In this document: positions 1 through 64,000 of the stretch, piece after piece
How the letters are laid out: every line of letters starts with the position of its first letter
How positions within the stretch are numbered: the stretch's first letter is position 1
From: Cyanobacteria bacterium REEB446
GTDB lineage: Bacteria; Cyanobacteriota; Vampirovibrionia; LMEP-6097
Direction of reading: 5' to 3'
DNA: 64,000 nt
Assembly: GCA_018970325.1 (NCBI GenBank)
Contig: JAGWWP010000002.1
Coordinates: forward strand, 24,693-88,692
Made by a program: the position numbers and the translations under genes
Notes under the pieces: model-generated
What the model was told of the DNA's origin: nothing
Seen by the model: the letters and a program-made list of their open reading frames with translations, nothing else
Database searches by the model: none

Positions 1-679
1 TCACATGTTCGTAATGAAAGGTGTGCAAAATAGGTGGACAATGCTCTGGTGGTAAATTAGGTACCTCATCATTACTATTAACGACTCTCCAACTGACTCC
101 TACAGCATTGTCAAAAGTTGTCGCAAAATTTGCGTCGCCAACCCTTGGAGCAGCAAAACTGTATAGGGAGGCGTCTGTGTGTATAGTGTTAGTGACTATG
201 TCACAGATATTTAGAGTGGCTAACGCTCCACCTAGACTATGACCAGTTATCCAGAGGTTTTTATAAGTATTTGCTGATAATTTAGACAAATAATTCATGA
301 CTGTTTTTTGAGGAGAATCTACTTTGGCGTCACCAGTGACGTACATTTGATCAAATCCCATTGCTACTTTTTCATTGTTTTTCAGGAAGCTGCTTTTGAT
401 TTGATCAAATTTAGCATCCTCTATCCATTCCTCTATATCTTGAGTGCCACGCCAAACTATATAAATGTCTTGTAGTTTACTTGCAATAAAGCCTAAAGGC
501 ATATTATCTTTTTCATATACGGCATATATACTACTTTCTAATGCATAGCCATGAGGCAATTGCCAGCTTTGCTTAGTCTGCCAAGCTTTATATTGAGCAT
601 AAGCTTCATTGGATAGATTCGCTAATTCCAAGGCTTTATCTATGTTAAAGTTCACTGGAAAACTATTATAAGAAACCAT
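1..679 (-). CDS. Lipase class 3 (alpha/beta-hydrolase, GHSLGGALA nucleophile elbow); its C-terminus runs off the window start
   Basis: The minus-strand frame opens with ATG (cat at 677-679) and reads MVSYNSFPVNFNIDKALELANLSNEAYAQY...IYIVWRGTQDIEEW...LWITGHSLGGALATL...FAAPRVGDANFA. This is the lipase_3 pattern (WRGT, GHSLGGA, PRVG). There is no stop before position 1, so it is absent from the ORF track. Confidence 0.6.
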   Translation of the reverse strand, partial: MVSYNSFPVNFNIDKALELANLSNEAYAQYKAWQTKQSWQLPHGYALESSIYAVYEKDNMPLGFIASKLQDIYIVWRGTQDIEEWIEDAKFDQIKSSFLKNNEKVAMGFDQMYVTGDAKVDSPQKTVMNYLSKLSANTYKNLWITGHSLGGALATLNICDIVTNTIHTDASLYSFAAPRVGDANFATTFDNAVGVSWRVVNSNDEVPNLPPEHCPPILHTFHYEHV

Positions 680-891
680 AAAAACAAGTTTAACATGATT
701 ACTTATAGACCTTAGCTTAAAAAAATTTACTGATTTCTTCTTCTGACCAAGTGAATAATATTTTTCTTATTTACTTGATTAGGAGAATTATTGATATGCA
801 ACGATTCAGGCACAAGAGTAGCTGATATTACCTTTCTTGTCTCATAAAGAAATTCTTGATACCTGTGACTGAGTTAAAATGTAATTAGTTT

Positions 892-2082
892 ATGCTTTTA
901 ACCTCAAATCCTATTTTAAATAAAGCTCTAGAGGGGCAGCGAATCACTTCAGAGGAAGCTATTGAGCTTTTTGAGAATGCTGATCTTTTAGAATTAGCTT
1001 ATGTAGCTAATGAAAAGCGCCAGAAGCTCCACCCAGATAGCGAAGCAGTCACTTATGTGGTGCAGCGTAATATTAATTACAGTAATGTTTGCACGGCGAG
1101 CTGTAGCTTTTGTGCATTTTATACTTACCCTAGCGTAGATGATAAATCTAATCCAGCTTATACGCTAGATTATGAGACACAGATAAAACCTAAGATTGCA
1201 GAACTTGTTGCTATAAATGGTACTGAGATTCTTTTACAGGGAGGGCATAATCCTGAATTAGGTTTGGATTATTATCAGGAGCTATTTATTAATATTAAAA
1301 GGGATTTTCCTTCTGTAACATTACATGCTCTTAGTCCTTCTGAAATTAATCATATTGCTGAAAAATATTTCACTTCGGTCTCTGCTTACGGGGATGGTAC
1401 TAAAATAGCTAATATTAAAGAACCTAGTTTAGAGGAAATTAAGATAGTACTTTTAGCTTTAAAAGAAGCTGGTATGGATTCTCTACCAGGTGCTGGTGCT
1501 GAAATCCTTACGGAGAGAGTGAGGTTAATTATTGCTCCTAAGAAAATCAATTCGCAGCGTTGGCTGGATATAATGGAAGCTGCTCACAGCATAGGTTTTA
1601 AATCATCAGCGACTATGATGTATGGTCATGTGGAGACTTATGAAGACAGAGTGGAGCATTTAAGAGCCTTACGTGATTTACAAGATAGGACTAATGGTTT
1701 TACAGCCTTTGTACTCTGGAATTTTCAGCGTGGGGATACGCCACTTGGGAAAATCATGAATGCTTATGAACGTGATGGGAAATTACCTAAATATAATAAA
1801 GATTCATCTGGTGAAGAATATTTGCGTTCGCTTGCTGTTTCTCGGATATTCTTAGATAATTTTAAAAATTTCCAAGCTAGTTGGGTGACGCAAGGTCATG
1901 AAATCGGGCAGCTTGCTTTAAATTTTGGCTGTAATGATTTAGGTGGAAATATGATGGAGGAAAATGTCGTCTCCGCTGCTAATACGACATATAGGACTTC
2001 AGTTCAGCAAATGGAATATTTTATTGAGGCTTGCGGGCGCAAGGCTGCACAGCGGGATACTCAATATAATTTAGTAAATTAA
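892..2082 (+). CDS. Radical SAM enzyme of the MqnC/MqnE family (futalosine-route menaquinone biosynthesis)
   Basis: 396 aa with an N-terminal CxxxCxxC cluster (NYSNVCTASCSFCAFY). Length and overall pattern fit the MqnC/MqnE/CofH-like radical SAM group. The sequence alone cannot separate MqnC from MqnE. Confidence 0.55.
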   Translation: MLLTSNPILNKALEGQRITSEEAIELFENADLLELAYVANEKRQKLHPDSEAVTYVVQRNINYSNVCTASCSFCAFYTYPSVDDKSNPAYTLDYETQIKPKIAELVAINGTEILLQGGHNPELGLDYYQELFINIKRDFPSVTLHALSPSEINHIAEKYFTSVSAYGDGTKIANIKEPSLEEIKIVLLALKEAGMDSLPGAGAEILTERVRLIIAPKKINSQRWLDIMEAAHSIGFKSSATMMYGHVETYEDRVEHLRALRDLQDRTNGFTAFVLWNFQRGDTPLGKIMNAYERDGKLPKYNKDSSGEEYLRSLAVSRIFLDNFKNFQASWVTQGHEIGQLALNFGCNDLGGNMMEENVVSAANTTYRTSVQQMEYFIEACGRKAAQRDTQYNLVN

Positions 2083-2120
2083 GGGACGAAAACGCAGAAA
2101 TTGAAGATTGCGAGTAGTCC
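2083..2120 (+). repeat. Fragment of the RPE-like palindromic mini-repeat (3' half type ...gacgaaaacgcagaaattgaagattgcgagtagtcc)
   Basis: It matches the 3' half of the elements at 7241-7293 and 19620-19667 and begins immediately after the stop codon of the upstream CDS. Confidence 0.6.
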
Positions 2121-2172
2121 TAATGAAGTCTTTTTATTAATGATAAAATCTATATTTCAGATAACATAAATT

Positions 2173-3267
2173 ATGCATTACCAAGGGATTATTCATAGAT
2201 ATAAAAAATATTTACCAGTGACTGAGACTACGCCAATCGTTAGTCTCTGTGAGGGGCGTACGCCACTTGTGGAAGCAATGAATATAGCTAAGCTTACTGG
2301 CGTGAAGGGCTTAAAAGTTTTCTGTAAAATAGAGGGACTTAATCCATCTGGATCTTTTAAAGATAGAGGGATGACTATGGCTGTGTCTAAGGCTGTAGAG
2401 AAAGGGGCTAAAAAAATCATCTGCGCAAGTACTGGTAATACTAGTGCTGCTGCTGCTGCTTATGCCTCAAGAGTAAGATCTATGGGCTATGAAATGGAAT
2501 CTTTTGTAATTATTCCAGCAGGTTATGTGGCACTTGGAAAGCTCTCACAGGCTATGATCTATGGCTCTAAGGTTATTCAAGTTAGGGGTAATTTTGATGA
2601 TGCTTTAAATATAGTGAAATCTCTATCTGAAAATTATCCTATTGAGTTAGTTAATTCATTAAATCCTTATCGTATTGAGGGACAGAAGACCGGAGCTTTT
2701 GAGCTAGTGGATGAGCTTGGGGAAAGTCCAGATTATCTCTTTTTGCCTGTAGGTAATGCAGGTAATATAACAGCTTACTGGAAAGGTTTTAAAGAGTATG
2801 TTCCAGAGAATCAGAAAAGACCTCATATGTATGGCTTTCAAGCAGAGGGGGCTTCACCTATAGTAAATAAGCGAGTTTTTGATAAACCAGAAACTATAGC
2901 TACCGCTATTCGTATTGGTAATCCAGCGAGCTGGGAGCAGGCTAATAGGGCTTTAAGTGAGTCTAATGGTCATATAGATTCAGTTACAGATCGTGAGATA
3001 TTAGACGCTTATAAACTCTTGCATCAAATGGATGGTATAGCCTGCGAGCCCTCTTCTGCGACTGGAGTTGCTGGTCTTTTAAAAGCTGCTAAGCAAGGCT
3101 TAGTAAAAGAGAATTCTACTGTGGTTTGTATACTCACTGGTAATGGTTTGAAAGATCCTTCTACTGCGATTAAAGAAGTGGATATGGATGAAAATGAGAC
3201 TTATCCAGCTGATGCTAATGAGATTATTAAGGTGCTTGGACTGGAGAGTCTTTCTGGGGTAGTTTAA
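2173..3267 (+). CDS. thrC: Threonine synthase
   Basis: 364 aa with the PLP-lysine motif LNPSGSFKDRGMT and a ThrC-like fold pattern throughout. Confidence 0.9.
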   Translation: MHYQGIIHRYKKYLPVTETTPIVSLCEGRTPLVEAMNIAKLTGVKGLKVFCKIEGLNPSGSFKDRGMTMAVSKAVEKGAKKIICASTGNTSAAAAAYASRVRSMGYEMESFVIIPAGYVALGKLSQAMIYGSKVIQVRGNFDDALNIVKSLSENYPIELVNSLNPYRIEGQKTGAFELVDELGESPDYLFLPVGNAGNITAYWKGFKEYVPENQKRPHMYGFQAEGASPIVNKRVFDKPETIATAIRIGNPASWEQANRALSESNGHIDSVTDREILDAYKLLHQMDGIACEPSSATGVAGLLKAAKQGLVKENSTVVCILTGNGLKDPSTAIKEVDMDENETYPADANEIIKVLGLESLSGVV

Positions 3268-4592
3268 GTAGATCCATGGATTATTAATAATCTCAAGCTC
3301 AATTCCAAATCCCCAGTCTCTAAAACTCTTCTTTCTAAGTTTGGCACAGCTGAGTTCAGAAGCTGTTTATAAAAGGCTTTGAGCTCATATAGGCATTGAT
3401 TTTTAAAATCGCCCTGTATTTTATATTGGTCAGCTAAAAAATAATCTAATTCATAGAGGTCATTTAGATTGTGGCTAAATTTTTCTAGAGCTTTTATTTG
3501 AGATGCTTCTGGCTTGGTATTGTTGAACTTAAGAAATTTTTCTTTAAGGATAATTTTTCTTACTAATGTTTCTCTGGATTTATTTAGAGATTCATAGTTA
3601 GCTAAATAATCAGGATCATTCTCTATAATATGTTTAAAATTTTTCAGCAGCATTTCTTGTTCCTGAGAGAGTTTGAATCTTGCCAGTTGATTTATCTGCT
3701 GTTGAATTTCTAGTTCAGTTTTAAATACATTTGTTAGAAAAAGCAGAGTAATTAGACTAAGTAGAATAAGTGAATTTGGAAGATTTATACTGCTCCGAAT
3801 CTTAGTTAAAAAAGGTGTTGTAGATTTTTTTGTTATTGATTGCTTCTCATTGACTGGGTTTGACATGATCTTATCTGCTTCTTTCTTTTGCTCGTGACAT
3901 TTAGGGAAAAATAGGCTGATAACAGTTCCTTGATTAATCAGGGAGCTGATATCAAGTTCTATATCATTATATTTAAGTATCTCGGCCACGGATTTTAAAC
4001 CATGCCTCGAAGTTCTAGGTCTTAGATTTTTAAATGATTCTTCTAGATCTAGGTTGAAACTGTTTTCTAGTGATAATATTTTGAGCTTCCAGTAATCTTT
4101 AGAATCATCAAGTGTGATTTTGACCTCTCCATTACTGTGTTTTAGAGCATTTTCGATTAAATTAAAAACAGCTTTAGCTATTAAAGAGAAGTTTCCATAT
4201 ATTAGGGCGTTATTTTGGTATATATTATCCTCAGTTTTAACTCTTTTTAAAGTAAAGATTTCCATTAACTCAAGCTCTATGAGATCTTTTAAATCTATAA
4301 TGGATTTTGAATAATTGTGAAACTCTGCTTGAGTAGTATTCTGTGAATCTTGTATCTCTGTAAAAATCTCTCTAAAGTGATATTCACTGCCTTTTAAGAA
4401 ACTTATTAAATGATTTAAATCGTTAAATTCTTCGCTGCTAAGAACAGATTTTCCTTCTTCGGAGAGCTTTTTACTAATATCTTTTAATGAGCTATTCGCT
4501 AAGCTGAATAGATTTGCAGAGTCGTGAATATATGAACTTGTGAGTGCAAGTAAGTTATGAAGCTGATCTCTACTAAGTTTTTTAGCTTTCAT
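3264..4592 (-). CDS. Hypothetical membrane protein with an HATPase_c-like (GHKL ATPase) segment and atypical topology
   Basis: 442 aa. An N-box-like LIENALKHSNGEVKI is followed by a G-rich HGLKSV segment, then a TM helix (LILLSLITLLFLTNVF) after the ATPase-like part. No clear H-box. Last gene of the minus-strand cluster 3264-9700. Confidence 0.3.
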   Translation of the reverse strand: MKAKKLSRDQLHNLLALTSSYIHDSANLFSLANSSLKDISKKLSEEGKSVLSSEEFNDLNHLISFLKGSEYHFREIFTEIQDSQNTTQAEFHNYSKSIIDLKDLIELELMEIFTLKRVKTEDNIYQNNALIYGNFSLIAKAVFNLIENALKHSNGEVKITLDDSKDYWKLKILSLENSFNLDLEESFKNLRPRTSRHGLKSVAEILKYNDIELDISSLINQGTVISLFFPKCHEQKKEADKIMSNPVNEKQSITKKSTTPFLTKIRSSINLPNSLILLSLITLLFLTNVFKTELEIQQQINQLARFKLSQEQEMLLKNFKHIIENDPDYLANYESLNKSRETLVRKIILKEKFLKFNNTKPEASQIKALEKFSHNLNDLYELDYFLADQYKIQGDFKNQCLYELKAFYKQLLNSAVPNLERRVLETGDLELSLRLLIIHGST

Positions 4593-4602
4593 TTTTTTGA
4601 TT

Positions 4603-5775
4603 TTACTGTTTTTTTAGCTTGAATATAAAAAATATCTGAATAACACTTAAGAGAAGTAAGCTGAGTATGGAAAAACATATATAAATAAAATAACTTAAAT
4701 TGTTAAAGCTAAACTCTGAGAGGATCTTGTAGAGAAAGTTAAAGCCGAATGGCAGAATGCTTACTCCTAAAAGAATTTTTAGGCTATAGGTGAAAACACT
4801 AAAAGGGTTTTTATTATTAAGAAGAAATATTGGTGAAAATACTTTAGCGAAAATAACTAAAATAATGCTGCCCAGTAGGCTTATAATAAATATAAACTGT
4901 GAAACACTGTCAATGAAAGCAAGTATCAATCCGGGAAAGTAGCCATAATTATTTAATATCGCTGTCCAGCTCTCAATAAGCAGTGTTTCGTGGTTGTGGA
5001 AGATAGAAAAGCCCAGTGATTCATTATTAAGTAGGCTGTTAAATCCATTATTTATTAAGCTAAAGCCACTGAAAATAAATTCCCAGATACTCTCCAGCAT
5101 TAATAGCAAGGCTATGCTTAGAAATAAGCTACTGAAAAGGCTTTTAAATTCATGATTATCTTTTTGAGTGCTTTTAGAATTACTTTTGAAAAAAGCTATG
5201 TCTAGAATTTTAAACATACTAGAGAGTATTAATAATACGAGAATAATTTTCTGTAAAAATGAGAAAGTACTCTCTGCAAGTGGTGTTCTCATTATTTTTT
5301 CTAGAATTATCATTAAATTAGTATCAGTAGAGCTATTCGTTAAATCTTCATTTAGGAAATTTATACAGTCGATATGTGCCTGTAAATTACTATTTAAAAT
5401 CTCTTCACTAGTCTTACGCCTTTGATATTCAAAAAAACCAGTAAAAGTGTCTCTAAGAGCGTTATTGACACCATCTTGTACTTGATATTTCACGTTAATT
5501 ATCCCATCAGCTAAGCCGATAATTTTATTAGCCGCACCTAGTGTGAAAGTTCTTTCTATAGTCTGTTTACTAAGTTCGGTAGATCTTAAAATGAAATCAT
5601 CAGGTGTTTCTAAGGGTGCTAGGGGACTGCTACCTGTATGAAAATATATGCGGCGATTATCTATTTCAGGATATTTATTTACTTGCCCGTCAGCTATTCT
5701 GATAATATCGCCAATCTTGAAAGCATGACTAGGAGGGCTAATTAGGGAAAATAAAAGTAGGAAAATTATCAGCAT
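4603..5775 (-). CDS. Hypothetical polytopic membrane protein (signal peptide, ~170-aa periplasmic segment, 5-6 C-terminal TM helices)
   Basis: 390 aa. N-terminal MLIIFLLLFSLISPPSHA looks signal-like and the C-terminal half is strongly hydrophobic. No recognisable catalytic motif. Confidence 0.45.
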   Translation of the reverse strand: MLIIFLLLFSLISPPSHAFKIGDIIRIADGQVNKYPEIDNRRIYFHTGSSPLAPLETPDDFILRSTELSKQTIERTFTLGAANKIIGLADGIINVKYQVQDGVNNALRDTFTGFFEYQRRKTSEEILNSNLQAHIDCINFLNEDLTNSSTDTNLMIILEKIMRTPLAESTFSFLQKIILVLLILSSMFKILDIAFFKSNSKSTQKDNHEFKSLFSSLFLSIALLLMLESIWEFIFSGFSLINNGFNSLLNNESLGFSIFHNHETLLIESWTAILNNYGYFPGLILAFIDSVSQFIFIISLLGSIILVIFAKVFSPIFLLNNKNPFSVFTYSLKILLGVSILPFGFNFLYKILSEFSFNNLSYFIYICFSILSLLLLSVIQIFFIFKLKKQ

Positions 5776-5776
5776 T

Positions 5777-6376
5777 TTAATTCTCTTTTATGGATAAGAT
5801 TTTTTCTAATTTTTGAGTCTGAGTATTTATAAGTATTTCTATGATTAAATTACGTGAAGAATTTTCTGTATCAGTGAAAGTTTCCTTCCCAAAGCAGATA
5901 ATTTTTACTAAGACTTTATCTATATTCTCAGTGTAAATTTTATTTATTTGAAACTCACTGTTGATCTTGTTTTGACTACGAGCTTCTATTTCTTGTATGA
6001 GGTACTCCGTGAAGAAAGTCTCTTCAGTATTCTCTTTTAGCCACTTGGAGTGTTCTTCCTGTCTGTTTGTGTATTTAGAAAATAGCTTAGAGAGATATGC
6101 TTGAGTGAAATTTTCTATATTGAAATCACTGCTTCCATTGATAGATAAAGCTTTTTGGGCTCTAGTGTTTTTAGAATTATCCTTGTTTTTTAAAACACTG
6201 CTATCAATAAAAACTCTATTTCTACTGTTTAAAAGCTTATTACAGTTATGAATTTCACACATTGCTAATGCTAGAGATATAGATAGAAAGAGGATTATAC
6301 TTAGCAGTATTTTTACTATCGAAGGCAGGTAAAGTATTTTAAGCAAATATTTTAAAGAGTTATATTTTAAGACCAT
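5777..6376 (-). CDS. Hypothetical bitopic membrane protein
   Basis: 199 aa with a single N-terminal TM (LPSIVKILLSIILFLSISLALA). It overlaps the upstream gene's end by 10 nt, which indicates translational coupling within the cluster. Confidence 0.4.
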   Translation of the reverse strand: MVLKYNSLKYLLKILYLPSIVKILLSIILFLSISLALAMCEIHNCNKLLNSRNRVFIDSSVLKNKDNSKNTRAQKALSINGSSDFNIENFTQAYLSKLFSKYTNRQEEHSKWLKENTEETFFTEYLIQEIEARSQNKINSEFQINKIYTENIDKVLVKIICFGKETFTDTENSSRNLIIEILINTQTQKLEKILSIKEN

Positions 6377-8700
6377 ATATTTTTCTCCTGCATTTTTTCT
6401 AGTGTCTGTCTTGCGATGGACATATTATCGAGAAAGCTGGCATGGCTAGAATCTTTTAGATTAGCAGCTTTAATTTCATTAAAGATTAACTGCCTCTCTC
6501 TCACGACTTCTGCACTGGAGTTCGTTAATATTAGTTCATCTTGATCTGCTTTAAATTTAATTAAACCAGAGAATTTAGAAGTTTTAAGTAGTGCTGTACC
6601 CCTGTCTTTAATCTCTTGCGATTCTAGTAGCTTCAGTTCTCGCTCATTAAGATTTAAGTGGCTGCCCAACTCAGCTTTATCTGTATTTTCTTTACATTGA
6701 AAGATGAAACTGCTTGCAGCAGAGGAGTGTATATCACGAGTTAAATCTGAGGGTTTTTGAGAAATAGTCCATAAGCCTAAATTCATAGCTCTGCCAGTTC
6801 GAGCTAGCTTGCTGATAAGCTTTTTACTAAGAGGGTTCTCTTCTTCATAAATTAATTTCCAAGCTTCATCTATCACTAAATAAATGGTGTTGTCTAGTTC
6901 TCTTACAGCGTTCTCTATTTGCATGAAAATATTTTCTAAGCAGAAGTTAGTCAGGGCTTTGTTTTTTTCGATACTATGAAAATTAACTAAGCTTATATTT
7001 TTTTTAAATAATATTAAGTTCTTAAATGACTCTGGGGAATTATAAATTTCCCCACCCATATAAGCAGTAAAAAATTCCCAGCCTAGTAGTGTACTATCTA
7101 AAATAACAAACTTGGCATTAGAGCACTGTTGCCGAACTCCAATTTCTGCGTTTTCGTTGTCCTCATGATCCTCATGTACCCGCAGTACATTGCGGTCATT
7201 CGTCCTCCTCAGCCTTGAACTTGCACGTTCGGCAACAGTGCTATTCGGGGATTGCTCGCAATCTTCAATTCTTGCGTTTTCGTCGTCCTCGTGATTTAAA
7301 CTTCTTTTAATTAAAAGCTTTACTGCAAGTGACTTTCCTGAGCCAGAGTCACCTATGAAATTAATAGATTTATTATTGCAGAATTGAGTATTTTCAGGTG
7401 TGAAATATACTAGGGATCTATCATCTAATTTATAACCAATTAATGCTCCATTTTCCATGCAGGTTCTATCTTCTAGAAATGGATTAAAATAATTCAGGTC
7501 TTTAGCTGTTATTAAGAATGGGAGATTTTGTATTTTTTCTGTATAGAGTTTTCTTTGCAAATATTTAGCTTCATTGAAACTAAGTAGTGACTGACTAGTA
7601 GATATTTTGAGGAGATTTTTTTCTAGTATTTCTTTATTAGGGCTGTATAATTTCAGGATAATTTGCAGGTTTGCGATGAAGCTATTATCATAGATCTCAT
7701 GGTAAAGAGACTTTAGGGAATCTAAGTGACTTTTATTACTAAGAGCTGCTCTGGTAAAGCTTTGAAGACAATTTATCTTATGGTTAATTAGTGATTTATC
7801 TCGATTCAGATTTCGTTCTTGTAAAATGATGCATAATTCACTAGTGCAGCTTAAGCTTTTCAGGAAATTATTTAATGATTCGAAGCTAGCATTTTCAAGC
7901 TCAAGGTCTTTTAGAGAGAGGCATTTAATATATTCATGTGTCTTAATATAATTAATTCTTTCTTTGAAATCAGTCAAATCATTCTGTTTGTCTGAAATGA
8001 TCTCAAAACTTATTTTATTTGCAACACTAAAGAGCTGTAGGTGATAATTTATTTGCTGTAAAGTCTTTTCTGAATTACTGTTCACCTCAATTTCTAAAAA
8101 CCTACATGGATGAAATATCTTCTCTTCATATTGGGAAGCCCTTTCTTTAGCTGGATTCATTTCTTGAATATTTTCGGCATTGATGAAAATTCTGAATTTA
8201 ATTTTGGTTTTTGAATTTCGATATTCTAGTATATTTTCTAAAAGCTTCTGCCAGAGATGGTTTAATTGATCTATTTCAAGTTTGCTTGCTGTAGAGTAGT
8301 TAATTAATTTTTTAATTCTATATCTTTTACTGTAGGATTTTACTTTTTGAGAGAGAGGCAGAAAGTTTAGTTTTAAGGCTGATTTATTAAATAGAGATTT
8401 AGTATTTCTATCTAAGCAAGACTGTGATTGGTTTTGAGGTTTAACTAATAACGGATAACTTATATGTTTTATAAAGAAACTATTTTCGCTAAGATTCAGT
8501 TTAGTACTGCGATAGCAGATCCAGAGAAAGGTAAAGCTGCTTAGAATCCATATGGCAAGTGGGCTATCTATTTGTAGAGCTAGCAGCTGTATTAAATAGA
8601 GATATAATCCTAGAAATAAAACTCCTAGTGAAATTTCTTTTAAGCTGAGTCCACTAAAAATTTCTATATCTTTTTTTAAGGCTAAGTGTTTTTTTATCAT
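6367..8700 (-). CDS. Membrane-anchored P-loop ATPase of the VirB4/TraC - HerA/FtsK superfamily; carries two in-frame RPE-like insertions
   Basis: 777 aa. Two N-terminal TM helices are followed by Walker A INFIGDSGSGKSLA, Walker B YLVIDEAWKL and a downstream ARTGRAMNLGLWTISQKPSDL segment (VirB4-like RK..TQ motif). The repeat-encoded insert ...ERASSRLRRTNDRNVLRVHEDHEDNENAEIGVRQQC... lies between Walker A and Walker B. Confidence 0.55.
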   Translation of the reverse strand: MIKKHLALKKDIEIFSGLSLKEISLGVLFLGLYLYLIQLLALQIDSPLAIWILSSFTFLWICYRSTKLNLSENSFFIKHISYPLLVKPQNQSQSCLDRNTKSLFNKSALKLNFLPLSQKVKSYSKRYRIKKLINYSTASKLEIDQLNHLWQKLLENILEYRNSKTKIKFRIFINAENIQEMNPAKERASQYEEKIFHPCRFLEIEVNSNSEKTLQQINYHLQLFSVANKISFEIISDKQNDLTDFKERINYIKTHEYIKCLSLKDLELENASFESLNNFLKSLSCTSELCIILQERNLNRDKSLINHKINCLQSFTRAALSNKSHLDSLKSLYHEIYDNSFIANLQIILKLYSPNKEILEKNLLKISTSQSLLSFNEAKYLQRKLYTEKIQNLPFLITAKDLNYFNPFLEDRTCMENGALIGYKLDDRSLVYFTPENTQFCNNKSINFIGDSGSGKSLAVKLLIKRSLNHEDDENARIEDCEQSPNSTVAERASSRLRRTNDRNVLRVHEDHEDNENAEIGVRQQCSNAKFVILDSTLLGWEFFTAYMGGEIYNSPESFKNLILFKKNISLVNFHSIEKNKALTNFCLENIFMQIENAVRELDNTIYLVIDEAWKLIYEEENPLSKKLISKLARTGRAMNLGLWTISQKPSDLTRDIHSSAASSFIFQCKENTDKAELGSHLNLNERELKLLESQEIKDRGTALLKTSKFSGLIKFKADQDELILTNSSAEVVRERQLIFNEIKAANLKDSSHASFLDNMSIARQTLEKMQEKNIWS
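7124..7240 (-). repeat. Full-length RPE-like palindromic element (117 bp) inserted in-frame in the ATPase gene
   Basis: It has a perfect 13-bp terminal inverted repeat, cactgttgccgaa ... ttcggcaacagtg. The core gaaaacgcagaaattggagtt / gcaagttcaaggctgaggaggacgaatgaccgc is shared with the other copies. Confidence 0.8.
7241..7293 (-). repeat. Second, partial RPE-like element in tandem with the first (3' half type)
   Basis: Its reverse complement, cacgaggacgacgaaaacgcaagaattgaagattgcgagcaatccccgaatag, matches the 2083-2120 and 19620-19667 variants. Confidence 0.7.
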
Positions 8701-8722
8701 TGGAGTTGTGTGCCAGTCTTTT

Positions 8723-9175
8723 TTATTTGATTTGTATCGCTGCCATGCCGCGAGATAAATTACTCAGTAAGTTATAGCCGCCGATGAAAATCGCGATTAA
8801 GGGTGATATTTGTTGTAGTAATTCAGCTGCCTGAGCTATAAGAGCAGAAAAACGCTCAAAACTATCTAGGACACCTGAATTTAAGTAAGAATCGGAAAAA
8901 ACTACTGAGACATTAAAATCTGAAGCCAGATCTTTAATGATTTTAAAAAGTATAGGTAAGATTTGAATTAAGAATATTGCAAAAACCGTGGTGCCAACTG
9001 AAGTTAAGATGCTGTAATGGTGAGTCTTGGCTTTAAACATATGAGTCGAAATGAGATTAACACTTGGGCTTGTTAATACTTTTATGCGATCAAAATATTT
9101 ATGAATGAGTTTATGGCTCAGGTAATGAATGCCGATGTAGCTTATGGTACTAATAGTAATTATGCTGATTTGCAT
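8723..9175 (-). CDS. Small hydrophobic membrane protein (pilin/VirB2-like topology is possible; no motif support)
   Basis: 150 aa with a hydrophobic N-terminus, a central TM (TTVFAIFLIQILPILF) and a hydrophobic C-terminal segment. Lies immediately upstream of the ATPase in the same operon. Confidence 0.35.
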   Translation of the reverse strand: MQISIITISTISYIGIHYLSHKLIHKYFDRIKVLTSPSVNLISTHMFKAKTHHYSILTSVGTTVFAIFLIQILPILFKIIKDLASDFNVSVVFSDSYLNSGVLDSFERFSALIAQAAELLQQISPLIAIFIGGYNLLSNLSRGMAAIQIK

Positions 9176-9178
9176 GAT

Positions 9179-17787: not shown

Positions 17788-18360
17788 CTAAACTGGGTTT
17801 GAGGTAGGAGCTTGGGTGTTTGCTGGGGTAAGATTGAGGTCGGGATTCTTGAATATACTTGACATTAATTTATTTACATCTTCTGTCGATATCGCTAACA
17901 CCCCACTTTTAAGAGAATCTCGTATAAGTGGAAGTATCGGCTTTAAGGCTGAATCATTTGTAGGCGAGATTTCACCATTTTTAATACCATTGTATATAGT
18001 TGCAAGTATTGGCAAATTATTTACAGCTTTTGACAATATAGACTTTAAGCTTCTTAAAACTTCTGAAGATACCTTTAATTCAACCCCTAAGGGCTCAATT
18101 CTTTGCTGATTTGTAGCTAAGGGAACTGTTTGATTCGTTATAACTTCAGGTGTTATAGTGGCTGGAATTATATTTGGTCTTGCATGTAATTGATTTAGCT
18201 CTTGTGGGTTTGTTTTATTAACGACAGCAGCATTAACCTGTTCAATAGGTGTTGTTGACTTTTGTTCTGCCTCTGTCCTCTTTATATTCGCTGGCTGTGG
18301 AGAAGCTCCTGCACCACCTAAAAATTTTGCTGCTAGATTAAAAAGAGGACCTAAACCCAT
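17788..18360 (-). CDS. Hypothetical low-complexity protein (Pro/Thr/Asn/Gln-rich)
   Basis: 190 aa with no recognisable domain. It overlaps an antisense ORF that is likely spurious. Confidence 0.35.
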   Translation of the reverse strand: MGLGPLFNLAAKFLGGAGASPQPANIKRTEAEQKSTTPIEQVNAAVVNKTNPQELNQLHARPNIIPATITPEVITNQTVPLATNQQRIEPLGVELKVSSEVLRSLKSILSKAVNNLPILATIYNGIKNGEISPTNDSALKPILPLIRDSLKSGVLAISTEDVNKLMSSIFKNPDLNLTPANTQAPTSNPV

Positions 18361-18430
18361 AATAAAATCACCTTAAAATATATTAACATATTTTAAGGTG
18401 ATTTTGTATTATTTTTTAATAATTTAAAAA

Positions 18431-19468
18431 CTAAGCCGTAACTAAAGATTTATAAATCGATTTACCAGAAGATTTAAGATCTGCACAGGCTTGACCAATT
18501 CTAGCTGCCATGCTTTCCTCGGCTTTCTTTAAGTAAGATCTAGGATCATAAACTTTTTTATTACCTACTTCGCCTTCGATTTTAAGAACGCCATCATAGT
18601 TTTTGAACATATGCTCTACTATAGGTCTAGTGAAAGCGTACTGAGTATCAGTATCTATATTCATTTTAATAACACCATATTCTAAAGTTTCGTGAATATC
18701 ACTTAAATCTGAACCAGAGCCACCATGAAACACTAGTAGGTGTTCTTTTCCGAATTTAGCTTTAACCGCGGCTTGACCTTCTTTAAGGATGCTAGGTGTA
18801 AGTTTTACATTACCCGGTTTATAAACACCGTGTACGTTTCCGAAAGTAGCAGCTAGCATAAATCTTTCGTTAATCGGGCTTAATTCTTCCCAAACGTAAA
18901 GCATGTCTTCTGGTGTCGTATAAAGCTTTTCATTAGAATGACCAGAGTTATCTACTCCATCTTCTTCGCCGCCGACTACACCAGTTTCTACTTCTAAAAT
19001 AATTTCGTTATCGTTACAGAGTTTAATGAGCTCTTTTGCAATAGCGATGTTCTCTTTAGTCGAAAGCTCAGAACCATCAAACATATGAGAGTTAAATAAA
19101 TTAGGTAAACCCTTAGCTCTTCTCTCTGCTGTTTTTGCGATAAGTGGCTTTAAGAAAGAGTCTACTTTCCCTGGCTGACAGTGGTCAGTGTGGATAGCGA
19201 CTAAAACATCATATTTTTCAGCTAAAGTATGAATAGCTTCAGCAAGCACAGTAGCTCCTAAAACCATATTTTTTTGTGCTAGACCTGAAGCGAATTCAGC
19301 TCCACCAGTGGAAACTTGGATGATACCATCAGACTTAGCATCAGCAAAAGCTTTTAAAGTCGCACTGATAGTGGCAAGTGAAGTTATGTTTACCGCAGGA
19401 TATGCGTATTTATCTTTTTTAGCTCTATCGAGCATTTCAACGTATTGTTTATAGTTAGCTACAGGCAT
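18431..19468 (-). CDS. fba: Fructose-bisphosphate aldolase, class II
   Basis: AIHTDHC zinc-binding region and LVFHGGSGS are the class II FBA signatures. Confidence 0.85.
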   Translation of the reverse strand: MPVANYKQYVEMLDRAKKDKYAYPAVNITSLATISATLKAFADAKSDGIIQVSTGGAEFASGLAQKNMVLGATVLAEAIHTLAEKYDVLVAIHTDHCQPGKVDSFLKPLIAKTAERRAKGLPNLFNSHMFDGSELSTKENIAIAKELIKLCNDNEIILEVETGVVGGEEDGVDNSGHSNEKLYTTPEDMLYVWEELSPINERFMLAATFGNVHGVYKPGNVKLTPSILKEGQAAVKAKFGKEHLLVFHGGSGSDLSDIHETLEYGVIKMNIDTDTQYAFTRPIVEHMFKNYDGVLKIEGEVGNKKVYDPRSYLKKAEESMAARIGQACADLKSSGKSIYKSLVTA

Positions 19469-19518
19469 TAGTTTTACTCCTCAAAAACCTAATTTTAGCA
19501 CGCTGCTATTACTTGACG

Positions 19519-19667
19519 CTGAAATTGAAGTTCGGTAATAGTACCCAAAGGGGACTGCTCACAAACGTGCAAGGGAAACGCAGAAATTGAAATTCGGCAA
19601 TAGTACAAGGGGAATGCTCACAAACGAACAAGGGAAACGCAGAAATTGGAGTTTGCGAGCAGTCCCC
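19519..19667 (+). repeat. Tandem array of about three degenerate RPE-like elements between fba and rnj
   Basis: gaaattgaagttcggtaatagtac...ggggactgctcacaaacgtgcaagggaaacgcagaaattgaaattcggcaatagtacaaggggaatgctcacaaacgaacaagggaaacgcagaaattggagtttgcgagcagtcccc. The palindromic termini are ggggaNtgctcacaaac / gtttgcgagcagtcccc. The last copy abuts or overlaps the rnj stop codon. Confidence 0.7.
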
Positions 19668-21304
19668 TAATTTAAACCAGCGACTACGGGCTTAACTGTA
19701 CCATGATTACTTAAAACCACAACTTCAAGTAGTGGATATCTACGAGTTCTATTATCAAGGAAATTATAAATTTTAGAAGAAATAATACTCTGTAGTTTTA
19801 GAGAAAATTTATCTAAATTCTCTATAGAAGATGGCTTCTCTTTATCTATCATGCTTTCAAGTGCTTCGTGAGTTAAGCTGATTAGTTCTTTTTTAAAGCT
19901 CCTTTCATCAAAACCAAGTGGTAGTAGTATACCTTTAGTGTTTAATTTAGGTTCAGCACTATACTGGCCGTAAGCGTTAATATTAACGACGACTAATATA
20001 AAACCATCACTTAATATCATTTTTCTCTCTAGGATTATGTCCTCATCCAGCCTGCCGACATTGTCGTTATCGACCAGAACTATACCAGAGTCAACTCTCT
20101 CATTAATAGAACATTTACCATCTTGCATTTCAAGAATATCGCCATTATCTAGTACGAAGATATTGTCTGGATTGACTCCACATTTCATCCCCGTTTCACC
20201 ATGCTTAAGCAGCATTCGATATTCACCGTGACAAGGCATAAAGTTCACTGGTCTGCAGAGATTTAAAAGCATTTTCTGCTCTTCTTGACTAGCGTGCCCA
20301 GAGACGTGAATAGTTTGACCTAATCCATAAATAACATCAGCACCGCGAGCAAATAAGCTATCTATGAGATGATTAACTGATTTTTCATTTCCTGGTATCG
20401 GTGAAGCACTGATCAGTACTTGATCTCCAGCTTGTATTTTTACGTATTTATGCTCATTACGGGCGATACGAGAAAGAGCTGCGAATTGCTCTCCCTGACT
20501 GCCTGTCGTTAATATGACGAGATCCTCTGGGGGAATTTTGTTAACTTCTTCCTGTTTGATTATGAAATTATCAGGTATTGAGATGAAACCTAGGTCCTTA
20601 GAGATATTCGCTAAGTTAACCATAGATCTACCAAATATGGTTACTTTTTTATTAGCTTGTAGAGCAAGCTGCAAGACGATTTTCACGCGACTTACTTGGC
20701 TAGCGAACGTCGTAATAAATAACTTTTTTCTAGAATTGAAAATCATTTCTTTAAGTTTAGGTATAACGGCTTTCTCTGATGGTGTATAACCAGCTCTTTC
20801 TGCATTAGTGCTATCACTTATAAGTAAATCTACGCCAGACTCTCCAGCCGCAGCTAAACTGCGAATGTCGAAATACTGGTTCTCTACTGGGCTGTGATCA
20901 AATTTAAAATCACCGCTATGTACGATTCTGCCTGCTGGTGTGTCGATGATTAGGCAGTAGCTATCTGCGATACTATGATTGTTTCTTATATATTGAACTG
21001 AAAAATGCTGACCAATTTGAACCCTGTCTCTAGCTTTAGTCCAGACCATTTTTTGGTGTAGTACATTCGCTTCTTTGAGCTTGCTCTGAATTAAAGCATA
21101 AGCTAGACCCGGTGCATAAATAATTGGAATATTAATTTCCCTGAGCATCGGTACTATACCACCAATATGATCTTCGTGACCATGGGTCACTATCATGCCT
21201 CTGATGCGATCTTTGTTAGCGACTAAATAATTAATTTTAGGGAGTACTATATCTACCCCTATCATGCTTGCTGTCGGGAAGGCGAGTCCAGCATCGACAA
21301 GCAT
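19667..21304 (-). CDS. rnj: Ribonuclease J (metallo-beta-lactamase / beta-CASP RNase). The true start is probably upstream of the listed Met.
   Basis: VTHGHEDHIGG, the beta-CASP region and an RNase J C-terminal domain are present. The in-frame sequence upstream of the listed M encodes the conserved N-terminus ...KVKVIALGGLFEIGKNTWIFECGDDIMLVDAG, but no ATG, GTG or TTG lies in frame between the upstream stop (~21527) and 21304. Confidence 0.85.
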   Translation of the reverse strand: MLVDAGLAFPTASMIGVDIVLPKINYLVANKDRIRGMIVTHGHEDHIGGIVPMLREINIPIIYAPGLAYALIQSKLKEANVLHQKMVWTKARDRVQIGQHFSVQYIRNNHSIADSYCLIIDTPAGRIVHSGDFKFDHSPVENQYFDIRSLAAAGESGVDLLISDSTNAERAGYTPSEKAVIPKLKEMIFNSRKKLFITTFASQVSRVKIVLQLALQANKKVTIFGRSMVNLANISKDLGFISIPDNFIIKQEEVNKIPPEDLVILTTGSQGEQFAALSRIARNEHKYVKIQAGDQVLISASPIPGNEKSVNHLIDSLFARGADVIYGLGQTIHVSGHASQEEQKMLLNLCRPVNFMPCHGEYRMLLKHGETGMKCGVNPDNIFVLDNGDILEMQDGKCSINERVDSGIVLVDNDNVGRLDEDIILERKMILSDGFILVVVNINAYGQYSAEPKLNTKGILLPLGFDERSFKKELISLTHEALESMIDKEKPSSIENLDKFSLKLQSIISSKIYNFLDNRTRRYPLLEVVVLSNHGTVKPVVAGLN

Positions 21305-21495
21305 AATATCGTCACCACATTCAAATATCCAAGTGTTTTTCCCGATTTCAAATAAACCACCGAGGGCGATGACTTTTACTTTTTTGCTTGGGTCGTAAGT
21401 TATTTGACTAGAGTCGTGCTTAATCGTCTTAGTAACGGTCTTGATTTCACCGCTGCTAGATTTAAGAATTCTTCTTGTTTGGTTGGTTATTTTAC

Positions 21496-22416
21496 TCAGA
21501 CTAAATCTGCCTCTGCTACTTCTAAAACTTCTTTAATTAATTTACTATACTCAAGCTGTTTTTCTTTCGGTAAAGAAACCATCGGGCTTCTTAACTCTGC
21601 TGAACACAGTTCCATGCCAGCTAATGCAGCTTTAATACCAATCGGATTAGTATCTGAGAATATCGCTTTCATGACAGGGAACATTCTTAAATGAATTCGC
21701 TTAGCTAGTTCGTTATTCCCGCTTTGGAAAGCTAGTATCATATCTTTCATCTGTTTGCCCACTACGTGTGAACATACAGATATAATGCCATCTGCACCTA
21801 TGCTCATCATCGGCAGAATTAAAGTATCTTCACCAGAATAAATTTTTAAAGCGTTAGAAGAAAATTTCTGTCTTACCGTGCTGATTAAATCGAAATTGCT
21901 ACTAGCCTCTTTTAATGCAACGATATTGGGATTATTAGAAACCAATTCGATAATTGATTCTGCGGTCAGGCTCACTACTGATCTTGCTGGTACATTATAG
22001 AGAATAATGGGTAAGTCTGTGCTAGAAGATATTTCATTAAAATGTTTAATAAGACCTTCTTGGTTAGGCTTATTATAATAAGGTACTACGAGTAATATGC
22101 CATCTGCACCAAGCTCCTCAGCTCGTTTAGCAGAGTGAACAGCTGTTTTAGTACAGTTAGAACCAGCTCCGAATATAACCTTAGTGCCCTGATCAAGTTC
22201 TTTTACTTTTTTTAAAGTGAAATCAAGTAAGTCTTCTTCCTCTTGGTGGGTGAGCGTCGGTCTTTCACCAGTAGTGCCAGAGATGATTATCGAATCGGTA
22301 CCAGTTTTTACTAAGTGTGTGATTATATTTTCAGCAGCGATATAATCTATGCGATTAATATCATCCTCTTTGAAGGGAGTTACCATTGCCGTAATTAGTG
22401 AGCCGAAATTAATCAT
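21496..22416 (-). CDS. dapA: 4-hydroxy-tetrahydrodipicolinate synthase
   Basis: 306 aa with a DapA/NAL-family TIM-barrel pattern (TAMVTPF..., GTTGE, YNVP). Confidence 0.85.
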   Translation of the reverse strand: MINFGSLITAMVTPFKEDDINRIDYIAAENIITHLVKTGTDSIIISGTTGERPTLTHQEEEDLLDFTLKKVKELDQGTKVIFGAGSNCTKTAVHSAKRAEELGADGILLVVPYYNKPNQEGLIKHFNEISSSTDLPIILYNVPARSVVSLTAESIIELVSNNPNIVALKEASSNFDLISTVRQKFSSNALKIYSGEDTLILPMMSIGADGIISVCSHVVGKQMKDMILAFQSGNNELAKRIHLRMFPVMKAIFSDTNPIGIKAALAGMELCSAELRSPMVSLPKEKQLEYSKLIKEVLEVAEADLV

Positions 22417-22448
22417 TAACTTAAGTCTATTTTATAAAACCTGAATTC

Positions 22449-23471
22449 CTATATTATACCTTGTTTTATCATGGATTCTGCGATTTGTACTGTATTTAAG
22501 GCAGCACCTTTACGTAAATTATCTGAGACTAACCAAATATTAAAAGTATTCTCTTTGCTTTCATCTTTTCTAATTCTACCAACAAAGGTCGAATCCTTAC
22601 CCTGAGCTGATATTGGCATCGGGTAAATTTTTTCAGAAGGACTGTCAATAACTTTAACATTAGGATTACTAGAAATAACTTCTTTAAACTCCTTTACGTC
22701 AGAGCTTTTCTTGAGTTCTATATTAATGCTTTCACTGTGACATATCAAAACTGGCACTCTGACCGCAGTGCAAGTGATTTTAAGCTCAGGTAATCCAAGA
22801 ATTTTTCTACTTTCTAAGATTACTTTCATCTCTTCTTTGGTGTACCCATTATCTAAAAAGACGTCTATCTGAGGGATTAAATTAAAAGCGAGTTTTTGAT
22901 TAATGACATTATTTACGAAAGACTCTTTATTAATAGCTTTCTGTGTATTCTCTATTAACTCTTCCATGGCTGCTTTTCCAGCACCAGAGATACTTTGATA
23001 AGTGCTTACTACTACTCTTTCTATGCCATAGTAATCCTGTAGTGGTTTTAAAACACAGACAAGTGGAGCTGTAGAACAATTAGGATTTGCGATAATTCCT
23101 TGATGGAGTTTTAAGGCTTCGGGATTAACCTCTGGTACTACTAAAGGTACATTTTCATCCATTCTAAAGGCACTAGAATTATCTATTAAAACAGCACCAG
23201 CTTTTACAATATCTTCTGAAAATTGTTGACTAATAGAAGATCCAGCCGACGCAAGTACTATGTCGATCCCAGTAAAAGAATTAGAATTAACGGCTTCGAC
23301 AGGATAATCTACGCCATTGCGGCCTTGAATAATAGTGCCAGCCGATCTTTCACTAGCTAATAGTTTGAGCTGATTAAAAGGGAAATCTCTTTTGATTAAA
23401 ACATCTAATAGAAGTCTACCAACATTACCTGTGGCTCCTAATATTGCTACGTTATATTTTCTATTATTCAT
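22449..23471 (-). CDS. asd: Aspartate-semialdehyde dehydrogenase
   Basis: N-terminal NAD(P) fold VAILGATGNVGR, with length and pattern consistent with Asd. Confidence 0.85.
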   Translation of the reverse strand: MNNRKYNVAILGATGNVGRLLLDVLIKRDFPFNQLKLLASERSAGTIIQGRNGVDYPVEAVNSNSFTGIDIVLASAGSSISQQFSEDIVKAGAVLIDNSSAFRMDENVPLVVPEVNPEALKLHQGIIANPNCSTAPLVCVLKPLQDYYGIERVVVSTYQSISGAGKAAMEELIENTQKAINKESFVNNVINQKLAFNLIPQIDVFLDNGYTKEEMKVILESRKILGLPELKITCTAVRVPVLICHSESINIELKKSSDVKEFKEVISSNPNVKVIDSPSEKIYPMPISAQGKDSTFVGRIRKDESKENTFNIWLVSDNLRKGAALNTVQIAESMIKQGII

Positions 23472-23472
23472 A

Positions 23473-25086
23473 TTAGTGTCTGTGAGAGGTTTCTAGTAGG
23501 GCTGAATTTAATCTTTCGATGATTTTTTCTTTACCTAAAAGTACTGCAATAAACCCTAGTTCAGGCCCACTAGTTTTAGCACTAATGGCTACGCGAATTG
23601 GGAAAAATAGTTTTTTACCTTTGAGGTTTAATTTCTCACCAATAGAATTAATACCATTTTTAATTGAATCTTGATCAGCAAAATCTAGAGAACCACTTTC
23701 GATAAGGGATATGAATTCATGGATAACTTCTTTACCTTCTTCGGCGATCGTAATTAAAGTACTATCATCAAGTTTAAAGTCTTCAAAAAAATAGTTAATA
23801 TGTTCATCTATCTGTTCAAATTTATCTAGGCTTTCTTGAATGGATTCAATTATTAACTGGATTTGAGATGAATTAAATAGAGAATTATTTTCTAAATTGA
23901 ATCTTGAAAATCTAGAAACATGAGTTAATATTTCTTCATAGTTTAGTTTGCTTATGTAGTCACGGTTATACCAGTTTAATTTTTGAATATCGTAGATAGC
24001 TGGGCTTTTACTAACGCTAGTTATCTGAAAATCTTCAGCAGCTTCAGTGATAGTAAATATTTCACCATACTTAGCTGAATTATAACTCGTACCTAAAAGG
24101 TAATTAACGAGAGCCTTTGCTAAATAGCCTTGAGTTTTATAAGTGTTAACAGAAGCGATATCACCATGTTTACGTTTAGAGAGCTTCTGTTTATCCTTCG
24201 TGAAAATTAAAGGTAGGTGCCCAAATTCGGGAATCGGAAAATTTAAAGCTTCATAAATAGCGATCTGTTTCGCTGTATTACTTATATGATCTTCTCCTCT
24301 CAGAATGTGTGAAATCTGCATTTCATAATCATCTATCACTACTGCAAAATTATAGAGAACCTGCCCTGTGGATTTCTGGATAACTGGGTCTCCGCCAAGG
24401 TCTCTAGTATTAATGGATACTTCACCTCTGATTAAATCTAACCAAGTGATTACATGGTCTGCTCCTAGATTTAATCTAACGACATAGGGCTTCCCTTCTT
24501 TAAGTAATTTTTCTGAATCATCTTTGGAGACATCTCTTGATCGATTATCATATTTCTCTATCTCTTTACGAGCTTTCTGAGCTTCACGCATAGCGTCTAA
24601 TTCTTCTACTGTCGCAAAACATCTATAAGCTTTACCCTCATTAATTAATCTTTCTATATAACTGCTATGCACGGCTTCTCTGAGTGATTGTCTGACTATT
24701 CCATCTTCACCTAAACCTACGAGAGTTTCTCGGGCACGTAGCGGAACTCCAATTTCTGCGTTTTCGTCGTCCTCATGATCCTCATGCACACCTAGTGCAC
24801 TGCGGTCTTTCGTCCTCCTCAGCCTTGAACTTGTTCGTTCGGCTACGTGCCCTTCTGGCGTATCCCAAGAGATATTTAACCATTTAAACCCTTCTAATAT
24901 TTCTTGAGTAAACTGTTCTTCGCTTCTTTGTCTATCAGTATCTTCTAGTCTAAAGAAAAACTCACCTTGGTGTTTTTTTGCGAAAAGTACATTGTAGAGA
25001 GCTGTTCTGACGGTACCTAAGTGTAGATTACCTGTTGGGCTAGGTGCTATTCTGGTTCTTACTTTAGGAAAGGCGTTTAAGGGCAT
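23473..25086 (-). CDS. gltX: Glutamyl-tRNA synthetase carrying an in-frame RPE-like insertion
   Basis: HIGH region RIAPSPTGNLHLGTVRTAL and KMSKS region KLSKRKHGD are present. An extra ~45 aa, ...HVAERTSSRLRRTKDRSALGVHEDHEDDENAEIGVPLRARETLVGLGEDG..., sits between the class I catalytic-core motifs and is encoded by the repeat at 24732-24852. Confidence 0.85.
   Translation of the reverse strand: MPLNAFPKVRTRIAPSPTGNLHLGTVRTALYNVLFAKKHQGEFFFRLEDTDRQRSEEQFTQEILEGFKWLNISWDTPEGHVAERTSSRLRRTKDRSALGVHEDHEDDENAEIGVPLRARETLVGLGEDGIVRQSLREAVHSSYIERLINEGKAYRCFATVEELDAMREAQKARKEIEKYDNRSRDVSKDDSEKLLKEGKPYVVRLNLGADHVITWLDLIRGEVSINTRDLGGDPVIQKSTGQVLYNFAVVIDDYEMQISHILRGEDHISNTAKQIAIYEALNFPIPEFGHLPLIFTKDKQKLSKRKHGDIASVNTYKTQGYLAKALVNYLLGTSYNSAKYGEIFTITEAAEDFQITSVSKSPAIYDIQKLNWYNRDYISKLNYEEILTHVSRFSRFNLENNSLFNSSQIQLIIESIQESLDKFEQIDEHINYFFEDFKLDDSTLITIAEEGKEVIHEFISLIESGSLDFADQDSIKNGINSIGEKLNLKGKKLFFPIRVAISAKTSGPELGFIAVLLGKEKIIERLNSALLETSHRH
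24732..24852 (-). repeat. Full-length RPE-like element (~121 bp) in-frame within gltX
   Basis: A 16-bp TIR, gggcacgtagcggaac ... gttcggctacgtgccc, bounds the shared core gttcaaggctgaggaggacgaaagaccgcagtgcac...catgaggatcatgaggacgacgaaaacgcagaaattggagtt (reverse complement). Confidence 0.8.
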
Positions 25087-25124
25087 GGTCTCTGCGTTAT
25101 ATTCTAGCGTGAACTAATAGATAA

Positions 25125-26633
25125 TTAGTGGGTTCTTAATGATTTCTGAATTAGGGTGTTGTTTACATACTTTGAATTAGCTTTAGGGAAATCACTGCGA
25201 AAGTGACAGCCTCTACTTTCTTCGCGCTTAAGAGCAGATTTGAAGGCTAATTCTGCAACTATTCTTGCTTTGCTACCCTCAGTACAGTGTTTCAGATCAT
25301 TTAAGCAGCTTTTTAATTCACTTGCATTTCTTTCTATACCAAGACCTTTGGCCATAATGTTTTGAATGTTTTTTAGGTTTTCTTCTTCAGCGTTGATTTC
25401 ACTGTAGCTTAGCGCAGCATTTACGTCTTCGCAGGGTTCCCCTGGCTTATTAGATTTAGTAAATTCAGTACCTAGAATGGAATTAGCTAAAAACTCAGGC
25501 ATCACTATACATTCGAGTAGTGAATTACTCGCTAGGCGATTAGCTCCATGTAAGCCAGTACAGGCACATTCACCAATAGCATAAAGTCCTTTTACATTAG
25601 TTCTGCCATGAATATCAGTCTTGATGCCTCCGATGCAGTAATGAGCTGCGGGACGTACGGGTAGAAGGTCTTGGCTAAGATCATAGCCACTTAGCTCGCA
25701 GTGATGGTAAATATTGGGGAATTTTTCTTCTAAATCTTTTTTAGACCAGCAAGTCATGTCTAAATAGACATAATCCGCTTCAGTCTTTTTCATCTCTTCA
25801 GCTATTGCTCTGCTGACTATATCCCTTGTCGCAAGTTCAGCTTTAATATCATAAGCTTCCATAAAGCTTTGCTTAAAGATATTTTTAAGTACAGCTCCAG
25901 CTCCTCTTACGACTTCTGAAATTAAAAATGGCTTCGAGCCATTAAAAAAAACAGTCGGATGAAACTGTATAAACTCTAAATTTTCTAGAGCCGCTCCAGC
26001 AGAATAAGCTAGTGCAAGGCCATCTCCAGTTAAAATACGAGGCGTGGTGTGATCTTTATACAATGAAGCAAAACCGCCAGTAGCTAAAATAGTCTGAGCC
26101 GCATTTATATCAAAAACCTCTCCAGAGACAGTTTTCAGTCTAGCTCCGACTACTTCGTCTTCATTTTTTAAAAGTGATATGGCTTCAGTTCCTTGAGAGA
26201 TGGCTATATTTAAATTACAGGAAACATTATCGAGTAAAGGCTTTAGTAAAGCTCTGCCAGTGGCATCGGCTACGTGCAAAACTCTTTTAAAACTGTGGGA
26301 CCCTTCTAGGTAAAAATCTTTATCAAACTTAACTCCTAAACCAATAAATTCCTCGACTCTTTCCCAAGCATTACTTAAAACGGTTTCTACTATTTTAGAA
26401 TTACATAGACCTTTTCCAGCACTTAAAGTGTCTTGAATATGACTTTCAAGTTTATCTTCAGGATTCCAAGGACTAACTACGGCTACGCCACCTTGAGCGT
26501 ATTTGCTAGAACCCTCTGTTACTGCTTCTTTTGAGCATACAAAAACTGTCTGCCCTGCCTGTGCAAGCTTCCTTGCAAGGTTAAGCCCTGCAATACCTGA
26601 GCCGATGATTAGTGCATCGAAATAAGCTGACAT
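25125..26633 (-). CDS. nadB: L-aspartate oxidase
   Basis: 502 aa with FAD fold ALIIGSGIAGL and an SdhA/FrdA-like flavoprotein pattern without the C-terminal extension. Length fits NadB. Confidence 0.7.
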   Translation of the reverse strand: MSAYFDALIIGSGIAGLNLARKLAQAGQTVFVCSKEAVTEGSSKYAQGGVAVVSPWNPEDKLESHIQDTLSAGKGLCNSKIVETVLSNAWERVEEFIGLGVKFDKDFYLEGSHSFKRVLHVADATGRALLKPLLDNVSCNLNIAISQGTEAISLLKNEDEVVGARLKTVSGEVFDINAAQTILATGGFASLYKDHTTPRILTGDGLALAYSAGAALENLEFIQFHPTVFFNGSKPFLISEVVRGAGAVLKNIFKQSFMEAYDIKAELATRDIVSRAIAEEMKKTEADYVYLDMTCWSKKDLEEKFPNIYHHCELSGYDLSQDLLPVRPAAHYCIGGIKTDIHGRTNVKGLYAIGECACTGLHGANRLASNSLLECIVMPEFLANSILGTEFTKSNKPGEPCEDVNAALSYSEINAEEENLKNIQNIMAKGLGIERNASELKSCLNDLKHCTEGSKARIVAELAFKSALKREESRGCHFRSDFPKANSKYVNNTLIQKSLRTH

Positions 26634-26745
26634 GATGATATATTATTACTATTTTACAATACGCTAGTGACTTAAACGTTTTTTTATTTAATAGTGAAGA
26701 TTTTATGTCTTCAAAGTGTTAATTGATGATTCATTAAGTAGCACT

Positions 26746-27933
26746 TTAGCTTTTATGGAATTCTAATAAGGCCTTCGCTAATATTCGAGCGGTTTTAGTT
26801 TGAAAGCTTTTTTTGCAGAGTAAGTCTGATTCTAATGGATGAATAAGATAGCCAAGCTCGATTAAAACACTTATGGTGTCAGGATTCTCTCTAAGTACGT
26901 GAAGGTTTTGTTTATAAATTCCGGCGAAATCTTGTTTAGATGAGGCTTTAAGTTTAAGAGAGATAAATTTAGCGAGATCGAAACTATGCTCATGAAAATA
27001 ATGACAAGAAAATCCACTTTCTTTATTTGGATCTCTGCCATCGGGCAAAGCGTTATGGTGCAGGGAAATAAATAAATTACATTTATTTTTCTTAGAGATC
27101 CTTACGCGTTCACTTAAACTCTTCTCTGTATCATGGTTTCGAGTAAGTATAGTTTTTACTCCTTGATGATTTAATTCTGTTGCGAGTTTTATAGCTAGGC
27201 TTAAATTTAAATCTTTTTCAAATATGCCTTTAGGAGAGGTAGCTCCTATTTGGGAGCCGCCGTGACCAGGGTCTATGCAAACCAAAAGAGGCATTTCACT
27301 AAATGTGAATGAGATATTAAGCACTTGATTCTTGAATTTAATTTTATGATTTATTACCGGCTTTTGAAATTTAATATCGAAGATAATATTTGAGATTTGT
27401 TCTATTTTGATTTCAGGATTTAACTCTGAATAATGAATCCAGTCTAAATCTTGCTCCATGATGCCTAAATCTAATCTATAGTGATAAGCGTTAATTTTTT
27501 TTAATTTGTAATCAGGAAGTGAATTTAATGGAATAGATATATCTTTATTACTTATTAAGATGCTCCGTAGAATATTACCTGAACTAGCAGGTTCGTTAAT
27601 AGCCCCTTGAGTAGAAGTTCTTATAGTTTTATGATTTTTATATTCTGAATTGAGTGTGTTGAAGGCTTGGTAAGGATGAGCATAAGCTATAGGGTTTGGA
27701 TTGTTATTAATATTTAGAACACCATAAATCCTGCGTGTGAAGGACTTTCCGTCGATATTGATTCGTATTTTATTCTCACCGAGTTTGAGTCGAATTAGTT
27801 TACAGAAATTACCATTTTTCTCAAGCTGGATAGCTGAATGGTTTATTAGACAAGAGAGTCGAGCTGAGCCAAGTATGAAAATCTCTTTACTATCAGTTTC
27901 ATGTCCTTCTGGAGGATAGGCTAACATTGGCAA
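26746..27933 (-). CDS. N-acetylmuramoyl-L-alanine amidase (Amidase_3 family) with an N-terminal targeting domain
   Basis: The C-terminal VCIDPGHGG...GATSPKG...E...LHHNA... pattern is the zinc amidase_3 signature. Confidence 0.75.
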   Translation of the reverse strand: MPMLAYPPEGHETDSKEIFILGSARLSCLINHSAIQLEKNGNFCKLIRLKLGENKIRINIDGKSFTRRIYGVLNINNNPNPIAYAHPYQAFNTLNSEYKNHKTIRTSTQGAINEPASSGNILRSILISNKDISIPLNSLPDYKLKKINAYHYRLDLGIMEQDLDWIHYSELNPEIKIEQISNIIFDIKFQKPVINHKIKFKNQVLNISFTFSEMPLLVCIDPGHGGSQIGATSPKGIFEKDLNLSLAIKLATELNHQGVKTILTRNHDTEKSLSERVRISKKNKCNLFISLHHNALPDGRDPNKESGFSCHYFHEHSFDLAKFISLKLKASSKQDFAGIYKQNLHVLRENPDTISVLIELGYLIHPLESDLLCKKSFQTKTARILAKALLEFHKS

Positions 27934-27942
27934 GCCGTTAAT

Positions 27943-28782
27943 CTAAAGCCTAAAAGCTCCCCATTTAAATTTCTTCGCAGTTTCTTCGTCATCGTGATTC
28001 TCGGCATAGGTTCCTTCAGGGCTAGAGTTTACTGAACTTGTAGTATTCATGCCTTTTAAAACGCTGTTGATATCATTGATTGAACTATGACCGTTAGCTT
28101 GAGCTGTCTGCCTAACAAGCTGTTCAATAAGAGCGTTCTTGTAACTAGCTTCTCTTTCTCTGAGCTCAAGCTGTTCTTTGAGTTCTTGGATAACTTTCTG
28201 GCCTTCTCTAAGACTTCTTTCAGCAGTCTGTTTTTCGATTAAATTTTCTTGTTGAAGTTGTTTGACTTTGTGGTTGTATTCAACAAGCTCAGCCTTCATT
28301 TCATTGCAAAGCTGTTCAGTAGTTTCTTTCCAAGTCATTAGCTCTTTTATTTTTCTGAGTAGAGCTTCTTTTTCGTTTTGCAAAGCATCAGATTTATCCT
28401 GAAAATCCTGCCTAGTATGATCGAAATCTCTTTTAAATTTAGATAATTCTAATTCAGAGAGTTTTAACGCTTCACGTACTGAATCAAGGTCAGAACCGAG
28501 TTGACGATTTTGTGTTTTTTGCGTCTTAAGCTCTAATTTAAGCTCCTCGTAATGACTTTCAATATGCTGATATTTAACTCTTAATGTTTCACTCTCATTG
28601 GCTTTGATGACATAGCCATCCATTAGGGCGCTAAATTCGGGAGAAACTTTATGTTCCTGCTTTTCAGCTAATACTTTAAGCTCCGATTTAATATCCCCCA
28701 AGAGATTTGAGAATATTTCCTTGCTTTCCCTCGCTTCGTTAGATAAATAAAGCTGGCTTGTGTTGTGATCTTCAAGAGTCAT
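27943..28782 (-). CDS. Coiled-coil protein, hypothetical
   Basis: 279 aa with heptad-rich E/K/Q/L composition throughout and no catalytic motifs. Confidence 0.4.
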   Translation of the reverse strand: MTLEDHNTSQLYLSNEARESKEIFSNLLGDIKSELKVLAEKQEHKVSPEFSALMDGYVIKANESETLRVKYQHIESHYEELKLELKTQKTQNRQLGSDLDSVREALKLSELELSKFKRDFDHTRQDFQDKSDALQNEKEALLRKIKELMTWKETTEQLCNEMKAELVEYNHKVKQLQQENLIEKQTAERSLREGQKVIQELKEQLELREREASYKNALIEQLVRQTAQANGHSSINDINSVLKGMNTTSSVNSSPEGTYAENHDDEETAKKFKWGAFRL

Positions 28783-28857
28783 ACTCAGAAATTTTAATTG
28801 ATCTCTTAATATTTAGCAAGAAAACTGCTCTCTTAAATTTGTTAAGATTCTGAAATA

Positions 28858-29181
28858 GTGAAAACGGGTGATGATTTTGATGACTTAAGCGGTTTTTCTG
28901 GCCTCTTTTCCTCTTCTTATGAAGACACGACTAGATTTATTACGGAGCTTAAGGATGACCCAAGCTTTGCGAAACATTTAAGAAATATTGAGTTTCTTGA
29001 AATTTCAGTTAAAAATTTGCAGTTTGAAAATGAGAAGAATCATAATCGTATAAAGGATCTTGAGTTAGAGTTAGATCAGCTTTATAAAGAAGCAGAGGCT
29101 TCTATAAATTTAAATAAAAAGCTTTTGCAGCAAGTGGAGAAATATAAATCTTTAACTAAGAACTTCCTTAATGAAAAATAA
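28858..29181 (+). CDS. Small coiled-coil protein, hypothetical
   Basis: 107 aa, E/K/L-rich, divergently arranged with the preceding coiled-coil gene. Confidence 0.35.
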   Translation: MKTGDDFDDLSGFSGLFSSSYEDTTRFITELKDDPSFAKHLRNIEFLEISVKNLQFENEKNHNRIKDLELELDQLYKEAEASINLNKKLLQQVEKYKSLTKNFLNEK

Positions 29182-29226
29182 AACTAGTTGAGTTTAATAT
29201 ATTCGCATGTTAAGATCTAAAGTCCT

Positions 29227-29439
29227 ATGAAGCAAAACACACATCCAGAGACCCATATTATTGTTGCTACTTGTACCTGTGGTGCTGAGTTTTTAGTTGA
29301 GTCTACAGAACCTTCTCTAAGAGTTGAAGTTTGCAGTAATTGCCATCCTTTTTATGCAGGCACTAATAAGATAATAGATGCTGCTGGTAGAATAGATACA
29401 TTTACTAAAAAGTATGCGAAGAAAAAAGTTGCTCAATAG
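29227..29439 (+). CDS. rpmE: 50S ribosomal protein L31 (zinc-ribbon type)
   Basis: MKQNTHPE...CTCG...CSNCHPFYAG is the L31 CxxC...CxxC pattern. Confidence 0.85.
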   Translation: MKQNTHPETHIIVATCTCGAEFLVESTEPSLRVEVCSNCHPFYAGTNKIIDAAGRIDTFTKKYAKKKVAQ

Positions 29440-29544
29440 TTTTTTTGATTTATTTATAATTTAGTGATTTTTTCTTAACTTAACCTTTATTTTCTTTTGA
29501 TACTTGTAAGCCTAAGATGAGACTGTCTCAAGGGGTGTTTTCTT

Positions 29545-29919
29545 ATGGTTTACGTCGATAACTCTGCTATAAATCAATATCAGGGAATTTCTTATAATTC
29601 TGAGTCAGAGGATTTTGGTCTTTTGAATGTTGAGGATTTTAGAGAAGACCTGTCTCCAGAAGAGAGAGAGAGATTAATTAATTTTTTCAGTGAAGCCGTT
29701 CATACTCAAAATAAAGATGAGGCGTTGGTTAGGTGCAGTGAATTGAAAGCTCTAAGAGATATGAGTAAATTTAAACGAGACGTGTCTTTAAATGCGATGC
29801 TTACTTCTGCTGGATATGATTCGATAAGGCATTCAAAAAATTATGAAGAAAGTTCAACAGCTTATTTGGCTTTTGATAATTTAATTTCTGATTTGGAAAG
29901 TGTATTAGGATTTAAGTAG
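29545..29919 (+). CDS. Hypothetical protein
   Basis: 124-aa ORF preceded by a plausible RBS, with no recognisable motif. Confidence 0.3.
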   Translation: MVYVDNSAINQYQGISYNSESEDFGLLNVEDFREDLSPEERERLINFFSEAVHTQNKDEALVRCSELKALRDMSKFKRDVSLNAMLTSAGYDSIRHSKNYEESSTAYLAFDNLISDLESVLGFK

Positions 29920-30017
29920 TTTTTAGATAGTCTTAATTGAGGCAATAATGCTTCTCGTGAAGTGAAGATTTGTTAGTGCTGGATTGATATGAAATGCTAG
30001 AATCAGCTTGCTAACAG

Positions 30018-30983
30018 ATGTCTAATAGTCTTGAAAATCAGATAAATATAATAGTTGCAGAATTGCCTGTGGCTATTAGGCTTGATGTTTATTTAGCTGG
30101 GCTGGAATCACTGAATTTAACTAGATCCTTTATTGGGGCTTTGATTGAGGATGGGAAGATCTTACTGAATGCTAAAGTGGTAAAAGCTTCTCATAAAATT
30201 AAGAACGGCGATGCGATTTCTATTAATCTGCCACCACCAAGGAGTTTAGATATATTGCCAGAGGCTATTCCTTTGGATATTATTTTTGAAGATGAATATC
30301 TTTTGGTTTTAAATAAGCAAGCTGGTTTAGTGGTACACCCTTCATCTAATACGGTGAATGGCACTCTAGTAAATGCTCTTCTGCACTACTGTAAGGATAG
30401 CTTATCCCAAATTAACGGTGTTTTAAGACCAGGTATAGTACATCGTCTTGATAAAGATACTACAGGCTTAATGCTGGCTTGTAAAAATGATTTAGCGCAC
30501 AGGCGCTTAGCAGAACAGATTAAGAATCGGGAAGTTGAAAGATATTATCAGACTTTAGTTTTAGGAAACTTAAGAGAAACTAGTGGTTCTGTAATTAAAC
30601 CTATTGGGCGTGATCACAATGATAGGAAGCGGATGCGCACTTTTGAAACGCTAGAACACGCTAGGTATGCGAAAACCAACTGGCAGTTATTAAAAAGGTA
30701 TAAATATAAAGCTTCTCAAGATCCTTTTACACTGCTTGAATGTAAGCTGGATACAGGTAGAACTCATCAAATTCGCGTTCATATGAATTACATAAAGCAT
30801 CCCATTATTGGTGATGCTGTTTATGGCATAGAGAAAAATAAACTAAAAGCGTATAGACCGCTTTTACACTCATATAAATTAGAATTCACTCATCCTATTA
30901 CGGAGGAAAGGCTGAAATTTGAAACAGATTTGCCTGAAGATTTTAAAACTTCCCTAAGTTTTCTCGAAGAGAATCTACACTAA
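30018..30983 (+). CDS. rluD: 23S rRNA pseudouridine synthase, RluA/RluD family
   Basis: An N-terminal S4-like region followed by the catalytic VHRLDKDTTGLML motif. Confidence 0.85.
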   Translation: MSNSLENQINIIVAELPVAIRLDVYLAGLESLNLTRSFIGALIEDGKILLNAKVVKASHKIKNGDAISINLPPPRSLDILPEAIPLDIIFEDEYLLVLNKQAGLVVHPSSNTVNGTLVNALLHYCKDSLSQINGVLRPGIVHRLDKDTTGLMLACKNDLAHRRLAEQIKNREVERYYQTLVLGNLRETSGSVIKPIGRDHNDRKRMRTFETLEHARYAKTNWQLLKRYKYKASQDPFTLLECKLDTGRTHQIRVHMNYIKHPIIGDAVYGIEKNKLKAYRPLLHSYKLEFTHPITEERLKFETDLPEDFKTSLSFLEENLH

Positions 30984-31023
30984 TACCAAGCTTAGAAATA
31001 AACATCCAAAACACAGCTTTATG

Positions 31024-31075
31024 AGGGGCGTGTAGCTGATGAAAACACAGAAATTGGAGTTCCGCTACACATGCC
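31024..31075 (+). repeat. Short remnant of the RPE-like element
   Basis: ggggcgtgtagctgatgaaaacacagaaattggagttccgctacacatgcc contains the conserved core with a mini-palindromic flank (gtgtagc / gctacac). Confidence 0.55.
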
Positions 31076-31079
31076 ATGA

Positions 31080-31694
31080 TTACTTCTGAGCTTCAGCAGC
31101 CCCTTCGGTGATAGCTCCTCTCTTCGCTACAACTTTAACAATAATTTCACCACTTGGATCTAGAAGTTCTAATTTATCACCTAAATTTAGATCACCAAAG
31201 TTAATCATATCAGCAGGTTTTTTTAGAACAGAAATATCTATTTCGAAATCCTCTGGAATATCTCTTGGCAGGCATCTAACGTTCATTTCCGTGAACTGAG
31301 TTACTATGTCACAACCCATTTTAGCTGCTGGTGAATCACCTACGAATCTTAGAGCTACTTTCGTATTAAGTTTATTACCGCTCTTAACTTTATAAAATTC
31401 AATATTTAAAATTTCGCCAGTAACGAAGTCTTTCTGTATATTACGAATTAGAGTCTCATATAGAGTTTCATTATCTTTAAGCTCGATTAAATGCTTATAG
31501 TCTTTAAAGCTTACTTTTTTGAAATCTTTACCATTCACTTGGATGTCAATAGCCTTTTCTAATTCTGGCCCATAAATCGTAGCTGGAATTAAGCCTTCTC
31601 TCCTAAGAGCTCTTGGTTTACTATTTTCTTTACGCTTTTCAATTTTAAGTTCTGTAGCCATGTCTTGATTTCCTGAACTTATAGATAATAGCAA
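31080..31694 (-). CDS. rplY: 50S ribosomal protein L25 / general stress protein Ctc
   Basis: ...ATELKIEKR...RREGLIPATIYG... with a Ctc-type C-terminal domain. The true start is probably the internal Met (MATELK). Confidence 0.75.
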   Translation of the reverse strand: MLLSISSGNQDMATELKIEKRKENSKPRALRREGLIPATIYGPELEKAIDIQVNGKDFKKVSFKDYKHLIELKDNETLYETLIRNIQKDFVTGEILNIEFYKVKSGNKLNTKVALRFVGDSPAAKMGCDIVTQFTEMNVRCLPRDIPEDFEIDISVLKKPADMINFGDLNLGDKLELLDPSGEIIVKVVAKRGAITEGAAEAQK

Positions 31695-31746
31695 AATATA
31701 GTCTGTTTTATCTAGTAATTTTTAGTTAGTTTGGGGGATATTTTAG

Positions 31747-32262
31747 GTGATGGTCTTGAATGCACTAGGTTCTGCAAGTATGGGAAATGATGCAAGCATT
31801 AGGGCTGGCCTCGGTAATTTAGCGGATAAATTAGGTACCCCTAGTAATTCTAAAGTTAATGCTAAATCTATTAATACTCAGTTAATTAACAATACTCAAC
31901 AGGTTAATTTTGAAGGATTTATCGCTCATCAATTAAATGCAGATAAATTAAAAAATTTAAAAACTGAAGATTTTAGGAATCAGCTGGCTGACATTAAAAA
32001 ATTAGGCGGGGCAGTAAAAAAATATTTCACACCAGGAGTTATGACCGATTATTTAACTGCTGTTCATTCTTTTTTAACGGATATTAAGGATAAGGCTTAT
32101 GAGGGAGAAAATTCTGAAGATGGTTTTTTTGAAAGAATTAAAATCGTGGATGAAGAATTAGATCAGATGGCGAAAGATTATTTTAAAGATCAGTCTGCTG
32201 AGCTCAAAATTGCAGCATCTTTGGATTTAGTTGAAGGTATGCTGGTTGATTTGATAGCATAG
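31747..32262 (+). CDS. Hypothetical protein
   Basis: 171-aa ORF with no recognisable motif. Confidence 0.3.
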   Translation: MMVLNALGSASMGNDASIRAGLGNLADKLGTPSNSKVNAKSINTQLINNTQQVNFEGFIAHQLNADKLKNLKTEDFRNQLADIKKLGGAVKKYFTPGVMTDYLTAVHSFLTDIKDKAYEGENSEDGFFERIKIVDEELDQMAKDYFKDQSAELKIAASLDLVEGMLVDLIA

Positions 32263-32280
32263 TCAGCTTATAATACAGTT

Positions 32281-35181
32281 GTGGACTTGGACCCAGTTTA
32301 TTTAAAAGCTAAAGAGTTATTAGAGTTTCATAAGGAAGAGCTTAAGCGTATTAAGCTTTTAGATTTGGCTTGGTGGAGTCAGCAGGTTCTTTTATTCTCG
32401 TCTAAAAACCCACGCTTGCAAAAACAATTATTTAAGTTTGTTGATTTATATCCAAGCCTGAAGACGCCTGAAATGGTAAGTAAGTATCTCTTGGAATATA
32501 TGAGGGAAGAGGATTTATTTCTTGGTGATTTAATTTATTTTGCTGCTCGTTTACCATTGGGAGCTTCACTGATAGATTGTTTTACTAAGTTTGGTGTTAA
32601 ATCTCTTGCTAAGAATTTTATTGTTGATAATGATGAACAGAAATTATCTAAGAAAATAGAAGAGCTTCGCCTTTCTGGATTGGATTGCACTCTAGATATT
32701 TTAGGCGAGCTTGCTATTAGTCAAGAGGAGTCAGAGAAATATTTACAAACATATTTAGATTTACTTGAAACTAAGCCGGGTATTGCTTTATCTGTTAAAT
32801 TATCAAGCCTATGTCCGCAGATGAAAGCTAGTGCCTATGAGCTAAATAAAAAAACGTTAAAAGATAATTTAGCAAAAATTTTCCGTGCTGCTTTGAGTAA
32901 TGGTTCTGAAATAACTATAGACAGTGAACATTACGATACAAAAACATTGTTTTTTGATACGGTAAAAGAGTTACTGTTGACTGAAGAATTTAAAAACTGG
33001 TCTGGTGCAGGAGTCGTTATACAAGCCTATTTAAAGGAAAGTAGAAGCGATTTAATTTCCTTTATAGAATTTTCTCAAAAGAGAAAAGCTTCTTTGAAAA
33101 TCAGATTGGTTAAAGGTGCTTATTGGGATTATGAAAGAGCTGTGGCGATTCAGAATAATTGGAATATTCCAGTCTATGAAAGGAAAGTAGAGACTGATAA
33201 GAATTATGAAGAGTTACTAGAATTACTTTTTAAAAATAATAAATATATTTTCCCTGCTATAGCTAGTCATAATATTCGCTCTATCGCTTTAACTATAGAG
33301 CTTGCAAAGCTTTATAAAGTGGATAAGGATAGATACGAGTTTCAATTCCTTTATGGAATGCTAGATCATATGAAATTCTTTCTGTGCGAGCGTGCTTATG
33401 GTGTGAGAGTTTATCTTCCCTGCGGTGATTTAGTAGAAGGCATGGCGTATTTAGTTAGAAGGCTTTTAGAGAATACTGCGAATGATTCATTTCTATTTCA
33501 AAGCTTGAGCGATGATAATCTAGACAAGCTTATTCAAAAGCCAGTATCAAATAATCTTTTATCAATTAAGTTAGATGACCGTACTGGCCAAGAATTTACA
33601 AATTCGCCACTTCTGGATTTTTCTAAAATTAGAACACGTTTTGAAATGCAGTTTGCTATTGAGCAGCTCATGAAGCAGATTGCGCAGCGCCCATTAGAGG
33701 TCTATCCGATTATAAATGGCAAGGATGTTCTTCTAAGAAAGACTTTTGCCTCAGTTAATCCTTCTCAAAAAAGTCAAGTAGTGGCTTATGCTCACGCTGC
33801 TGAAATTAGTGATGTTAATTTTGCCGTTAATAATTCAAAGCAGGCTTTTATGTGGTGGTCACATCTAGCTGTGCAGAAAAGAATTAATATTATGAAGGCT
33901 TTTGCTAGGCTTTTGCAACACAAGCGACAAGATTATGCAGCTCTCTTGATTTTAGAGGCAGCTAAGACTTGGAATGAGGCTAATGCTGAGCTTTCAGAGG
34001 CTATTGATTTTATATATTATTATGCGGAGCAAGCTGAGAGATTGTTTTCAGAAAATAAATTAAGGTCGCTGCCAGGTGAAGCCAACACTAATATCTACAA
34101 GGCTTTAGGGGTCACTGCTGTAATTTCTCCTTGGAATTTCCCCTTAGCTATATTGCTTGGGATGACTTCAGCTGCTTTACTTACTGGGAACACAGTTATT
34201 ATCAAGCCTTCTGAGGAAGCACCGGCTATCGCATATAAATTAGTTACTGATTTAAATAAGGTGATTCGTGATTCTTTTCCTTTTAAAGATACTAAATATG
34301 CTGAGTCAGTGGTGCAGTTACTACTTGGTTCAGGCACGGAAATAGGTGCAGAATTGGTTAAACATAAGGATATTAACCTCATTACTTTTACAGGATCGCA
34401 CGAAACAGGTATGCAGATTAATAAAAGTTTAAATGAGCATCCTCATTTAAAGAAAAAACTAATCGCAGAGATGGGCGGTAAAAACGCTATTGTGGCGGAT
34501 GAAACTGCTGACCTAGATCAGTTAATTCCAGCTATTTTAAAATCTGCTTTTTCTTTTTCGGGGCAGAAGTGTTCAGCTTGTTCTAGATTGATTTTAGTTA
34601 GTAGTATCTATGAAAAAGTTAAAGAGAGATTAGTAGCTGCGGTGGGAGCTATTAATATAGGACCTGCTTATTTAGCTGAGTCTGATATGACTTCCTTGAT
34701 TAATGAAAAGGCTTTTAAAAAATTTGAAGCATACTTTAATTTAGCTAAACGAGAGGCCTCCATTGTGATTGGGAATTGCTCAGTGGATAAAGACTCTTTT
34801 AAAGCTGCTCCAGTAATTGTTGAAAATGTTTCTCCGCGCAGTGCTTTGGCTCAAGATGAAATCTTCGCACCGATTTTATGCTTGTTTGTGGTAGATGATT
34901 TTAATTCTGCCGTTGACCTAGCGAATGATTCTAAATATGGTCTTACTGGAGCTGTTTTTTCGAGAAGTCCTGAAAATATTGATTATGCTAAAGAGAATTT
35001 TAATGTAGGTAATTTATACATAAACCAAGCTTGCACTGGTGCGATAGTTAGTAGGCAGGCTTTCGGAGGGACTAAACTTTCGAGTATTGGCTATAAAGCA
35101 GGTGGTTCTAATTATCTCTTACAGTTTTTAGAAGAGAAAACCGTTACTGAGAACACCATGCGCCACGGCATGATAGTTTAA
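32281..35181 (+). CDS. putA: Bifunctional proline dehydrogenase / delta-1-pyrroline-5-carboxylate dehydrogenase (PutA, without the N-terminal DNA-binding domain)
   Basis: 966 aa. The C-terminal aldehyde dehydrogenase domain has EMGGKNA and FSFSGQKCSACSRL (catalytic Cys). The N-terminal ~450 aa look like a PRODH TIM barrel. Confidence 0.8.
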   Translation: MDLDPVYLKAKELLEFHKEELKRIKLLDLAWWSQQVLLFSSKNPRLQKQLFKFVDLYPSLKTPEMVSKYLLEYMREEDLFLGDLIYFAARLPLGASLIDCFTKFGVKSLAKNFIVDNDEQKLSKKIEELRLSGLDCTLDILGELAISQEESEKYLQTYLDLLETKPGIALSVKLSSLCPQMKASAYELNKKTLKDNLAKIFRAALSNGSEITIDSEHYDTKTLFFDTVKELLLTEEFKNWSGAGVVIQAYLKESRSDLISFIEFSQKRKASLKIRLVKGAYWDYERAVAIQNNWNIPVYERKVETDKNYEELLELLFKNNKYIFPAIASHNIRSIALTIELAKLYKVDKDRYEFQFLYGMLDHMKFFLCERAYGVRVYLPCGDLVEGMAYLVRRLLENTANDSFLFQSLSDDNLDKLIQKPVSNNLLSIKLDDRTGQEFTNSPLLDFSKIRTRFEMQFAIEQLMKQIAQRPLEVYPIINGKDVLLRKTFASVNPSQKSQVVAYAHAAEISDVNFAVNNSKQAFMWWSHLAVQKRINIMKAFARLLQHKRQDYAALLILEAAKTWNEANAELSEAIDFIYYYAEQAERLFSENKLRSLPGEANTNIYKALGVTAVISPWNFPLAILLGMTSAALLTGNTVIIKPSEEAPAIAYKLVTDLNKVIRDSFPFKDTKYAESVVQLLLGSGTEIGAELVKHKDINLITFTGSHETGMQINKSLNEHPHLKKKLIAEMGGKNAIVADETADLDQLIPAILKSAFSFSGQKCSACSRLILVSSIYEKVKERLVAAVGAINIGPAYLAESDMTSLINEKAFKKFEAYFNLAKREASIVIGNCSVDKDSFKAAPVIVENVSPRSALAQDEIFAPILCLFVVDDFNSAVDLANDSKYGLTGAVFSRSPENIDYAKENFNVGNLYINQACTGAIVSRQAFGGTKLSSIGYKAGGSNYLLQFLEEKTVTENTMRHGMIV

Positions 35182-35715
35182 GATAACTTCAAAAAGGCTT
35201 GTGATTTTTTTTATTTTATGAAATATTTATAAGTGAAGCAGAACTATTAAATTGTGATTGGAAGTCGTCTATGATTTTACTTTTTATATAACCAAATAAC
35301 TGTCATTCTACTGTTCTTGGGTGGTCTAATCTACAATATCTAAAACTTGATTAAAGAGGGCTGGGTGGAAGTCTTTTGAAGCAGAACTACGCACACCAAC
35401 CCTCAGGGACTATATTATATCCTGTTAAGGTTTAGGTCAATTAATAATTCTGCATATCGTTGAAACGCAGATGGGCTGTATGTTCTGTGCAGAACCCATC
35501 ATTTAGGGAGTTTTCTCGGCAGAGATTTCCTCACACGATAATCGCTGAGAAAATAAGATGGTGTTTTATTTGAGCCACCATCTTAAATTAAGCTAGGTAT
35601 CAATGCTTCCCCAGTCGGAGATACCTAGCTTATTATTTTCAAGCTGCTTTGTTAAGCATTTTTTGGTGGATTAATGGAGGGAGAGGGGATGCATTCTATA
35701 ATATGATTAAGACCT

Positions 35716-37104
35716 ATGGAACCTCTTTTAGATCCTAAAATTGCAGAGAATCTTATTAATCATGCATTGAGTCAGGGAGCTGATTTCTGTGATATTTTTA
35801 TCGAAAGAAAAAATCATTTAACTTTTAAGCAGGCTTCTAAACAGCTGGATTCAATTAATTCTGGTATAGATTTCGGTTTAGGTATACGCCTGATTTATGG
35901 TTCTGAAGTTTATTATGGTACAGCAAGTACTTTAGATGAGCTAGAACTGTTAAAAATAGTTTCTAAGCTTAAAGCTACTGAGATTTCCTCTAAAGAAAAG
36001 CTTACTTCACCATTTGTTGAAACCCTTTTGGGGAGTGATTTGAGTTTTGGTTTAAAGAATGAAGATTGGCAAGAAAAAATCGAATTTTTATTAAACATGG
36101 ATAGGCAGATGCGTTCTTTAAGTGAGAAGCTTATTCAGGTGAATTTAAATCTTGCACAAAGCAGACAGGAAGTGCAGATATATAATTCAGAAGGTTTAAA
36201 TATTTCTGATATTCGTAATTATGTTCGCCTAAGCGTAACGGCTATCGCAGAGGACGGTAATTTAAGAGAGGATGCTTATGAAGCTCCAGGGGCGACCATG
36301 GATATGGATTTTATCCGTCAGCTTGATTCTGAGAGCCTTGGAGAGAAAGTCGTTTCAAGAGCGTTAAGAAAGCTTTCTGCGATAGCCTGCCCTGCTGGAA
36401 AAATGCCAGTTATTTTAGAGAATGCTTTTGGTGGTGTTATTTTTCATGAAGCTTGCGGGCATCTTTTAGAGACTACTAGTGTCCAAAGGCGTTCTAGTGT
36501 TTTTTGGGATAAGATGAATCAGCAGATCGCAAATATAGCTGTTACTGCTGTAGATGACGGTACTATCGCTGATAAGTGGGGCAGTATAAACATTGATGAT
36601 GAAGGGCGTCAGGTGCAACGGACTGAATTAATCGTGAATGGAGTTTTAAAGAATTTTCTGGTGGATTATGTCGGGCATTTAAAAACTCAGTATCCGTTGA
36701 GCGCTTCTGCTAGGCGTGAAAGTTATCGTTACGCGCCAGCTTCACGTATGCGTAATACTTTTATTTGCCCAGGTAATTTTTCTCGGGATGAATTAATTTC
36801 TTCTATAGATTATGGTCTCTATGCTGAGAGCCTTGGTGGTGGTAGTGTGATCCCCGGTACTGGTGAGTTTAACTTTGCCGTGAATAGCGGTTATTTAATC
36901 GAAAATGGTAAACTGACGAAGCCCGTTAAGGGAGCGACTTTAATCGGTACTGGTCCTGAAATATTACAGAGAATTTCTATGGTGGGTAAAGAATTAGAAC
37001 TCGCAGCTGGAATGTGCGGTTCGGTTAGTGGTTCAGTTCCAGTAACTGTAGGGCAGCCGCCTCTTAAGGTTGAGGAGATATTAGTTGGTGGGGAGCTTTC
37101 ATAA
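35716..37104 (+). CDS. tldD: Metalloprotease TldD
   Basis: HEACGHLLE zinc-binding motif, with length and pattern typical of TldD. Confidence 0.85.
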   Translation: MEPLLDPKIAENLINHALSQGADFCDIFIERKNHLTFKQASKQLDSINSGIDFGLGIRLIYGSEVYYGTASTLDELELLKIVSKLKATEISSKEKLTSPFVETLLGSDLSFGLKNEDWQEKIEFLLNMDRQMRSLSEKLIQVNLNLAQSRQEVQIYNSEGLNISDIRNYVRLSVTAIAEDGNLREDAYEAPGATMDMDFIRQLDSESLGEKVVSRALRKLSAIACPAGKMPVILENAFGGVIFHEACGHLLETTSVQRRSSVFWDKMNQQIANIAVTAVDDGTIADKWGSINIDDEGRQVQRTELIVNGVLKNFLVDYVGHLKTQYPLSASARRESYRYAPASRMRNTFICPGNFSRDELISSIDYGLYAESLGGGSVIPGTGEFNFAVNSGYLIENGKLTKPVKGATLIGTGPEILQRISMVGKELELAAGMCGSVSGSVPVTVGQPPLKVEEILVGGELS

Positions 37105-38447
37105 TGACTGATAGAAAAGTAGATTTAGTTTTAGAGGAAGTTTCGACTAATTGTAAGCAGCTTGGCGTGAATGATTATGAAGTGCTGATGAAAGATTCTA
37201 ACTCTGAAATTTATTCCCATGATAAAGGAAAAGTCTTAGAGCAGAAAATCACTCAGAATCAGGTATTAGGAGTTAGATTATTTCTTGATGGGAAAGTAGG
37301 AATGAGCTATACCGAAGCTTTAGATTCAGAATCTTTAAAAGCTGTCTGTGAGCAAGCTATGCTTAGTCTTAAATTTTCTACACCTAACCCGAAGCAGCTT
37401 TTAGCTTTAGAAACGATTAATGTAATAGATGATAATGCAGAACTGAATCAGGAACTAGATATTTCGATAGAAGGAAAATTAGCTTTAGCTAGGGACCTAG
37501 AAAATGAAGTTTTTAATTTATCTAGTCATGTTAAATCAGTTCCCTATAATGGTTTAGCATTTTCTAGTGCGAGAACTTTTATCAGGAACTCTAAAGGCGT
37601 AAACTCTGAGCTATCACGCAAGCAAGTCAGGGCGACTAGTTCATGTTTGCTTGAGCGTGAAGCGAAGCAGGCTTTTGATTACATTAGTTATAGCTATCCG
37701 AATCTAAATGAAATTAATCCTTGTGAAATGGCTAAAAAAGTTTATGAAGAAAGTTTAGCTATGCTTGATGCTGGGCCATTAAGTAATGGACACTATGACG
37801 TGGTTTTTAATCCTGAAACTTTTGAAGAGCTGTTTCATACCTTTAGTGTGATTTTTTCTTCAGAAGCTGCTCGTAAAGAACTAAATCCATTATGGAAACA
37901 GCGAAATTCTTTAATAGCTTCACCTTTACTTAGTGTCTATGATAGACCGAGAGCTGCTTATGGACTGGGGCGTCTTTTAATTGATGATGAGGGCGTGGCT
38001 ACAGCTAATCAGACTCTTATTGAAAATGGATATTTTATTGACGGTATTTATAATTCATATACGGCTAATTTTTTTGGTACTAAAAGCTCTGGCCATGCGA
38101 AAAGAAGTCCGAAGTCATCTTTAGATGTGCAGTTGCATCAAGCGGAAGTCGCTGCTGGTTTGAGTTCTAATGCAGAGCTTTATAAAGGTCAGCTGCTCTA
38201 TGTCACGAGACTAGATGGTCTGCATTCTGGTGCTAATTTAATTTCGGGAGATTTTTCTTTCGGTGTTGCTGGCTATGTTTTAGAGGATGGGGCTAAGCAG
38301 TTTAGCTTTAAAGAGACGACAGTAAAGGGTAATTTTTATCAGATGCTTAAAGATATTATGCTTATTGGGTCTGAGATAAAGCCCTCTAATTCGGGTGATT
38401 TTTTTGCTCCAGAGATTCGCTTTGGTGAGCTATCGTTTGCTGCTTAA
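37104..38447 (+). CDS. pmbA: Metalloprotease PmbA/TldE
   Basis: TldD/PmbA-family fold directly downstream of tldD with overlapping stop/start (ATGA). Lacks HExxxH, as expected for PmbA. Confidence 0.8.
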   Translation: MTDRKVDLVLEEVSTNCKQLGVNDYEVLMKDSNSEIYSHDKGKVLEQKITQNQVLGVRLFLDGKVGMSYTEALDSESLKAVCEQAMLSLKFSTPNPKQLLALETINVIDDNAELNQELDISIEGKLALARDLENEVFNLSSHVKSVPYNGLAFSSARTFIRNSKGVNSELSRKQVRATSSCLLEREAKQAFDYISYSYPNLNEINPCEMAKKVYEESLAMLDAGPLSNGHYDVVFNPETFEELFHTFSVIFSSEAARKELNPLWKQRNSLIASPLLSVYDRPRAAYGLGRLLIDDEGVATANQTLIENGYFIDGIYNSYTANFFGTKSSGHAKRSPKSSLDVQLHQAEVAAGLSSNAELYKGQLLYVTRLDGLHSGANLISGDFSFGVAGYVLEDGAKQFSFKETTVKGNFYQMLKDIMLIGSEIKPSNSGDFFAPEIRFGELSFAA

Positions 38448-38454
38448 TGCTAGA

Positions 38455-38512
38455 GACCGCTGTACAACTTGCATTTTCAAGACTGAGGAGAACGAATGAC
38501 CGCAATGTACTC
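38455..38512 (+). repeat. Partial RPE-like element (5' half type) between pmbA and tRNA-Pro
   Basis: gagaccgctgtacaacttgcattttcaagactgaggagaacgaatgaccgcaatgtac matches the 5' half of the copy at 40094-40151. Confidence 0.65.
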
Positions 38513-38533
38513 TATTTCTTTAATTAATAAAAA

Positions 38534-38610
38534 TGGTCGGGACAGCAGGATTTGAACCTGCGACCTCTTCGTCCCAAGCGAAGCGCTCTACCAAGCTGAG
38601 CCATGTCCCG
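38534..38610 (-). tRNA. tRNA-Pro (anticodon UGG), CCA encoded
   Basis: The reverse complement CGGGACA UG GCUC AGCUUGGUA GAGC G CUUCG CUUGGGA CGAAG AGGUC GCAGG UUCAAAU CCUGC UGUCCCG A CCA folds into a perfect cloverleaf. Anticodon loop CUUGGGA gives UGG, with G37. Confidence 0.85.
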
Positions 38611-38677
38611 TCTCAGATCGAGTTTAAATTATAAAATGCTTTCAAAAATAATTCTTGTATTTTTTATAAATGAAACA

Positions 38678-39319
38678 TTAATATTCTTGTGTGGGTAAAT
38701 AAAAGTATTTCAAAAAGTTCTCAGATAAGTCATTTAATAAGCTTTTTGCTAAATCTTGAGTGGCATTGATGCTGCTAATCTCCTCTAGGCTGATGGGCAT
38801 TGCCTTCGGTATATCGAGGGAACTTTCTTTTAGCTGATAACTGCTTTTATAAAGATTAATACCTATACCTACTGTATGGTATTCAGTATCTTTAAAAACA
38901 AATCTTTCTAGGAGTATCCCAGCTAGCTTGCAATTATTAACGTATATGTCGTTAAGAGGTTTTAGTTTAAATTCTGGAGAGGGGTACATAGCTGTATTTT
39001 CAGTGCTTTCTTTTAAAGACTGCTGCGAAACTCGCTTGAGCCCTTCTTCTAGTGATCTAATGCAGAGTTCAGTCGCTAATATAGATGAGTTCTCTGCGGG
39101 GATTCTAAGGTCACTGACCAAAGATAGATAAAGACCAGCTCCACGTGGTGATGCCCAGCTTTTACCATGCTGCCCGCGCCCCTGTGATTGAAAGTCTGCA
39201 CTTACACAGATTATCGAGCCTGATTGGTATTCAGAACTCTCTTTGATAAGCCTTTTGGCTTCGTTCATAGTGGAATCCACATCTAGATAGTGTTTAAAGG
39301 AGATTGTTGGTTGAGTCAT
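38678..39319 (-). CDS. birA: Biotin--[acetyl-CoA-carboxylase] ligase (group I, no DNA-binding domain)
   Basis: QSQGRGQHGKSWASPRGAGLYLSL is the BPL/LPL catalytic-domain biotin-binding motif. Confidence 0.75.
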   Translation of the reverse strand: MTQPTISFKHYLDVDSTMNEAKRLIKESSEYQSGSIICVSADFQSQGRGQHGKSWASPRGAGLYLSLVSDLRIPAENSSILATELCIRSLEEGLKRVSQQSLKESTENTAMYPSPEFKLKPLNDIYVNNCKLAGILLERFVFKDTEYHTVGIGINLYKSSYQLKESSLDIPKAMPISLEEISSINATQDLAKSLLNDLSENFLKYFYLPTQEY

Positions 39320-39434
39320 CTATGTAGTACCGAGTTGATATGAGCATAATAAATTATATATATGATCTAAATATTGTTTTAATATAAATTATCTGACTTT
39401 TCTCTGTAAAACTTGTTAAGATTTTACTTTCAGT

Positions 39435-39647
39435 ATGTCAAAGCGTAAGACTAATAAATCGGCAAAGAAAAGATTCAAGTTAACTGGCACAGGTAAGCTA
39501 ACTTTTAAGAAAGGTGGTATCAGTCACTTGAATACAGGTATGTCTGCTAAGCATAAAAGACGTCTAAGAAAGCCAGAGGGCGAGGTACATGAATCTCAAA
39601 TGGAGAGAATTATGTCTATGTTCCCGTATACTAAGTACGCGAGATAG
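39435..39647 (+). CDS. rpmI: 50S ribosomal protein L35
   Basis: MSKRKTNKSAKKRFKLTGTGKL... fits the L35 pattern, directly upstream of rplT. Confidence 0.85.
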   Translation: MSKRKTNKSAKKRFKLTGTGKLTFKKGGISHLNTGMSAKHKRRLRKPEGEVHESQMERIMSMFPYTKYAR

Positions 39648-39693
39648 TTTTAGCTAAAAGAATTTAGGAATTTTATTTTTCAAGAGGTAAGTC

Positions 39694-40059
39694 ATGAGAG
39701 TCACAAGAGGTAATGTAAATAGAAAAAAACATAAGAAGGTATTAAAACTTACCAAAGGTTATGCTGGTAGCAGAAGTAAGATCTTCGTTGCTGCTATGCA
39801 GTCTATGATGAAAGGTCTTAAAAAGGCTTACATCGGAAGAAAGCTTAAAAAAAGAGATTTCAGAGGACTTTGGATTCAAAGGATTAATGCTGCTGCAAGA
39901 GAGTTAGGTATTTCTTATAGTCAGTTTATTCATGGTTTGGCTAAGGCTAATATCATTATCAACAGAAAAATGCTTGCAGATATCGCTGTTAATGATAAGA
40001 TCGCTTTCGCTAAGTTAGTAGATCAAGCTAAAGCTGCTATTATTGCAGTTGCTGCTTAG
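39694..40059 (+). CDS. rplT: 50S ribosomal protein L20
   Basis: MRVTRGNVNRKKHKKVLKLTKGYAGSRSK...RRELGISYSQFI is canonical L20. Confidence 0.9.
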   Translation: MRVTRGNVNRKKHKKVLKLTKGYAGSRSKIFVAAMQSMMKGLKKAYIGRKLKKRDFRGLWIQRINAAARELGISYSQFIHGLAKANIIINRKMLADIAVNDKIAFAKLVDQAKAAIIAVAA

Positions 40060-40093
40060 TTTCTAGATATATATTTCTAAATTTTATTAAGGA

Positions 40094-40289
40094 GAGACCA
40101 CTGCACAACGTGCAGTTTCAAGGCTGAGGAGGACGAATGACCGCAGTGTACGGCTAATTTCCAGCGATGCCGAGCATGCGACATTAATGTTATATGCGAG
40201 CAAGCGGAAATACAAGCTTGATTTATCAAGCTTACATGAGGATCATGAGGACGACGAAAACGCAGAAAATGGAGTTGTGCAATGGTCTC
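40094..40289 (+). repeat. Composite RPE-like element split by a ~75-bp nested insertion; 16-bp TIR gagaccaYtgcacaac
   Basis: The 5' part is gagaccactgcacaacgtgcagtttcaaggctgaggaggacgaatgaccgcagtgtac. An unrelated 40152-40224 segment follows, containing a perfect 20-bp palindrome aagcttgatttatcaagctt. The 3' part is catgaggatcatgaggacgacgaaaacgcagaaaatggagttgtgcaatggtctc. In other copies the two halves are contiguous. Confidence 0.7.
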
Positions 40290-42196
40290 TAAGAGTATTC
40301 TTTTAAAAGCTGCTGAATTTCTCTAAGTAGTCTTCCAATATTTTCTTCATCTTTATTTTTTTCTGCTTCCTGTAATTCTTTATCTAACTTACGTTTGAGG
40401 ATTTCTGATTTTTGTTTTCTTAAAACTGAAATTATTTCATTAAAACGAGTCAGGTATTGTTTTTTATCAGATTCTAATTCCATCGCTATTTCAGCTAAGT
40501 CACTAGAGTATTTAAGGTCTTCAAGTGATTCATGATTTTTAAGTTTTTTAAATTTACTATTAGTGTCATCATCGGGATTTTCAAAGCTTACATCTACTAA
40601 AGCTGAGAGTATAATCTGATGTTCTTCTTTATTTAAACTGTATTCATTTGCCATAAACTCTTCTAGAAGTATTCTGTCGTCAAGCATAATAGCTAAAAGC
40701 TCTATGTCAAACCTGCTTAAGGGATCTAAGTTAATTGAAGAATGTTTTTTATGGTTTTGATTTTGCGTTGTGAAAGAGTGCTGAGTATTAGCTTCTGTAG
40801 GCTTGCTGTGATTAATAAAAGGAGTTGAATTACCACTGTTATTAGTTCCAGTTACTGCAAATTCCCTAGAAAGATTTTTAAACTCTTTCCTGATCTGTTC
40901 TTCAAGAATATTACTACTGAGATCCAGTCTTGCAGCTAGTTTCTGTATATAAGCATTTAGTTCGATTTTATTATTAATAAAATACAGGAAGCGAGACATT
41001 TTAGAAATAAAGTTAGCTTTTTCTCTGGGGCCAAATTCTTCTTTTTTAAATTCTGATATTAATTTATCTGTCTTGTAGTCGATAAATGATTTAGCATTTT
41101 TAATTTCAAGCTCAAAATTACTATTGCCAAAGAGTTTTATAAAATCATCTGGATCTTTAGCTGTTTGTAAATCTATGACTTTAATTTCAGGATTCAGTTC
41201 AGCAGCTATTTGCATGATAACTTCAAAAGCCCTTTCCTTAGCTAATTCACCAGCCTTATCACTATCTAAGCAGAGATAAATACTTTTACTTGACGAGTAT
41301 TTTAGTAAAAGCTTGGCTTGTTTAGGCGTAAGTGCTGTTCCCTGGTTGGCGACTGTATTCTTAAAGCCCTCTTTGTAAAGTGCTATTTGATCAAAGTAGC
41401 CTTCAACTAAAATGACGAAATTCTTTTCCTTAATAGCTTTCTTTGCAAGTGAAAGCCCAAATAGTTCATCACCTTTATGATATATATCGGTTTCTGGAGA
41501 ATTAATATATTTAGGAGCCTCTGAATTATTCTCTAAAATCCTTGCCCCGAAGCCGATAACTTCATCCTTCTCATTAGTAATCGGGATCATTAGCCTATCT
41601 CTGAAACGATCATAATATTTCCCTGATTTTTCATGATGAATGGCAAGCCCTGATTTAAAAATCTCCTCTTCACTAATTTTTAATTTTCCAGTTAAGTGTT
41701 TGACTAAAAATCCCCAATCATCTTTAGATGTCGGTGAATAACCGATTCTGAAATTCTTAATCGTATTTAAATCTATCTGCCTTTCGCTGAGATAATTTCT
41801 GCACAGCTCAGCAGATTCAGCGCCTAAAAGTTTTTCATGATAATAATCGGCTGTTACTGAGTAAATTTCTAAATATTCATTCTGTAATTTTTGTTTACTG
41901 ATATTCTCTGGATGCTGATTTAAAGTTACTCCATATTTTAAGGCTAAGTCTTTTAGAGTTTCAGAAAAATCCTTATTATGGTATTCAGACCAGAACTTAA
42001 AAACGTCTCCTCCGGCACCACAGGCAAAGCATTTATATATGCCTTTTTGTGAGCTGATATGCATTGAGGGCTTAGTGTCATTATGAAAAGGGCATTTAGC
42101 GACATAGCTAGCTCCAGCTCTTTTCACTGGAATATGATCAGCGATAAGTTCTACTATGTCAGCTTTCTCTTTAATTTCATTGATTGACGATGACAT
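40289..42196 (-). CDS. dnaG: DNA primase
   Basis: N-terminal zinc ribbon CPFHNDTKPSMHIS...YKCFACGAGGDV followed by TOPRIM-domain acidic motifs. Confidence 0.85.
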   Translation of the reverse strand: MSSSINEIKEKADIVELIADHIPVKRAGASYVAKCPFHNDTKPSMHISSQKGIYKCFACGAGGDVFKFWSEYHNKDFSETLKDLALKYGVTLNQHPENISKQKLQNEYLEIYSVTADYYHEKLLGAESAELCRNYLSERQIDLNTIKNFRIGYSPTSKDDWGFLVKHLTGKLKISEEEIFKSGLAIHHEKSGKYYDRFRDRLMIPITNEKDEVIGFGARILENNSEAPKYINSPETDIYHKGDELFGLSLAKKAIKEKNFVILVEGYFDQIALYKEGFKNTVANQGTALTPKQAKLLLKYSSSKSIYLCLDSDKAGELAKERAFEVIMQIAAELNPEIKVIDLQTAKDPDDFIKLFGNSNFELEIKNAKSFIDYKTDKLISEFKKEEFGPREKANFISKMSRFLYFINNKIELNAYIQKLAARLDLSSNILEEQIRKEFKNLSREFAVTGTNNSGNSTPFINHSKPTEANTQHSFTTQNQNHKKHSSINLDPLSRFDIELLAIMLDDRILLEEFMANEYSLNKEEHQIILSALVDVSFENPDDDTNSKFKKLKNHESLEDLKYSSDLAEIAMELESDKKQYLTRFNEIISVLRKQKSEILKRKLDKELQEAEKNKDEENIGRLLREIQQLLKEYS

Positions 42197-42221
42197 TAGA
42201 TTATCTATGATAGCAATTGAT

Positions 42222-43361
42222 TTATCTAGTAGTTTTAAAATAGGAAATCAGGATGGCGACTAGTGATAATAGAAAATTTGGAAACCACATCGCCACTATA
42301 GCGGGCATTCTGCCAGAATCCCCAAAAGATGTAAAAATAGCTTGGAACATAAAAAAAGAAAATACTATTAGTCCAAGAGTTATATAGTTCCAGTTACGTG
42401 ACTCTCTTCTAGAGCTAAATCCTAAGAGAGCACCGATAAAAGCAAGTATCAGAGCGGTGAAAGGATATGCAAAGCGCTGTTGGAAATTAGTTTTCAGGGA
42501 ATTTAGACTACTGGTTTCAATATTATTCTTTTCATGCAGCTTGATGAGTTCCCATACTTCAAGAATATTTAGAGTCTGTATTCTTTTATAAATATGAATT
42601 AAATCAATAGGGTTAGTCTGACTTTCTATAAACTTGGTTTTAAAATTCGAGACCATGTGATTAAAACCTTCATTATCATCCATCGCTGCACGATCAATAA
42701 AACTAGAATTCCCTTTTTCTAAATTCCAGCCATGTTTTTCTGAATCCCACTCAGCGTTCTTGGCAAGGTGTATATTAATGAAACCCTTATCATTAAAATC
42801 AACTATGACTAAGTTCGTCAGTAAATCTTCTTTGATTGATTTAGCATAAAATATTTGTTGAACTTCTTTGTTCGGGTAGTGCTTAGTGTAGGTAAAGCTT
42901 TTAACTTCTTTGCTTTCTCTTTTTTTTGCAGATTTGAAAATACTATCGTTGAGAGGCGCAGTTACGGGGATTAAAATCTCAGCGAGAATAAAACAACTCA
43001 GTACGCCGATTAGACCGAAAATCATCACAGGTTTTAGAATGCGTAGATAATTGGCTCCAGCTGCTTTCATCGCGGTGAACTCTGCTTGAATTGAGAGTTT
43101 TTGAAAACAAAGAAAGCAGGCAAGTAAAATACAGATAGGTAAAATATTTAAGGCGATTTTCGGAATATCCAAAATTAATATGAAGAAACCAGTGTACCAA
43201 GGGTAATCACCACTAGCTAGCAGTTTGAATATTTGCTTAAATCGATCTATTCCTAGCCAAACCCCCGCTATAATGCCTCCAGCACTTAAGAATGGCAAAA
43301 CGAATTCACTAAATATATAGGTGTCAATTCGTTTGAGGTACCTAGTCGTTAAGGGCTGCAA
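42222..43361 (-). CDS. LptF/LptG-family (YjgP/YjgQ) LPS-export permease
   Basis: 379 aa with 3 N-terminal TM helices, a periplasmic beta-jellyroll-sized loop and 3 C-terminal TM helices, which is the LptF/G topology. Confidence 0.65.
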   Translation of the reverse strand: MQPLTTRYLKRIDTYIFSEFVLPFLSAGGIIAGVWLGIDRFKQIFKLLASGDYPWYTGFFILILDIPKIALNILPICILLACFLCFQKLSIQAEFTAMKAAGANYLRILKPVMIFGLIGVLSCFILAEILIPVTAPLNDSIFKSAKKRESKEVKSFTYTKHYPNKEVQQIFYAKSIKEDLLTNLVIVDFNDKGFINIHLAKNAEWDSEKHGWNLEKGNSSFIDRAAMDDNEGFNHMVSNFKTKFIESQTNPIDLIHIYKRIQTLNILEVWELIKLHEKNNIETSSLNSLKTNFQQRFAYPFTALILAFIGALLGFSSRRESRNWNYITLGLIVFSFFMFQAIFTSFGDSGRMPAIVAMWFPNFLLSLVAILISYFKTTR

Positions 43362-43388
43362 TATAGTATCTTTTATGAGCTAGGTTTA

Positions 43389-44183
43389 TTAATTCAAGAT
43401 TAGTTCTTGTTCTTGAAGAGTTTTTTCTATCTGAGTTATAGATAGTGATTCTTGAAGACGTTTAATAGAAGCTAACATCTCTAATTCTGAATCAAGTCTA
43501 TTAATATATTTACCCACTCCGATACCGTGTGCGCCAGCTGTAATAGCAAGAGCAGCTGTATCAGGGCTTATACCCGAAGCTGTAAGTATAAAGGTCTTCT
43601 TAAGATTTTTACTAAGCTCGATAGTGTTAGAAAGCGTTAGCATAACTTTCTGAAGAACGCCAAGCGTATTAGAGCTATTAGCGTCTGTCGGTAAAGATCC
43701 TTCAGTCTGAATGATCTCCACTCCTAGATTTTCTAAATCTGTAGCTAATTTAACTTGTTCGTTAATATTTAAATGACCTGGAACAGTTACGGAAAGCATG
43801 GTTCCTTCTGTTTTAATTTCTGTAAGTTCTTTAGCTAATGCAAGAACTTCATCTGCTGATAAGTAAATGCCTTCTTCGTAAAGAGCTTCGAAATTACCAA
43901 GCTCAAGTATGTCAGCTCCAAGTTCTTGAGCTCTTTTTAGTTCTTCAACTTTAACTGATGAAACTACAAGAACAGTATCTTTTAGAAGCTCTCTAACTGC
44001 GATGATAATATCCTCTCTTGCGGAAATATCTATTGCTGTAGCATTAGTAGCTTTTACTGCATGAGCTATTTTTAAAACTTTTTCTTTATCAAAATTATTT
44101 ATACCAGAGATTATTTTCAAGAATGATCTAGTCTCAAGTGACTCTCTGATTAGGTTATATCTAAAATTCTTTTGGCTTAGCAT
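43389..44183 (-). CDS. Ycf23/DUF561-like TIM-barrel protein
   Basis: FLKIISGINNFD ... ELGNFEALYEEGIYLSADEVLAL resembles the conserved Ycf23 (DUF561) motifs known from cyanobacteria and plastids. Confidence 0.5.
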   Translation of the reverse strand: MLSQKNFRYNLIRESLETRSFLKIISGINNFDKEKVLKIAHAVKATNATAIDISAREDIIIAVRELLKDTVLVVSSVKVEELKRAQELGADILELGNFEALYEEGIYLSADEVLALAKELTEIKTEGTMLSVTVPGHLNINEQVKLATDLENLGVEIIQTEGSLPTDANSSNTLGVLQKVMLTLSNTIELSKNLKKTFILTASGISPDTAALAITAGAHGIGVGKYINRLDSELEMLASIKRLQESLSITQIEKTLQEQELILN

Positions 44184-44216
44184 GGAAAAATTATATCACA
44201 GGGGAAAAGGGTGTCT

Positions 44217-45164
44217 TTAAAAATATCCTTCTTTCTTTTTATCTTCCATTGAGCTGTCTGAACCTAAGTCTATAACACGATTTTCACGTTCGGATTTTTT
44301 GGCTACCTTCGCTTCGTTGATGATTCCATCTATGTCAATCGCAGATGATTCTATGGCTCCAGTGCAAGGCATACAGCCGAGCGAGCGGAATCTGCATTTT
44401 AAAACTTTAACTTCTTCTCCAGCACGAGGTTTTAAATATTCTTGGCTATAGTCTACAGGTATAATAATGCCATTGCGAATAACTACTTCTCTTTCCTGAG
44501 CGTAGTAGATAGGCACTATTGGAATGCTTTCAAGTTTAATATATTCCCATATATCAAGCTCAGTCCAGTTAGATAGAGGAAAGACTCTGATACTTTCTCT
44601 AGGACTGATTCTGGCATTATAAATATTCCATAACTCAGGACGTTGATTCTTTGGGTCCCACTGTCCGAAACCATCTCTAAACGAGTAGACCCTCTCTTTC
44701 GCTCTAGATTTTTCTTCATCTCTGCGAGCTCCCCCGAAGGCAGCATCAAAGCCATGTTTGTTTAAGCCGTCTAAAAGAGCACCAGTCTTCAGTGCTCCGC
44801 AGCAAGTGGTAGTCCCATATTTAAAAGGGTTCATATTATTTGCGATAGCATCTTCATTACGATTAATAATTAACCTAGCACCTAATTCTTTAGCAAAGGA
44901 ATCTCTAAATTCATACATTTCTTTGAATTTATAACCAGTGTCTATGTGCATTAAAGGGAATGGAATAGCTGCTGGGTAAAAAGCTTTACGGGCTAGGTGC
45001 AGCATGACTGATGAATCCTTGCCTACTGAATAAAGCATTACAGGGTTTTTAAATTCTGCTACTACTTCTCTAATGATATGTATGCTTTCGGCTTCGAGTT
45101 GTTCAAAGTGGCTGAGAATTTTGGGTTCCATAGTTTGCATGGGTGCTATTTTATCACGTGGCAA
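44217..45164 (-). CDS. cysD: Sulfate adenylyltransferase subunit 2
   Basis: PAPS-reductase-like fold with [12 protein letters not shown] (PP-loop SGGKDS type) and a CysD C-terminal pattern. No adjacent cysN. Confidence 0.8.
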
Positions 45165-45199
45165 GCCTCCGATAATATTAGGCGATTGTTGAAATTCTT

Positions 45200-45868
45200 T
45201 TATCTAGGTAGTCTTCTGTTAATAAAGGCATGCAGGTTATCCATCTGCATATAGGGATTAGTCTTTTTCTGGTTACATAGTTCATCACAGTGCAAATGAT
45301 GGTAGTTATGACCAGGAAATATCATGGTGTGGTCTGGTAATTTCATTAGTTTATGATGAATAGTATCGAACATCGTTTCAACATCCCCACCAGGCAGATC
45401 ACATCTGCCACAGCCGTCTAGAAATAATGTATCGCCAGCTACTAAATTACCATTTACGAGAAAGCACTGAGAGCCAGGTGTATGGCCCGGTGTATGTAAA
45501 AAATCTATATGAACATTTCCTATGTCTAAATTAAAAGTCGCGTCGACTTCTATAATGTTTTCACCAATTGGTTTATAAAAGCTAGCTTCTTCTTTAGAGA
45601 CATAGACTGGTATATCATGAGTTTCTAAAAGTTTATTAATACCGTTAGTATGGTCAGGATGACCATGAGTGATTAAAGCTCCTTTAATAGTCAAGCCAGC
45701 TTCTTGAGCTTTATCTCTGATGAAATTCACATCCCAGGCTGGATCTACTACGACTATTTCTTTAGTTTCTTTATCGCCGATGAAATAAATGTAATTAGCC
45801 ATGGGGCCAAGTTCAAACTGCTCAATCAATAGGGGGCTTGCTTTGCTCAGGGTATTTAATTCTGTCAT
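45200..45868 (-). CDS. MBL-fold metallo-hydrolase (glyoxalase II-like)
   Basis: [10 protein letters not shown] and the downstream His/Asp ligands are present. The true start is probably the internal Met ([10 protein letters not shown]), which reduces the overlap with the upstream gene. Confidence 0.7.
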
Positions 45869-48098
45869 GATTTCTACTTTTCCAAACTTTTACAAATGAG
45901 TCTTTTATTAATTCTAATTCCTCTGGTTTTAGATTAGAATTTCGAAGCTCACCTTCATTAACTCTAGCACTGATGATCTTCGCGATTTTTTCTCTGACAT
46001 CATTTTCACTGTTAAGTTCTTTTTCACTTTTTAAGGCTGCTTCAGCAGAGTCTGCAATCATCGCAATACCAGCTTCTCTAGAATTAGGAATGGGACCAGG
46101 ATATTTAAAATCCATAATATTAATATTAGATTTTCCGTATTTCTCTAAAGCTTTCACGTAGAAATAATTAGTGACGGTAGTTCCTTGGTGCATCGGAATG
46201 AAATCTATAATGGCTTCTGGTAATTTATGTTTTTTCGCTAATTTAACGCCTTCTGGTACATGAGCGATTATTATTTCAGCTGATTTTTTAGGGTCATCTA
46301 AAGTCGTATGGGGATTAGGTTTTCCTAGATTATTCTCTATGAAGTAATCTGGATTATAGGTCTTACCAATATCATGATATAAAAGACCGACTCTGATCAG
46401 TTCTGTATTAGCCCCTATGGCGTTAGATGCTTCTTCAGCGTAGCGAGAGACATTTAGCGAATGTTCATAAGTACCAGGTGCTTCTTCTTTAAGTTTTTTG
46501 AGTAGTGATTGATTTGGATTAGATAGTTCAGATAAACGAAATGGCGTTAATAGTCTGAAGGTGAATTCTAAATATGGTAAGACTGCTAGTGCTATTAGAC
46601 CAGAGAGTATTCCACTTAAAGCATAGAGTGCTGTAATGACTAGGACTGTACTTACACTAAAGTTTTTTACAGCTATTAAGACAGAGAATAAGAATACTAA
46701 ACCCTGACAGAGAGCTATTTTAGTTCCAGCATTTGCTAAATCTTCTCTTTGGTGAGAGTGTTTTGTTAAATATATCGCGTAAATAGAGCCAGCTAAAAGA
46801 GGTAAAACTTGCCAGAAATTTAAATCAAAGCTGTACATTAGGAAAAAGTTCATTAGTAGTGAACTAAATAGAGCAAGTTTAGGTAGATAAAAGACGGTTA
46901 ATAATATCGGCACTAGAGCGATTGGAACTATAGCTAGTTTATTTATCCCCCATAAAGAAATGGCAGATATGACTGCCTGGGAGCCAAGTACTACAGTGAA
47001 TATCATGGCGAGTCGTTGGACACTGTATTTTCTCTTCTCTATTAAGAAAATATATAGGCTCATTAAGAATACGGCTATATAGACGATGCCAAGGTATTTT
47101 ATTTCTAAACTCCAGTCAGCTTCTGGTCTGAGCAGGTTTAAATTTTTCATATAGTAATAGTTTTTCTCTGAGATTTTTTTACCTTTTTCGGCTAAAACTG
47201 TTCCCATTGGCAGTTTTACGTAAATATCTGAAACCGAGGCTAGGGCTTGATTTTCCAGATCTTCTACTTTTTTCCAGTCTATTTTTATATTAGGGCTAGT
47301 AGTGTTAAGAATAATTTTTTTAGTTAAATCAAGCTCTAGCCCTCTTAAGCTTGGAAAAAGTATCTCTATATTTTTAGTGATTTTAGATTTTGGGAGACCA
47401 TTTACTATACCGATATTTAAAAGTTTTTTCTGTACGATAAAAAGCCTATAAAGGAATTCTTTTTTATCTGTGAGCTTTTGTAGGTCGAGAAAAAAATTAG
47501 CACCAAGATTCTTAATTACTTTTTTTTCATTTTTAAATTCAAGGCGGAAGCGTTCTATCTCTTTTAAAAAGTAATTTTTTTCAAAGCTACTAAGATTACT
47601 AATAGCGAGAATTATTTTTTCATAATCTGAATTGATAAATTCGCCAGCAGAGGTGTTGCCATCAAGAACTGCTTGAATTTCTTTGAATTTATGATCGTTT
47701 AATTGTACTAAAGTCATCTGCATATGAATACCTATTCTGCTTATAATCGGCATCTCGTAAGATTTCTGTCCGCTTAAGGTCGATTGTATGACTTTTACGT
47801 AAATTTTTAATTCTTCTAAACTCTTCTGTGTTGCTGTATCGTCGACTGTTAAAACCTCTTGATTATTAAGGTTGTAAATCGATTTAGTCTTAGTTTCTTC
47901 TTTAAGTTGATTGGTGGCAACTTCATCAAGAACTTTTACACCTTTTTCTAAGATTACACTTACGGGGCTTATTTCTTTTATAGAAAGTAGTGGCTTGTAC
48001 CAAGACCTGACACCGACTAGAGAGGTGAAAATTAATGAACCAAGCAGTATAATCAATACTTTGAAAAAAAGGCTAGGGAGGTTTTGTTTTAATGGCAT
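45822..48098 (-). CDS. 7TM-HD (HDIG) membrane-associated phosphohydrolase (7TM receptor with intracellular HD domain)
   Basis: 758 aa. A periplasmic N-terminal region, 7 TM helices and a C-terminal HD domain with LYHDIGK. Confidence 0.75.
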   Translation of the reverse strand: MPLKQNLPSLFFKVLIILLGSLIFTSLVGVRSWYKPLLSIKEISPVSVILEKGVKVLDEVATNQLKEETKTKSIYNLNNQEVLTVDDTATQKSLEELKIYVKVIQSTLSGQKSYEMPIISRIGIHMQMTLVQLNDHKFKEIQAVLDGNTSAGEFINSDYEKIILAISNLSSFEKNYFLKEIERFRLEFKNEKKVIKNLGANFFLDLQKLTDKKEFLYRLFIVQKKLLNIGIVNGLPKSKITKNIEILFPSLRGLELDLTKKIILNTTSPNIKIDWKKVEDLENQALASVSDIYVKLPMGTVLAEKGKKISEKNYYYMKNLNLLRPEADWSLEIKYLGIVYIAVFLMSLYIFLIEKRKYSVQRLAMIFTVVLGSQAVISAISLWGINKLAIVPIALVPILLTVFYLPKLALFSSLLMNFFLMYSFDLNFWQVLPLLAGSIYAIYLTKHSHQREDLANAGTKIALCQGLVFLFSVLIAVKNFSVSTVLVITALYALSGILSGLIALAVLPYLEFTFRLLTPFRLSELSNPNQSLLKKLKEEAPGTYEHSLNVSRYAEEASNAIGANTELIRVGLLYHDIGKTYNPDYFIENNLGKPNPHTTLDDPKKSAEIIIAHVPEGVKLAKKHKLPEAIIDFIPMHQGTTVTNYFYVKALEKYGKSNINIMDFKYPGPIPNSREAGIAMIADSAEAALKSEKELNSENDVREKIAKIISARVNEGELRNSNLKPEELELIKDSFVKVWKSRNHDRIKYPEQSKPPID

Positions 48099-48997
48099 TA
48101 ATTACAGACTCAATTCTAAATTATATTGATACTAGCCCAAAAAAGCTAATTACAATTGTCGGACCTACCTGTACTGGGAAAACTGATATAGCTATAGAGC
48201 TTGCAAAAAAATTTAAGACAGAGATTATTAATGCTGATAGTCGTTTGGTTTTTAAAGAAATGGATATAGGTACGGCGAAGCCTTCTTCTGATGAACTAAA
48301 GAGAGTAAAGCATCATTTGGTGAACCTTAAATCGATTACAGAAGCTTATTCGGCAGGTGATTATCAAAAGGATTTTGATAATGTAGTCAAAAATATATGG
48401 AAGCTAGATCCAGAAAAGAAAATTATAGTAGTGGGCGGCACTGGTCTATATATTAAAGCTGCTTTAGAAAATTTAGAAATGCCCGCAGTGAATACTAATC
48501 AAGTTTTAAGAGATGAACTGAATCAAAAATCTCTAGATGAGCTGTTACTGATGCTTAGGGAAAATGATTCAAATGCTTTAGCTTTAATAGATGTTCAGAA
48601 TAAAGTACGGGTGATTAGAGCTTTAGAGTTAGTTATTAGTACGGGACAACCTTTAAGTGAGCTCAGAACTAAAAGCCGAGAAGCTCGTTATGACTCTCTG
48701 TATATTGGTTTAGATTTTAAGAGACGGGAAGATCTCTATGATCTAATCAATACAAGGGTTTTAGGTATGATAAAAAGAGGTTTAGTTGATGAAGTTAAGG
48801 CTTTAATTAATAAATATGGCAGGGTGAAGACTATAGACAGCACTATCGGGTATAGAGAGGTCGCTGATTGCCTTTCAGGGCTTATAAGTTTAGATGAAGC
48901 TGTAAGTGAAATACAGTTAAGAACTAGAAGGTATGCGAAGAGGCAGATGACTTGGTTTCGGGCTAATCCAGAGATTCAGTGGTTTTATCGTGAATGA
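48092..48997 (+). CDS. miaA: tRNA dimethylallyltransferase
   Basis: P-loop IVGPTCTGKTDIAIELAK with a MiaA/IPP-transferase pattern. Confidence 0.85.
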   Translation: MALITDSILNYIDTSPKKLITIVGPTCTGKTDIAIELAKKFKTEIINADSRLVFKEMDIGTAKPSSDELKRVKHHLVNLKSITEAYSAGDYQKDFDNVVKNIWKLDPEKKIIVVGGTGLYIKAALENLEMPAVNTNQVLRDELNQKSLDELLLMLRENDSNALALIDVQNKVRVIRALELVISTGQPLSELRTKSREARYDSLYIGLDFKRREDLYDLINTRVLGMIKRGLVDEVKALINKYGRVKTIDSTIGYREVADCLSGLISLDEAVSEIQLRTRRYAKRQMTWFRANPEIQWFYRE

Positions 48998-49024
48998 TGA
49001 TCGGTGATTTTATTTTTTGCGTTA

Positions 49025-50602
49025 TTACGCACTTGGTATTAGTCTTTGAAAAATTTGAATATAGTAATCATCTTCGACGAAAACATAACGATTGTAAATT
49101 AAGCTTTTACCATCAGGACTCCAGTGTATGCCATTGATTGGCGCTTCTCTGCACTGTTGTAGAGCTTCAATTTCTGCGTTTTCGTCGTCTCCATTGATGT
49201 TAATTGTATTGCCATCTTGCGCGTTAACTAAATATATCTGGTTGTTAGACACTGCTGAAATATACTTATCATCAGGGCTGAGATTGAATTGTGACTGGAC
49301 AGAGTATTTGAAATTTGTTATTTGTTTAACAGGCTGATTTGTGATTGTATTTTTAGTATTTTCAGCACTGTTCACTGAGTAGATTTGAACGATACCATTA
49401 TCATCTTTCATTAGAAAATAGATATGGCTTCCATCTGCTGAGCTGCGTAGCCTAAAACGTGGTCCCTGAAGCCCAGGGTATTTCCTATCTGTAGTAAAAG
49501 TAATTCTTCTTTGTGTGAATCCTGCTGGTACATTAGGTCTGCTATTTAAACTCCCTTCTAGTGGTTTATCTGTAAGTGATTGAGTTATATCATTTGGAAT
49601 ATCTGCTATAAAAACTTCTGTAACTAAAGTCCCATCTAGTGAACGGACATTTCCTTGAAAGGCTATGGCTCGTGTCTGCTGTGAACCATTGTGAACAGTG
49701 CTATCGTCTTTCGTGTAACCGTTTTTACCCAGCCAGCACTCATCGAAAGCTCGTTCTATTTCATCACTACCGAATTTAGGATTTTCTGTAACCTCAGCTG
49801 CGACTACCGCGAAGTAAGTTCCTCTGAAATTCTCTTCAGGGCACTGCTCGCGAACTCCAATTTCTGCGTTTTCGCCCGCCTCATGATCCTCATGAATATT
49901 CTCTATCATCGTCATCACGCCGATAGTCCTCAAGTCTTTTCTTTCACTTGAAGAAGTTTTTTCTAAACATTCTATAAGGTAATCGTTATAGGTAAAGCTA
50001 ATCCACTTGCCATCAGCACTCCAAGTATGAGCATGGGTTCCACCTCTTAAAGCTCCTTTGGTAAGTGGTTCTTGAATATTCCTACCTTCCGCATGATAAC
50101 ACTGCTGCCGAACTCCAATTTCTGCGTTTTCGTTGTCCTCATGATCCTCATGTACCTTGAGTACATTGCGGTCATTCGTCCTCTTCAGCCTTGAACTTGC
50201 ACGTTTGGTAACAGTGTCATTGTAAGATGATTGCGAAACTCCAATTTCTGCGTTTTCGCCCGCCTCATGACTCCCTGAAATAATCGCCCCGAATCTTCTC
50301 GTGAAGCTATAAGGTTTTTCTTCGTCGCAATTTAAAAGACCGTGAATGAAAATGATGCTGTCATTAACAGGGTTCCAAGCTGCTGCCCCTACCCCCGGTC
50401 CATAGATACTTTGATTTTTGGTTTTATAGAGTTCAATAATTTCTTTAGTCACAATATTTAACTTACAGATACTTCCAGTGCGGCTTATGTGAGTATCATC
50501 GTTGCGAGTATCGAAGACTAGCCACTTGCCGTCTGGGGAGAATATTTGTGTGGCATTGAGAGTGTGACCGTGTTTCCCGTTTGTTAATTGTATTTCGTGC
50601 AT
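49025..50602 (-). CDS. Beta-propeller (TolB/PD40-like) hypothetical protein carrying four in-frame RPE-like insertions
   Basis: Repeated SPDGKW / SADGKW / SPDGKS blade motifs. Inserts encode HEAGENAEIGV, KRASSRLKRTNDRNVLKVHEDHEDNENAEIGVRQQC, HEDHEAGENAEIGVREQC and DDENAEIEALQQC. Confidence 0.5.
   Translation of the reverse strand: MHEIQLTNGKHGHTLNATQIFSPDGKWLVFDTRNDDTHISRTGSICKLNIVTKEIIELYKTKNQSIYGPGVGAAAWNPVNDSIIFIHGLLNCDEEKPYSFTRRFGAIISGSHEAGENAEIGVSQSSYNDTVTKRASSRLKRTNDRNVLKVHEDHEDNENAEIGVRQQCYHAEGRNIQEPLTKGALRGGTHAHTWSADGKWISFTYNDYLIECLEKTSSSERKDLRTIGVMTMIENIHEDHEAGENAEIGVREQCPEENFRGTYFAVVAAEVTENPKFGSDEIERAFDECWLGKNGYTKDDSTVHNGSQQTRAIAFQGNVRSLDGTLVTEVFIADIPNDITQSLTDKPLEGSLNSRPNVPAGFTQRRITFTTDRKYPGLQGPRFRLRSSADGSHIYFLMKDDNGIVQIYSVNSAENTKNTITNQPVKQITNFKYSVQSQFNLSPDDKYISAVSNNQIYLVNAQDGNTININGDDENAEIEALQQCREAPINGIHWSPDGKSLIYNRYVFVEDDYYIQIFQRLIPSA
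49146..49197 (-). repeat. RPE-like fragment (copy 1 in the beta-propeller gene)
   Basis: ctctgcactgttgtagagcttcaatttctgcgttttcgtcgtctccattgat. Confidence 0.6.
49841..49905 (-). repeat. RPE-like half element (copy 2 in the beta-propeller gene)
   Basis: ggcactgctcgcgaactccaatttctgcgttttcgcccgcctcatgatcctcatgaatattc. Confidence 0.65.
50099..50215 (-). repeat. Full-length RPE-like element (copy 3 in the beta-propeller gene, 117 bp)
   Basis: cactgctgccgaactccaatttctgcgttttcgttgtcctcatgatcctcatgtaccttgagtacattgcggtcattcgtcctcttcagccttgaacttgcacgtttggtaacagtg. Near-identical to 7124-7240. Confidence 0.8.
50230..50275 (-). repeat. RPE-like half element (copy 4 in the beta-propeller gene)
   Basis: ttgcgaaactccaatttctgcgttttcgcccgcctcatgactccc. 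Confidence 0.6.
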
Positions 50603-50621
50603 TGTTTTTTATAAAGTGCTG

Positions 50622-51572
50622 TCAATTTAAAATTAAAATAGTAGCGATTAAAATTAGCAGAGTGCCTGAAAATTTAAATTTATTTACAGGCTCTTTAAAA
50701 ATTAAAGCACCGATAAATAAATTAGAGACTAGGGAAACAGCTCGCTTACCAGCTTCCACTAAACCTATGTAAGAAATTTGATAAGCCATAAACTGCAAGA
50801 CCATCGCAAATGAGGCATTTATTATGCCTAGTAATAAAAACCAATAGGTGCTGGGCATTTTGTGAAACTCTTTATTTGAGGGTGATTCATTATCTTGCAG
50901 CTCTACTGCTAAGAATTTAGTGTCACCCCAAGGGCAGGTTTTAGAAAAGAAGCGAGCTATGCTAAATATAGTTCCACAGAGTAGTGCGTGATAAAGAGCA
51001 TGAGATATAGGGTTCGTAGCTTGCATCGCAAGCTTATCAAAGGGTATAGCGAAAGCCCAGAGAAGAGAAGTAATAATAACTAGGACGCAGCCCTTTTCAT
51101 GAGTGAGATCTTGGTAGAGGGTTTGAAATAATCCTAAAATAGAGTTTACTTTCTTACCCTGATAATTAATGATAAGAGAGGCTAAAACTAAAAGAATTAA
51201 TCCAGAAAATTGAATCAGGGAAAGGTTTTCCTTTAATATTAAACTACCAAATATTACCGTGAAAAAAGGCAGGAAAGAAAGGAAAGGAATGACGCTGCTG
51301 AGGGGCGAAATAGAGATGGCTTTAGTTAGCAAGAAAGTGCCTATTGAGGCGAAGCCAGCGGTCATAAGACCAGGGAAAATATATTCATGATTGTAAGTTA
51401 ATTGCTGAGAGAGATAGCCGTAGCTGAGATAAACTACTGCTTGACCAAATTCTAGGAAAATTACTAAGGGTAAGGGTTTTATTCTTTTAAGTAATATTTT
51501 ACGTACGAAATCGTAGGCGACCCAGAGGCAGCCGATAATGCCGATTAGATAGAAGGTGGTGATTGGAAGCAA
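50622..51572 (-). CDS. EamA/DMT-family transporter (10 TM)
   Basis: 316 aa with two 5-TM halves, typical of drug/metabolite-exporter duplications. Confidence 0.7.
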   Translation of the reverse strand: MLPITTFYLIGIIGCLWVAYDFVRKILLKRIKPLPLVIFLEFGQAVVYLSYGYLSQQLTYNHEYIFPGLMTAGFASIGTFLLTKAISISPLSSVIPFLSFLPFFTVIFGSLILKENLSLIQFSGLILLVLASLIINYQGKKVNSILGLFQTLYQDLTHEKGCVLVIITSLLWAFAIPFDKLAMQATNPISHALYHALLCGTIFSIARFFSKTCPWGDTKFLAVELQDNESPSNKEFHKMPSTYWFLLLGIINASFAMVLQFMAYQISYIGLVEAGKRAVSLVSNLFIGALIFKEPVNKFKFSGTLLILIATILILN

Positions 51573-51689
51573 TGCTGATTTTGTAAACTTTACTTATACA
51601 TTCTAATCCAAATTAATTTGTTTTTCTTTGAAATAAGCAGAAGCTTTTTTCGCAGGCAGTGCCTGCGGAGTTAGACTGGATTTTACATA

Positions 51690-51722
51690 TATTTTTCGGG
51701 AAAACGCAAATTGTAAATTTGC
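51690..51722 (+). promoter_or_regulatory. Upstream motif related to 9728-9760 and 17698-17730 (tatttttcgggaaaacgcaaattgtaaatttgc), 28 nt before the ATG
   Basis: It shares TATTTTT-(S)(R)GGAAAA(A)CG...TT(A/G)TAAATTT(C/G) with the other two copies, at the same position relative to the start codon. Confidence 0.35.
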
Positions 51723-51750
51723 ACGGTGAAAATATTTCATACTAAATTTC

Positions 51751-51999
51751 ATGTCTGATTTTAAGCAAGTTAATGAATTCAGAAAAGATTTAATTAAATC
51801 CCTTGCCTATTGGTGTTTTAGCCCGCTTGGAATATTAATCTTAATGTTTATTTTTGACCGCCCAGATTGCCTAAATAAAATTCAAGTAATCGATATCGCT
51901 CTTATATTGCTTTTTTCCTTACTTGGATTAGAATGTATAAGTAAGGTCTATAAAATCAGCTTAGAGATTGACAAAGAAAAACATCATGATAATTATTAG
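51751..51999 (+). CDS. Small membrane protein (82 aa); paralog of 17427-17672
   Basis: MSDFKQVNEFRKDLIKSLAYWCFSPLGILILMFIFD...LLFSLLGLECISKVYKISLEIDKEKHHDNY. Two predicted TM helices and the same architecture as the 81-aa paralog. Confidence 0.5.
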   Translation: MSDFKQVNEFRKDLIKSLAYWCFSPLGILILMFIFDRPDCLNKIQVIDIALILLFSLLGLECISKVYKISLEIDKEKHHDNY

Positions 52000-52152
52000 C
52001 CAAGAATTAGAAGAAGCGATCAAATCATCAGCCATTATCATAATGGCAATTTCAATCTATTACTCGATTCTTTACATAGTTCGAGATAGAACAGAAGAAA
52101 ATTTAAAGCATAAAAAATAAGTTAAGATCAAGCAATTTCCTAGAACTTGGCT

Positions 52153-53259
52153 TCACGCCAAACTCAAATAATATCGAGTCCCTTTTAAATTACCAGTCTT
52201 AACTAAAACTCCCATTTCGACTAATTCTTGCAAGTCTCTAGTAGCCGTAGCCCTAGAGGTTTTAGTAATAGAGATATAATTTTCTGCACTCAAGCCGCCT
52301 TTAAAACCTTGAATTCCTTCTTTGAAGATTCTACTGATAACCTTTTCCTGTCTTAGGTTTAGTCTATTTTCGTAAAGTCTGTAACACTCCCCTTTTTTTA
52401 AAGAGAATTCTATAGATTTTTGGCTTAATTCTAAAGCTTCTAACGCCGTCTTAGAGAAGTATTCTAACCAATCCGTGACTTCAAGATCTCGATTAGAGGC
52501 ATCTAACATAGCATAGTATTGCTTTCGATGCTTTTCTATCACTTGTGATAATGATATTAAGCTAGCCTCACCTAATCCTTGAGATAAAGCTTTCTCTGCA
52601 AGAGCTCTAGCTATTCGTCCATTACCATCATCAAATGGATGTATGCAAACGAAATAGAGATGAGCTAGTCCAGCTCTAGTTAAGGTTTTCAAAGCATGCT
52701 TGTTATTCGGTTTTGAATTATTAAACCACTGAATAAAGTTTTTCATTTCAGTTTCTAAAGTTTCTGATGGAGGTGCTTCAAAATGTATTTTAGGTCTGTA
52801 TACTGAACCTGAAATAACTTGCATCGGCTCTGTATCCTTTCTAAATGATCTAGTTTTGATTTTAGAATTTATACCATCAAGAATTAAAGAATTCCACTTA
52901 CCAAGGCTTTTTTTAGAGATGGGGTGTGAAAAATTATCATATAGATCTAGCATCATTTCGGCAAGTCCAGCTTCGGCATTGGGGATTTTTTTCATATCTG
53001 TAACTGAAATACCGAAATTTCTTTTAATAGACGACTGTATACTCTCTCTATTTAAAAACTCTCCTTCAATTAAAGATGTTCTGTAAGCTTCTTCGCAGAT
53101 TATATCTATCTTTAAATCTATTTTCTCTTCATTCTGAATATGTTTTAAGGTGCCTAGGAAAATACCGGACTTATGTAGAAATTCATCTTCGTACTTCTCT
53201 AGCAGACTTGTATCATACTTAAAATCAGGCCAATCTTTTTTCTGCCAGTTCCATTTCAT
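52153..53259 (-). CDS. fic: Fic-family protein (AMPylator-type, class II with intramolecular inhibitory motif)
   Basis: Canonical Fic motif HPFDDGNGRIARAL, plus an N-terminal TSLIEG matching the (S/T)xxxE(G/N) inhibitory-helix motif. Confidence 0.85.
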   Translation of the reverse strand: MKWNWQKKDWPDFKYDTSLLEKYEDEFLHKSGIFLGTLKHIQNEEKIDLKIDIICEEAYRTSLIEGEFLNRESIQSSIKRNFGISVTDMKKIPNAEAGLAEMMLDLYDNFSHPISKKSLGKWNSLILDGINSKIKTRSFRKDTEPMQVISGSVYRPKIHFEAPPSETLETEMKNFIQWFNNSKPNNKHALKTLTRAGLAHLYFVCIHPFDDGNGRIARALAEKALSQGLGEASLISLSQVIEKHRKQYYAMLDASNRDLEVTDWLEYFSKTALEALELSQKSIEFSLKKGECYRLYENRLNLRQEKVISRIFKEGIQGFKGGLSAENYISITKTSRATATRDLQELVEMGVLVKTGNLKGTRYYLSLA

Positions 53260-53341
53260 GAGTTATAAATTACTACCTTATAGCTCATATTATGCCTCTT
53301 TTTGAGGAATAATATTTAAGTTTATAACTCAGCCTCTTTCA

Positions 53342-53387
53342 AAACAAAAAGTCCCTTAATTTTACTCAAGGGACTTTTTGTTTTAAT
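53342..53387. terminator. Rho-independent terminator downstream of gap
   Basis: aaacaaaaagtccctt aattttactc aagggactttttgtttt forms a 13-bp stem with T/A-rich flanks in both orientations. Confidence 0.6.
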
Positions 53388-53416
53388 TGAAGTTTTTAGA
53401 AATAGCTCTATAAAAA

Positions 53417-54445
53417 CTATACAGCCACTGGCAGCTTATTACCAACCAATACAGCTAAATCACACAATCTGTTAGAGTAACCGTATTCGTTATCGTACCA
53501 AGAAAGGATTTTTACTTGTTTCTCAGCTACAACCATAGTCATATCACCATCAATAATAGATGAGTGTGCATCGCCTTTAAAATCGATAGATACCAGAGGC
53601 TCATCTGTGTAGTCAAGAATACCTTTAAGGTTAGTTTGAGCAGCTTTTTTTAATACAGCATTTACTTCTTCTTTAGTAACTGATTTTTCTAAAGTGAAAA
53701 CTACGTCTACTACAGATACATTAGGAGTCGGAACTCTCATCGCATAGCCATTTAATTTACCAGCTAAATGAGGAAGCACTAAACCAATAGCCTTCGCTGC
53801 ACCAGTAGTAGTAGGGATCATAGACACACCCGCTGCTCTAGATCTTCTTGGATCTGAGTGAGCGTTATCTAATAGTTTTTGATCTGAAGTATAAGCATGA
53901 ATAGTAGTCATCATGCCATTTAGAACTTTAAAATTATCATCTATAACTTTAGTGAAAGGTGCTAGACAGTTAGTAGTACAGCTAGCATTAGAGATGATGT
54001 GGTGTTTAGATGGATCGTATTTATCCTCATTAACTCCAAGAACTATAGTGATATCTTCATTTTTAGCTGGAGCAGAGATAAGAACTTTTTTAGCACCACC
54101 AGCTAAATGTGTTTTAGCCTTTTCTGCATCAGTGAATACACCAGAGCATTCTAGGACTATATCTACACCGTGATTAGCCCAGTTAAGAGCAGCTAAGTCT
54201 TTCTCTTTTAAGAATTTAGTAGTTTTACCATTTACAGTAATAGAATTTTCATCAGCAGTTACCTCACCATTAAATCTGCCAAGAGTACTATCAAACTTAA
54301 TCAAATGTGCAGAAGCTTCTGGAGGAGAAAACGGATCATTAATAACGAGCACGTCTATTTGATCAACAAAATTTTCATTCAGAACACGAAAAACATTTCT
54401 TCCAATACGTCCGAAACCATTAATACCAACTTTAACTTTAGTCAT
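53417..54445 (-). CDS. gap: Glyceraldehyde-3-phosphate dehydrogenase (type I)
   Basis: MTKVKVGINGFGRIGR ... SNASCTTNCLAP (catalytic Cys). The track ORF extends to 54529, but the GapA-like N-terminus begins at the internal Met. Confidence 0.85.
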   Translation of the reverse strand: MTKVKVGINGFGRIGRNVFRVLNENFVDQIDVLVINDPFSPPEASAHLIKFDSTLGRFNGEVTADENSITVNGKTTKFLKEKDLAALNWANHGVDIVLECSGVFTDAEKAKTHLAGGAKKVLISAPAKNEDITIVLGVNEDKYDPSKHHIISNASCTTNCLAPFTKVIDDNFKVLNGMMTTIHAYTSDQKLLDNAHSDPRRSRAAGVSMIPTTTGAAKAIGLVLPHLAGKLNGYAMRVPTPNVSVVDVVFTLEKSVTKEEVNAVLKKAAQTNLKGILDYTDEPLVSIDFKGDAHSSIIDGDMTMVVAEKQVKILSWYDNEYGYSNRLCDLAVLVGNKLPVAV

Positions 54446-54492
54446 GTATAAGATTATATCAATAAACTTTAGTGCTATTATTCTTTTTTGAT

Positions 54493-55380
54493 ATGAGTGG
54501 TCCCAACTTTTCAGACTTTTTCGGCTCAAATAATTCTAATCACTTTGATCCAGATGACTTTTTCGGCAAGCATAAAATAAAAATTTTTACCATTGTCGCA
54601 CTGTTTTTCGTAGTGCCTAATTTAGTTATCCTCGTAGGAGCTGGTCAGAGAGCTGTAATCTTTAATAGAGTTATCGGTATGGAACAGAGAGTACTAGAAG
54701 AGGGGATTCAGTTCGTAATTCCGATACTTCAACAAGCCACTATTTATAACGTAAGGGAGATTAGTTATATATTTAGTAATTCTGCTGAGCGTTCTAAAAA
54801 CGGAGCTAAGATACTTGGAAATTCTATAGATACTTTAACTTCAGATGGGCAGAATATTTCAGTAGATGTAACGGTAAGGGCTAGACCAGATTTTAAGCAG
54901 CTGTGGTGGCTGCATCAGCAGATCGGTAATGATAGTTATAATTCATATGTAAATAAAGTAATTAACCCAATAGTCAGAAGTATGGTTAGAGAGGTTATCG
55001 CAGGCTATACCGTTTCTGCTATTTATAGTGAAGATAGAAGGGTTATCGCTGATAAAATCTCTAAGTCTTTAGATAAACATTTAGCTAAATATAAAGTGGT
55101 TTTGACGGAGTTTCTTTTAGATGAAGTTACTTTCTCTGCTGCTTACCAGAGTGCGATTGAAGAGAAGCAGCGTGCAAGAATTGAATTAGATACTAAGGAT
55201 AATATTATTGTTGAAAAGCAGAATGACAGAGATGCTGTTATCACGAGAGCTGAAGGTGAGGCTGAAGCTATTAAATTAAAAGTAGATGCTTTAAATCGTT
55301 TCGGTAATTCCTATGTTAAGTACAGAAAAGCACAAGTTCTTGGTAAGAGAACTAAACTTATAATAAATGATGATCTGTAA
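54493..55380 (+). CDS. SPFH/band-7 (HflK/C-prohibitin-like) membrane protein 1
   Basis: N-terminal TM (IFTIVALFFVVPNLVILV) followed by an SPFH-domain pattern and a coiled-coil tail. The listed GTG at 54472 is a possible alternative start. Confidence 0.65.
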   Translation: MSGPNFSDFFGSNNSNHFDPDDFFGKHKIKIFTIVALFFVVPNLVILVGAGQRAVIFNRVIGMEQRVLEEGIQFVIPILQQATIYNVREISYIFSNSAERSKNGAKILGNSIDTLTSDGQNISVDVTVRARPDFKQLWWLHQQIGNDSYNSYVNKVINPIVRSMVREVIAGYTVSAIYSEDRRVIADKISKSLDKHLAKYKVVLTEFLLDEVTFSAAYQSAIEEKQRARIELDTKDNIIVEKQNDRDAVITRAEGEAEAIKLKVDALNRFGNSYVKYRKAQVLGKRTKLIINDDL

Positions 55381-55422
55381 TTCTTTGGGGAAGGTGTTTC
55401 TAGCTAAGTGCGAGGTTTATAA

Positions 55423-56313
55423 ATGAAAGATTTGAATATATTTGGATTAAAGATAAAAAAAGAAATGTTTTTGGTGATTTCTTTTGCTATTCTAGCTTTA
55501 CTCTCGCAGTCAATGCGTATCATTGACGTGGGCAGAACTGGTGTCATCTTTAACATTAAAGATGGTGTTCAGGATAAGCCTTTAAGAGAGGGTTTGCATT
55601 TTTTATTACCGTTTGTTCAGAGTCTAATAGTCTTTGATACACGCATTAATACTTATACTTTTACTAAAGATGCCATGGACCCAGGGCGCCTAGGGAATCC
55701 TATAGTTGCTAAGACTGGTGACGGTCAAATAGTCGGTATAGAGATGTCTATACTAACTCAGATGATTCAGGAAAGGGCTCCAGAAGTTTATCAAAAACTT
55801 AGAACTGATTATGCACCTGTACTTAAAGCTAAAACGGGTAAAGTAATGCAGGAAGTTATCGCAAGGCACGTAGCGGATGCTTTATATACTGAGGACACTA
55901 GGAAAATAGTTTCTAGCGAAGCTAAGGAATATTTATCTAAATCCTTTGCTGAGTCAGGTTTTAAACTGAATGATTTATTTATTAGAAGAATAGAATTTTC
56001 GCCAGAATATATAGAGGCGATAGAAAGTAAGCAGATCGCTTTACAGAAGGCTCAGCTAGCTCATATACGCAAGGAAATAGCTTTAAAAGAAAAGCTGATA
56101 TCTATTATTCAGGGTGAAGGTAACGCTAAGCAAGTAGAAGTCAAAGGACGTGCTATTCAGGCAAATCCGATGGTAGCTGATTTAGAGTATTTAGATGCTA
56201 TAGAAAACAATCCAGATGTGCCTGTAATCATCGGTTTGAAGGGAAATACTTTTGTTAATTTAGATAAATTACTTGAAAATACTTTACAGCCGCAGGCAAA
56301 GAAAAAACAGTAG
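55423..56313 (+). CDS. SPFH/band-7 membrane protein 2
   Basis: N-terminal TM plus an SPFH-domain pattern. It pairs with the preceding gene as in hflK/hflC. Confidence 0.65.
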   Translation: MKDLNIFGLKIKKEMFLVISFAILALLSQSMRIIDVGRTGVIFNIKDGVQDKPLREGLHFLLPFVQSLIVFDTRINTYTFTKDAMDPGRLGNPIVAKTGDGQIVGIEMSILTQMIQERAPEVYQKLRTDYAPVLKAKTGKVMQEVIARHVADALYTEDTRKIVSSEAKEYLSKSFAESGFKLNDLFIRRIEFSPEYIEAIESKQIALQKAQLAHIRKEIALKEKLISIIQGEGNAKQVEVKGRAIQANPMVADLEYLDAIENNPDVPVIIGLKGNTFVNLDKLLENTLQPQAKKKQ

Positions 56314-56363
56314 ATATTAATTTCATGTAGCTTTCGCTGCGTAGATTTTACAGGAAATGATTT

Positions 56364-57461
56364 ATGGTATTTAGAGGTTTAAAAACATGGCTGCCATCTG
56401 ACGTTAGAAAGCAGCTCGCGATAAAAAATAAGCTGGTAGCTCTTTATGAAAAATGGTCTTATGAGCCAATAGTAGTGCAGAGTTTAGTAGATTTAGATGT
56501 TATAAATAGGGCGAATAAAAAATTTACCGATAAAACTTTTACATTTCTAGATAAAGATGGTGAGACTCTTGCTCTGAGAACAGAGATGACTCAGCCTATC
56601 GCTAAGGCGATAGCAGGCAGGGCTCAAGAACTTCAGTTCCCAGTGAAGCTTTACTATAACGCTTCTGTCTATCGTTATAAAGGCACTCCTACTGATGAAT
56701 CTAGAGAAATACAGCAAGTCGGCATAGAGTATGTCGGTGCTAAAGCTGAAGAGAATTTTTCCGATTATGAAGTACTGCAACTAATGATAGATTCTATTGA
56801 GGGGTTAGGCGTAAGTGATTATCAAATATGCATCACCGACGCTAAAATCTGGCATAGCTTATTTACTAAATTTAACAAACCAGTCCCAGTAATCAGTTCA
56901 GAGGCTTCCTCTAGCCATGATTTAATTACTAAGGCTTATAACCTTTTACTTAAAGGTGAATTTGTCGCATTTGAAAAATTAGCTGCTGAAGAAAGTTTTC
57001 TTAAGTGTCTTTATAGCCGAGAGCAAATAAGCTTATCTATTCCAAATGAAGAGAAGTTGAAAAGAGTTGAGAAGGATTTAGGTTTAGATTTAAGTCACTT
57101 AAAGAGTTTGGCTCAGCTTTCTTCTAAAATAGTCTTCGCGCCTTATCAGTGTCCAGATCTAAAGCTCTATACAGGACTGCATTTTAAGCTGTTAATTAAA
57201 GGACAGGGTAATGATATCGCTATGGGTGGTAGATACGATAATCTATATTCAAGCTTTGGTATCGATCTGCCAGCGATAGGTTTCGCTTTTTATGTGCAAA
57301 GATTAATTTCAGCATTATCTAATTTAGATCTTTTAGATAATTTTTCTACTGATAAGCTTCCGAAGAAGCTTTCTCCAGCTACTAAAGAATGGGGGGATGT
57401 TTATAAAGCAGCTCAGCTTGAGTTTGAGAAAGGAGCGAATGTTTTAATATGCAACAAGTGA
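56364..57461 (+). CDS. hisZ: ATP phosphoribosyltransferase regulatory subunit (HisRS-like, no anticodon-binding domain)
   Basis: Class II aaRS-like catalytic core (motif-2-like LRTEMTQP, GGRYD) without a C-terminal anticodon domain. It overlaps hisG by 13 nt. Confidence 0.7.
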   Translation: MVFRGLKTWLPSDVRKQLAIKNKLVALYEKWSYEPIVVQSLVDLDVINRANKKFTDKTFTFLDKDGETLALRTEMTQPIAKAIAGRAQELQFPVKLYYNASVYRYKGTPTDESREIQQVGIEYVGAKAEENFSDYEVLQLMIDSIEGLGVSDYQICITDAKIWHSLFTKFNKPVPVISSEASSSHDLITKAYNLLLKGEFVAFEKLAAEESFLKCLYSREQISLSIPNEEKLKRVEKDLGLDLSHLKSLAQLSSKIVFAPYQCPDLKLYTGLHFKLLIKGQGNDIAMGGRYDNLYSSFGIDLPAIGFAFYVQRLISALSNLDLLDNFSTDKLPKKLSPATKEWGDVYKAAQLEFEKGANVLICNK

Positions 57462-58087
57462 AAATAGCTTTATCTAAAGGCGCTCTTTTAGAAGGTGCTA
57501 TAGAGTTTTTTAGTAAAGCTGGTATTGAAATTGAAAATGGTGAAGATGCGAAACGTAAATTAATTCGCCGCAGTACTATTCATAATGAGGCTTTTAAAGA
57601 CTATGATATTCAATTCCTTATGGTAAGAGGGCATGATGTGCCAGTCTATGTAGAACATGGTGCTGCTGACTTCGGTATAGTAGGGCTAGACGTGATTTTA
57701 GATTCTAGGGCTAAGGTGCATCAGCTTCAGGATTTAAAATATGGGGCTTGTGATCTCTGTGTCTGTTCTGTGCAAGGCAAGTATAAGAGTGTCTCTGAGC
57801 TGCCTAGCTATACACGTGTTGCAACGACCTTTCCTAATTTAGCGAAAGATTTTTTTCACCAGCGCGCGCTTGAAGTTGAGATTATTAATCTTTATGGTTC
57901 TGTAGAACTCGCACCGCTTACTGATCTTACCGATGTGATTATAGATTTAGTGGCTACAGGAAAGACTTTAAAGGAAAATGGCTTAGAGCCTATTCATAAA
58001 ATTATGCATTGTACTGCTCATTTAATTGCTAATCCTACGGCGTTTGAGTTTTATAAGGGGTTTTTTGCTGGGCTTGTTGGGGAGTGA
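57449..58087 (+). CDS. hisG: ATP phosphoribosyltransferase (short form)
   Basis: MQQVKIALSKGALLEGAIEFFSKAGIEI...VATGKTLKENGL. The 212-aa short HisG needs HisZ. Confidence 0.85.
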   Translation: MQQVKIALSKGALLEGAIEFFSKAGIEIENGEDAKRKLIRRSTIHNEAFKDYDIQFLMVRGHDVPVYVEHGAADFGIVGLDVILDSRAKVHQLQDLKYGACDLCVCSVQGKYKSVSELPSYTRVATTFPNLAKDFFHQRALEVEIINLYGSVELAPLTDLTDVIIDLVATGKTLKENGLEPIHKIMHCTAHLIANPTAFEFYKGFFAGLVGE

Positions 58088-58096
58088 GTATGGGAT

Positions 58097-59551
58097 ATGT
58101 TTGAGCAGGCTTTTAAAAATATAGATGATATTCTTCACAAGGATGCAGGAGCTTCTAGTGAACTGGATTATGTAGAACAGAGTTCTTGGGTATTATTTCT
58201 AAAATATTTAGATGATTTAGAGAAAGATAGAAAGACTGAAGCTGAACTAGCAGGGAAAGAGTATAAATTTATTATAGAGCCAGAATATAGGTGGGAAACA
58301 TGGTCTGCACCTAAAAAAGAAGACGGTAAGCTAGATCATAATAAAGCACTTACAGGTGATGATTTAAAAAAATTTATAAATGAAAAATTATTTCCTTATC
58401 TGAAACGGTTTAGGCAAAACGCAGAAAATGCAGATACCATAGAATACAAGATAGGCGAGATTTTCAGTGAAATTAATAACAAAATCCAAAGTGGTTATGT
58501 CTTAAGAGATGTTCTGAATATTATTGATGGTCTTCGCTTTCGTTCTCAGGAAGAGAAACATGAGCTATCGCATTTATATGAAACTAAAATTAAAAACATG
58601 GGTAATGCAGGACGTAATGGAGGTGAATATTACACCCCTCGTTCACTTATTAAAACTATAGTTAAAGTAATAGCACCAAAGATTGGAAATAAAATTTATG
58701 ATGGTGCAGCTGGTTCTGCTGGCTTTTTGGTAGAGTCTTTCGATTACTTAAGAACCTCTAAAAAACTTTCTACCGAAGATTTAGAAATATTACAGAAAAG
58801 AACTTTTTATGGCAAAGAGAAAAAATCTTTAGCTTATATAATCGGCATCATGAATATGATACTTCACGGGATTGAAGCTCCAAATATTATTCATACTAAT
58901 ACTCTTGCAGAGAACATCGCAGATATTCAAGAAAAAGATCGTTATGATGTAATATTGGCTAATCCTCCCTTCGGTGGTAAAGAAAGATCGGAAGTGCAGC
59001 AGAATTTTCCTATTAAAACAGGAGAGACAGCTTTTCTTTTTTTACAGCATTTTATTAAAATTTTAAAAGCTGGTGGTAAAGCAGCTATAGTTATAAAAAA
59101 TACTTTTTTATCTAACACTGATACTGCTTCAATTTCACTCAGGAAGTATCTTTTAGAGACTTGTGATTTACATACTATTTTAGATTTACCAGGTGGTACT
59201 TTTACTGGTGCTGGAGTTAAAACAATAGTATTGTTTTTTGAGAAAGGCTCTTCCACTCAGAAGATTTGGTATTATCAGTTAAACCTTAATCGTAATCTAG
59301 GTAAGACTAATCCACTTACGGAGAGTGATCTAGTAGATTTCATTACACTACAGCAGACTAAATCTGATTCTGAAAACTCTTGGACGCTTAAAGTCTCTGA
59401 TATAGATCTTGATACTTATGATTTATCAGTTAAGAATCCTAATCGTAATAATGAAGTAATTTTACGTGAGCCTAAAGAGATTCTAGAAGAAATTAAAAAG
59501 CTTGATCAAGAAAGTGAGATGATATTAGAGCGAATAGGAGCCTTACTGTGA
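58097..59551 (+). CDS. hsdM: Type I restriction-modification system N6-adenine DNA methyltransferase subunit
   Basis: N-terminal HsdM_N pattern (VLFLKYLDD), an AdoMet motif I region, and the catalytic LANPPFGG. It starts 9 nt after hisG. Confidence 0.85.
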   Translation: MFEQAFKNIDDILHKDAGASSELDYVEQSSWVLFLKYLDDLEKDRKTEAELAGKEYKFIIEPEYRWETWSAPKKEDGKLDHNKALTGDDLKKFINEKLFPYLKRFRQNAENADTIEYKIGEIFSEINNKIQSGYVLRDVLNIIDGLRFRSQEEKHELSHLYETKIKNMGNAGRNGGEYYTPRSLIKTIVKVIAPKIGNKIYDGAAGSAGFLVESFDYLRTSKKLSTEDLEILQKRTFYGKEKKSLAYIIGIMNMILHGIEAPNIIHTNTLAENIADIQEKDRYDVILANPPFGGKERSEVQQNFPIKTGETAFLFLQHFIKILKAGGKAAIVIKNTFLSNTDTASISLRKYLLETCDLHTILDLPGGTFTGAGVKTIVLFFEKGSSTQKIWYYQLNLNRNLGKTNPLTESDLVDFITLQQTKSDSENSWTLKVSDIDLDTYDLSVKNPNRNNEVILREPKEILEEIKKLDQESEMILERIGALL

Positions 59552-60387
59552 CAGAAGATTTAAGTGTTTTTGAAGACTATAAAATTAGACGAATCTATGA
59601 TGAAGAAAAAGAGATTTGGTATTTTTCAGTTATCGATATTATTCAGATACTCACAGAGCAGGAAGATTATCAGAAAGCCAGAAAATACTGGAATAAGCTT
59701 AAAGAAAGGCTAAAAGAAGAGGGTTCTGAACTGGTGACATTTTGTCACCAGTTGAAAATGCCAGCTAGTGATGGAAAATTGCGAAATACTGATGTCGCAG
59801 CACCAGAGACACTTTTAAGGCTTATTCAGTCGGTTCCTAGTCCTAAAGCTGAGCCTGTTAAATTATGGCTTGCTAAGGTTGGCTATGAACGTATGCAAGA
59901 GATGGCAGATCCAGAACTGTCTTTAGATCGTGCTCGTGATACTTGGCAGAAACATGGACGCAGTGAAAAGTGGATTCAGCAGAGGATGATGGGGCAGGAG
60001 ACCCGTAATAAGCTTACTGACTACTGGGATAAGGCTGGCATTAAGAAAGGTCAAGAATACGCTATCTTAACGAATATTATTCATCAAGAATGGGCTGGGC
60101 TTAGTGTGAAAGAGCATAAAGCTCTGAAAAAATTAAAGACACAGAATCTTAGAGATCATATGAGTGAGGCTGAGTTAATATTTACAGCTCTAGCAGAGCT
60201 TTCCACGAGGCAAATCGCTGAAACGATGGAAGCTAAAGGGATGCAAGAGAATAAGGCTGCAAGTAAACAGGGAGGGGGTATAGCAAAGAAAGCTAGGTTG
60301 GAGCTGGAAGAGAAGACGGGGAAGAAGGTTATTTCAGAAGGTAGTTATTTAGAGGGGGAGAAGCAGGTTAAGGGAAAGAAAAAGTAA
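59548..60387 (+). CDS. Bro-N domain protein (DinD-like; R-M-associated)
   Basis: N-terminal FEDYKIRRIYDEEKEIWYFSVIDIIQILTE fits the Bro-N/antirepressor N-domain pattern. The GTG start overlaps the hsdM TGA (cTGTGAca). Confidence 0.55.
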   Translation: MTEDLSVFEDYKIRRIYDEEKEIWYFSVIDIIQILTEQEDYQKARKYWNKLKERLKEEGSELVTFCHQLKMPASDGKLRNTDVAAPETLLRLIQSVPSPKAEPVKLWLAKVGYERMQEMADPELSLDRARDTWQKHGRSEKWIQQRMMGQETRNKLTDYWDKAGIKKGQEYAILTNIIHQEWAGLSVKEHKALKKLKTQNLRDHMSEAELIFTALAELSTRQIAETMEAKGMQENKAASKQGGGIAKKARLELEEKTGKKVISEGSYLEGEKQVKGKKK

Positions 60388-60389
60388 TT

Positions 60390-61604
60390 ATGGTAACAAA
60401 GGTTACTAAAAAACCTGATGGTGGTTATTATGCGATTAAAGGATTTGCATATCAAATTGATAAGGCTATGTTAGAGCTATTAGATACAAAAAAATCTGAA
60501 GCAGAGATATTTATTGAAAATATTCAAGATATTGATTCAGAAAGCTTTGTAATGCAAATAAAATATAAAGAAACACAAAAATTTAGTAACTCTAAAATAA
60601 AAGAACCAGTAATTCAATTAATTGATGAGTTTTTAAATAATAAGAATGAATCTAAAAAATATTACCTCTATTGTTTTTTCAAAGATCGTAATGCCACAGA
60701 TACAGGAAGCTTATCATTAGAGGAATTAAATAAAATTCTTGGGAAGAAATCTAATCAATATGAGGATGAAGATAAAAATTCCTTTTTGGAAAATTTTAAA
60801 TTAGATTTTTCGCCTAGCTTTCAAGAGCAATTTGATAAAGTTATTGAAAAAATTAACAGTACCTTCGGAAGTTCTAATCAGAAGGAAGCGATGTTTTATT
60901 ATTCACAGATTGACTATCAAATTAGAAAAATCATTCTTAATAACCCAAATCCTCAAAGTCGAAAATGCAACAAGAAGGAAATTATAGAGATAGTAAAAAG
61001 AAACAAAGAGATTATTTTCAATTCTAGCTTCCAAGAGTATTTGGGTAAGGAAGCTTATTTTAAGTTCATTGCTTCTAAATGTCAATCTCCAAATAAACAG
61101 CAAGAGAATTGTTTTTTATTTGGTCATATTGAGGATTCTAAGGGTTTATCTATCCAGTCTTTACTTGAAGAGTTAGTCATATACTATTTCACGAAAGCTA
61201 ACTATGAAATAAAGCCATTGGTCTTTATCTTTCAAGATAAAGAGAAAGCGAATACAGTAAAAAAACATTTTATAAGAAAGGAACTTTTTTTTAATGACGG
61301 TTATGAATCAATAGAATTTAATCATAAAGCATTTTCAAGAAAAGCATTAACGAAACGCAAAATGCTTAAGAACGAAAAACCCTCTGATACTCTTCAGGAC
61401 ATTTCATTTAAAGCTAGAATCATTTCTCTGGAGTCCATTCAAGGCACTTCTGACTTCAATTACACGCCAGATCGACTCTATTTATTTGATTGTGATATTG
61501 ATAAAGTAAGCCCGCAATCTTTATTAAAGGGCAATATAACAAATACAGAAGGGCTAAGCACACTTGATATTCAAAAGTTATTCATAAGTAAAAAAGGAGT
61601 TTAG
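60390..61604 (+). CDS. Hypothetical protein with an N-terminal PD-(D/E)xK-like nuclease motif; candidate DUF4297/Cap4-nuclease-like partner of the downstream HerA ATPase
   Basis: The N-terminus GGYYAIKGFAYQIDKA...EIFIENIQDIDSES FVMQIKYKE gives G-F-x-YQ, then E..D.D...Q.K spacing like the D/E-x-K restriction-endonuclease fold. About 250 aa of uncharacterised helical C-terminus follow. The start is 2 nt after the upstream stop. Confidence 0.4.
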   Translation: MVTKVTKKPDGGYYAIKGFAYQIDKAMLELLDTKKSEAEIFIENIQDIDSESFVMQIKYKETQKFSNSKIKEPVIQLIDEFLNNKNESKKYYLYCFFKDRNATDTGSLSLEELNKILGKKSNQYEDEDKNSFLENFKLDFSPSFQEQFDKVIEKINSTFGSSNQKEAMFYYSQIDYQIRKIILNNPNPQSRKCNKKEIIEIVKRNKEIIFNSSFQEYLGKEAYFKFIASKCQSPNKQQENCFLFGHIEDSKGLSIQSLLEELVIYYFTKANYEIKPLVFIFQDKEKANTVKKHFIRKELFFNDGYESIEFNHKAFSRKALTKRKMLKNEKPSDTLQDISFKARIISLESIQGTSDFNYTPDRLYLFDCDIDKVSPQSLLKGNITNTEGLSTLDIQKLFISKKGV

Positions 61605-61608
61605 TACA

Positions 61609-63342
61609 GTGGATTCAGACAATTTTAAAATTATAAATGTTTCAAAAGATTCAGTAACAATAGAGATATTAGATTCTGCTAAATTTGATGATCAGTTTAA
61701 TATCGGAAGTTATATAAAAATCCCATATAAAAATAAAGAAAACTATTTTATTATCGGAATTATTAATGATTATAAAGTTAAGAATCTTGACGCTGCAAAT
61801 CCAGATGGTGAGAGCCTTAGTAATCATTTTGTTATAAATGTGCAGTTAATTGGATCTTACGGCAAGGAGAAGGAAAAGTTTATTTTCACAAGAGGCTCTC
61901 ACGGAATTCCACTACCCCCAAGCAATGGCATTGAGCTGTTATCTAAGGACGATTATGAAAATATATATGGCTCAAGTATTAAAGACTCTCAGAGATTTAC
62001 TTTCTCTAAATTGTTACAGAATGGCGGAATACCAGTACGTTGCAATGGCAATAAATTTTTTAATAAGCATTTTGCCATTGTTGGCTCTACTGGATCTGGT
62101 AAATCTCATACTGTAGCATCGGTTTTACAACAAGCAATCAAGGAAAAGGAAGAAGGCTTTGAGGGGCTTAATAATTCCCATATTATTATTTTTGATATCC
62201 ATGGAGAATATCAAAAAGCTTTCCCTGAGGGTAATCACATCAATTCAGAGAATATAAAGCTCCCTTACTGGCTATTTGACAGTGATGAATTAAGTGATTT
62301 ATTTATAGAGAGTAGTGAAAGCAATTCTCACAATCAAGTTTCCCAGTTTCGTTTTGCGGTGACCCAAAATAAGAAAAAGCATAATCCATTACAAGCTCAG
62401 GAAAAAATATATTTTGATTCACCCTTCAAATTTAGTATTGATGAGGTAATTAACTATATTAAAAATATTAATAGTGAGTTAATTAACAAGAAAAATTCAA
62501 GAATTCCTGAAGACAAGACGGGTAAAAAGTTTCTTAATAGATTACCAGAATATTTTAATCAAGAATATAGCTTTGACAAGACAAATGGTGATTTTGTTAA
62601 AGGTCCTTATACTGATGATTTTGAGCGTTTTATACTCAGACTGGAAGCTACCATAAAGAATCCTCGTCTGAAATTTTTATTCGAGAATGTAGATAATTTT
62701 TCTTTAGAAAGTGTGCTCAAACAATTTTTAGGTTACGAAAACAAGAAAGCAAATATTACAGTTATTGATCTATCTGGTATTCCTTTTGAAGTTTTAAGTA
62801 TTACAGTGTCTTTAATTTCAAGAATATTGTTTGAATATGGCTACTATTATAAAAAAATGTTGTCGGAGAGAGAGCTTTGTGAAACACCAATTCTGCTGGT
62901 TTATGAAGAAGCTCATAAATATGTTCCAAGAAGTGATCTCGTTAAATATCGTGCATCAAAGAATGCTATAGAGAGAATTGCGAAAGAAGGTAGAAAGTAT
63001 GGTGTTACTCTAGGCATTGTAAGTCAGAGACCATCTGAGATTTCAGAAACAATTTTTTCTCAGTGTAATAATTTCCTGGTAATGAGATTAACTAATCCTG
63101 ATGATCAAAATTATGTAAAGAAGCTCTTACCTGATACCCTTGCTGATTTTACAAACCAATTATCTTCATTACAAGCAGGAGAAGCATTAGTGATTGGTGA
63201 ATCTATTGTATTGCCATCTCTGATAAAAATAAATTTCCCTGAAAATGAACCTGAATCTACAGATATACCATATCTAGAACTTTGGAAACAAAAATGGAAA
63301 GACGTTGATTTTGATTCAGTTGCCAAAAAATGGAAGTTATAG
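61609..63342 (+). CDS. HerA/FtsK-superfamily (DUF87-type) ATPase
   Basis: Walker A FAIVGSTGSGKSH, Walker B ILLVYEEAHKYVP, and the downstream GRKYGVTLGIVSQRPSEISETIFSQCNNFLVMRLTNPDDQ typical of HerA-like helicases. GTG start 4 nt after the upstream stop, with AAGGAG 10 nt upstream. Confidence 0.7.
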   Translation: MDSDNFKIINVSKDSVTIEILDSAKFDDQFNIGSYIKIPYKNKENYFIIGIINDYKVKNLDAANPDGESLSNHFVINVQLIGSYGKEKEKFIFTRGSHGIPLPPSNGIELLSKDDYENIYGSSIKDSQRFTFSKLLQNGGIPVRCNGNKFFNKHFAIVGSTGSGKSHTVASVLQQAIKEKEEGFEGLNNSHIIIFDIHGEYQKAFPEGNHINSENIKLPYWLFDSDELSDLFIESSESNSHNQVSQFRFAVTQNKKKHNPLQAQEKIYFDSPFKFSIDEVINYIKNINSELINKKNSRIPEDKTGKKFLNRLPEYFNQEYSFDKTNGDFVKGPYTDDFERFILRLEATIKNPRLKFLFENVDNFSLESVLKQFLGYENKKANITVIDLSGIPFEVLSITVSLISRILFEYGYYYKKMLSERELCETPILLVYEEAHKYVPRSDLVKYRASKNAIERIAKEGRKYGVTLGIVSQRPSEISETIFSQCNNFLVMRLTNPDDQNYVKKLLPDTLADFTNQLSSLQAGEALVIGESIVLPSLIKINFPENEPESTDIPYLELWKQKWKDVDFDSVAKKWKL

Positions 63343-63366
63343 AATGTGTCAGTGTGGAGATAAGCT

Positions 63367-64000: not shown

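Follow-up and report, generated by a model that had tools for sequence, protein, structure and literature searches.

The window, the 64,000-nucleotide stretch of DNA analysed here, carries members of a dispersed repeat family that are very probably non-autonomous DNA transposons (MITEs) of a small Caenarcaniphilales clade of the Vampirovibrionia, tolerated in frame inside proteins. (Vampirovibrionia are non-photosynthetic relatives of the cyanobacteria.) The basic unit is 121 bp long, with a terminal inverted repeat (TIR) of 16–17 bp at each end, and is flanked by a 5-bp, AT-rich target site duplication (TSD). Element and TSD together make 126 bp, exactly 42 codons; a long form of ~196–202 bp, which has an extra 81-nt central module, makes 201 or 207 bp with its duplication. 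Since these lengths are multiples of three, the host frame is never shifted, and insertion of the basic unit into a gene is read as 42 extra amino acids. There are also many deletion derivatives.

A first-pass annotation had listed 13 sites in the window as one family of ~60–120 bp palindromic mini-elements, and a single family, far above chance, is borne out at all of them. With up to 3 mismatches allowed, the motif CATGAGGATCATGAGGAC was counted 5 times (0.03 expected by chance); TTCTGCGTTTTC, with up to 1 mismatch allowed, was counted 12 times (0.5 expected) and a 34-mer core 4 times (0.00 expected). A repeat finder recovered the same families, and an nhmmer profile gave 13 hits in the window that cover 12 of the 13 sites; the membership of site 16778–16841 was confirmed by eye. 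An extra remnant lies at 29519–29529. A match at 58415 probably arose by chance. The length range needs correction, since the full element is 121 nt at three sites (Table 1) and is flanked by 5-bp direct repeats that had gone unnoticed. The seven intragenic copies do share one stop-free frame and one orientation, the coding one of three genes on the minus strand, and the six intergenic sites do lie outside long ORFs. The gene content originally described (hisA, hisZ, hisG, gap, fba and a cysD-like PAPS reductase gene) holds as well; as far as gene content shows (his, gap, fba and sulfate assimilation genes), the host would not be an obligate intracellular bacterium.

Table 1. Host genes, element copies and target sites in the window
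Feature	Position	Strand	Details
Right-end fragment	2083..2121	+	directly past stop of radical-SAM (CofH/MqnC-like) gene
Host gene 1: AAA_10-like ATPase, 777 aa	6367..8700	-	insert just after Walker A motif (GDSGSGKS)
Full 121-nt copy in AAA_10 ATPase gene	7122..7242	-	TIR AGCACTGTTGCCGAAC / GTTCGGCAACAGTGCT; peptide TVAERASSRLRRTNDRNVLRVHEDHEDNENAEIGVRQQ; flanking 5-mers CGAAT (7243-7247), CTAAT (7117-7121)
Right-end fragment of older copy	7247..7295	-	different TIR (..GATTGCGAGCAATCCCC)
Internally deleted short form, intergenic	16774..16841	+	both TIRs; kept in L098, L115
Array of ~2.5 mini-units of 59 nt	19514..19667	+	unit: TIR + GCAAGGGAAACGCAGAAATTG + TIR; directly past RNase J stop codon; unit number differs in L098, L115
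Host gene 2: gltX, glutamyl-tRNA synthetase, 537 aa	23473..25086	-	
Full 121-nt copy in gltX	24732..24852	-	TIR GGGCACGTAGCCGAAC / GTTCCGCTACGTGCCC; TSD CAGAA (24853-24857) / GAGAA (24727-24731)
Unoccupied target TTTTA, amidase gene 3' end	26751..26755	.	L115: full 121-nt copy, TTCTA both sides
Footprint, GAGACT followed by GTCTC	29519..29529	.	L115: 44-nt mini-element with these ends at same site
Internally deleted short form, between convergent genes	31024..31075	+	both TIRs; same site kept in L010, L115
Left half of copy	38453..38513	+	TIR type as 40094-40289; 6 nt past PmbA/TldD gene stop; adjoins tRNA-Pro
Long form, 196 nt	40094..40289	+	TIR GAGACCACTGCACAAC / GTTGTGCAATGGTCTC; 81-nt central module; between convergent rplT and dnaG, right end straddled by dnaG stop codon
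Host gene 3: DUF3748/PD40 beta-propeller protein, 525 aa	49025..50602	-	four copies/fragments
Right-end fragment, in frame	49146..49197	-	NGDDENAEIEALQQ; missing from L059 ortholog, net 27 nt difference
Right-half copy, in frame	49841..49905	-	NIHEDHEAGENAEIGVREQ; common to L059 ortholog
Full 121-nt copy in DUF3748 beta-propeller gene	50098..50218	-	
Right-end fragment	50230..50275	-	head-to-tail with copy 50098-50218

Between the TIRs lie two conserved purine-rich arms of ~37 nt each, which are direct rather than inverted repeats and do not pair with each other, and the centre of the unit is a 5-bp stem with a 5-nt loop. The element is therefore a palindrome in part: the 16-bp terminal stem and the central stem pair, and the arms do not. 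The terminal stem is 92% paired, with changes on both sides in 15 of its 16 pairs, and the central stem is 100% paired, with covariation in 2 of 5 pairs; slid controls all drop to 26–54%. (Shuffle statistics for this covariation are inflated by related sequences.) A copy's own arms differ at 1.84 positions on average, compared with 5.84 against the arms of other copies; three compensated pairs separate the orthologous gltX copies, and the elements fold with z-scores of -4.7 to -6.5. Among 50 copies there are 36 distinct left TIR arms and 24 variants of the hypervariable central loop, with an interior that is 94–100% conserved; the outermost TIR bases thus vary by copy, as had been reported, but as a continuum of compensated variants and not just as four types. 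This pattern is odd for a MITE and the reverse of the typical one: the inner arms are kept, and it is the terminal stem, through compensated changes, and the central loop that vary. Variable TIRs around a conserved interior are also hard to reconcile with a transposase that recognises its ends by their TIR sequence. Intergenic copies diverge from the consensus by 4.5% and intragenic copies by 3.0%, with a weak third-codon-position excess, and nucleotide conservation hardly differs between the three codon positions or between coding and non-coding copies. The element sequence is not constrained by the peptide, intergenic copies being nearly as conserved as intragenic ones.

Mobility is recorded both in the flanks and in relatives. 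At the 121-nt boundaries of 59 copies, the two flanking 5-mers agree on average at 3.31 of 5 positions, perfectly in 15 copies and at four or more positions in 30, and boundaries shifted by 1–4 nt give zero perfect matches; the GC content of the TSD is 25%. Relatives ~92% identical to the window supply three pairs of empty and occupied sites, in gltX, in the AAA_10 ATPase gene and at the amidase 3' end, with the target once in empty sites and twice in occupied ones. In gltX, a single CAGAA in L113 and L114 corresponds to CAGAA, element and GAGAA in the window. At the amidase 3' end it is the window that is empty, with a single TTTTA where the element in L115 has TTCTA on both sides. The ATPase site is empty in the orthologs P0224, P0225 and L129; the full copy in the window stands head-to-tail beside the older fragment, whose flanking 5-mer was reused as target. 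In L059 and L131, direct repeats have recombined to give in-frame contractions. The L059 ortholog of the beta-propeller gene is 126 nt shorter at the full copy, a stretch lost when the right arms repeated in that copy and its neighbour recombined. Orthologous sites have kept several of the intergenic copies, and comparison of close relatives shows copies decaying freely into short forms, mini-units and footprints. These results uphold the annotation's reading of a selfish, mobile mini-element, a nucleotide-level repeat with TIRs that occurs in non-coding DNA and in unrelated proteins.

Outside the window, copy loci were located by means of a right-arm 17-mer, and the following counts are not genome-wide. 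The nhmmer profile gave 209 hits. The window and 84 loci from five related MAGs account for 205 of these, and 28 unrelated loci for the other 4, all weak. About half of the ~205 copies examined lie inside long ORFs (gene calls were ORF-based, so that "intragenic" presupposes an open frame): 105 read in sense, all in one frame, and 1 in antisense. The hosts are mutually unrelated (GltX, RadA, Sua5, WecB, PMT_2, HsdR, SNF2 and methyltransferases), and single proteins carry up to four copies. The frame used, which is the stop-free one of six, gives a very hydrophilic, charged peptide of 40 residues (GRAVY -1.44, 40% charged; the antisense peptide has -0.26 and 12%). In an AlphaFold2 model of GltX with a mean pLDDT of 90.5, insert residues 81–116 are coil with pLDDT below 50, and the insert is thus predicted to be a disordered loop. 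In 37 of 50 full copies the antisense frame, too, is free of stop codons, but none of them uses it, which would require strong selection at the peptide level. Antisense entry does occur at gene ends, where 22 genes have their stop codon -2 to +3 nt from the right end of the element. Between tandem genes, 19 copies point the same way as their neighbours and 19 the opposite way; insertion apparently has no orientation bias. Within 30 nt of gene ends there are 53 intergenic copies at 3' ends and 23 at 5' ends, and 26 intergenic copies lie between convergent and 13 between divergent genes.

How would such a distribution arise? The 5-bp target duplication implies a staggered cut by a transposase, presumably acting in trans on AT-rich targets. 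Insertions would apparently occur in either orientation, and selection would then purge those that break or burden a protein. Survivors inside genes would be the sense, in-frame copies in variable, probably surface-exposed loops, where they may be neutral to the host; antisense-reading copies would survive only between genes or at the extreme 3' ends of genes. Once established, an intragenic copy is probably shielded from gradual decay, since deletions that shift the frame would not be tolerated; arrays shrink through recombination between neighbouring copies.

The family is confined to a small clade of Vampirovibrionia/Caenarcaniphilales MAGs. Its peptide occurs in 83 of 1.84 billion representative proteins, and among 14 further peptide-bearing proteins, those with a taxonomic name are from Vampirovibrionia or misbinned MAGs. 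The peptide is therefore no widespread protein motif, the finding that the annotation had named as fatal to a mobile-element reading. A protein module conserved by selection, with the non-coding copies as pseudogene debris, would account for the strict use of one frame and for the slightly lower level of non-synonymous change inside genes (18 synonymous to 30 non-synonymous changes, vs 18 to 49 in intergenic copies). It is, however, highly improbable: every full copy is bounded by TIRs and TSDs, orthologs of GltX and the ATPase lack the peptide and have empty sites, nucleotides are conserved to nearly the same degree at all codon positions and in non-coding copies, disorder is predicted for the GltX insert, and the peptide is absent outside the clade. 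There is equally little to be said for membership of the Rickettsia palindromic elements (RPEs), or acquisition from Rickettsiales. The behaviour is the same, that of a palindromic mini-element of ~100–150 bp with about half of its copies in ORFs and in a single frame (PMC10969869; PMC2229807), and the annotation was right to place it outside Rickettsia. But the host is a Vampirovibrionia bacterium, no Rickettsia is found among the 112 genome stretches that hold the 17-mer, the peptide is rare in the protein database, a general plasmid database gave no match, and the TSD is clear here and listed as unknown for RPEs.

A domesticated structural role of the intergenic copies, for example as terminators, protein-binding sites or mRNA stabilisers of the REP kind, with the family maintained for that role, is decidedly unlikely. 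The enrichment at 3' ends, the excess of convergent placements, the strong folding, the arms conserved even in non-coding copies and the retention at orthologous sites would all fit; the equal orientations in tandem contexts, the lack of a T-run after the stem and of an Rfam match, and the free decay between close relatives do not, and the 3' bias would be expected from purifying selection against promoter hits. Somewhat less unlikely, though still improbable, is movement via a folded single-stranded DNA or RNA intermediate, with the conserved arms and the shape of both the terminal and the central stem recognised in place of TIR sequence; the family would then be a mobile element guided by structure and no classical, TIR-read MITE. 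The covarying terminal and central stems, the collapse of slid controls, the fit of each arm to its own partner, the compensated gltX pairs, the hypervariable loop and the fold z-scores all point that way. On the other hand, a TSD fixed at 5 bp is what DDE transposases that work on double-stranded ends typically leave, and the hairpin-guided systems (IS200/IS605, REP/RAYT, attC) are not known to leave one. End-to-end covariation should also arise in any TIR subfamily evolving together with its transposase, or may come from template-switch correction of quasi-palindromes, and related sequences inflate the statistics. Transposition as MITEs thus remains the preferred reading; against it counts that the ~700 kb examined yielded no transposase or autonomous element with matching ends.

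Among known systems, RPEs are the closest in behaviour. According to PMC10969869 and PMC2229807 (after Ogata et al. 2000, 2002), these are dispersed stem-loop elements of 105–146 bp with TIRs, about half of whose copies are fused in frame, in one frame, into unrelated, often essential genes and tolerated in loops; their TSD is marked "?" (PMC2229807, Table 1). Both families are thus small TIR-bearing elements, about half intragenic in frame, in loops of unrelated hosts. The present family is RPE-like yet not an RPE, being set apart by its host phylum, its database distribution, TIRs of 16–17 bp instead of ~12 bp, a clear 5-bp TSD with repeated pairs of empty and occupied sites, and a length with TSD that is an exact multiple of three. 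Protein-coding palindromic repeats have reportedly been described in Wolbachia by Ogata, Suhre and Claverie in 2005 (cited in PMC2229807), and Delihas reportedly described ERIC/IRU and RU elements inside enterobacterial genes in 2007 and 2008. In the enterobacterial elements intragenic copies are exceptional, whereas here they make up about half of the copies seen, with up to four per protein.

Classical bacterial MITEs (Correia/NEMIS, RUP, the cyanobacterial Nezha and the Anabaena MITEs; PMC10969869) are likewise non-autonomous, with TIRs and a fixed-length TSD, many copies, deletion derivatives and insertion polymorphism between strains. Their TIRs are conserved and match known insertion sequences, and their copies are mostly intergenic; here the TIRs drift by compensated changes, the core is conserved, and no parent insertion sequence is known. 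Tn3-family elements have ends of ~38 bp that start with GGGG and end with TAAG. They and the Tn3-derived inverted-repeat miniature elements (TIMEs) likewise duplicate 5 bp of AT-rich target and have ends that open with G-runs, which is a lead only, since here just 16–17 bp are inverted, the inner arms are direct repeats, and no Tn3-type transposase was seen in the ~700 kb. REP/BIME elements, with their RAYT (Y1) transposases, and the attC sites of integrons are recognised as folded hairpins that keep structure while sequence drifts, much like the covarying stems here; neither is known to leave a TSD. An attC site needs an integron integrase and a cassette context. REPs are 20–40 nt long, with GTAG or CGTC tags (PMC3733652). 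Neither such tags nor an integrase or cassette context accompanies the present family. PARCELs are coding repeats with dyad-symmetric DNA that also move between genes, but they are tandem 25-residue domains of membrane and surface proteins spread by horizontal gene transfer, in contrast to single TIR- and TSD-bounded insertions in housekeeping enzymes. Gene-invading in-frame elements have been known mainly from Rickettsia; here they occur in an unrelated lineage, and with clear marks of transposition.

Brought into a common orientation, the 13 sites that the first-pass annotation had grouped together all prove to belong to one repeat family. In the window, where GC is about 35%, the core motif CATGAGGATCATGAGGAC has five matches against 0.03 expected, a 34-mer from the left core has four against 0.00, and TTCTGCGTTTTC, with at most one mismatch, has 12 against 0.5; a repeat finder returned the same families, including a 180-nt composite at three places. 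The proposed nhmmer profile search recovered 12 of the 13 sites, and at the one it missed (16778-16841) both ends are plain by eye. (A weak repeat match at 58415, inside hsdM, looks like chance.) For a genome of a few megabases, simple extrapolation from the 14 sites in these 64 kb would give a copy number of several hundred.

In an almost gap-free alignment (A2) of 50 distinct full copies, the unit is 121 nt long. A 16-17-nt TIR at the left end is followed by a 37-nt arm (CGAACAAGTTCAAGGCTGAGGAGGACGAATGACCGCAGT), a central 5-bp stem with a 5-nt loop (GTAC NNNNN GTAC), a second 37-nt arm (ATGAGGATCATGAGGACGACGAAAACGCAGAAATTGGA) and the right TIR. Both arms are purine-rich and have a direct repeat in common, TGAGGA(G/C)GACGAA..CGCAG; because they do not pair with each other, the element is only partly palindromic. 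The RNA fold prediction that had been suggested gave folds made up of a long terminal stem and a central hairpin (z-scores from -4.7 to -6.5), while an Rfam scan of the window at the gathering score returned two tRNAs only, and the element corresponds to no known RNA family. There is also a long form (196 nt in the window, 202 nt elsewhere) with an additional 81-nt central module. This module is never found outside family copies, so the reading of it as a separate MITE nested inside was rejected. Both TIRs are still present in short forms of 44-74 nt. In size the family is that of a MITE, with a 16-bp terminal stem and no transposase gene of its own, its only open frame encoding a 40-residue peptide.

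Do these copies bear the marks of transposition? The evidence for mobility is unusually clean. At the 121-nt boundaries the flanking 5-mers agree on average at 3.31 of 5 positions (n = 59 copies), perfectly in 15 and at four or more positions in 30; when the boundaries are shifted by 1-4 bases, the match falls to 0.5-1.6 and none is perfect. The family has a TSD of fixed length, 5 bp, at the 121-nt boundary only. The duplicated 5-mers have a GC content of 25%, and nearly all carry A or T at position 2. Alignment of the host proteins with insert-free orthologs, another check proposed at the outset, revealed empty sites with a single target in gltX and the ATPase gene, and insertion polymorphism is also seen at the 3' end of an amidase gene. 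In gltX, the related stretches L113 and L114 (88% protein identity) read ..CCATCAGAAACT.., with a single target, and the occupied site in the window reads ..CAGAA, element, GAGAAACT... At the amidase 3' end, the window has TTTTA once, and the syntenic relative L115 has a 121-nt copy between two TTCTA sequences. The ATPase site is empty in L129, another related stretch, and in seven further orthologs.

The window is about 92% identical to the syntenic stretches of several related genomes and is therefore from a sister species. Between genomes 7-8% apart, many sites differ in element state: among ATPase orthologs 90-94% identical, the site may be empty or hold a remnant, a short form, a long form or a recombined copy. 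(The same orthologs differ in the presence of 18 residues, KPQNQSQSCLDRNTKSLF, at about residues 87-104, ~8388-8442; by eye, this difference is unrelated to the family.) The beta-propeller gene of one relative, L059, has no counterpart of the fragment at 49146 and has lost 126 nt where two adjacent copies recombined through their repeated right arms. The number of units varies in the mini-unit array at 19519, and an 11-nt footprint in the window (29519-29529, GAGACTGTCTC) is a 44-nt mini-element in L115; other intergenic copies are kept at orthologous sites. Sixteen of the 88 copies with an intact left end have another copy's right end upstream on the same strand, mostly 5 nt away, and none of the 88 is preceded by an opposite-strand copy. 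Since the neighbors differ in their TIRs, these are successive insertions that reused the flanking 5-mer, not tandem duplications.

Seven copies in the window reside in the three host genes listed in the table, where, as the first-pass annotation had described, all lie on the coding strand and share a single, stop-free frame. Inside the long ORFs that served as gene calls on the loci found through a family 17-mer (641 kb, 87% coding), 105 copies or fragments are sense and one is antisense, "intragenic" here presupposing an open frame. All 25 full intragenic copies are sense (binomial estimate, p ~4e-7). The sense copies share a single frame, ..SSRLRRTNDRSVLxVHEDHEDDENAEIGV.., with predicted tryptic peptides TNDR... 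and VHEDHEDDENAEIGV..., and the element with its TSD amounts to 126 nt, or 42 codons (201 or 207 nt in the long forms). The host proteins are mutually unrelated and include essential ones: GltX, RadA, Sua5/TsaC, UDP-GlcNAc 2-epimerase, a PMT_2 glycosyltransferase, DNA methyltransferases, HsdR and SNF2 helicases. This residence in frame, in unrelated genes, and in one orientation and frame is the behavior typical of RPEs. The insertion in GltX was mapped onto a structure, as had been advised: in an AlphaFold2 model (63-sequence alignment, mean pLDDT 90.5), the insert, residues 81-116, is predicted to be the sole internal low-confidence coil, and in alignments its position is a length-variable loop.

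Host genes of intragenic copies and other features of the window
Feature	Position	Strand	Remark
AAA_10-like ATPase gene	6367-8700	minus	host of intragenic copies
gltX	23473-25086	minus	host of intragenic copy
DUF3748/PD40 beta-propeller gene	49025-50602	minus	host of intragenic copies
Six-gene cluster around the ATPase gene	3264-9700	minus	clade-conserved
32-nt direct repeat TGAAATTTTAAGGGGTCATTTTTCCCCAAAAA	9727-9758, 17697-17728		94% identical
38-nt inverted repeats	51574-51611, 51923-51960		between EamA transporter and Fic genes
HsdM (type I restriction-modification methylase) and BRO-N domain genes	58097-60387		adjoin hisZ and hisG

Why is one orientation so strongly favored inside genes? 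Avoidance of stop codons is one candidate, and the sense frame is open in 46 of 50 full copies; however, 37 of the 50 have an open antisense frame, so stop-codon avoidance is rejected as the sole cause. Transcription-coupled insertion, or a bias in the direction of insertion, is rejected because copies in tandem intergenic contexts are evenly split, 19 running with the flanking genes and 19 against them. Antisense-entered copies are found at the extreme 3' ends of genes only. In the related genomes, 22 genes stop within -2 to +3 nt of the antisense-entered right end of an element, so that insertions seem to have redefined C-termini, and 11 of the 14 intergenic two-ended copies abutting a gene's 3' end are antisense. 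(In the window, the TAG stops of dnaG, 40289-40291, and RNase J, 19667-19669, straddle the outer end of such a copy.) The two possible peptides are very different: that of the sense frame is extremely hydrophilic (GRAVY -1.44, 40% charged, no Cys), whereas the antisense peptide is not (GRAVY -0.26, 12% charged). The best reading of the orientation rule is therefore that elements insert in either orientation, presumably followed by selection on the encoded peptide.

The first-pass annotation had set a mobile repeat against a general protein motif, and the second alternative fails. A full HMMER search of 1.84 billion representative proteins with the 42-residue peptide found only 83 clusters, which marks the peptide as clade-restricted, and many of these clusters stem from non-coding copies on which a short ORF had been called. 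Searching proteins by word index with the same peptide gave 14 short hypothetical ORFs and nothing else, and the taxonomically named proteins from it are from Vampirovibrionia or misbinned MAGs. Intergenic copies are, in effect, annotated by gene callers as small proteins: the library entries P0204-P0215 are non-coding copies that appear publicly as "hypothetical proteins" of 44-66 aa. In another entry, P0139, a RadA N-terminus leads through the element peptide into the C-terminus of a chorismate-binding enzyme; this is probably a metagenome mis-assembly (mis-join) across two repeat copies. More generally, copies of the family probably break or mis-join metagenome assemblies, and in protein alignments of the clade the resulting inserts of 9-69 residues are not phylogenetic signal.

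At the nucleotide level, a scan of one genome per species with the 17-mer CAATTTCTGCGTTTTCG found at least 112 stretches. Among the matches listed, 84 loci are from five MAGs labelled Vampirovibrionia, Melainabacteria or Caenarcaniphilales and one labelled Proteobacteria, which is evidently misbinned. The family profile has at least 205 matches in the window and these 84 loci (six genomes, the related ones all MAGs) and four marginal ones in 28 unrelated loci; copy numbers and left/right-end ratios are biased by the use of the right-arm 17-mer to ascertain the loci. Among the matches listed, all true copies are in Vampirovibrionia/Caenarcaniphilales MAGs, and none in Rickettsia or Rickettsiales. 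The long form had no blastn match in 72,556 plasmids. Phage carriage was likewise rejected: 11 of the viral matches are chance 17-mers, and true copies are found only in L120, an IMG/VR contig (IMGVR_UViG_3300042866_002883), at 3618-3663 and 10187-10276, in hsdR and an SNF2 helicase gene. Although filed as viral, L120 is probably a host fragment (a defense island), since it encodes only defense-type genes (HsdR, SNF2 helicases and AAA ATPases).

Neither the window nor about 640 kb of related loci yielded an autonomous IS or transposon with matching ends. When left and right ends spaced 0.6-6 kb apart were sought, the one candidate, in the related stretch L058, resolved into two distinct short forms on either side of HAD and RNase H genes. 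Inverted repeats of any kind at a spacing of 0.6-3.5 kb, sought by k-mers, were nearly all pairs of MITE copies, apart from a few low-complexity repeats. No transposase appeared in Pfam scans covering 47 of the window's 53 ORFs or in precomputed calls for the syntenic L115 genes, and no Tn3-family transposase was found in the window and the related loci examined. Several other features of the window are listed in the table. The 38-nt inverted repeats are 92% complementary and 311 nt apart, with one similar arm in the compared stretch L033, and may be a second, unrelated MITE-like element. The 32-nt direct repeat is a hairpin with an A-run, which on the minus strand becomes a terminator-like hairpin followed by a T-run, and each of the two lies shortly after the 3' end of a minus-strand gene. 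In the six-gene cluster, five genes without a Pfam match surround the AAA_10 (VirB4/TraC-like) ATPase gene.

The pattern of conservation is unlike that of a textbook MITE. The arms are the most uniform part, with a column identity of 94-100%, followed by the terminal stem at 46-92% and the loop at 36-57%; the 50 copies contain 36 distinct left arms and 24 loops. Pairing is nevertheless maintained in 93.9% of cells over both stems (92% in the terminal stem) and collapses to 26-54% when the partners are slid; 15 of 16 terminal pairs are changed on both sides, covariation being inflated by the kinship of the sequences. Compared with the complement of the right arm of the same copy, a left arm has a mean of 1.84 differences, versus 5.84 for other copies. 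The gltX copies of the window and L115 differ in compensated pairs, three in the terminal stem and one in the central one, and in most of the loop, whereas the arms differ at only 2 of 74 positions. Purifying selection on the peptide is not supported as the cause of arm conservation, since intergenic copies are nearly as conserved (divergence from the consensus 4.5%, versus 3.0% for intragenic ones) and third codon positions show a weak excess.

How could the stems vary while remaining paired? Possible explanations are that several transposases co-evolve with their ends, that quasi-palindromes are corrected by template switching, or that the two ends pair with each other at some step. A bolder proposal, which we regard as rather unlikely, is that the family is recognized and moved by its shape and conserved arms instead of its TIR sequence, with additional selection at the level of the element for compatibility with translation. 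Recognition by shape would call for a folded single-stranded or snap-back intermediate that is yet integrated with a 5-bp stagger. Compatibility with translation would consist in a length that, with the TSD, is a multiple of three and in one stop-free, highly hydrophilic frame, and genes would then be a safe harbor in which copies are shielded from decay. If true, this combination would be a novel way for a transposon and the host proteome to accommodate each other, and a tractable model for the spread of RPE-type coding palindromes.

Every structural hallmark of a MITE is present in the family except a known parent IS. Its 5-bp AT-rich TSD, as in TIMEs, and its G-rich ends recall the Tn3 family, but Tn3-type inverted repeats are about 38 bp long (GGGG...TAAG), whereas only 16-17 bp of this family are inverted and the two ends differ beyond that. 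The palindromes of REP/RAYT systems are 20-40 nt long, carry a GTAG or CGTC tag and have no TSD, whereas the family unit is 121 nt, with a 5-bp TSD and no such tag at its ends. Structure-based recognition in REP/RAYT and attC systems is likewise accompanied by the absence of a TSD, which this family has.

RPEs, as known from published descriptions, behave in the same way, and the family is set apart from them by its host phylum and its clear TSD. MITEs are known to fuse in frame with genes, and RPEs take this to its extreme: of the 44 copies in Rickettsia conorii, about half lie in ORFs, and other Rickettsia as well as RNA genes also harbor inserts (PMC10969869; PMC2229807). Table 1 of Delihas gives RPEs a length of 105-146 bp, a TIR of about 12 bp, a TSD of "?" and an ORF of "+", and the reference list of that paper cites coding palindromes in Wolbachia (PMC2229807). 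In-frame colonization of housekeeping genes has so far been regarded as special to Rickettsia and Wolbachia, with their reduced intracellular genomes. To our knowledge, neither a TSD nor a transposase is known for RPE-type elements, and their mode of insertion is therefore unclear.

The searchable literature on Melainabacteria, Vampirovibrionia and Caenarcaniphilales contains no report of this family or of Vampirovibrionia MITEs. The repeats form a new family of MITEs that reside in frame within genes, as RPEs do, in a lineage without such a prior report, and the original reading of a selfish mini-element that behaves like an RPE in a host other than Rickettsia is supported. The non-photosynthetic sister group of cyanobacteria, a lineage unrelated to Rickettsia and Wolbachia, now shows the same behavior; it has genes for histidine biosynthesis, glycolysis and sulfate assimilation. 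Here the TIRs, the 5-bp TSD and fresh presence or absence between genomes about 92% identical make the marks of transposition plain, so that the entry of such elements into genes, and the survival of one of two open orientations, can now be tested.

Follow-up and report, generated by a model that had tools for sequence, protein, structure and literature searches.

How could a gene for a nucleotide-binding protein come to carry two copies of a palindromic repeat, one directly behind the other, between its Walker A and Walker B motifs, with the 777-aa open reading frame unbroken? The gene (6367..8700, minus strand) lies in the 64-kb stretch of DNA that we analysed as a whole, here called the window. 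We propose that its 171-nt insert arose when a lineage-specific non-autonomous transposon (MITE) inserted twice, on separate occasions, into the same 5-bp target, a reading to which we give a probability of about 75%.

The host gene and its tandem insert

The encoded protein has hydrophobic helices at its N-terminus and belongs to the AAA_10 / HerA-VirB4 superfamily of P-loop ATPases. Its Walker A motif (GDSGSGKS; 7330..7353, minus strand; aa 450-457) falls in columns that are invariant in the ortholog alignment, and its Walker B motif (YLVIDEAW) is found at 6859..6882 (minus strand; aa 607-614). The initial annotation described the protein as a VirB4-like ATPase, which is correct at the level of the superfamily (Pfam AAA_10, 1e-9) but not for VirB4 proper, as the best solved relative is HerA (3e-9) and PF03135, the VirB4 N-terminal domain (CagE/TrbE/VirB), is absent among its family matches. 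The NCBIfam model VirB4_plasma gave 29 bits against a cut-off of 590, with HerA models scoring similarly, the ICE VirB4 model matched weakly, and all model scores were far below the family cut-offs; by family models, including that of the N-terminal CagE/TrbE/VirB domain, the protein falls outside VirB4/TraC. It resembles HerA, VirB4 and TraC (AAA_10) in having both Walker motifs and the Pfam match, but its gene has a conserved chromosomal position by rplC, and the neighbouring genes encode small hydrophobic or multi-pass proteins without any match in Pfam and NCBIfam searches. The gene order rplC, NMT1_2, 173 aa, 150 aa, ATPase, 161/199 aa, 390 aa, HATPase_c is kept in related strains, and this synteny confirms that the ATPase genes compared below are orthologs.

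The first unit of the insert is a full MITE copy of TIR subtype 1 (7122..7242, family orientation plus, 121 bp; minus-strand translation STVAERASSRLRRTNDRNVLRVHEDHEDNENAEIGVRQQC), whose left TIR (AGCACTGTTGCCGAAC; 7122..7137, plus) is 100% complementary to its right TIR (GTTCGGCAACAGTGCT; 7227..7242, plus). A full copy of 117 bp with a perfect 13-bp TIR had been noticed here before, and both the place and the perfect pairing were right, but the copy is 121 bp long and the TIR 16 nt. The copy is flanked by a target-site duplication, ATTAG on the left (7117..7121; CTAAT on the coding strand, CTAAA or ATAAT in empty-site orthologs) and ATTCG on the right (7243..7247), which matches ATTAG at 4/5 positions and doubles as the 5 nt that separate the full copy's right TIR from the left TIR of the next one. 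This second unit, of TIR subtype 3 (7248..7290, plus), consists of a left TIR (GGGATTGCTCGCAATC; 7248..7263, plus) and a left core, with the right half deleted, and translates as EDDENARIEDCEQSP; its nhmmer/repeat match reaches 7295 through microhomology with host sequence. A half-copy does follow the full copy directly, as first reported. Relative to the empty-site orthologs the insert measures 171 nt or exactly 57 aa (aa 471-527; window 7120-7290), in agreement with the earlier estimate that about 57 aa were added between the two Walker motifs in an open frame, and an example of the peptide encoded by the insert is HEDHEDDENAEIGV.

The site is empty in eight orthologs (P0009, P0010, P0013, P0014, P0017, P0019, P0023 and P0024), including all four outgroups; in these the spacing between Walker A and Walker B is uninterrupted and the DNA reads ...TTTAAC CCTAAA GCT..., with a single CTAAA. 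At least eight different fill states are found at this site in close strains, which together with the empty outgroups and orthologs indicates that the insert is derived and turns over fast. The site is polymorphic among strains with ~90% protein identity, which points to recent activity. We give almost no credence to the idea that the segment is a native, fast-evolving linker of the ATPase; its open frame and hydrophilic peptide would fit this idea, but the ortholog alignment refutes it. The GC content also jumps from ~30% in the surroundings to 44-52% in the repeat region, TIRs and a target-site duplication are present, and copies of this DNA are found at ~15 places in the window and at more than 240 in related genomes, inside and outside genes (248 matches in 818 kb; the loci were collected by means of a 25-mer of the left core, so that left halves are over-represented, and orthologous copies in separate genomes were each counted).

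Probably two insertions into one target

The initial annotation left a choice between an insertion hot spot and an internal duplication. An internal tandem duplication of one inserted element would explain why the two units are adjacent and directly repeated, but an alignment of 7243-7295 with the full copy, over its first 53 nt, gave an identity of only 74%, and the two TIR subtypes (AGCACTGTTGCCGAAC and GGGATTGCTCGCAATC) differ at 7/16 positions. In addition, the half-copy is closer to subtype-3 copies elsewhere than to its neighbour, and the spacer has the duplication length of the family, as at 18 other junctions. The different TIR subtypes therefore argue against a duplication, which we consider very improbable, and for re-use of the same 5-bp target beside a resident left end. 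The hot spot, on the other hand, is borne out by the single 5-bp target, where two or more different elements and at least eight states are found.

The subtype-3 element also occurs without subtype 1. It is found alone at the ATPase site in P0011 and P0007, and its right half is alone at this site in P0015, from which it follows that a complete subtype-3 copy was once there, independent of subtype 1. These strains also bear on the possibility that a composite of 1.4 units moved into the gene in one piece, by one-ended transposition or read-through at a tandem donor. Many unrelated loci have the same layout of a full copy, a 5-nt spacer and a left part truncated to varying extents, left ends often have variable inner end-points, and some pairs share rare TIR subtypes; at loci L069, L088 and L002 the tandem partners have the same rare subtypes, so that local duplication or local hopping fits these better than independent arrival. 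Against entry as a composite stand the lone subtype-3 states and the fact that the same composite sequence was not seen at any second locus, and we regard it as unlikely for the ATPase gene.

Under the preferred reading of two separate insertions, the subtype-3 copy would have arrived first, and the subtype-1 copy would then have inserted in the duplicated 5-mer abutting the resident left TIR, after which the older subtype-3 copy would have lost its right half. The states of other strains could have arisen through further deletions and through recombination between the two direct left halves; the sequence of P0004 is 1 nt off the predicted product of such a recombination. Against a simple order of events, the empty strain P0010 is sister to P0008, which has a remnant, and P0008 and P0011 have a common deletion junction but different TIR subtypes, a combination that requires excision, inter-strain recombination or gene conversion. 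The mobiliser would be a transposase with a staggered cut of 5 bp and a preference for targets beside a resident left end. The target (CTAAA/CTAAT on the coding strand) lies in the loop after the Walker A helix, and the insert may be tolerated because in the general P-loop fold this loop should be at a distance from the site of nucleotide binding. The inserted peptide would be a translated passenger rather than a functional module. The AlphaFold model of the ATPase is poor (mean pLDDT 52.6), which leaves the structural argument for tolerance weak.

A search for other tandem pairs revealed a second one in the window and more in related genomes. The second tandem has the same layout (50098..50272, plus), with a full copy at 50098-50218, the spacer ATTGT and a truncated copy from 50224, and it lies in frame in a gene for a DUF3748/TolB-like beta-propeller (49025-50602, minus strand) that also contains remnants of left ends at 49150-49194 and 49840-49896. 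Between a right TIR and the left TIR that follows it, the commonest distance is 5 nt (18/40 junctions, with 4-6 nt in 24/40). It could be argued that insertion is random and that selection alone makes hits pile up in a loop where insertions survive, since the ATPase gene is intact as well as conserved, the insert occupies the loop right behind the Walker A helix, and copies in ORFs have passed a filter for frame and absence of stops. However, the target is re-used exactly to the nucleotide with a 5-mer in common, the pairs spaced by 5 nt are always head-to-tail, and ~60% of them lie outside ORFs, where there is no such filter, all of which makes selection on its own quite improbable.

A MITE family inside and outside genes

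The 121-bp repeat family is an apparently lineage-specific non-autonomous MITE that has not been described previously. It is short (below about 300 bp), ends in TIRs, generates a target-site duplication whose length is fixed, and is present in many dispersed copies, with polymorphism at the ATPase site; its sole open frame is a 40-aa peptide and it contains no transposase gene. The family comprises forms of 121, 202 and about 60-75 nt, and several of these are found in the window. A single full 121-bp copy (24732..24852, plus; duplication TTCTC/TTCTG) is located in frame in gltX, the gene for glutamate-tRNA ligase (23473-25086, minus strand), adding 42 aa at aa 79-120. The intergenic copies include a long form with an extra central segment (40094..40289, minus; 196 nt here, usually 202 nt), an array of three short (~60 nt) internally deleted hairpin forms (19516..19666, minus), and an internally deleted 71-nt form that keeps both ends (16771..16841, minus). 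With up to 3 mismatches, the 16-mer TIR of the full copy in the ATPase gene has 4 matches in the window against 0.2 expected by chance.

In 89 full copies the 16-nt TIRs are complementary at a mean of 14.1/16 positions, with Watson-Crick pairing of 89% compared to 65% in shuffles. The flanking 5-mers of these 89 copies are identical in 27 and match at 4/5 positions in 23 (1.1 and 5.5 for shuffled pairing), and the raised flank identity (0.62-0.74) is limited to exactly 5 positions. When the family core was searched in species-representative genomes there were at least 106 exact matches, and those listed all came from five Vampirovibrionia/Caenarcaniphilales genomes, to two of which the DNA of the window is ~92% identical. 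We found no account of such elements in Melainabacteria or Caenarcaniphilales in the literature. An Rfam scan of the whole window returned two tRNAs only, so the element matches no known RNA family, and a scan of a viral collection gave a single match, a type I restriction / SNF2 defence island without phage genes. No autonomous partner or transposase was found in the 818 kb of sampled sequence from related genomes, and for this reason the mobilising enzyme is a putative one; the 18 candidate TIR pairs 0.6-4 kb apart in these 818 kb had no matching flanks and all of them were separate small copies. The ends resemble Tn3-family inverted repeats in their GGGG start and 5-bp duplication, but a relation to these was dropped because the two ends are complementary for only about 16-17 nt.

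Around 40% of the sampled copies lie inside ORFs. The canonical lengths plus duplication (121+5 and 202+5) are multiples of three, 121+5 being 126 nt or 42 codons, and (length+5) is divisible by 3 in 37/37 full copies inside ORFs. One orientation and frame is common to 95/98 copies in ORFs, and the orientation bias also holds in intergenic DNA. This preferred frame yields a stop-free, hydrophilic and acid-rich peptide, present in at least 16 unrelated protein families, and stops in it occur in 0/34 coding copies versus 9/43 (21%) noncoding ones (hypergeometric estimate, p ~0.004). The contrast between stop-free coding copies and interrupted noncoding copies argues that the inserts are translated, and it disfavours removal at the RNA level or ribosomal bypass. 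No codon-position signal of purifying selection on the peptide was found, as the diversity at positions 1/2/3 was 0.135/0.154/0.156 in coding and 0.132/0.152/0.151 in noncoding copies.

Variation within the element is highest in the TIRs, with a pairwise diversity of 0.33-0.36 versus 0.08 in the core, that is, 4-5 times more, which would be unusual for transposase binding sites. Double-sided compensatory changes are seen at most of the 16 TIR positions. Insertion of the core into pre-existing host palindromes would explain such variable complementary arms, but it was rejected because the empty ATPase site has no arms. The variable TIRs and the compensatory changes could also mean that the terminal stem is kept as structure and not as sequence; this, together with the strict head-to-tail re-insertion at one duplication length from a resident left end and the orientation bias in intergenic DNA, would be compatible with mobilisation by a structure-specific, end-targeting enzyme that acts on a folded intermediate, either single-stranded or cruciform. 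We consider this possibility doubtful, and to the best of our knowledge mobilisation of this kind has not been described for MITEs. If it were true, the family would also appear to be shaped for colonising coding sequence, by virtue of its lengths divisible by 3 (121+5, 202+5) and its hydrophilic frame.

Significance and comparison with known systems

This family shows that palindromic repeats can colonise essential protein-coding genes outside Rickettsia too, in the style of the Rickettsia palindromic elements (RPEs), and that this has happened in a free-standing lineage of non-photosynthetic cyanobacterial relatives. The clean TIRs, the 5-bp duplication and the turnover visible among strains from public metagenomes make it a tractable natural system, which could be used to study the mobility of such elements, their tolerance by some protein loops and the rate at which they are lost. 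At a practical level, the inserts inflate and fragment homology searches, as the ATPase query drew at least 16 unrelated families through the insert alone, and they will confuse annotation and phylogenomics of the Caenarcaniphilales genomes that carry the family.

Insertion beside their own ends, with abutted-end junctions, is a feature of IS30 and of IS3/IS21-type elements, in which 2-4 bp separate the units and these are usually copies of one element. The family described here is similar in that its right and left ends abut head to tail, separated by the duplication length; it differs in having a spacer of 5 bp and partners that often belong to different subtypes, one of them usually truncated, and the 818 kb searched contained no transposase for it. 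It also resembles canonical MITEs (PMC10969869) such as the Correia element of Neisseria, the cyanobacterial Nezha and the intragenic copies of ERIC and QMITE1, all of them short elements with TIRs and a duplication and without a transposase. Multiple copies, internally deleted derivatives and occasional in-frame host fusions are further common traits. In contrast to canonical MITEs, the TIRs are here the least conserved part and yet co-vary to stay complementary, the canonical lengths are frame-neutral, and a large fraction of the copies is intragenic.

A close parallel in behaviour is offered by the RPEs, which have been reviewed alongside prokaryotic MITEs (PMC10969869). Like the present family, RPEs are elements of ~100-150 bp, capable of forming hairpins, with many copies per genome, a large share of which are in frame in unrelated housekeeping genes that remain intact (PMC10969869). 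Both also have one conserved translatable peptide frame, documented here by 95/98 copies, at least 16 protein families, gltX and the TolB-like gene. The term RPE-like, used in the initial annotation, is appropriate for a dispersed palindromic repeat inserted in frame, but only by way of analogy, and the present host belongs to another phylum (Caenarcaniphilales, Vampirovibrionia). Moreover, and different from RPEs, the present family shows a clear 5-bp duplication and discrete TIR subtypes, and it is polymorphic among strains that are ~90% identical.

The insert in the ATPase gene

The ATPase ORF (6367-8700, minus strand, 777 aa) contains a perfect 16-nt inverted repeat, at 7122-7137 and 7227-7242 of the plus strand, that encloses 89 nt, and the following 53 nt (7243-7295) repeat the first part of this 121-bp unit with 74% identity. 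The GC content at the repeat is 44-52% versus ∼30% in the flanks, and the unit forms a more stable fold than its shuffled counterparts (z = -4.0 for DNA, z = -3.6 for mRNA). The insert lies between the Walker A motif GDSGSGKS (aa 450-457) and the Walker B motif YLVIDEAW (aa 607-614), as the initial annotation had described, although the copy is 121 bp and not 117, and its terminal inverted repeat (TIR) 16 nt and not 13.

A protein search with the ATPase returned 24 orthologs of 695-786 aa (handles beginning with P), together with ∼35 unrelated proteins from at least 16 families that match the insert only, including CysN, MnmE, GuaA, MtnA, a GH31 glucosidase, CcsB, GltD, and epimerases. All retrieved contigs keep one gene order around the ATPase, and these are therefore true orthologs. 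When the site was read between KLLIKRxFN and AKFIILDSTLL in an alignment of 21 orthologs, it was empty in P0009, P0010, P0013, P0014, P0017, P0019, P0023, and P0024, and held a 17-aa left-end remnant in P0004-P0007, 8-aa remnants in P0008, P0011, and P0016, and other partial copies in P0012 and P0015. The 57-aa form of the window was found in P0001, and with 27 further residues in P0002 and P0003. With the insert columns removed, a neighbour-joining tree has the four most distant orthologs, which are all empty, at its base, and the states are mixed among close strains. Thus, the insert is a derived state at a hypervariable site; the Walker A to Walker B stretch is uninterrupted in eight orthologs, including the four most distant, which bears out the proposal that this is an insertion and not native sequence.

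The same gene varies at other places. The distant ortholog P0023 (46% identity) carries an ...ENAEIGVPLHA remnant at alignment columns ∼186-200, which is an independent insertion. A second presence/absence polymorphism at aa 87-104 (window ∼8389-8442, KPQNQSQSCLDRNTKSLF), missing in P0002, P0003, P0012, and P0014-P0016, is not GC-rich and has no match to the repeat family.

The ATPase matches Pfam AAA_10 at 1e-9, its closest solved relative is HerA (3e-9), and the HerA and ICE-VirB4 models of NCBIfam matched weakly, with scores far under their cut-offs; its neighbouring genes had no Pfam or NCBIfam family match. The AlphaFold model is of poor quality, with a mean pLDDT of 52.6 and values below 50 in the insert (aa 465-526) and also in other regions. 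Going by P-loop folds in general, the loop past the Walker A helix would face away from the nucleotide site. The ATPase has N-terminal hydrophobic helices, and the conserved block at 3264-9700 (minus strand), adjoining rplC, encodes small hydrophobic or multi-pass proteins of 173, 150, 199, and 390 aa and a HATPase_c protein; its layout bears a loose resemblance to a minimal secretion- or conjugation-type module.

A MITE family with variable but complementary ends

According to blastN, the window holds ∼15 copies of the unit: further full copies at 24732-24852 and 50098-50218, a long form (40094-40289), left-end remnants (2106-2121 and those starting at 49150, 49840, and 50224), a right-end remnant (38453-38511), and short hairpin forms (16771-16841, 19516-19666, and 31021-31074). 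An exact core 25-mer, searched in a collection of species-representative genomes, occurs at more than 106 loci, and all the matches listed come from five genomes, which carry the labels Vampirovibrionia, Melainabacteria, or Caenarcaniphilales; one of the five is mislabelled Proteobacteria. The window DNA is ∼92% identical to two of them, and the surrounding genes are ordinary housekeeping genes. The insert belongs to a repeat family and is not local sequence.

With a profile made from three of the window copies, 248 matches were found in 818 kb (the window and 106 loci); left ends are over-represented in this count, as the related loci had been picked by a 25-mer from the left core. On average, 14.1 of the 16 end positions are complementary in the 89 full copies. 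The flanking 5 nt are identical in 27 of the 89 and match at four of five positions in another 23, versus 1.1 and 5.5 with shuffled pairing, and this rise in identity (0.62-0.74) is limited to five flanking positions. The window copy is flanked by ATTAG/ATTCG, and empty ATPase sites read TTTAAC-CCTAAA-GCT (P0010) and TTCAAT-CATAAT-GCC (P0013), so the target 5-mer is there in single copy. These features identify the element as a MITE that duplicates 5 bp of its target site.

Pairwise diversity among 78 distinct 121-nt copies is 0.36 in one TIR and 0.33 in the other, versus 0.077 in the 89-nt core, yet 89% of TIR positions keep Watson-Crick pairing, versus 65% (maximum 68%) in shuffles. Double-sided changes occur at most of the 16 positions (for example, G-C 49/C-G 22 and A-T 47/C-G 27). 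Discrete subfamilies, selection on the terminal stem, or conversion between the arms of a folded strand are possible explanations.

The long form, usually 202 nt in length, contains ∼81 nt of additional central sequence that includes small hairpins, AAGCTTGATAAATCAAGCTT and GAGCCACTTACATGGCTC (P0002/locus L111 and window 40094-40289), and in P0002 this segment replaces the short centre of the ATPase-site copy. Three-copy head-to-tail arrays were found in intergenic DNA (locus L067, 1741-2116, with a CCTCCT spacer at every junction, and window 19516-19666). The internally deleted copy at 16771-16841 adjoins a perfect GC-rich hairpin between A/T runs (16841-16900; minus-strand view, AAAGACAAAACCCCGC TTGT GGCGGGGTTTTGTCTTT) that looks like a bidirectional terminator. 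The viral collection gave one match, a left-end remnant at 3626-3650 of L117 (IMG/VR contig IMGVR_UViG_3300042866_002883), inside the coordinates of an HsdR-like ORF (type I restriction R-subunit, 671-3931) that belongs to a defence-type island with HsdR, two SNF2 helicases, AAA_14/DUF4143, and AAA_21; as no phage genes were seen in this contig, it is probably bacterial.

Copies inside coding sequence

Three window genes carry in-frame copies: the ATPase, gltX, and a DUF3748/TolB-like beta-propeller gene. The glutamate-tRNA ligase gene gltX (23473-25086, minus strand; TIGR00464, 494 bits), normally essential, has one clean 121-bp copy (24732-24852) that adds 42 aa at positions 79-120, directly past the WDTPE motif. 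The beta-propeller gene (49025-50602, minus strand) contains four copies or remnants (49150-49194, 49840-49896, 50098-50218, and 50224-50272) and its 525-aa frame is still open.

The length is 121 nt in 77 of the 89 copies and 202 nt in the long form, so that with the 5-bp duplication 126 or 207 nt are added, both multiples of three. This rule holds for all 37 full copies in long open frames, defined as stop-free for at least 150 nt to both sides and not as curated gene calls, and 95 of 98 copies inside such frames use one orientation and phase (...RTSSRLRRTNDRSVLxVHEDHEDDENAEIGV...), orthologous copies from different genomes each being counted. The opposite orientation offers another frame that lacks stops in 61 of 77 copies, but this frame is used only three times. 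Intergenic copies that lie between co-directional genes show a bias too (45 to 16), which indicates that the orientation bias does not come from stop avoidance alone. The used frame has no stops in coding copies, unlike noncoding ones (9 of 43), which speaks for translation of the insert. Coding and noncoding copies do not differ in their diversity by codon position, with no sign in this comparison of selection on the peptide itself.

Head-to-tail pairs and related elements

The initial annotation had proposed internal duplication as one source of the ATPase pair. However, the left TIR of the half copy is GGGATTGCTCGCAATC, a subtype also present at 2106-2121, 19651-19666, and many loci, and that of the full copy is AGCACTGTTGCCGAAC; the half copy is thus not a duplicate of its neighbour. 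The 5-nt spacer between them, ATTCG, is the full copy's duplication. A second pair of this kind lies in the window at 50098-50272. Across the sampled sequence, 18 of 40 junctions place a right TIR 5 nt from the next left TIR, a sharp peak, and in 24 of the 40 the distance is 4-6 nt. The commonest layout is a full copy, a spacer, and a variably truncated left-end copy (16 cases), a further seven pairs have a right half as first member, and ∼60% of pairs lie outside open frames.

At the ATPase site the half-copy subtype (subtype 3) occurs alone, as a left end in P0007 and P0011 and as a right half in P0015, and P0004 is within 1 nt of the predicted recombination product of the two direct left halves. 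In the simplest history, subtype 3 would have entered the site first, subtype 1 (the full copy) would then have inserted into the duplicated 5-mer abutting the subtype 3 left end, and deletions would have followed. The exact order is tentative, since P0010 (empty) is sister to P0008 (remnant), and P0008 and P0011 have a common deletion junction with different subtypes. Rare subtypes common to both partners in some tandems elsewhere, together with the strain conflicts, indicate that local hopping, duplication, or gene conversion also occur.

Our literature search found nothing tying such elements to Melainabacteria or Caenarcaniphilales. The closest known phenomenon is that of the Rickettsia palindromic elements, which the review PMC10969869 regards as in-frame MITE insertion at its extreme. 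The repeats described here are a new family of a known kind of element, noteworthy for their frame-neutral unit lengths, their end-adjacent head-to-tail re-insertion, and their hypervariable yet complementary ends.

Follow-up and report, generated by a model that had tools for sequence, protein, structure and literature searches.

The window, the whole 64,000-nucleotide stretch of DNA analyzed here, carries gltX, the gene for glutamate–tRNA ligase, and a 121-nt element with palindromic ends lies within its reading frame (Table 1). The gltX frame is uninterrupted in the ORF list, and a check for a pseudogene found neither a stop codon nor a frameshift. The product matched two Pfam families, both over their full length (tRNA-synt_1c, 1–314/314, 4.9e-88; Anticodon_2, 10–141/141, 3.6e-20), its HLGT and KLSKR motifs (of the HIGH and KMSKS types) were invariant columns of the orthologue alignment, and its orthologues are annotated as glutamyl-tRNA synthetase (GluRS). 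A second, uninterrupted gltX may be present elsewhere in the genome, of which the 64-kb window was seen.

Table 1. Positions of gltX, its inserted element and the related copies in the window (TIR, terminal inverted repeat; TSD, target-site duplication)
Feature	Position	Strand	Remarks
gltX (glutamate–tRNA ligase), host of the element	23473..25086	-	intact 537-aa ORF
MITE-like element, 121 nt	24732..24852	-	sense orientation is the gene strand; reads GHVAERTSSRLRRTKDRSALGVHEDHEDDENAEIGVPLRA
TIR arm, gene-sense 3'	24732..24747		GTTCCGCTACGTGCCC; repeat search and covariation
TIR arm, gene-sense 5'	24837..24852		GGGCACGTAGCCGAAC; repeat search and covariation
Apical hairpin	24784..24800		6-bp stem and 5-nt loop; RNA/DNA folds, covariation
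Left subterminal core			GAACGAACAAGTTCAAGGCTGAGGAGG
Right subterminal core			GAAAACGCAGAAATTGGAGTTC
TSD copy	24727..24731		TTCTC on +, GAGAA in gene sense; 5-bp TSD family-wide
TSD copy	24853..24857		TTCTG on +, CAGAA in gene sense
Second full 121-nt copy	7122..7242	-	in frame in ORF 6367–8700 (AAA_10-type ATPase)
Partial copy preceding the second full copy	7261–7295
Third full 121-nt copy	50098..50218	-	in frame in ORF 49025–50602 (DUF3748/beta-propeller)
In-frame partial copies	50230–50272, 49835–49898, 49143–49194		in ORF 49025–50602
Long-form copy, intergenic	40094..40289	+	196 nt, ~75–80 extra nt at the apex
Tandem of ~62-nt deletion derivatives, intergenic	19516..19671	+	both arms kept, centre lost

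On rechecking, the sequence at 24732–24852 and the insert peptide quoted in the preliminary description both proved correct. The 16-bp inverted repeat reported to flank the insert was also recovered in the repeat search, with 15 of 16 positions (94%) complementary and a spacing of 89 nt between the arms; with up to three mismatches allowed, the arm pattern occurred three times in the window versus 0.05 expected. The G+C content of the element is 55%, compared with 35% for the gene and 35% for the window. Its fold beat all 200 of 200 shuffled sequences (z = −4.2 as RNA or DNA), and the corresponding mRNA hairpin had a folding energy of −48.9 kcal/mol. Real pairing was confined to the 16-bp terminal stem and the 6-bp apical stem. 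Interior pairing, as predicted for RNA and for DNA, consisted of isolated single pairs and was rejected as structure, and the interior halves of the element are related as a direct, not an inverted, repeat. Searching Rfam with the element yielded zero matches at the gathering threshold and at E ≤ 1, and a scan of viral contigs also yielded zero matches.

The site in gltX was then compared among orthologues. The insert was absent from 15 of 15 aligned orthologues (82% down to 41% identity), none of which carried homologous sequence at this position, and the site was empty in loci L001 and L002. Conversely, the window gene carries the insert, as does an orthologue of 95% identity recovered in two independent assemblies (ENA ERZ28594090 and JGI 3300043488), meaning that the filled site was recovered from three independent assemblies. 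Judged by these alignments, the 121-nt sequence in gltX is an insertion. The two TSD copies agree at four of five positions in the window and at four of five in the orthologous locus L003 (CAGGA/CAGAA), and comparison of the copies in both loci points to CAGAA as the ancestral target. The insertion had been suggested to be relatively recent or well preserved; it is recent in a relative sense only, as it is older than the split from a relative at a dS of ~0.18 (5.3% nucleotide divergence in gltX).

The inserted unit comprises the 121 nt and the 5-bp TSD, that is, 126 nt or 42 codons. The insert had previously been put at about 45 residues from the 121 bp alone, which are not whole codons, and that count included ETLVGLGEDG, which the orthologue alignments assign to the host. 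Relative to the nearest empty-site orthologue, the net gain is 108 nt (36 codons) instead of 126 nt, the host loop of the window lineage being 18 nt shorter. We count this additional 18-nt loop difference, which the 108-nt gain requires, against the explanation favored below. The first MAFFT DNA alignment, with a single 108-nt gap, made ~13 nt of one arm appear host-derived; this was rejected on the family alignment, in which the arms belong to the element (+126, −18). The loop at the site is variable in length within the clade, with 9–12 residues in the closest orthologues and fewer in distant ones.

With the insert excluded, gltX gave an omega of 0.098 against the L003 orthologue, indicating strong purifying selection, compared with an omega of ~0.50 for the insert, indicating relaxed selection. 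The insert peptide (which includes VHEDHEDDENAEIGVPLR in the window gene) differs between the two loci by 11 nonsynonymous and three synonymous changes. The AlphaFold model of GltX (mean 84.4) had an otherwise confident fold, with pLDDT values of 27–35 and no secondary structure at residues 80–118; two of the 18 alignment rows contained the insert, which may partly account for these low values. The insert is modeled as a disordered loop. According to the model, the insertion site is the loop after the helix formed by residues 57–69, upstream of the acceptor-binding insertion. This position lies within the Rossmann fold's first half; the initial proposal had put it between the halves.

The insertion in gltX does not stand alone: the family to which it belongs numbers more than 100 copies and occupies many genes in frame. 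Five Caenarcaniphilales/Vampirovibrionia MAGs gave more than 108 matching stretches, and 852 kb of this sequence contained 247 hits and 107 full copies (clade MAG accessions JBJTTW, RFQS, DUDT, JBMOEX and CANHDW). Copies occurred in intergenic DNA and in unrelated ORFs, in both orientations, and many were decayed fragments or deletion derivatives. The window itself contains three full copies, one long form and about 10 fragments. The long form recurs in 12 other loci, and the tandem of deletion derivatives has three units in the window versus one in the syntenic L003. Insertion polymorphism between relatives was evident from an L003 copy that is missing from the window at 26737–26750 and from an extra copy in one RadA orthologue. 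One hit outside Melainabacteria, in Tengunoibacter (L035), was discarded as a chance match to 21 specified bases with no extended similarity.

Of the 68 anchored copies, 62 were exactly 121 nt long, with variants of 130 nt and 196–202 nt; the element is MITE-sized and too small for a transposase gene. All copies within ORFs were 121, 130 or 202 nt long, lengths that are divisible by three when 5 is added, and copies of 75, 84, 120, 122 and 189 nt were all intergenic. When the element boundary was fixed at the 16-nt arm, the TSDs of the 68 copies matched at a mean of 3.49 of five positions versus 1.89 ± 0.12 with permuted flanks, and 40 of 68 copies matched at four or more positions versus 5.5 expected (maximum 13), the signal peaking at the 5-bp register only. 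An earlier test in which the stem was extended freely had shown the signal only weakly (15 words of ≥5 nt versus ~5 expected), since TSDs that were A/T-rich and nearly palindromic had been counted as stem; the 16-nt boundary resolved this. The family combines small size, TIRs, a fixed-length TSD and dispersed copies with presence/absence differences, the features by which MITEs are recognized. Together, the uninterrupted ORF, the family membership and the absence from orthologues support the preliminary proposal of a palindromic mobile element lying in frame within a functional gltX.

Two of the six frames of the element, sense-0 and antisense-0, are free of stop codons. About 37% of the full copies (40/107) lay within frames that are open for at least 50 codons on each side, and sense-0 was the frame used in 39 of these 40 intragenic copies, encoding one hydrophilic peptide, …RTSSRLRRTNDRSVL.VHEDHEDDENAEIGV…. 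The sense peptide has a GRAVY of −1.19 and 16 charged residues among 40, and the antisense peptide has a GRAVY of −0.19 and a pI of 11.4. We infer that selection, not insertion bias, made this frame filter, and that the gltX insert undergoes translation and protrudes as a loop from the GluRS surface. Among 20 sampled host ORFs, 19 had Pfam matches to unrelated families; the hosts include a Mur ligase, ArgJ, a RadA-like protein, an EF-Tu-family GTPase, an M17 peptidase and an ABC ATPase. When the protein database was searched with the insert peptide, all 53 hits were short hypothetical ORFs annotated across copies of the element; the large proteins that host it were missed, probably owing to the word-index prefilter.

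We consider it highly probable that the gltX insert is a copy of a nonautonomous, MITE-type family that is tolerated in frame. Such a family, abundant in a low-G+C clade of Melainabacteria (Vampirovibrionia, Caenarcaniphilales-like), would be inserted by an enzyme supplied in trans, presumably a DDE-type transposase, that makes a 5-bp staggered cut and prefers ATGAT-like sites. Each canonical insertion adds exactly 42 codons and cannot shift the frame, because 121 + 5 = 126 nt. One open frame encodes a highly charged, hydrophilic peptide that is predicted to be disordered, and insertions into surface loops in this frame would be tolerated even in housekeeping genes such as gltX, so that selection would leave them in place. 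In gltX, the target would have been a CAGAA in the variable loop that follows the second Rossmann helix, and the insertion would predate the separation of the window and L003/L004 lineages; since then, GluRS would have stayed under strong purifying selection with the insert peptide drifting. The 852 kb of fetched loci yielded neither an autonomous element nor a transposase sharing the ends of the family, and no pair of left and right ends flanked a transposase-sized ORF there; the search for an autonomous partner gave long-form variants of ~200 nt and a few pairs that are probably coincidental. Clustering of the ORFs of at least 150 aa in these loci yielded AAA/DUF4143 ATPases, ABC ATPases and a nuclease-like family, with no recognizable transposase.

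The conservation pattern of the element bears on how it might be mobilized. In an alignment of 61 copies, about 92.6–94.6% of the cells of the terminal helix were paired, with double changes in 14 of 16 pairs, and 100% of those of the apical stem were paired, with double changes in two of six pairs. The covariation score of the terminal stem was 0.424, compared with 0.159 for shuffled alignments and at most 0.122 with slid partners. The arms vary between subfamilies at most positions with complementarity kept, and one apex variant is combined with three arm types. The ~75-nt interior is almost invariant across the five genomes, among which the divergence of GluRS is much greater. Variable arms around an invariant interior are the reverse of what would be expected if a transposase read a conserved TIR sequence, and we count this pattern against the favored explanation as well. 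One tentative reading, to which we give a rather low probability, is that a miniature transposon lineage has become specialized for intragenic life, with ends recognized by pairing instead of sequence. Recognition by pairing is suggested by the covarying arms, the invariant interior and the asymmetric subterminal regions, and life within genes by the whole-codon length including the TSD and by a favored frame that encodes an inert, disordered acidic/basic peptide. If true, such ends would imply a hairpin- or single-strand-dependent mobilization that still produces a 5-bp duplication. We know of no described bacterial MITE or IS family that unites these features.

The same pairing data could alternatively mean that the element functions as a structured nucleic acid, namely as a hairpin in mRNA or single-stranded DNA that acts in regulation, mRNA stability or replication-related signaling, in which pairing is kept by selection and transposition is a means of spread only. 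Besides the terminal-stem covariation (14/16 pairs; 0.424 versus 0.159) and the nearly invariant interior, this idea is consistent with the orthologous gltX elements of the window and L003, in which three terminal pairs and one apical pair have changed on both sides, that is, four pairs were compensated while the peptide changed freely. However, quasi-palindromes undergo arm-to-arm templated correction, and such correction, or reassortment among copies as seen in the one apex variant with three arm types, could yield compensation without selection. Since the copies are also placed indiscriminately, in unrelated ORFs and intergenic DNA in both orientations, many of them are decayed or deletion derivatives, and Rfam contains no match even at E ≤ 1, we regard a structured nucleic acid as improbable.

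It is very unlikely that the insert is removed before the mature protein is formed, whether by intron-like RNA excision, as an intein or by translational bypassing. Translation of the insert is deduced here from sequence, and the stable mRNA hairpin (−48.9 kcal/mol, z = −4.2) would be compatible with excision, but at 121 nt and 40–42 residues the insert is far below the sizes of self-splicing introns and inteins, respectively. No intron family matched in Rfam at E ≤ 1, and the junctions (G-H-V … P-L-R-A-R-E) lack the Cys/Ser/Thr and His-Asn signature of inteins. Excision is further disfavored because it gives no reason for the whole-codon (length + 5) rule or the 39:1 frame preference, both of which were observed. 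Finally, a native, lineage-specific GluRS insertion domain, or an assembly or binning artefact, would fit the length-variable loop at the site and can practically be dismissed, given that the 121 nt recur more than 100 times in unrelated contexts, are absent from all orthologues of ≤82% identity, differ from the gene in G+C (55% versus 35%), are flanked by a TSD and occupy the site in three independent assemblies.

Under the favored explanation, a tolerated MITE-type insertion, the gltX case adds to Rickettsia a further example of selfish DNA that resides in intact protein genes, housekeeping genes included. The case for frequent in-frame selfish palindromes in housekeeping genes has so far come mostly from Rickettsia, which is obligately intracellular and under relaxed selection; here, the phenomenon is seen in an unrelated phylum at a comparable or higher frequency, with clean MITE hallmarks and an arithmetic reason (121 + 5 = 126). 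These results suggest that an intragenic lifestyle is a general evolutionary strategy among small transposons, one that repeatedly supplies proteins with new surface loops. The family also provides dozens of natural experiments in insertion tolerance (GluRS, Mur ligase and RadA among them). As for annotation, public databases list intergenic copies as small hypothetical proteins, and host proteins look more divergent than they are because of the inserts.

Among known systems, Tn3-family transposons make 5-bp duplications and have ~38-bp inverted repeats with ends starting GGGG. By description, the Tn3-family TIMEs resemble the present family in their 5-bp TSD and in ends beginning GG(G); however, the ends here are alike for 16 nt only, the subterminal sequences are mutually unrelated, and no Tn3-type transposase was seen in the fetched loci. 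PARCELs (PMC2996958) were rejected as a precedent, being tandem 25-residue repeats and not dispersed insertions. ERIC, BOX/RUP, BRE and the Anabaena MITEs are likewise nonautonomous and multicopy, with TIRs and TSDs, and are occasionally intragenic, at times with open frames. In these families, in-frame copies within genes make up a minority or are disruptive (PMC3184786, PMC10969869), whereas ~37% of the full copies here lie in long ORFs, 39 of 40 in one frame. The closest known analogue is the Rickettsia palindromic element (RPE), outlined as a ~105–150-bp, multicopy palindromic element found in frame in unrelated genes (Ogata et al. 2000; PMC10969869, PMC3184786). Both are short palindromic elements of low-G+C genomes with many copies, a large fraction of them in frame in unrelated and often housekeeping genes; both encode a conserved peptide, and insertions of both may be compatible with host fold and function, as judged here from the GltX model. 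Because the hosts here are Melainabacteria/Vampirovibrionia MAGs instead of Rickettsia, and the likeness drawn here is one of description, we regard the family as an analogue of RPE and not as a member. It differs from RPE in joining the 16-bp TIR and 5-bp TSD of a classical MITE to an explicit whole-codon rule, in its several covarying arm subfamilies around one invariant core, and in its insertion polymorphism between close relatives.

The gltX ORF is uninterrupted and encodes a glutamyl-tRNA synthetase (GluRS) in which Pfam matched two domains over their full length: class I Glu/Gln tRNA-synthetase catalytic and anticodon-binding. As the preliminary description had noted from the sequence, a palindromic insert lies in frame within this gene. 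The inverted repeat that it called intact has 16-nt arms, complementary at 15 of 16 positions. The window contained three matches to the arm pattern (three or fewer mismatches; 0.05 expected), the G+C content of the element segment was 55% versus 35% for the window, and the fold energies of the element were better than those of every shuffle. Genuine pairing is limited to two stems, one of 16 bp at the termini and one of 6 bp at the apex; the interior halves are related as direct, not inverted, repeats. The original observation is confirmed and its interpretation supported, with corrections to the size, fold position, and uniqueness of the insert.

Positions of gltX and of the principal element copies in the window
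Feature	Position	Strand	Remarks
gltX, 537-aa ORF, uninterrupted	23473-25086	minus	ORF call, Pfam
121-nt element copy in gltX	24732-24852		Terminal arms 24732-24747 and 24837-24852
Full copy	7122-7242		In ORF 6367-8700 (AAA_10-type ATPase)
Full copy	50098-50218		In ORF 49025-50602 (minus; DUF3748 beta-propeller)
Long form, intergenic	40094-40289		

The nearest database proteins to the window GltX were GluRS of Melainabacteria, some of the named matches being Caenarcaniphilales. In an 18-sequence alignment, the extra residues were confined to the window protein and the database protein P0001 (95% identical, 537 aa), whereas P0002 (82% by BLASTP, 501 aa) and all remoter orthologues had no sequence at this position, upholding the reading as an insertion. 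Since P0001 is encoded in two independent assemblies (ENA and JGI) whose gltX genes are identical and syntenic with the window, an assembly artefact is excluded. At the DNA level, filled and empty gltX sites differed by a net 108 nt. According to the family analysis, this is the sum of +126 nt (the element together with a 5-bp duplication, CAGAA) and −18 nt, the host loop of the window lineage being six codons shorter than that of L001 and L002, the loci of the nearest empty-site relatives. The insert therefore comprises 42 codons and not the ~45 residues first estimated. This host loop, near window positions 24858-24875 between WD and (T/V)(L/I)VGL, varies from 9 to 12 residues among Caenarcaniphilales-like GluRS, independently of the element.

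Between the window gltX and that of L003, the locus of the 95%-identical relative, 86 of 1614 nt differed. Outside the insert, dN/dS was 0.098 (dS 0.18), indicating that gltX has been under strong purifying selection ever since the insertion, which is older than the split of these two lineages; within the 126-nt block, dN/dS was about 0.50 and dN was six-fold above the rest of the gene. AlphaFold2, run on the 18-sequence alignment, gave a confident GluRS fold (mean pLDDT 84.4, pTM 0.80). Residues 80-118, which follow helix 57-69 and precede the next strand/helix (~131-149), had a pLDDT of 27-35 and no secondary structure, the insert being present in few of the 18 rows. When HMMER aligned the protein with solved GluRS structures (6b1p, 2cfo, 8i9i, and others), the alignments likewise split into residues 9-75 and 123-529. 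The model and the split alignments place the site in a loop of the first Rossmann half, upstream of the acceptor-binding insertion, and not between the Rossmann halves as first described. The gltX copy appears to be tolerated, although the genome may carry a second gltX outside the window.

The gltX insert is not a one-off event, and belongs to a large family. Further copies were located in the window by BLAST and an nhmmer profile, among them about ten fragments, and the 852 kb of fetched DNA contained 247 profile matches, 107 of them full-length. GTDB representative genomes scanned with a 21-base core pattern gave more than 108 stretches at least; among the matches listed, all except one chance match fell in five MAGs of ~36% G+C, titled Vampirovibrionia, Candidatus Caenarcaniphilales, Candidatus Melainabacteria, 'bacterium', and 'Proteobacteria', the last probably a mislabel. 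In the DUF3748/beta-propeller ORF, one full copy and three partial ones all lie in frame, which makes it either a case of extreme tolerance or a gene heading to decay. 'Proteobacteria bacterium WB4_1_1465' (RFQS01 contigs, e.g., L010, L016, and L025) had 55 element matches and, like the Melainabacteria MAGs, a low G+C content (36.7%). Many public 33-71-aa 'hypothetical proteins' (P0121-P0173) are mere translations of element copies, and such gene calls are likely spurious.

Among 68 copies anchored on both cores, 62 were exactly 121 nt, and the element ends read 5'-GG(G/C)…(G/C)CC-3'. The 5-mers flanking the 68 copies agreed at a mean of 3.49 of 5 positions versus 1.89 ± 0.12 after left flanks had been re-paired at random with right flanks of other copies; at least four positions matched in 40 copies (5.5 expected, maximum 13 in the permutations), and the signal peaked in the exact 5-bp register only. 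Insertion targets showed an ATGAT-like preference. With terminal inverted repeats (TIRs), a target-site duplication (TSD), small size, and high copy number, the family therefore has the hallmarks of a MITE. As 121 + 5 = 126, an insertion always amounts to exactly 42 codons. The remaining recurrent lengths (130 nt, and 196-202 nt in a long form) plus 5 are likewise multiples of three, as is true of every intra-ORF copy, and five copies of 75, 84, 120, 122, and 189 nt were all intergenic. The long form, which has about 75-85 extra nt at the apex and occurs in the window and at L005, L014, L033, L046, L056, L057, L088, L110, and other loci, lies in frame within two ORFs (RadA-like and ABC ATPase). 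The progenitor from which the 121-nt form arose might have been closer to this longer version.

Two of the six frames of the element are stop-free. Forty of the 107 full copies lay inside frames with 50 or more stop-free codons to either side, in mutually unrelated hosts (Mur ligase, ArgJ, RadA-like, EF-Tu-family GTPase, M17 aminopeptidase, ABC ATPase, DabA, Na+/H+ exchanger, radical SAM enzyme, and others). One orientation and frame was used by 39 of these 40, yielding the strongly hydrophilic peptide …ER(T/A)SSRLRRTNDRSVL.VHEDHEDDENAEIGV… (GRAVY −1.19, 16/40 residues charged). The other open frame, used once, in a membrane chromate transporter, is far less hydrophilic (GRAVY −0.19, pI 11.4). 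This 39:1 bias may reflect insertion bias instead of selection, as the ATGAT target by itself constrains the reading frame; we infer, however, that it results from selection against the other five outcomes.

The interior ~75 nt was near-invariant among copies from five genomes, and the outermost ~12 nt of each arm fell into several types (GGCACTGTTGCC, GGGCGTGTAGCC, GGGACTGCTC(A/G)C, and GAGACCACTGCA), each paired with its own complement. In 61 distinct copies, whose kinship inflates both statistics, 94.6% of cells were paired versus 79.0 ± 0.6% after shuffling and 25-53% with slid partners, and 14 of 16 terminal pairs showed changes on both sides. Even between the orthologous gltX copies of the window and L003, both partners had changed at three pairs of the terminal stem and at one pair of the apical stem. 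Different arms share an apex, and arm types and apex variants have therefore been reassorted across copies, which points to inter-copy recombination or gene conversion, or else to repeated parallel change. In the alignment (e.g., L015, L094, and L086), GTGCAC-TAGGT-GTGCAT occurs with three terminal-arm types and GTGTAT-CAAG-ATACAT with at least three. Given this reassortment, between-copy exchange or arm-to-arm templated correction in quasi-palindromes could contribute to the arm covariation. Still, variable-sequence paired ends beside an invariant asymmetric interior depart from the pattern expected of a sequence-reading, TIR-binding transposase. The 852 kb of fetched DNA yielded no transposase partner.

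The family has recently moved or been remodelled. A complete copy (arm type AGAGACCACTGCACAAC, TSD TAGAA) occupies the 3' end of an amidase gene in L003 (8215-8352), and the corresponding window site (26737-26750) has none; the amidase ORF is 397 aa in L003 versus 395 aa in the window. Deletion derivatives of ~62 nt, with both arms kept and the centre lost, number three in tandem at window 19516-19671 and one in L003 (15434-15451). Two RadA-like orthologues (93% identical; L038 and L005) both contain a long-form copy, and one has an extra 121-nt copy abutting the 3' end of that long form, fitting the common arrangement in which a full copy comes after a solo right half, as at 7261-7295/7122-7242 and 50230-50272/50098-50218 in the window. 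Full copies very often have a solo right half of another copy before them in gene sense, and 82 solo right versus 31 solo left halves were counted. These arrangements suggest that new copies preferentially insert into or next to right ends already in place, and that the left part of the older copy is then lost.

No Rfam family matched the element, no viral copies were found, and the literature searched contained no description of such an element in Melainabacteria. Closest in behaviour are the Rickettsia palindromic elements (RPEs), which are ~105-150 bp long and form ten families; nearly half of the copies belonging to three of these lie in frame in unrelated genes (Ogata et al. 2000, summarised in PMC10969869 and PMC3184786). 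Other bacterial repeats, namely ERIC, BOX/RUP, and BRE, are intragenic now and then (PMC3184786, PMC10969869). The comparison is one of behaviour, and since the host phylum differs (Rickettsia versus Melainabacteria), we place the element outside the RPE families proper, as a MITE with RPE-like in-frame behaviour. The phenomenon is known, and the element is a clean, abundant, and apparently undescribed example of it in a different phylum, notable for its explicit frame-neutral design and its unexplained co-varying ends.

Follow-up and report, generated by a model that had tools for sequence, protein, structure and literature searches.

The window, by which we mean the whole 64,000-nt stretch of DNA analysed, contains on its minus strand a DUF3748/PD40 gene that carries four pieces of one short repeated element. 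The gene product matches DUF3748 (PF12566) with an E value of 2.4e-27 (95.8 bits against a gathering cut-off of 27) and PD40 (PF07676) with 39.6 bits (gathering cut-off 20.9), and a 100% protein match was obtained to the MAG 'Cyanobacteria bacterium REEB446'. An AF2 model of the protein predicted a confident propeller (pLDDT 84, pTM 0.85), in which pLDDT fell below 50 only at residues 117-165 and 239-255, coinciding with insertions. A Foldseek search with this model returned DPP-IV/S9 peptidase propellers, which are generic propeller matches only and carry no information on the function of DUF3748. The gene and the element pieces within it were as follows.

49025..50602, minus strand: host gene, seven-bladed beta-propeller protein (DUF3748/PD40) of 525 aa, open throughout (ORF listing)
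50224..50269, minus strand: copy A1, older right-half remnant, encodes HEAGENAEIGVSQSS (nhmmer and sequence reading)
50219..50223, minus strand: left copy of the A2 target duplication, ACAAT, adjoining the right end of the older A1 (sequence)
50098..50218, minus strand: copy A2, full 121-bp element, encodes DTVTKRASSRLKRTNDRNVLKVHEDHEDNENAEIGVRQQC (nhmmer and sequence reading)
50093..50097, minus strand: right copy of the A2 target duplication, ATCAT, 3 of 5 bases matching (sequence)
49840..49894, minus strand: site B, right-half remnant, encodes HEDHEAGENAEIGVREQC (nhmmer and ortholog alleles)
49688..49702, minus strand: possible fifth trace of low confidence, a 15-nt indel AGCACTGTTCACAAT (STVHN) (similarity to the left terminal repeat only)
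49150..49193, minus strand: site C, right-half remnant, encodes GDDENAEIEALQQC (nhmmer, codon and protein alignments)

The preliminary description had reported four in-frame pieces of one element in this gene, and a profile search (nhmmer) with a model built from three full-length window copies recovered them within a few bases of the positions given there. All four matches lie on the minus strand: a full-length match at 50101-50216 (model positions 1-116, E 3e-38) and three partial ones at 49845-49897 (positions 62-114, E 1e-10), 50231-50271 (positions 72-112, E 3e-7) and 49153-49194 (positions 75-116, E 2e-5). Three of the four pieces are trimmed remnants. The 22-nt core CGAAAACGCAGAAATTGGAGTT, given on the sense strand of the host gene, occurs ten times in the window with at most three mismatches and in none of 100 shuffles, and four of these ten occurrences are in the host gene. 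From the density in the rest of the window, 0.23 copies would be expected for a gene of this size (P for at least four ~1e-4, or ~2e-3 for at least three when the abutting pair is treated as a single site). All four pieces read ...ENAEI(G/E)... in one frame, the orientation and frame that had been described for the copies in gltX and an ATPase gene, which share this reading; an example of the predicted peptide across a host-element junction is ...ISGSHEAGENAEIGVSQSSYNDTVTK... Element-derived residues make up 94 of 525 (18%), so that the earlier estimate of roughly 20% was fair.

The four pieces occupy three loops of the AF2 model, because the older right half and the full copy abut at 50098-50269. 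Copy A2 falls in a loop between strands 103-109 and 168-174 with low pLDDT at 117-165, site B between strands 226-231 and 263-267 (pLDDT <50 at 239-255), and site C between strands 466-468 and 489-494. A location in inter-blade loops had been proposed as a check; by the DSSP strand order of the model, one site lies between blades, and the other two are in intra-blade loops that join the third strand to the fourth. The pieces also differ in distribution. Copy A1, whose right terminal repeat is degenerate (GTTTCGCAATCATCTT), is present in all 25 close orthologs and missing from outgroups of ~50% identity. At site B, the orthologs P0006 and P0007 still contain the right half plus a full copy. The piece at site C is found in this genome only among the 25 orthologs and displaced 15 nt of host sequence (ERYSE), and in ortholog P0023 an element right half lies in the loop of the 49688..49702 indel.

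Further copies of the family lie in other genes of the window and between genes.

7125..7295, minus strand: copies in the AAA-ATPase gene (6367-8700), with a full copy (7125-7240) adjoined by a right half (7260-7295), the same layout as site A
19511..19664, plus strand: intergenic tandem array of internally deleted mini-elements, each with left stem, short loop and right stem
24736..24848, minus strand: full in-frame copy in gltX (23473-25086), terminal stems off-consensus yet complementary (GCACGTAGCC / GGCTACGTGC)
40097..40289, plus strand: intergenic long-form element, ends and right half as in the short form, ~75 extra nt

In the long form, two additional hairpins in the extra ~75 nt replace the apical loop. 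The window ORFs that neighbour element copies are housekeeping genes.

Beyond the window, we collected 216 non-redundant copies or fragments from 0.8 Mb, comprising five Vampirovibrionia/Melainabacteria MAGs together with the window, and every genome with the core was a Vampirovibrionia/Melainabacteria-type MAG. The core was not found in PLSDB plasmids or phage records, and the single match among viral contigs turned out to be a chromosomal defence island. A peptide search of the protein database returned small spurious ORFs only and not the host proteins. About 45% of the classifiable copies are genic; the intergenic ones lie mostly downstream of genes, with 30 between convergent and 4 between divergent genes.

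The element is 121 bp long (GG + 117 + CC), with 16-bp terminal inverted repeats and an apical hairpin, and its consensus folds with -53.5 kcal/mol (z = -6.9). Across the terminal stems of 69 full copies, 14 of 16 pairs had changed on both sides while 92% of cells remained paired; the apical stem was 100% paired and the apical loop hypervariable. The terminal repeats fall into at least four sequence classes, within which 27 compensated cells were counted against ~1.6 expected. The outer 13 bp differ by class with complementarity preserved, which is not usual where a sequence-specific transposase recognises the ends. Stem mismatches of the G-T/T-G and A-C/C-A types were similarly frequent (37 vs 27), so that no strand is favoured as folded RNA, and a strand-specific RNA structure was left unsupported. 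In Rfam 15, two element regions had no match at E<=1, and only two tRNAs reached the gathering threshold in the whole window.

Full copies are flanked by a direct repeat of exactly 5 bp, which, counted from the 117-bp core, occupies -7..-3 and +3..+7. The two repeats agreed in all five bases for 21 of 75 copies and in four bases for another 18, where permutations gave 0.7 and 4.3, respectively; the target is AT-rich, about A-T-R-A-T. Site E is known both empty (TTCA-TCGAA-GAT) and filled, the filled allele being longer by 126 nt. Orthologs carry filled, trimmed or collapsed alleles at a minimum of six loop sites, in agreement with the proposal that the gene is a preferred or highly tolerant target. 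Terminal inverted repeats, a fixed-length target duplication, high copy number and insertion polymorphism are features of MITEs, as are the small size of the element, whose only open frames encode 40-aa peptides, and of its long form (~202 bp).

Insertion of new copies tends to occur at the 5 bp adjoining an older right end. A right half whose end abuts the left duplication accompanies 13 of 76 full copies and also the ATPase copy in the window, whereas an arrangement on the opposite side or inverted was never seen, and the adjacent pair at 50098-50269 follows from this tendency. The copies A2, B2 and E of the host gene have the rare apical loop CTCAAG in common, and the GGCAGCAGTG stem variant is common to A2 and B2, which suggests local hopping. 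Neither the window nor the 0.8 Mb of examined loci yielded a transposase with matching ends, and a search for an autonomous partner (left and right ends 0.3-3 kb apart) yielded only two short elements flanking a HAD-like gene. Right halves outnumber left halves ~8:1 in the window, their truncated edge lacks a duplication, and an excess of this size is not predicted by simple decay. That the right halves arose by 5' truncation during insertion, in the manner of retroelements, was rejected, since there is no left-edge duplication (p = 0.43) and site C lost 15 nt of host sequence.

Because the element and its duplication sum to 121+5 = 126 bp, or 42 codons, a complete insertion keeps the reading frame. 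The length of 117+4 nt applies to 67 of 75 full copies, and the long form likewise adds 198+4+5 = 207 nt, or 69 codons (202+5), in 7 of 10 copies. Stop codons are absent from two of the six frames, namely the sense frame S0 (open in 59 of 68 copies) and the antisense frame A0 (in 55 of 68). The peptide encoded in S0 (…HEDHEDDENAEIGV…) is hydrophilic, with a Kyte-Doolittle value of -1.27 and 44% charged residues, compared with -0.24 for A0. Genic copies use S0 in 86 cases and an antisense frame in one or two (32 vs 1 for full genic copies). Stop codons cannot be the sole cause of this orientation bias, because A0, although free of stops in 55 of 68 copies, is used only once or twice. A bias of the inserted strand is weakened as the main cause, because intergenic copies between tandem genes show a ratio of merely 28:16. 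We infer that selection at the level of the peptide causes the bias.

The host gene itself shows the marks of purifying selection. The comparison with orthologs that had been proposed in the preliminary description gave dN/dS values of 0.14-0.21 at dS 0.22-0.44 (15 pairs from six orthologs), which is in the purifying range. Frameshifts and broken frames, which that description had named as signs of decay, were found in none of the 25 close orthologs (464-554 aa, ORF intact in 25/25); indel states differ among them, each indel length being a multiple of three. An alignment of 67 family sequences contains 80 invariant columns and 71 more that are at least 90% conserved, the family-invariant residues are retained in the host protein, and the EamA-DUF3748-miaA-HD synteny is conserved. 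The outgroups, of ~435 aa and ~50% identity, are without any of the insertions. On this sequence evidence, the gene appears to be a functional propeller gene and not a pseudogene.

The interpretation that we consider very probable is that a functional DUF3748/PD40 gene has received repeated insertions of a non-autonomous palindromic transposon, namely a MITE resembling the Rickettsia palindromic elements (RPE). The element would presumably be moved in trans by a transposase that duplicates 5 bp of AT-rich target. One of its two stop-free frames would give a strongly charged, disordered peptide (GTVAERASSRLRRTNDRSVLRVHEDHEDDENAEIGVRQQC), and purifying selection would retain insertions only in the S0 frame and in surface loops, of which a propeller has many. 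Microhomology deletions and recombination between copies would then shorten or collapse them without ever shifting the frame, so that mostly right halves are left. The multiplicity in the host gene would be explained by preferred landing beside existing right ends together with probable local hops.

One set of observations demands more than this. Orthologous element copies diverge by 0-5.8%, compared with 15-24% at four-fold sites of the host, and by 3.5% compared with 8.0% in their flanks. Such slow divergence is not expected of inert junk and calls for gene conversion, constraint or an assembly effect. A more far-reaching reading, possible but on balance unlikely, is that of a palindromic element adapted to life inside genes and moving by an unusual, structure-dependent mechanism. 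Two independent length classes each add whole codons once the 5-bp duplication is counted, and the element has an open, disordered frame. Going further than an ordinary MITE, its ends would be recognised as a hairpin and not by sequence, new copies dock on old right ends, and the core is unusually constant in situ. Arrays of copies would then reshape proteins, and ortholog P0002, where a duplicated propeller blade is bounded by two copies, would be a case in point.

The slow divergence is also an argument for domestication, in which the repeat, or at least its right half HEDHE(D/A)(D/G)ENAEIGV, would be kept because it is useful and not merely tolerated, be it as an acidic/His-rich metal-binding or linker peptide or as a useful nucleic-acid core. 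Retention of right halves far exceeds that of left halves, all 25 close orthologs have kept the right half at sites A and B, synonymous positions are conserved as well, and the intergenic copies show the preference for gene ends described above. However, the few substitutions in element columns are mostly non-synonymous (w 0.1 to 1.2 on small counts), so that conservation acts on DNA and not on the peptide. Unrelated proteins and intergenic DNA carry the same sequence, disorder is predicted for the peptide, and alleles with most of the segment deleted are common. Moreover, gene conversion among hundreds of copies, or short-read bubble-popping, could mimic slow divergence. We regard domestication as improbable.

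Spread without a transposon appears very improbable. The copies would then have been distributed by recombination or gene conversion, or as structured RNA or ssDNA with a hairpin-recognising enzyme of the REP/RAYT or IS200/IS605 kind. The strong hairpin, the conservation of end pairing but not of end sequence, and the failure to find a partner transposase in the window or the 0.8 Mb of loci fit such a scheme, but the precise 5-bp target duplication around full copies, the clean 126-nt filled/empty polymorphism, the lack of an Rfam match even at E<=1 and the mismatch counts without a favoured strand speak against it. IS200/IS605- and RAYT-type elements are not known to duplicate their target.

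The sequences compared are metagenome assemblies throughout, but that the copies arose as chimeric joins across identical cores in a repeat-rich MAG is scarcely credible: the cores are near-identical genome-wide and the P0002 blade duplication may be a misjoin, but 25 independently assembled orthologs from NCBI, ENA, JGI and Logan data, made with different assemblers, have the same sites A and B, the 121-nt element is below typical read length or k = 141, and the host sequence on either side aligns collinearly with the outgroup proteins, with the ORF open. Equally remote is the decaying pseudogene that had been suggested earlier, still open by chance and collecting junk insertions in dead DNA; four insertions in 1.6 kb and a product that is 18% repeat-derived and predicted disordered there would suit it, but it is contradicted by the dN/dS values and the independently assembled, intact orthologs as well as by the conserved columns and synteny.

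For the RPE-like MITE that we favour, the Rickettsia elements themselves (Ogata et al. 2000 Science; 2002 Genome Res; summarised in PMC2229807 and PMC10969869) are probably the closest analogue. They are likewise palindromic repeats of ~100-150 bp with long stem-loops and several subfamilies (PMC2229807, PMC10969869). In both, about half of the copies lie in conserved protein genes, here including an aminoacyl-tRNA synthetase; genic copies are always in frame and encode a hydrophilic peptide at positions compatible with the fold, and intergenic copies also occur. The element described here shares this in-frame surface peptide, with 86 genic copies in one frame, gltX among the hosts and low-pLDDT loops as locations. 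The hosts differ, being Rickettsiales for RPE and Melainabacteria/Vampirovibrionia here, and the present element would represent a separate, new family from a lineage new to such repeats. The RPE target duplication is listed as unknown (PMC2229807, Table 1), whereas it is a clear 5 bp here, and the explicit 3n arithmetic for two length classes, the right-end retargeting and the much more frequent retention of right halves further distinguish the present element.

Other bacterial MITEs with ORFs that are found intragenically are ERIC/IRU, the 107-bp form of Correia/NEMIS and YPAL (Delihas 2007, PMC2229807). They resemble the present element in being small and non-autonomous, with terminal inverted repeats, target duplication, stable hairpin transcripts and occasional in-frame fusions to host ORFs. 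However, they are mainly intergenic and duplicate TA, in contrast to ~45% genic copies, a 5-bp duplication and variable but complementary outer arms. Target duplications of 5 bp are made by Tn3 and its miniature TIME derivatives, Tn7, Mu and Tn402, and Tn3-type ends start with GGGG. The present element shares the 5-bp duplication and ends starting with GG, but its terminal repeats are only ~16 bp long and of at least four classes, and the lack of a cognate transposase in the window and the 0.8 Mb of loci precludes an assignment to one of these families. REP/BIME and the IS200/IS605-derived PATE are also high-copy hairpins, often downstream of genes and conserved in structure more than in sequence. 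They are extragenic, without target duplication and moved by Y1 (HUH) enzymes, unlike the massive in-frame genic insertion with a 5-bp duplication seen here, where ~45% of classifiable copies are in ORFs. The cyanobacterial MITEs and repeats Nezha and Nostoc SDR come from a related phylum-level neighbourhood and have a nested modular architecture, and they are not known to lie systematically in frame. Literature searches turned up no earlier account of the element in Melainabacteria/Caenarcaniphilales.

The element has consequences for annotation, as host proteins are inflated by up to ~20% and intergenic copies are called as hypothetical proteins of 42-71 aa. In comparative genomics, element-mediated indels, and possibly domain duplications, set orthologs apart, and MAGs rich in such repeats are prone to misjoins. 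For protein engineering, surviving insertions would map loops in conserved proteins that tolerate 15-70 extra residues. In-frame selfish DNA like that of Rickettsia, here independent and abundant in another phylum, among uncultured relatives of cyanobacteria, is shown to be a recurrent solution, and with its clean duplication and 3n arithmetic the element described here offers a cleaner system for studying how such elements move.

The open reading frame at 49025-50602 (minus strand) is open throughout and encodes a propeller protein of 525 amino acids, identical to a protein of the MAG 'Cyanobacteria bacterium REEB446'. A search of the window with an element profile made from three full window copies returned four in-frame pieces within this gene, which agree to within a few bases with the four copies in the preliminary description. 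These pieces and two further forms of the element in the window are as follows.

50101-50216 (-), full-length match to the profile of window copies
49845-49897 (-), match to the same profile
50231-50271 (-), match to the same profile
49153-49194 (-), match to the same profile
19511-19664, three mini-elements in tandem, each with an internal deletion (left stem, short loop, right stem), between the fructose-bisphosphate aldolase and RNase J genes
40097-40289, long-form element of 192 nt between rplT and dnaG, where two extra hairpins take the place of the apical loop and the ends and right half are as in the 121-bp element

The 22-nt core CGAAAACGCAGAAATTGGAGTT (sense strand of the gene) had 10 matches at ≤3 mismatches in the 64-kb window, four of them in the propeller gene, and none in 100 shuffles. 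All four pieces share a single frame (...ENAEI(G/E)...), which is, as had been described, the frame and orientation in which gltX (23473-25086) and an AAA ATPase gene (6367-8700) carry full copies. Element-derived residues account for 94 of the 525 (18%), in line with the roughly 20% estimated previously. A left-half remnant (38459-38513) and a tRNA gene on the minus strand (38537-38610) are ~25 nt apart.

The propeller gene is alive. The suggestion that it might be a decaying pseudogene is contradicted by dN/dS values of 0.14-0.21 at a dS of 0.22-0.44 (425 host codons, six orthologs with DNA) and by the intact state of all 25 close orthologs (464-554 aa). Homologs at ~50% identity are ~435 aa long and lack any insertion, and the neighbourhood EamA-DUF3748-miaA-HD is conserved. 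Pfam assigned DUF3748 and PD40 to the protein, and Foldseek matched DPP-IV/S9-type propellers only, with nothing specific on function. The AlphaFold model (67-sequence alignment) was confident (pLDDT 84, pTM 0.85); pLDDT fell below 50 solely at residues 117-165 (site A) and 239-255 (site B), with a dip at residues 470-486 (site C). PD40 motifs and DSSP strand order give seven blades in this model. With blades labelled from the strand list, site A would fall in the loop joining strands 3 and 4 of blade 2, site B in the corresponding loop of blade 3, and site C between blades 6 and 7. Placement in inter-blade loops, which the preliminary description had suggested checking, is thus predicted by the model for site C only, and sites A and B are predicted to be within a blade.

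The full copies (n=75) consist of a 117-nt unit within GG...CC, giving 121 bp. The inner ~87 nt are ~95% conserved, and the outer 13-14 nt of the arms form at least four classes of sequence (CACTGTTGCC, GCGTGTAGCC, GACTGCTCGC and GACCGCTGCA), each always accompanied by its complement at the opposite end. Both-sided changes occurred in 14 of 16 terminal pairs, with 92% of cells paired (gapless alignment, 69 copies), and compensated cells within arm classes were ~17 times above the independence expectation. The 6-bp apical stem is paired in all copies, with two covarying pairs, and encloses a hypervariable 5-nt loop. The consensus folds into a single long hairpin (-53.5 kcal/mol, z = -6.9). Because G-T and A-C stem mismatches are similarly frequent (37 vs 27), neither strand is favoured as folded RNA. 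Internally deleted derivatives, down to ~45 nt, keep both arms and have microhomology junctions; the core of the long form, with its extra hairpins, is 198 nt. The complementarity of the arms could come from template-switch correction of quasipalindromes, from co-evolution of the ends or from recognition of the hairpin.

The element most likely transposes, and one insertion event is seen directly in the propeller gene, at a site that differs among orthologs: the empty allele reads TTCA-TCGAA-GAT and the filled allele of ortholog P0003 is longer by 126 nt (5 + 121). The five bases directly outside GG recur directly outside CC: the flanks on the two sides of full copies are 0.60-0.73 identical at these five positions and at background elsewhere. 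All five bases matched in 21 of 75 copies (0.7 in permutations) and four of five in another 18 (4.3 in permutations), with the target consensus A-T-R-A-T. The element shows every testable property of a MITE except a known autonomous partner, and no transposase with matching ends was found among the window ORFs or in 0.8 Mb of element-bearing loci.

Because the short form with its duplication (121+5 = 126 nt, 42 codons) and the long form (202+5 = 207 nt, 69 codons; commonly 198+4 nt) both comprise whole codons, a complete insertion never shifts the reading frame. Of the six frames, two lack stop codons: the sense frame S0 (open in 59 of 68 copies) and the antisense frame A0 (55 of 68). The S0 peptide is 44% charged (Kyte-Doolittle -1.27), and the A0 peptide contains Cys, Phe and His (-0.24). 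Of 216 copies and fragments, 103 are intergenic, 86 are in S0 well within long ORFs and one or two are antisense; for full genic copies, S0 outnumbers antisense by 32 to 1. Because intergenic copies between tandem genes are merely 28:16 co-directional, the extreme genic bias probably reflects chiefly selection that acts on the encoded peptide. Intergenic copies prefer the 3′ ends of genes (30 between convergent and 4 between divergent genes). In several MAGs, gene callers annotated intergenic copies as 'hypothetical proteins' of 42-71 aa (P0121-P0164).

Site A exists in three allelic states among the orthologs, all of which descend from a two-copy state. The window and P0003-5 have an older right half with its degenerate end and then a full copy; in P0008, the site holds a long form. 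In the second state, the two identical cores have collapsed onto each other (HEAGENAEIGVRQQCYH), and in the third, a deletion from GCCGAA to GCGGAA has spared the left arm of the full copy (...PQSSHNGTA). Site B carries a right half plus a full copy in P0006 and P0007, a collapsed form in the window and just HEDHEAGENA in other orthologs. Site C, occupied in the window genome only, has 15 nt of host sequence replaced, as would be expected if 126 nt had been inserted and an in-frame deletion of 99 nt had then spanned the left junction. Three more loops (sites D, E and F) hold insertions in relatives, and the gene has thus received at least eight events across the clade, all in loops, as expected of the tolerant or preferred target proposed earlier. 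The orthologs are polymorphic for 15 nt at 49688-49702 (STVHN; AGCACTGTTCACAAT), an indel that looks like a left terminal repeat; in the same loop, ortholog P0023 has the element right half NAEIEDCEQS. Judged by sequence, the indel may be a remnant at site F and would then be the gene's fifth trace of the element.

In 13 of 76 full copies and in the window ATPase copy, the left duplication is abutted by the end of a co-oriented right half, and no full copy has such a half downstream or in inverted orientation. New copies therefore land again on the 5-bp site beside an existing right end. The full copies at sites A and B and the copy at site E have in common the rare loop CTCAAG (~5 of 75 copies genome-wide), and the first two also a stem variant, which suggests local hopping or conversion inside the gene. 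Such retargeting and local origin help explain the copy multiplicity. Of the host ORFs (n=61), 16 carry two copies, and three and four copies are each found in two, so that the propeller gene ranks at the top without being unique. In P0002 (545 aa), a blade segment of ~80 residues between the site A and site B copies is duplicated, which could be the product expected of unequal crossing-over between copies or a misassembly.

Right halves outnumber left halves by ~8:1 in the window. In the element-bearing loci, 61 right halves lack a left arm; a duplication at the truncated edge is seen in none of them, which rules out 5′-truncated insertions. The left half (model positions ~36-50, e.g., window 50165-50185, minus strand) contains AGGAGGACGAATG, a Shine-Dalgarno-like AGGAGG-N5-ATG whose ATG is in the +1 frame, open to the element end. 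This motif could start out-of-frame translation inside host genes, which might be the reason for the preferential loss of left halves. Orthologous copies diverge by 0-5.8% vs 15-24% at host four-fold sites. In one pair from the comparison of L113 and L114 with window 50098-50218, the element had 0/121 differences and the host gene 131/1209; five other locus pairs pooled (L102/L079, L014/L038, L030/L087, L025/L039, L033/L090) gave 3.5% vs 8.0% for the flanks. Gene conversion or concerted evolution, nucleotide-level constraint or assembler homogenisation could each account for this slow divergence.

The exact core 21-mer occurred in at least 107 stretches in five species-representative genomes, all Vampirovibrionia/Melainabacteria-type MAGs, one labelled Caenarcaniphilales and two, with missing or wrong labels, sharing orthologous loci. 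Because MAG WB4_1_1465, labelled 'Proteobacteria bacterium', has both the element and loci orthologous to the window (L005 1480-1600 vs window 30960-31075), it belongs to the same Melainabacteria-type lineage. Plasmid collections, phage collections and Rfam yielded no matches to the element. The sole 'viral' match (L112 3600-3680, IMG/VR contig) is a chromosomal defence island, as its content of HsdR, SNF2 helicases, YgjP-like peptidase and AbiEii-like ATPase indicates; there, an element right half lies in frame near the HsdR C-terminus.

We found no earlier description of the element in the literature searched. Like Rickettsia palindromic elements (RPEs), it is a palindromic repeat of ~100-150 bp with about half of the copies in frame within conserved genes, where they encode hydrophilic peptides at tolerated positions (PMC2229807, PMC10969869). 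Its host lineage differs, and by lineage the element is no RPE; features not established for RPEs are its defined 5-bp duplication, the 3n arithmetic of both length classes and the way in which new copies dock on older right ends. By analogy, then, the element is in functional terms the story of the Rickettsia palindromic elements in another lineage.
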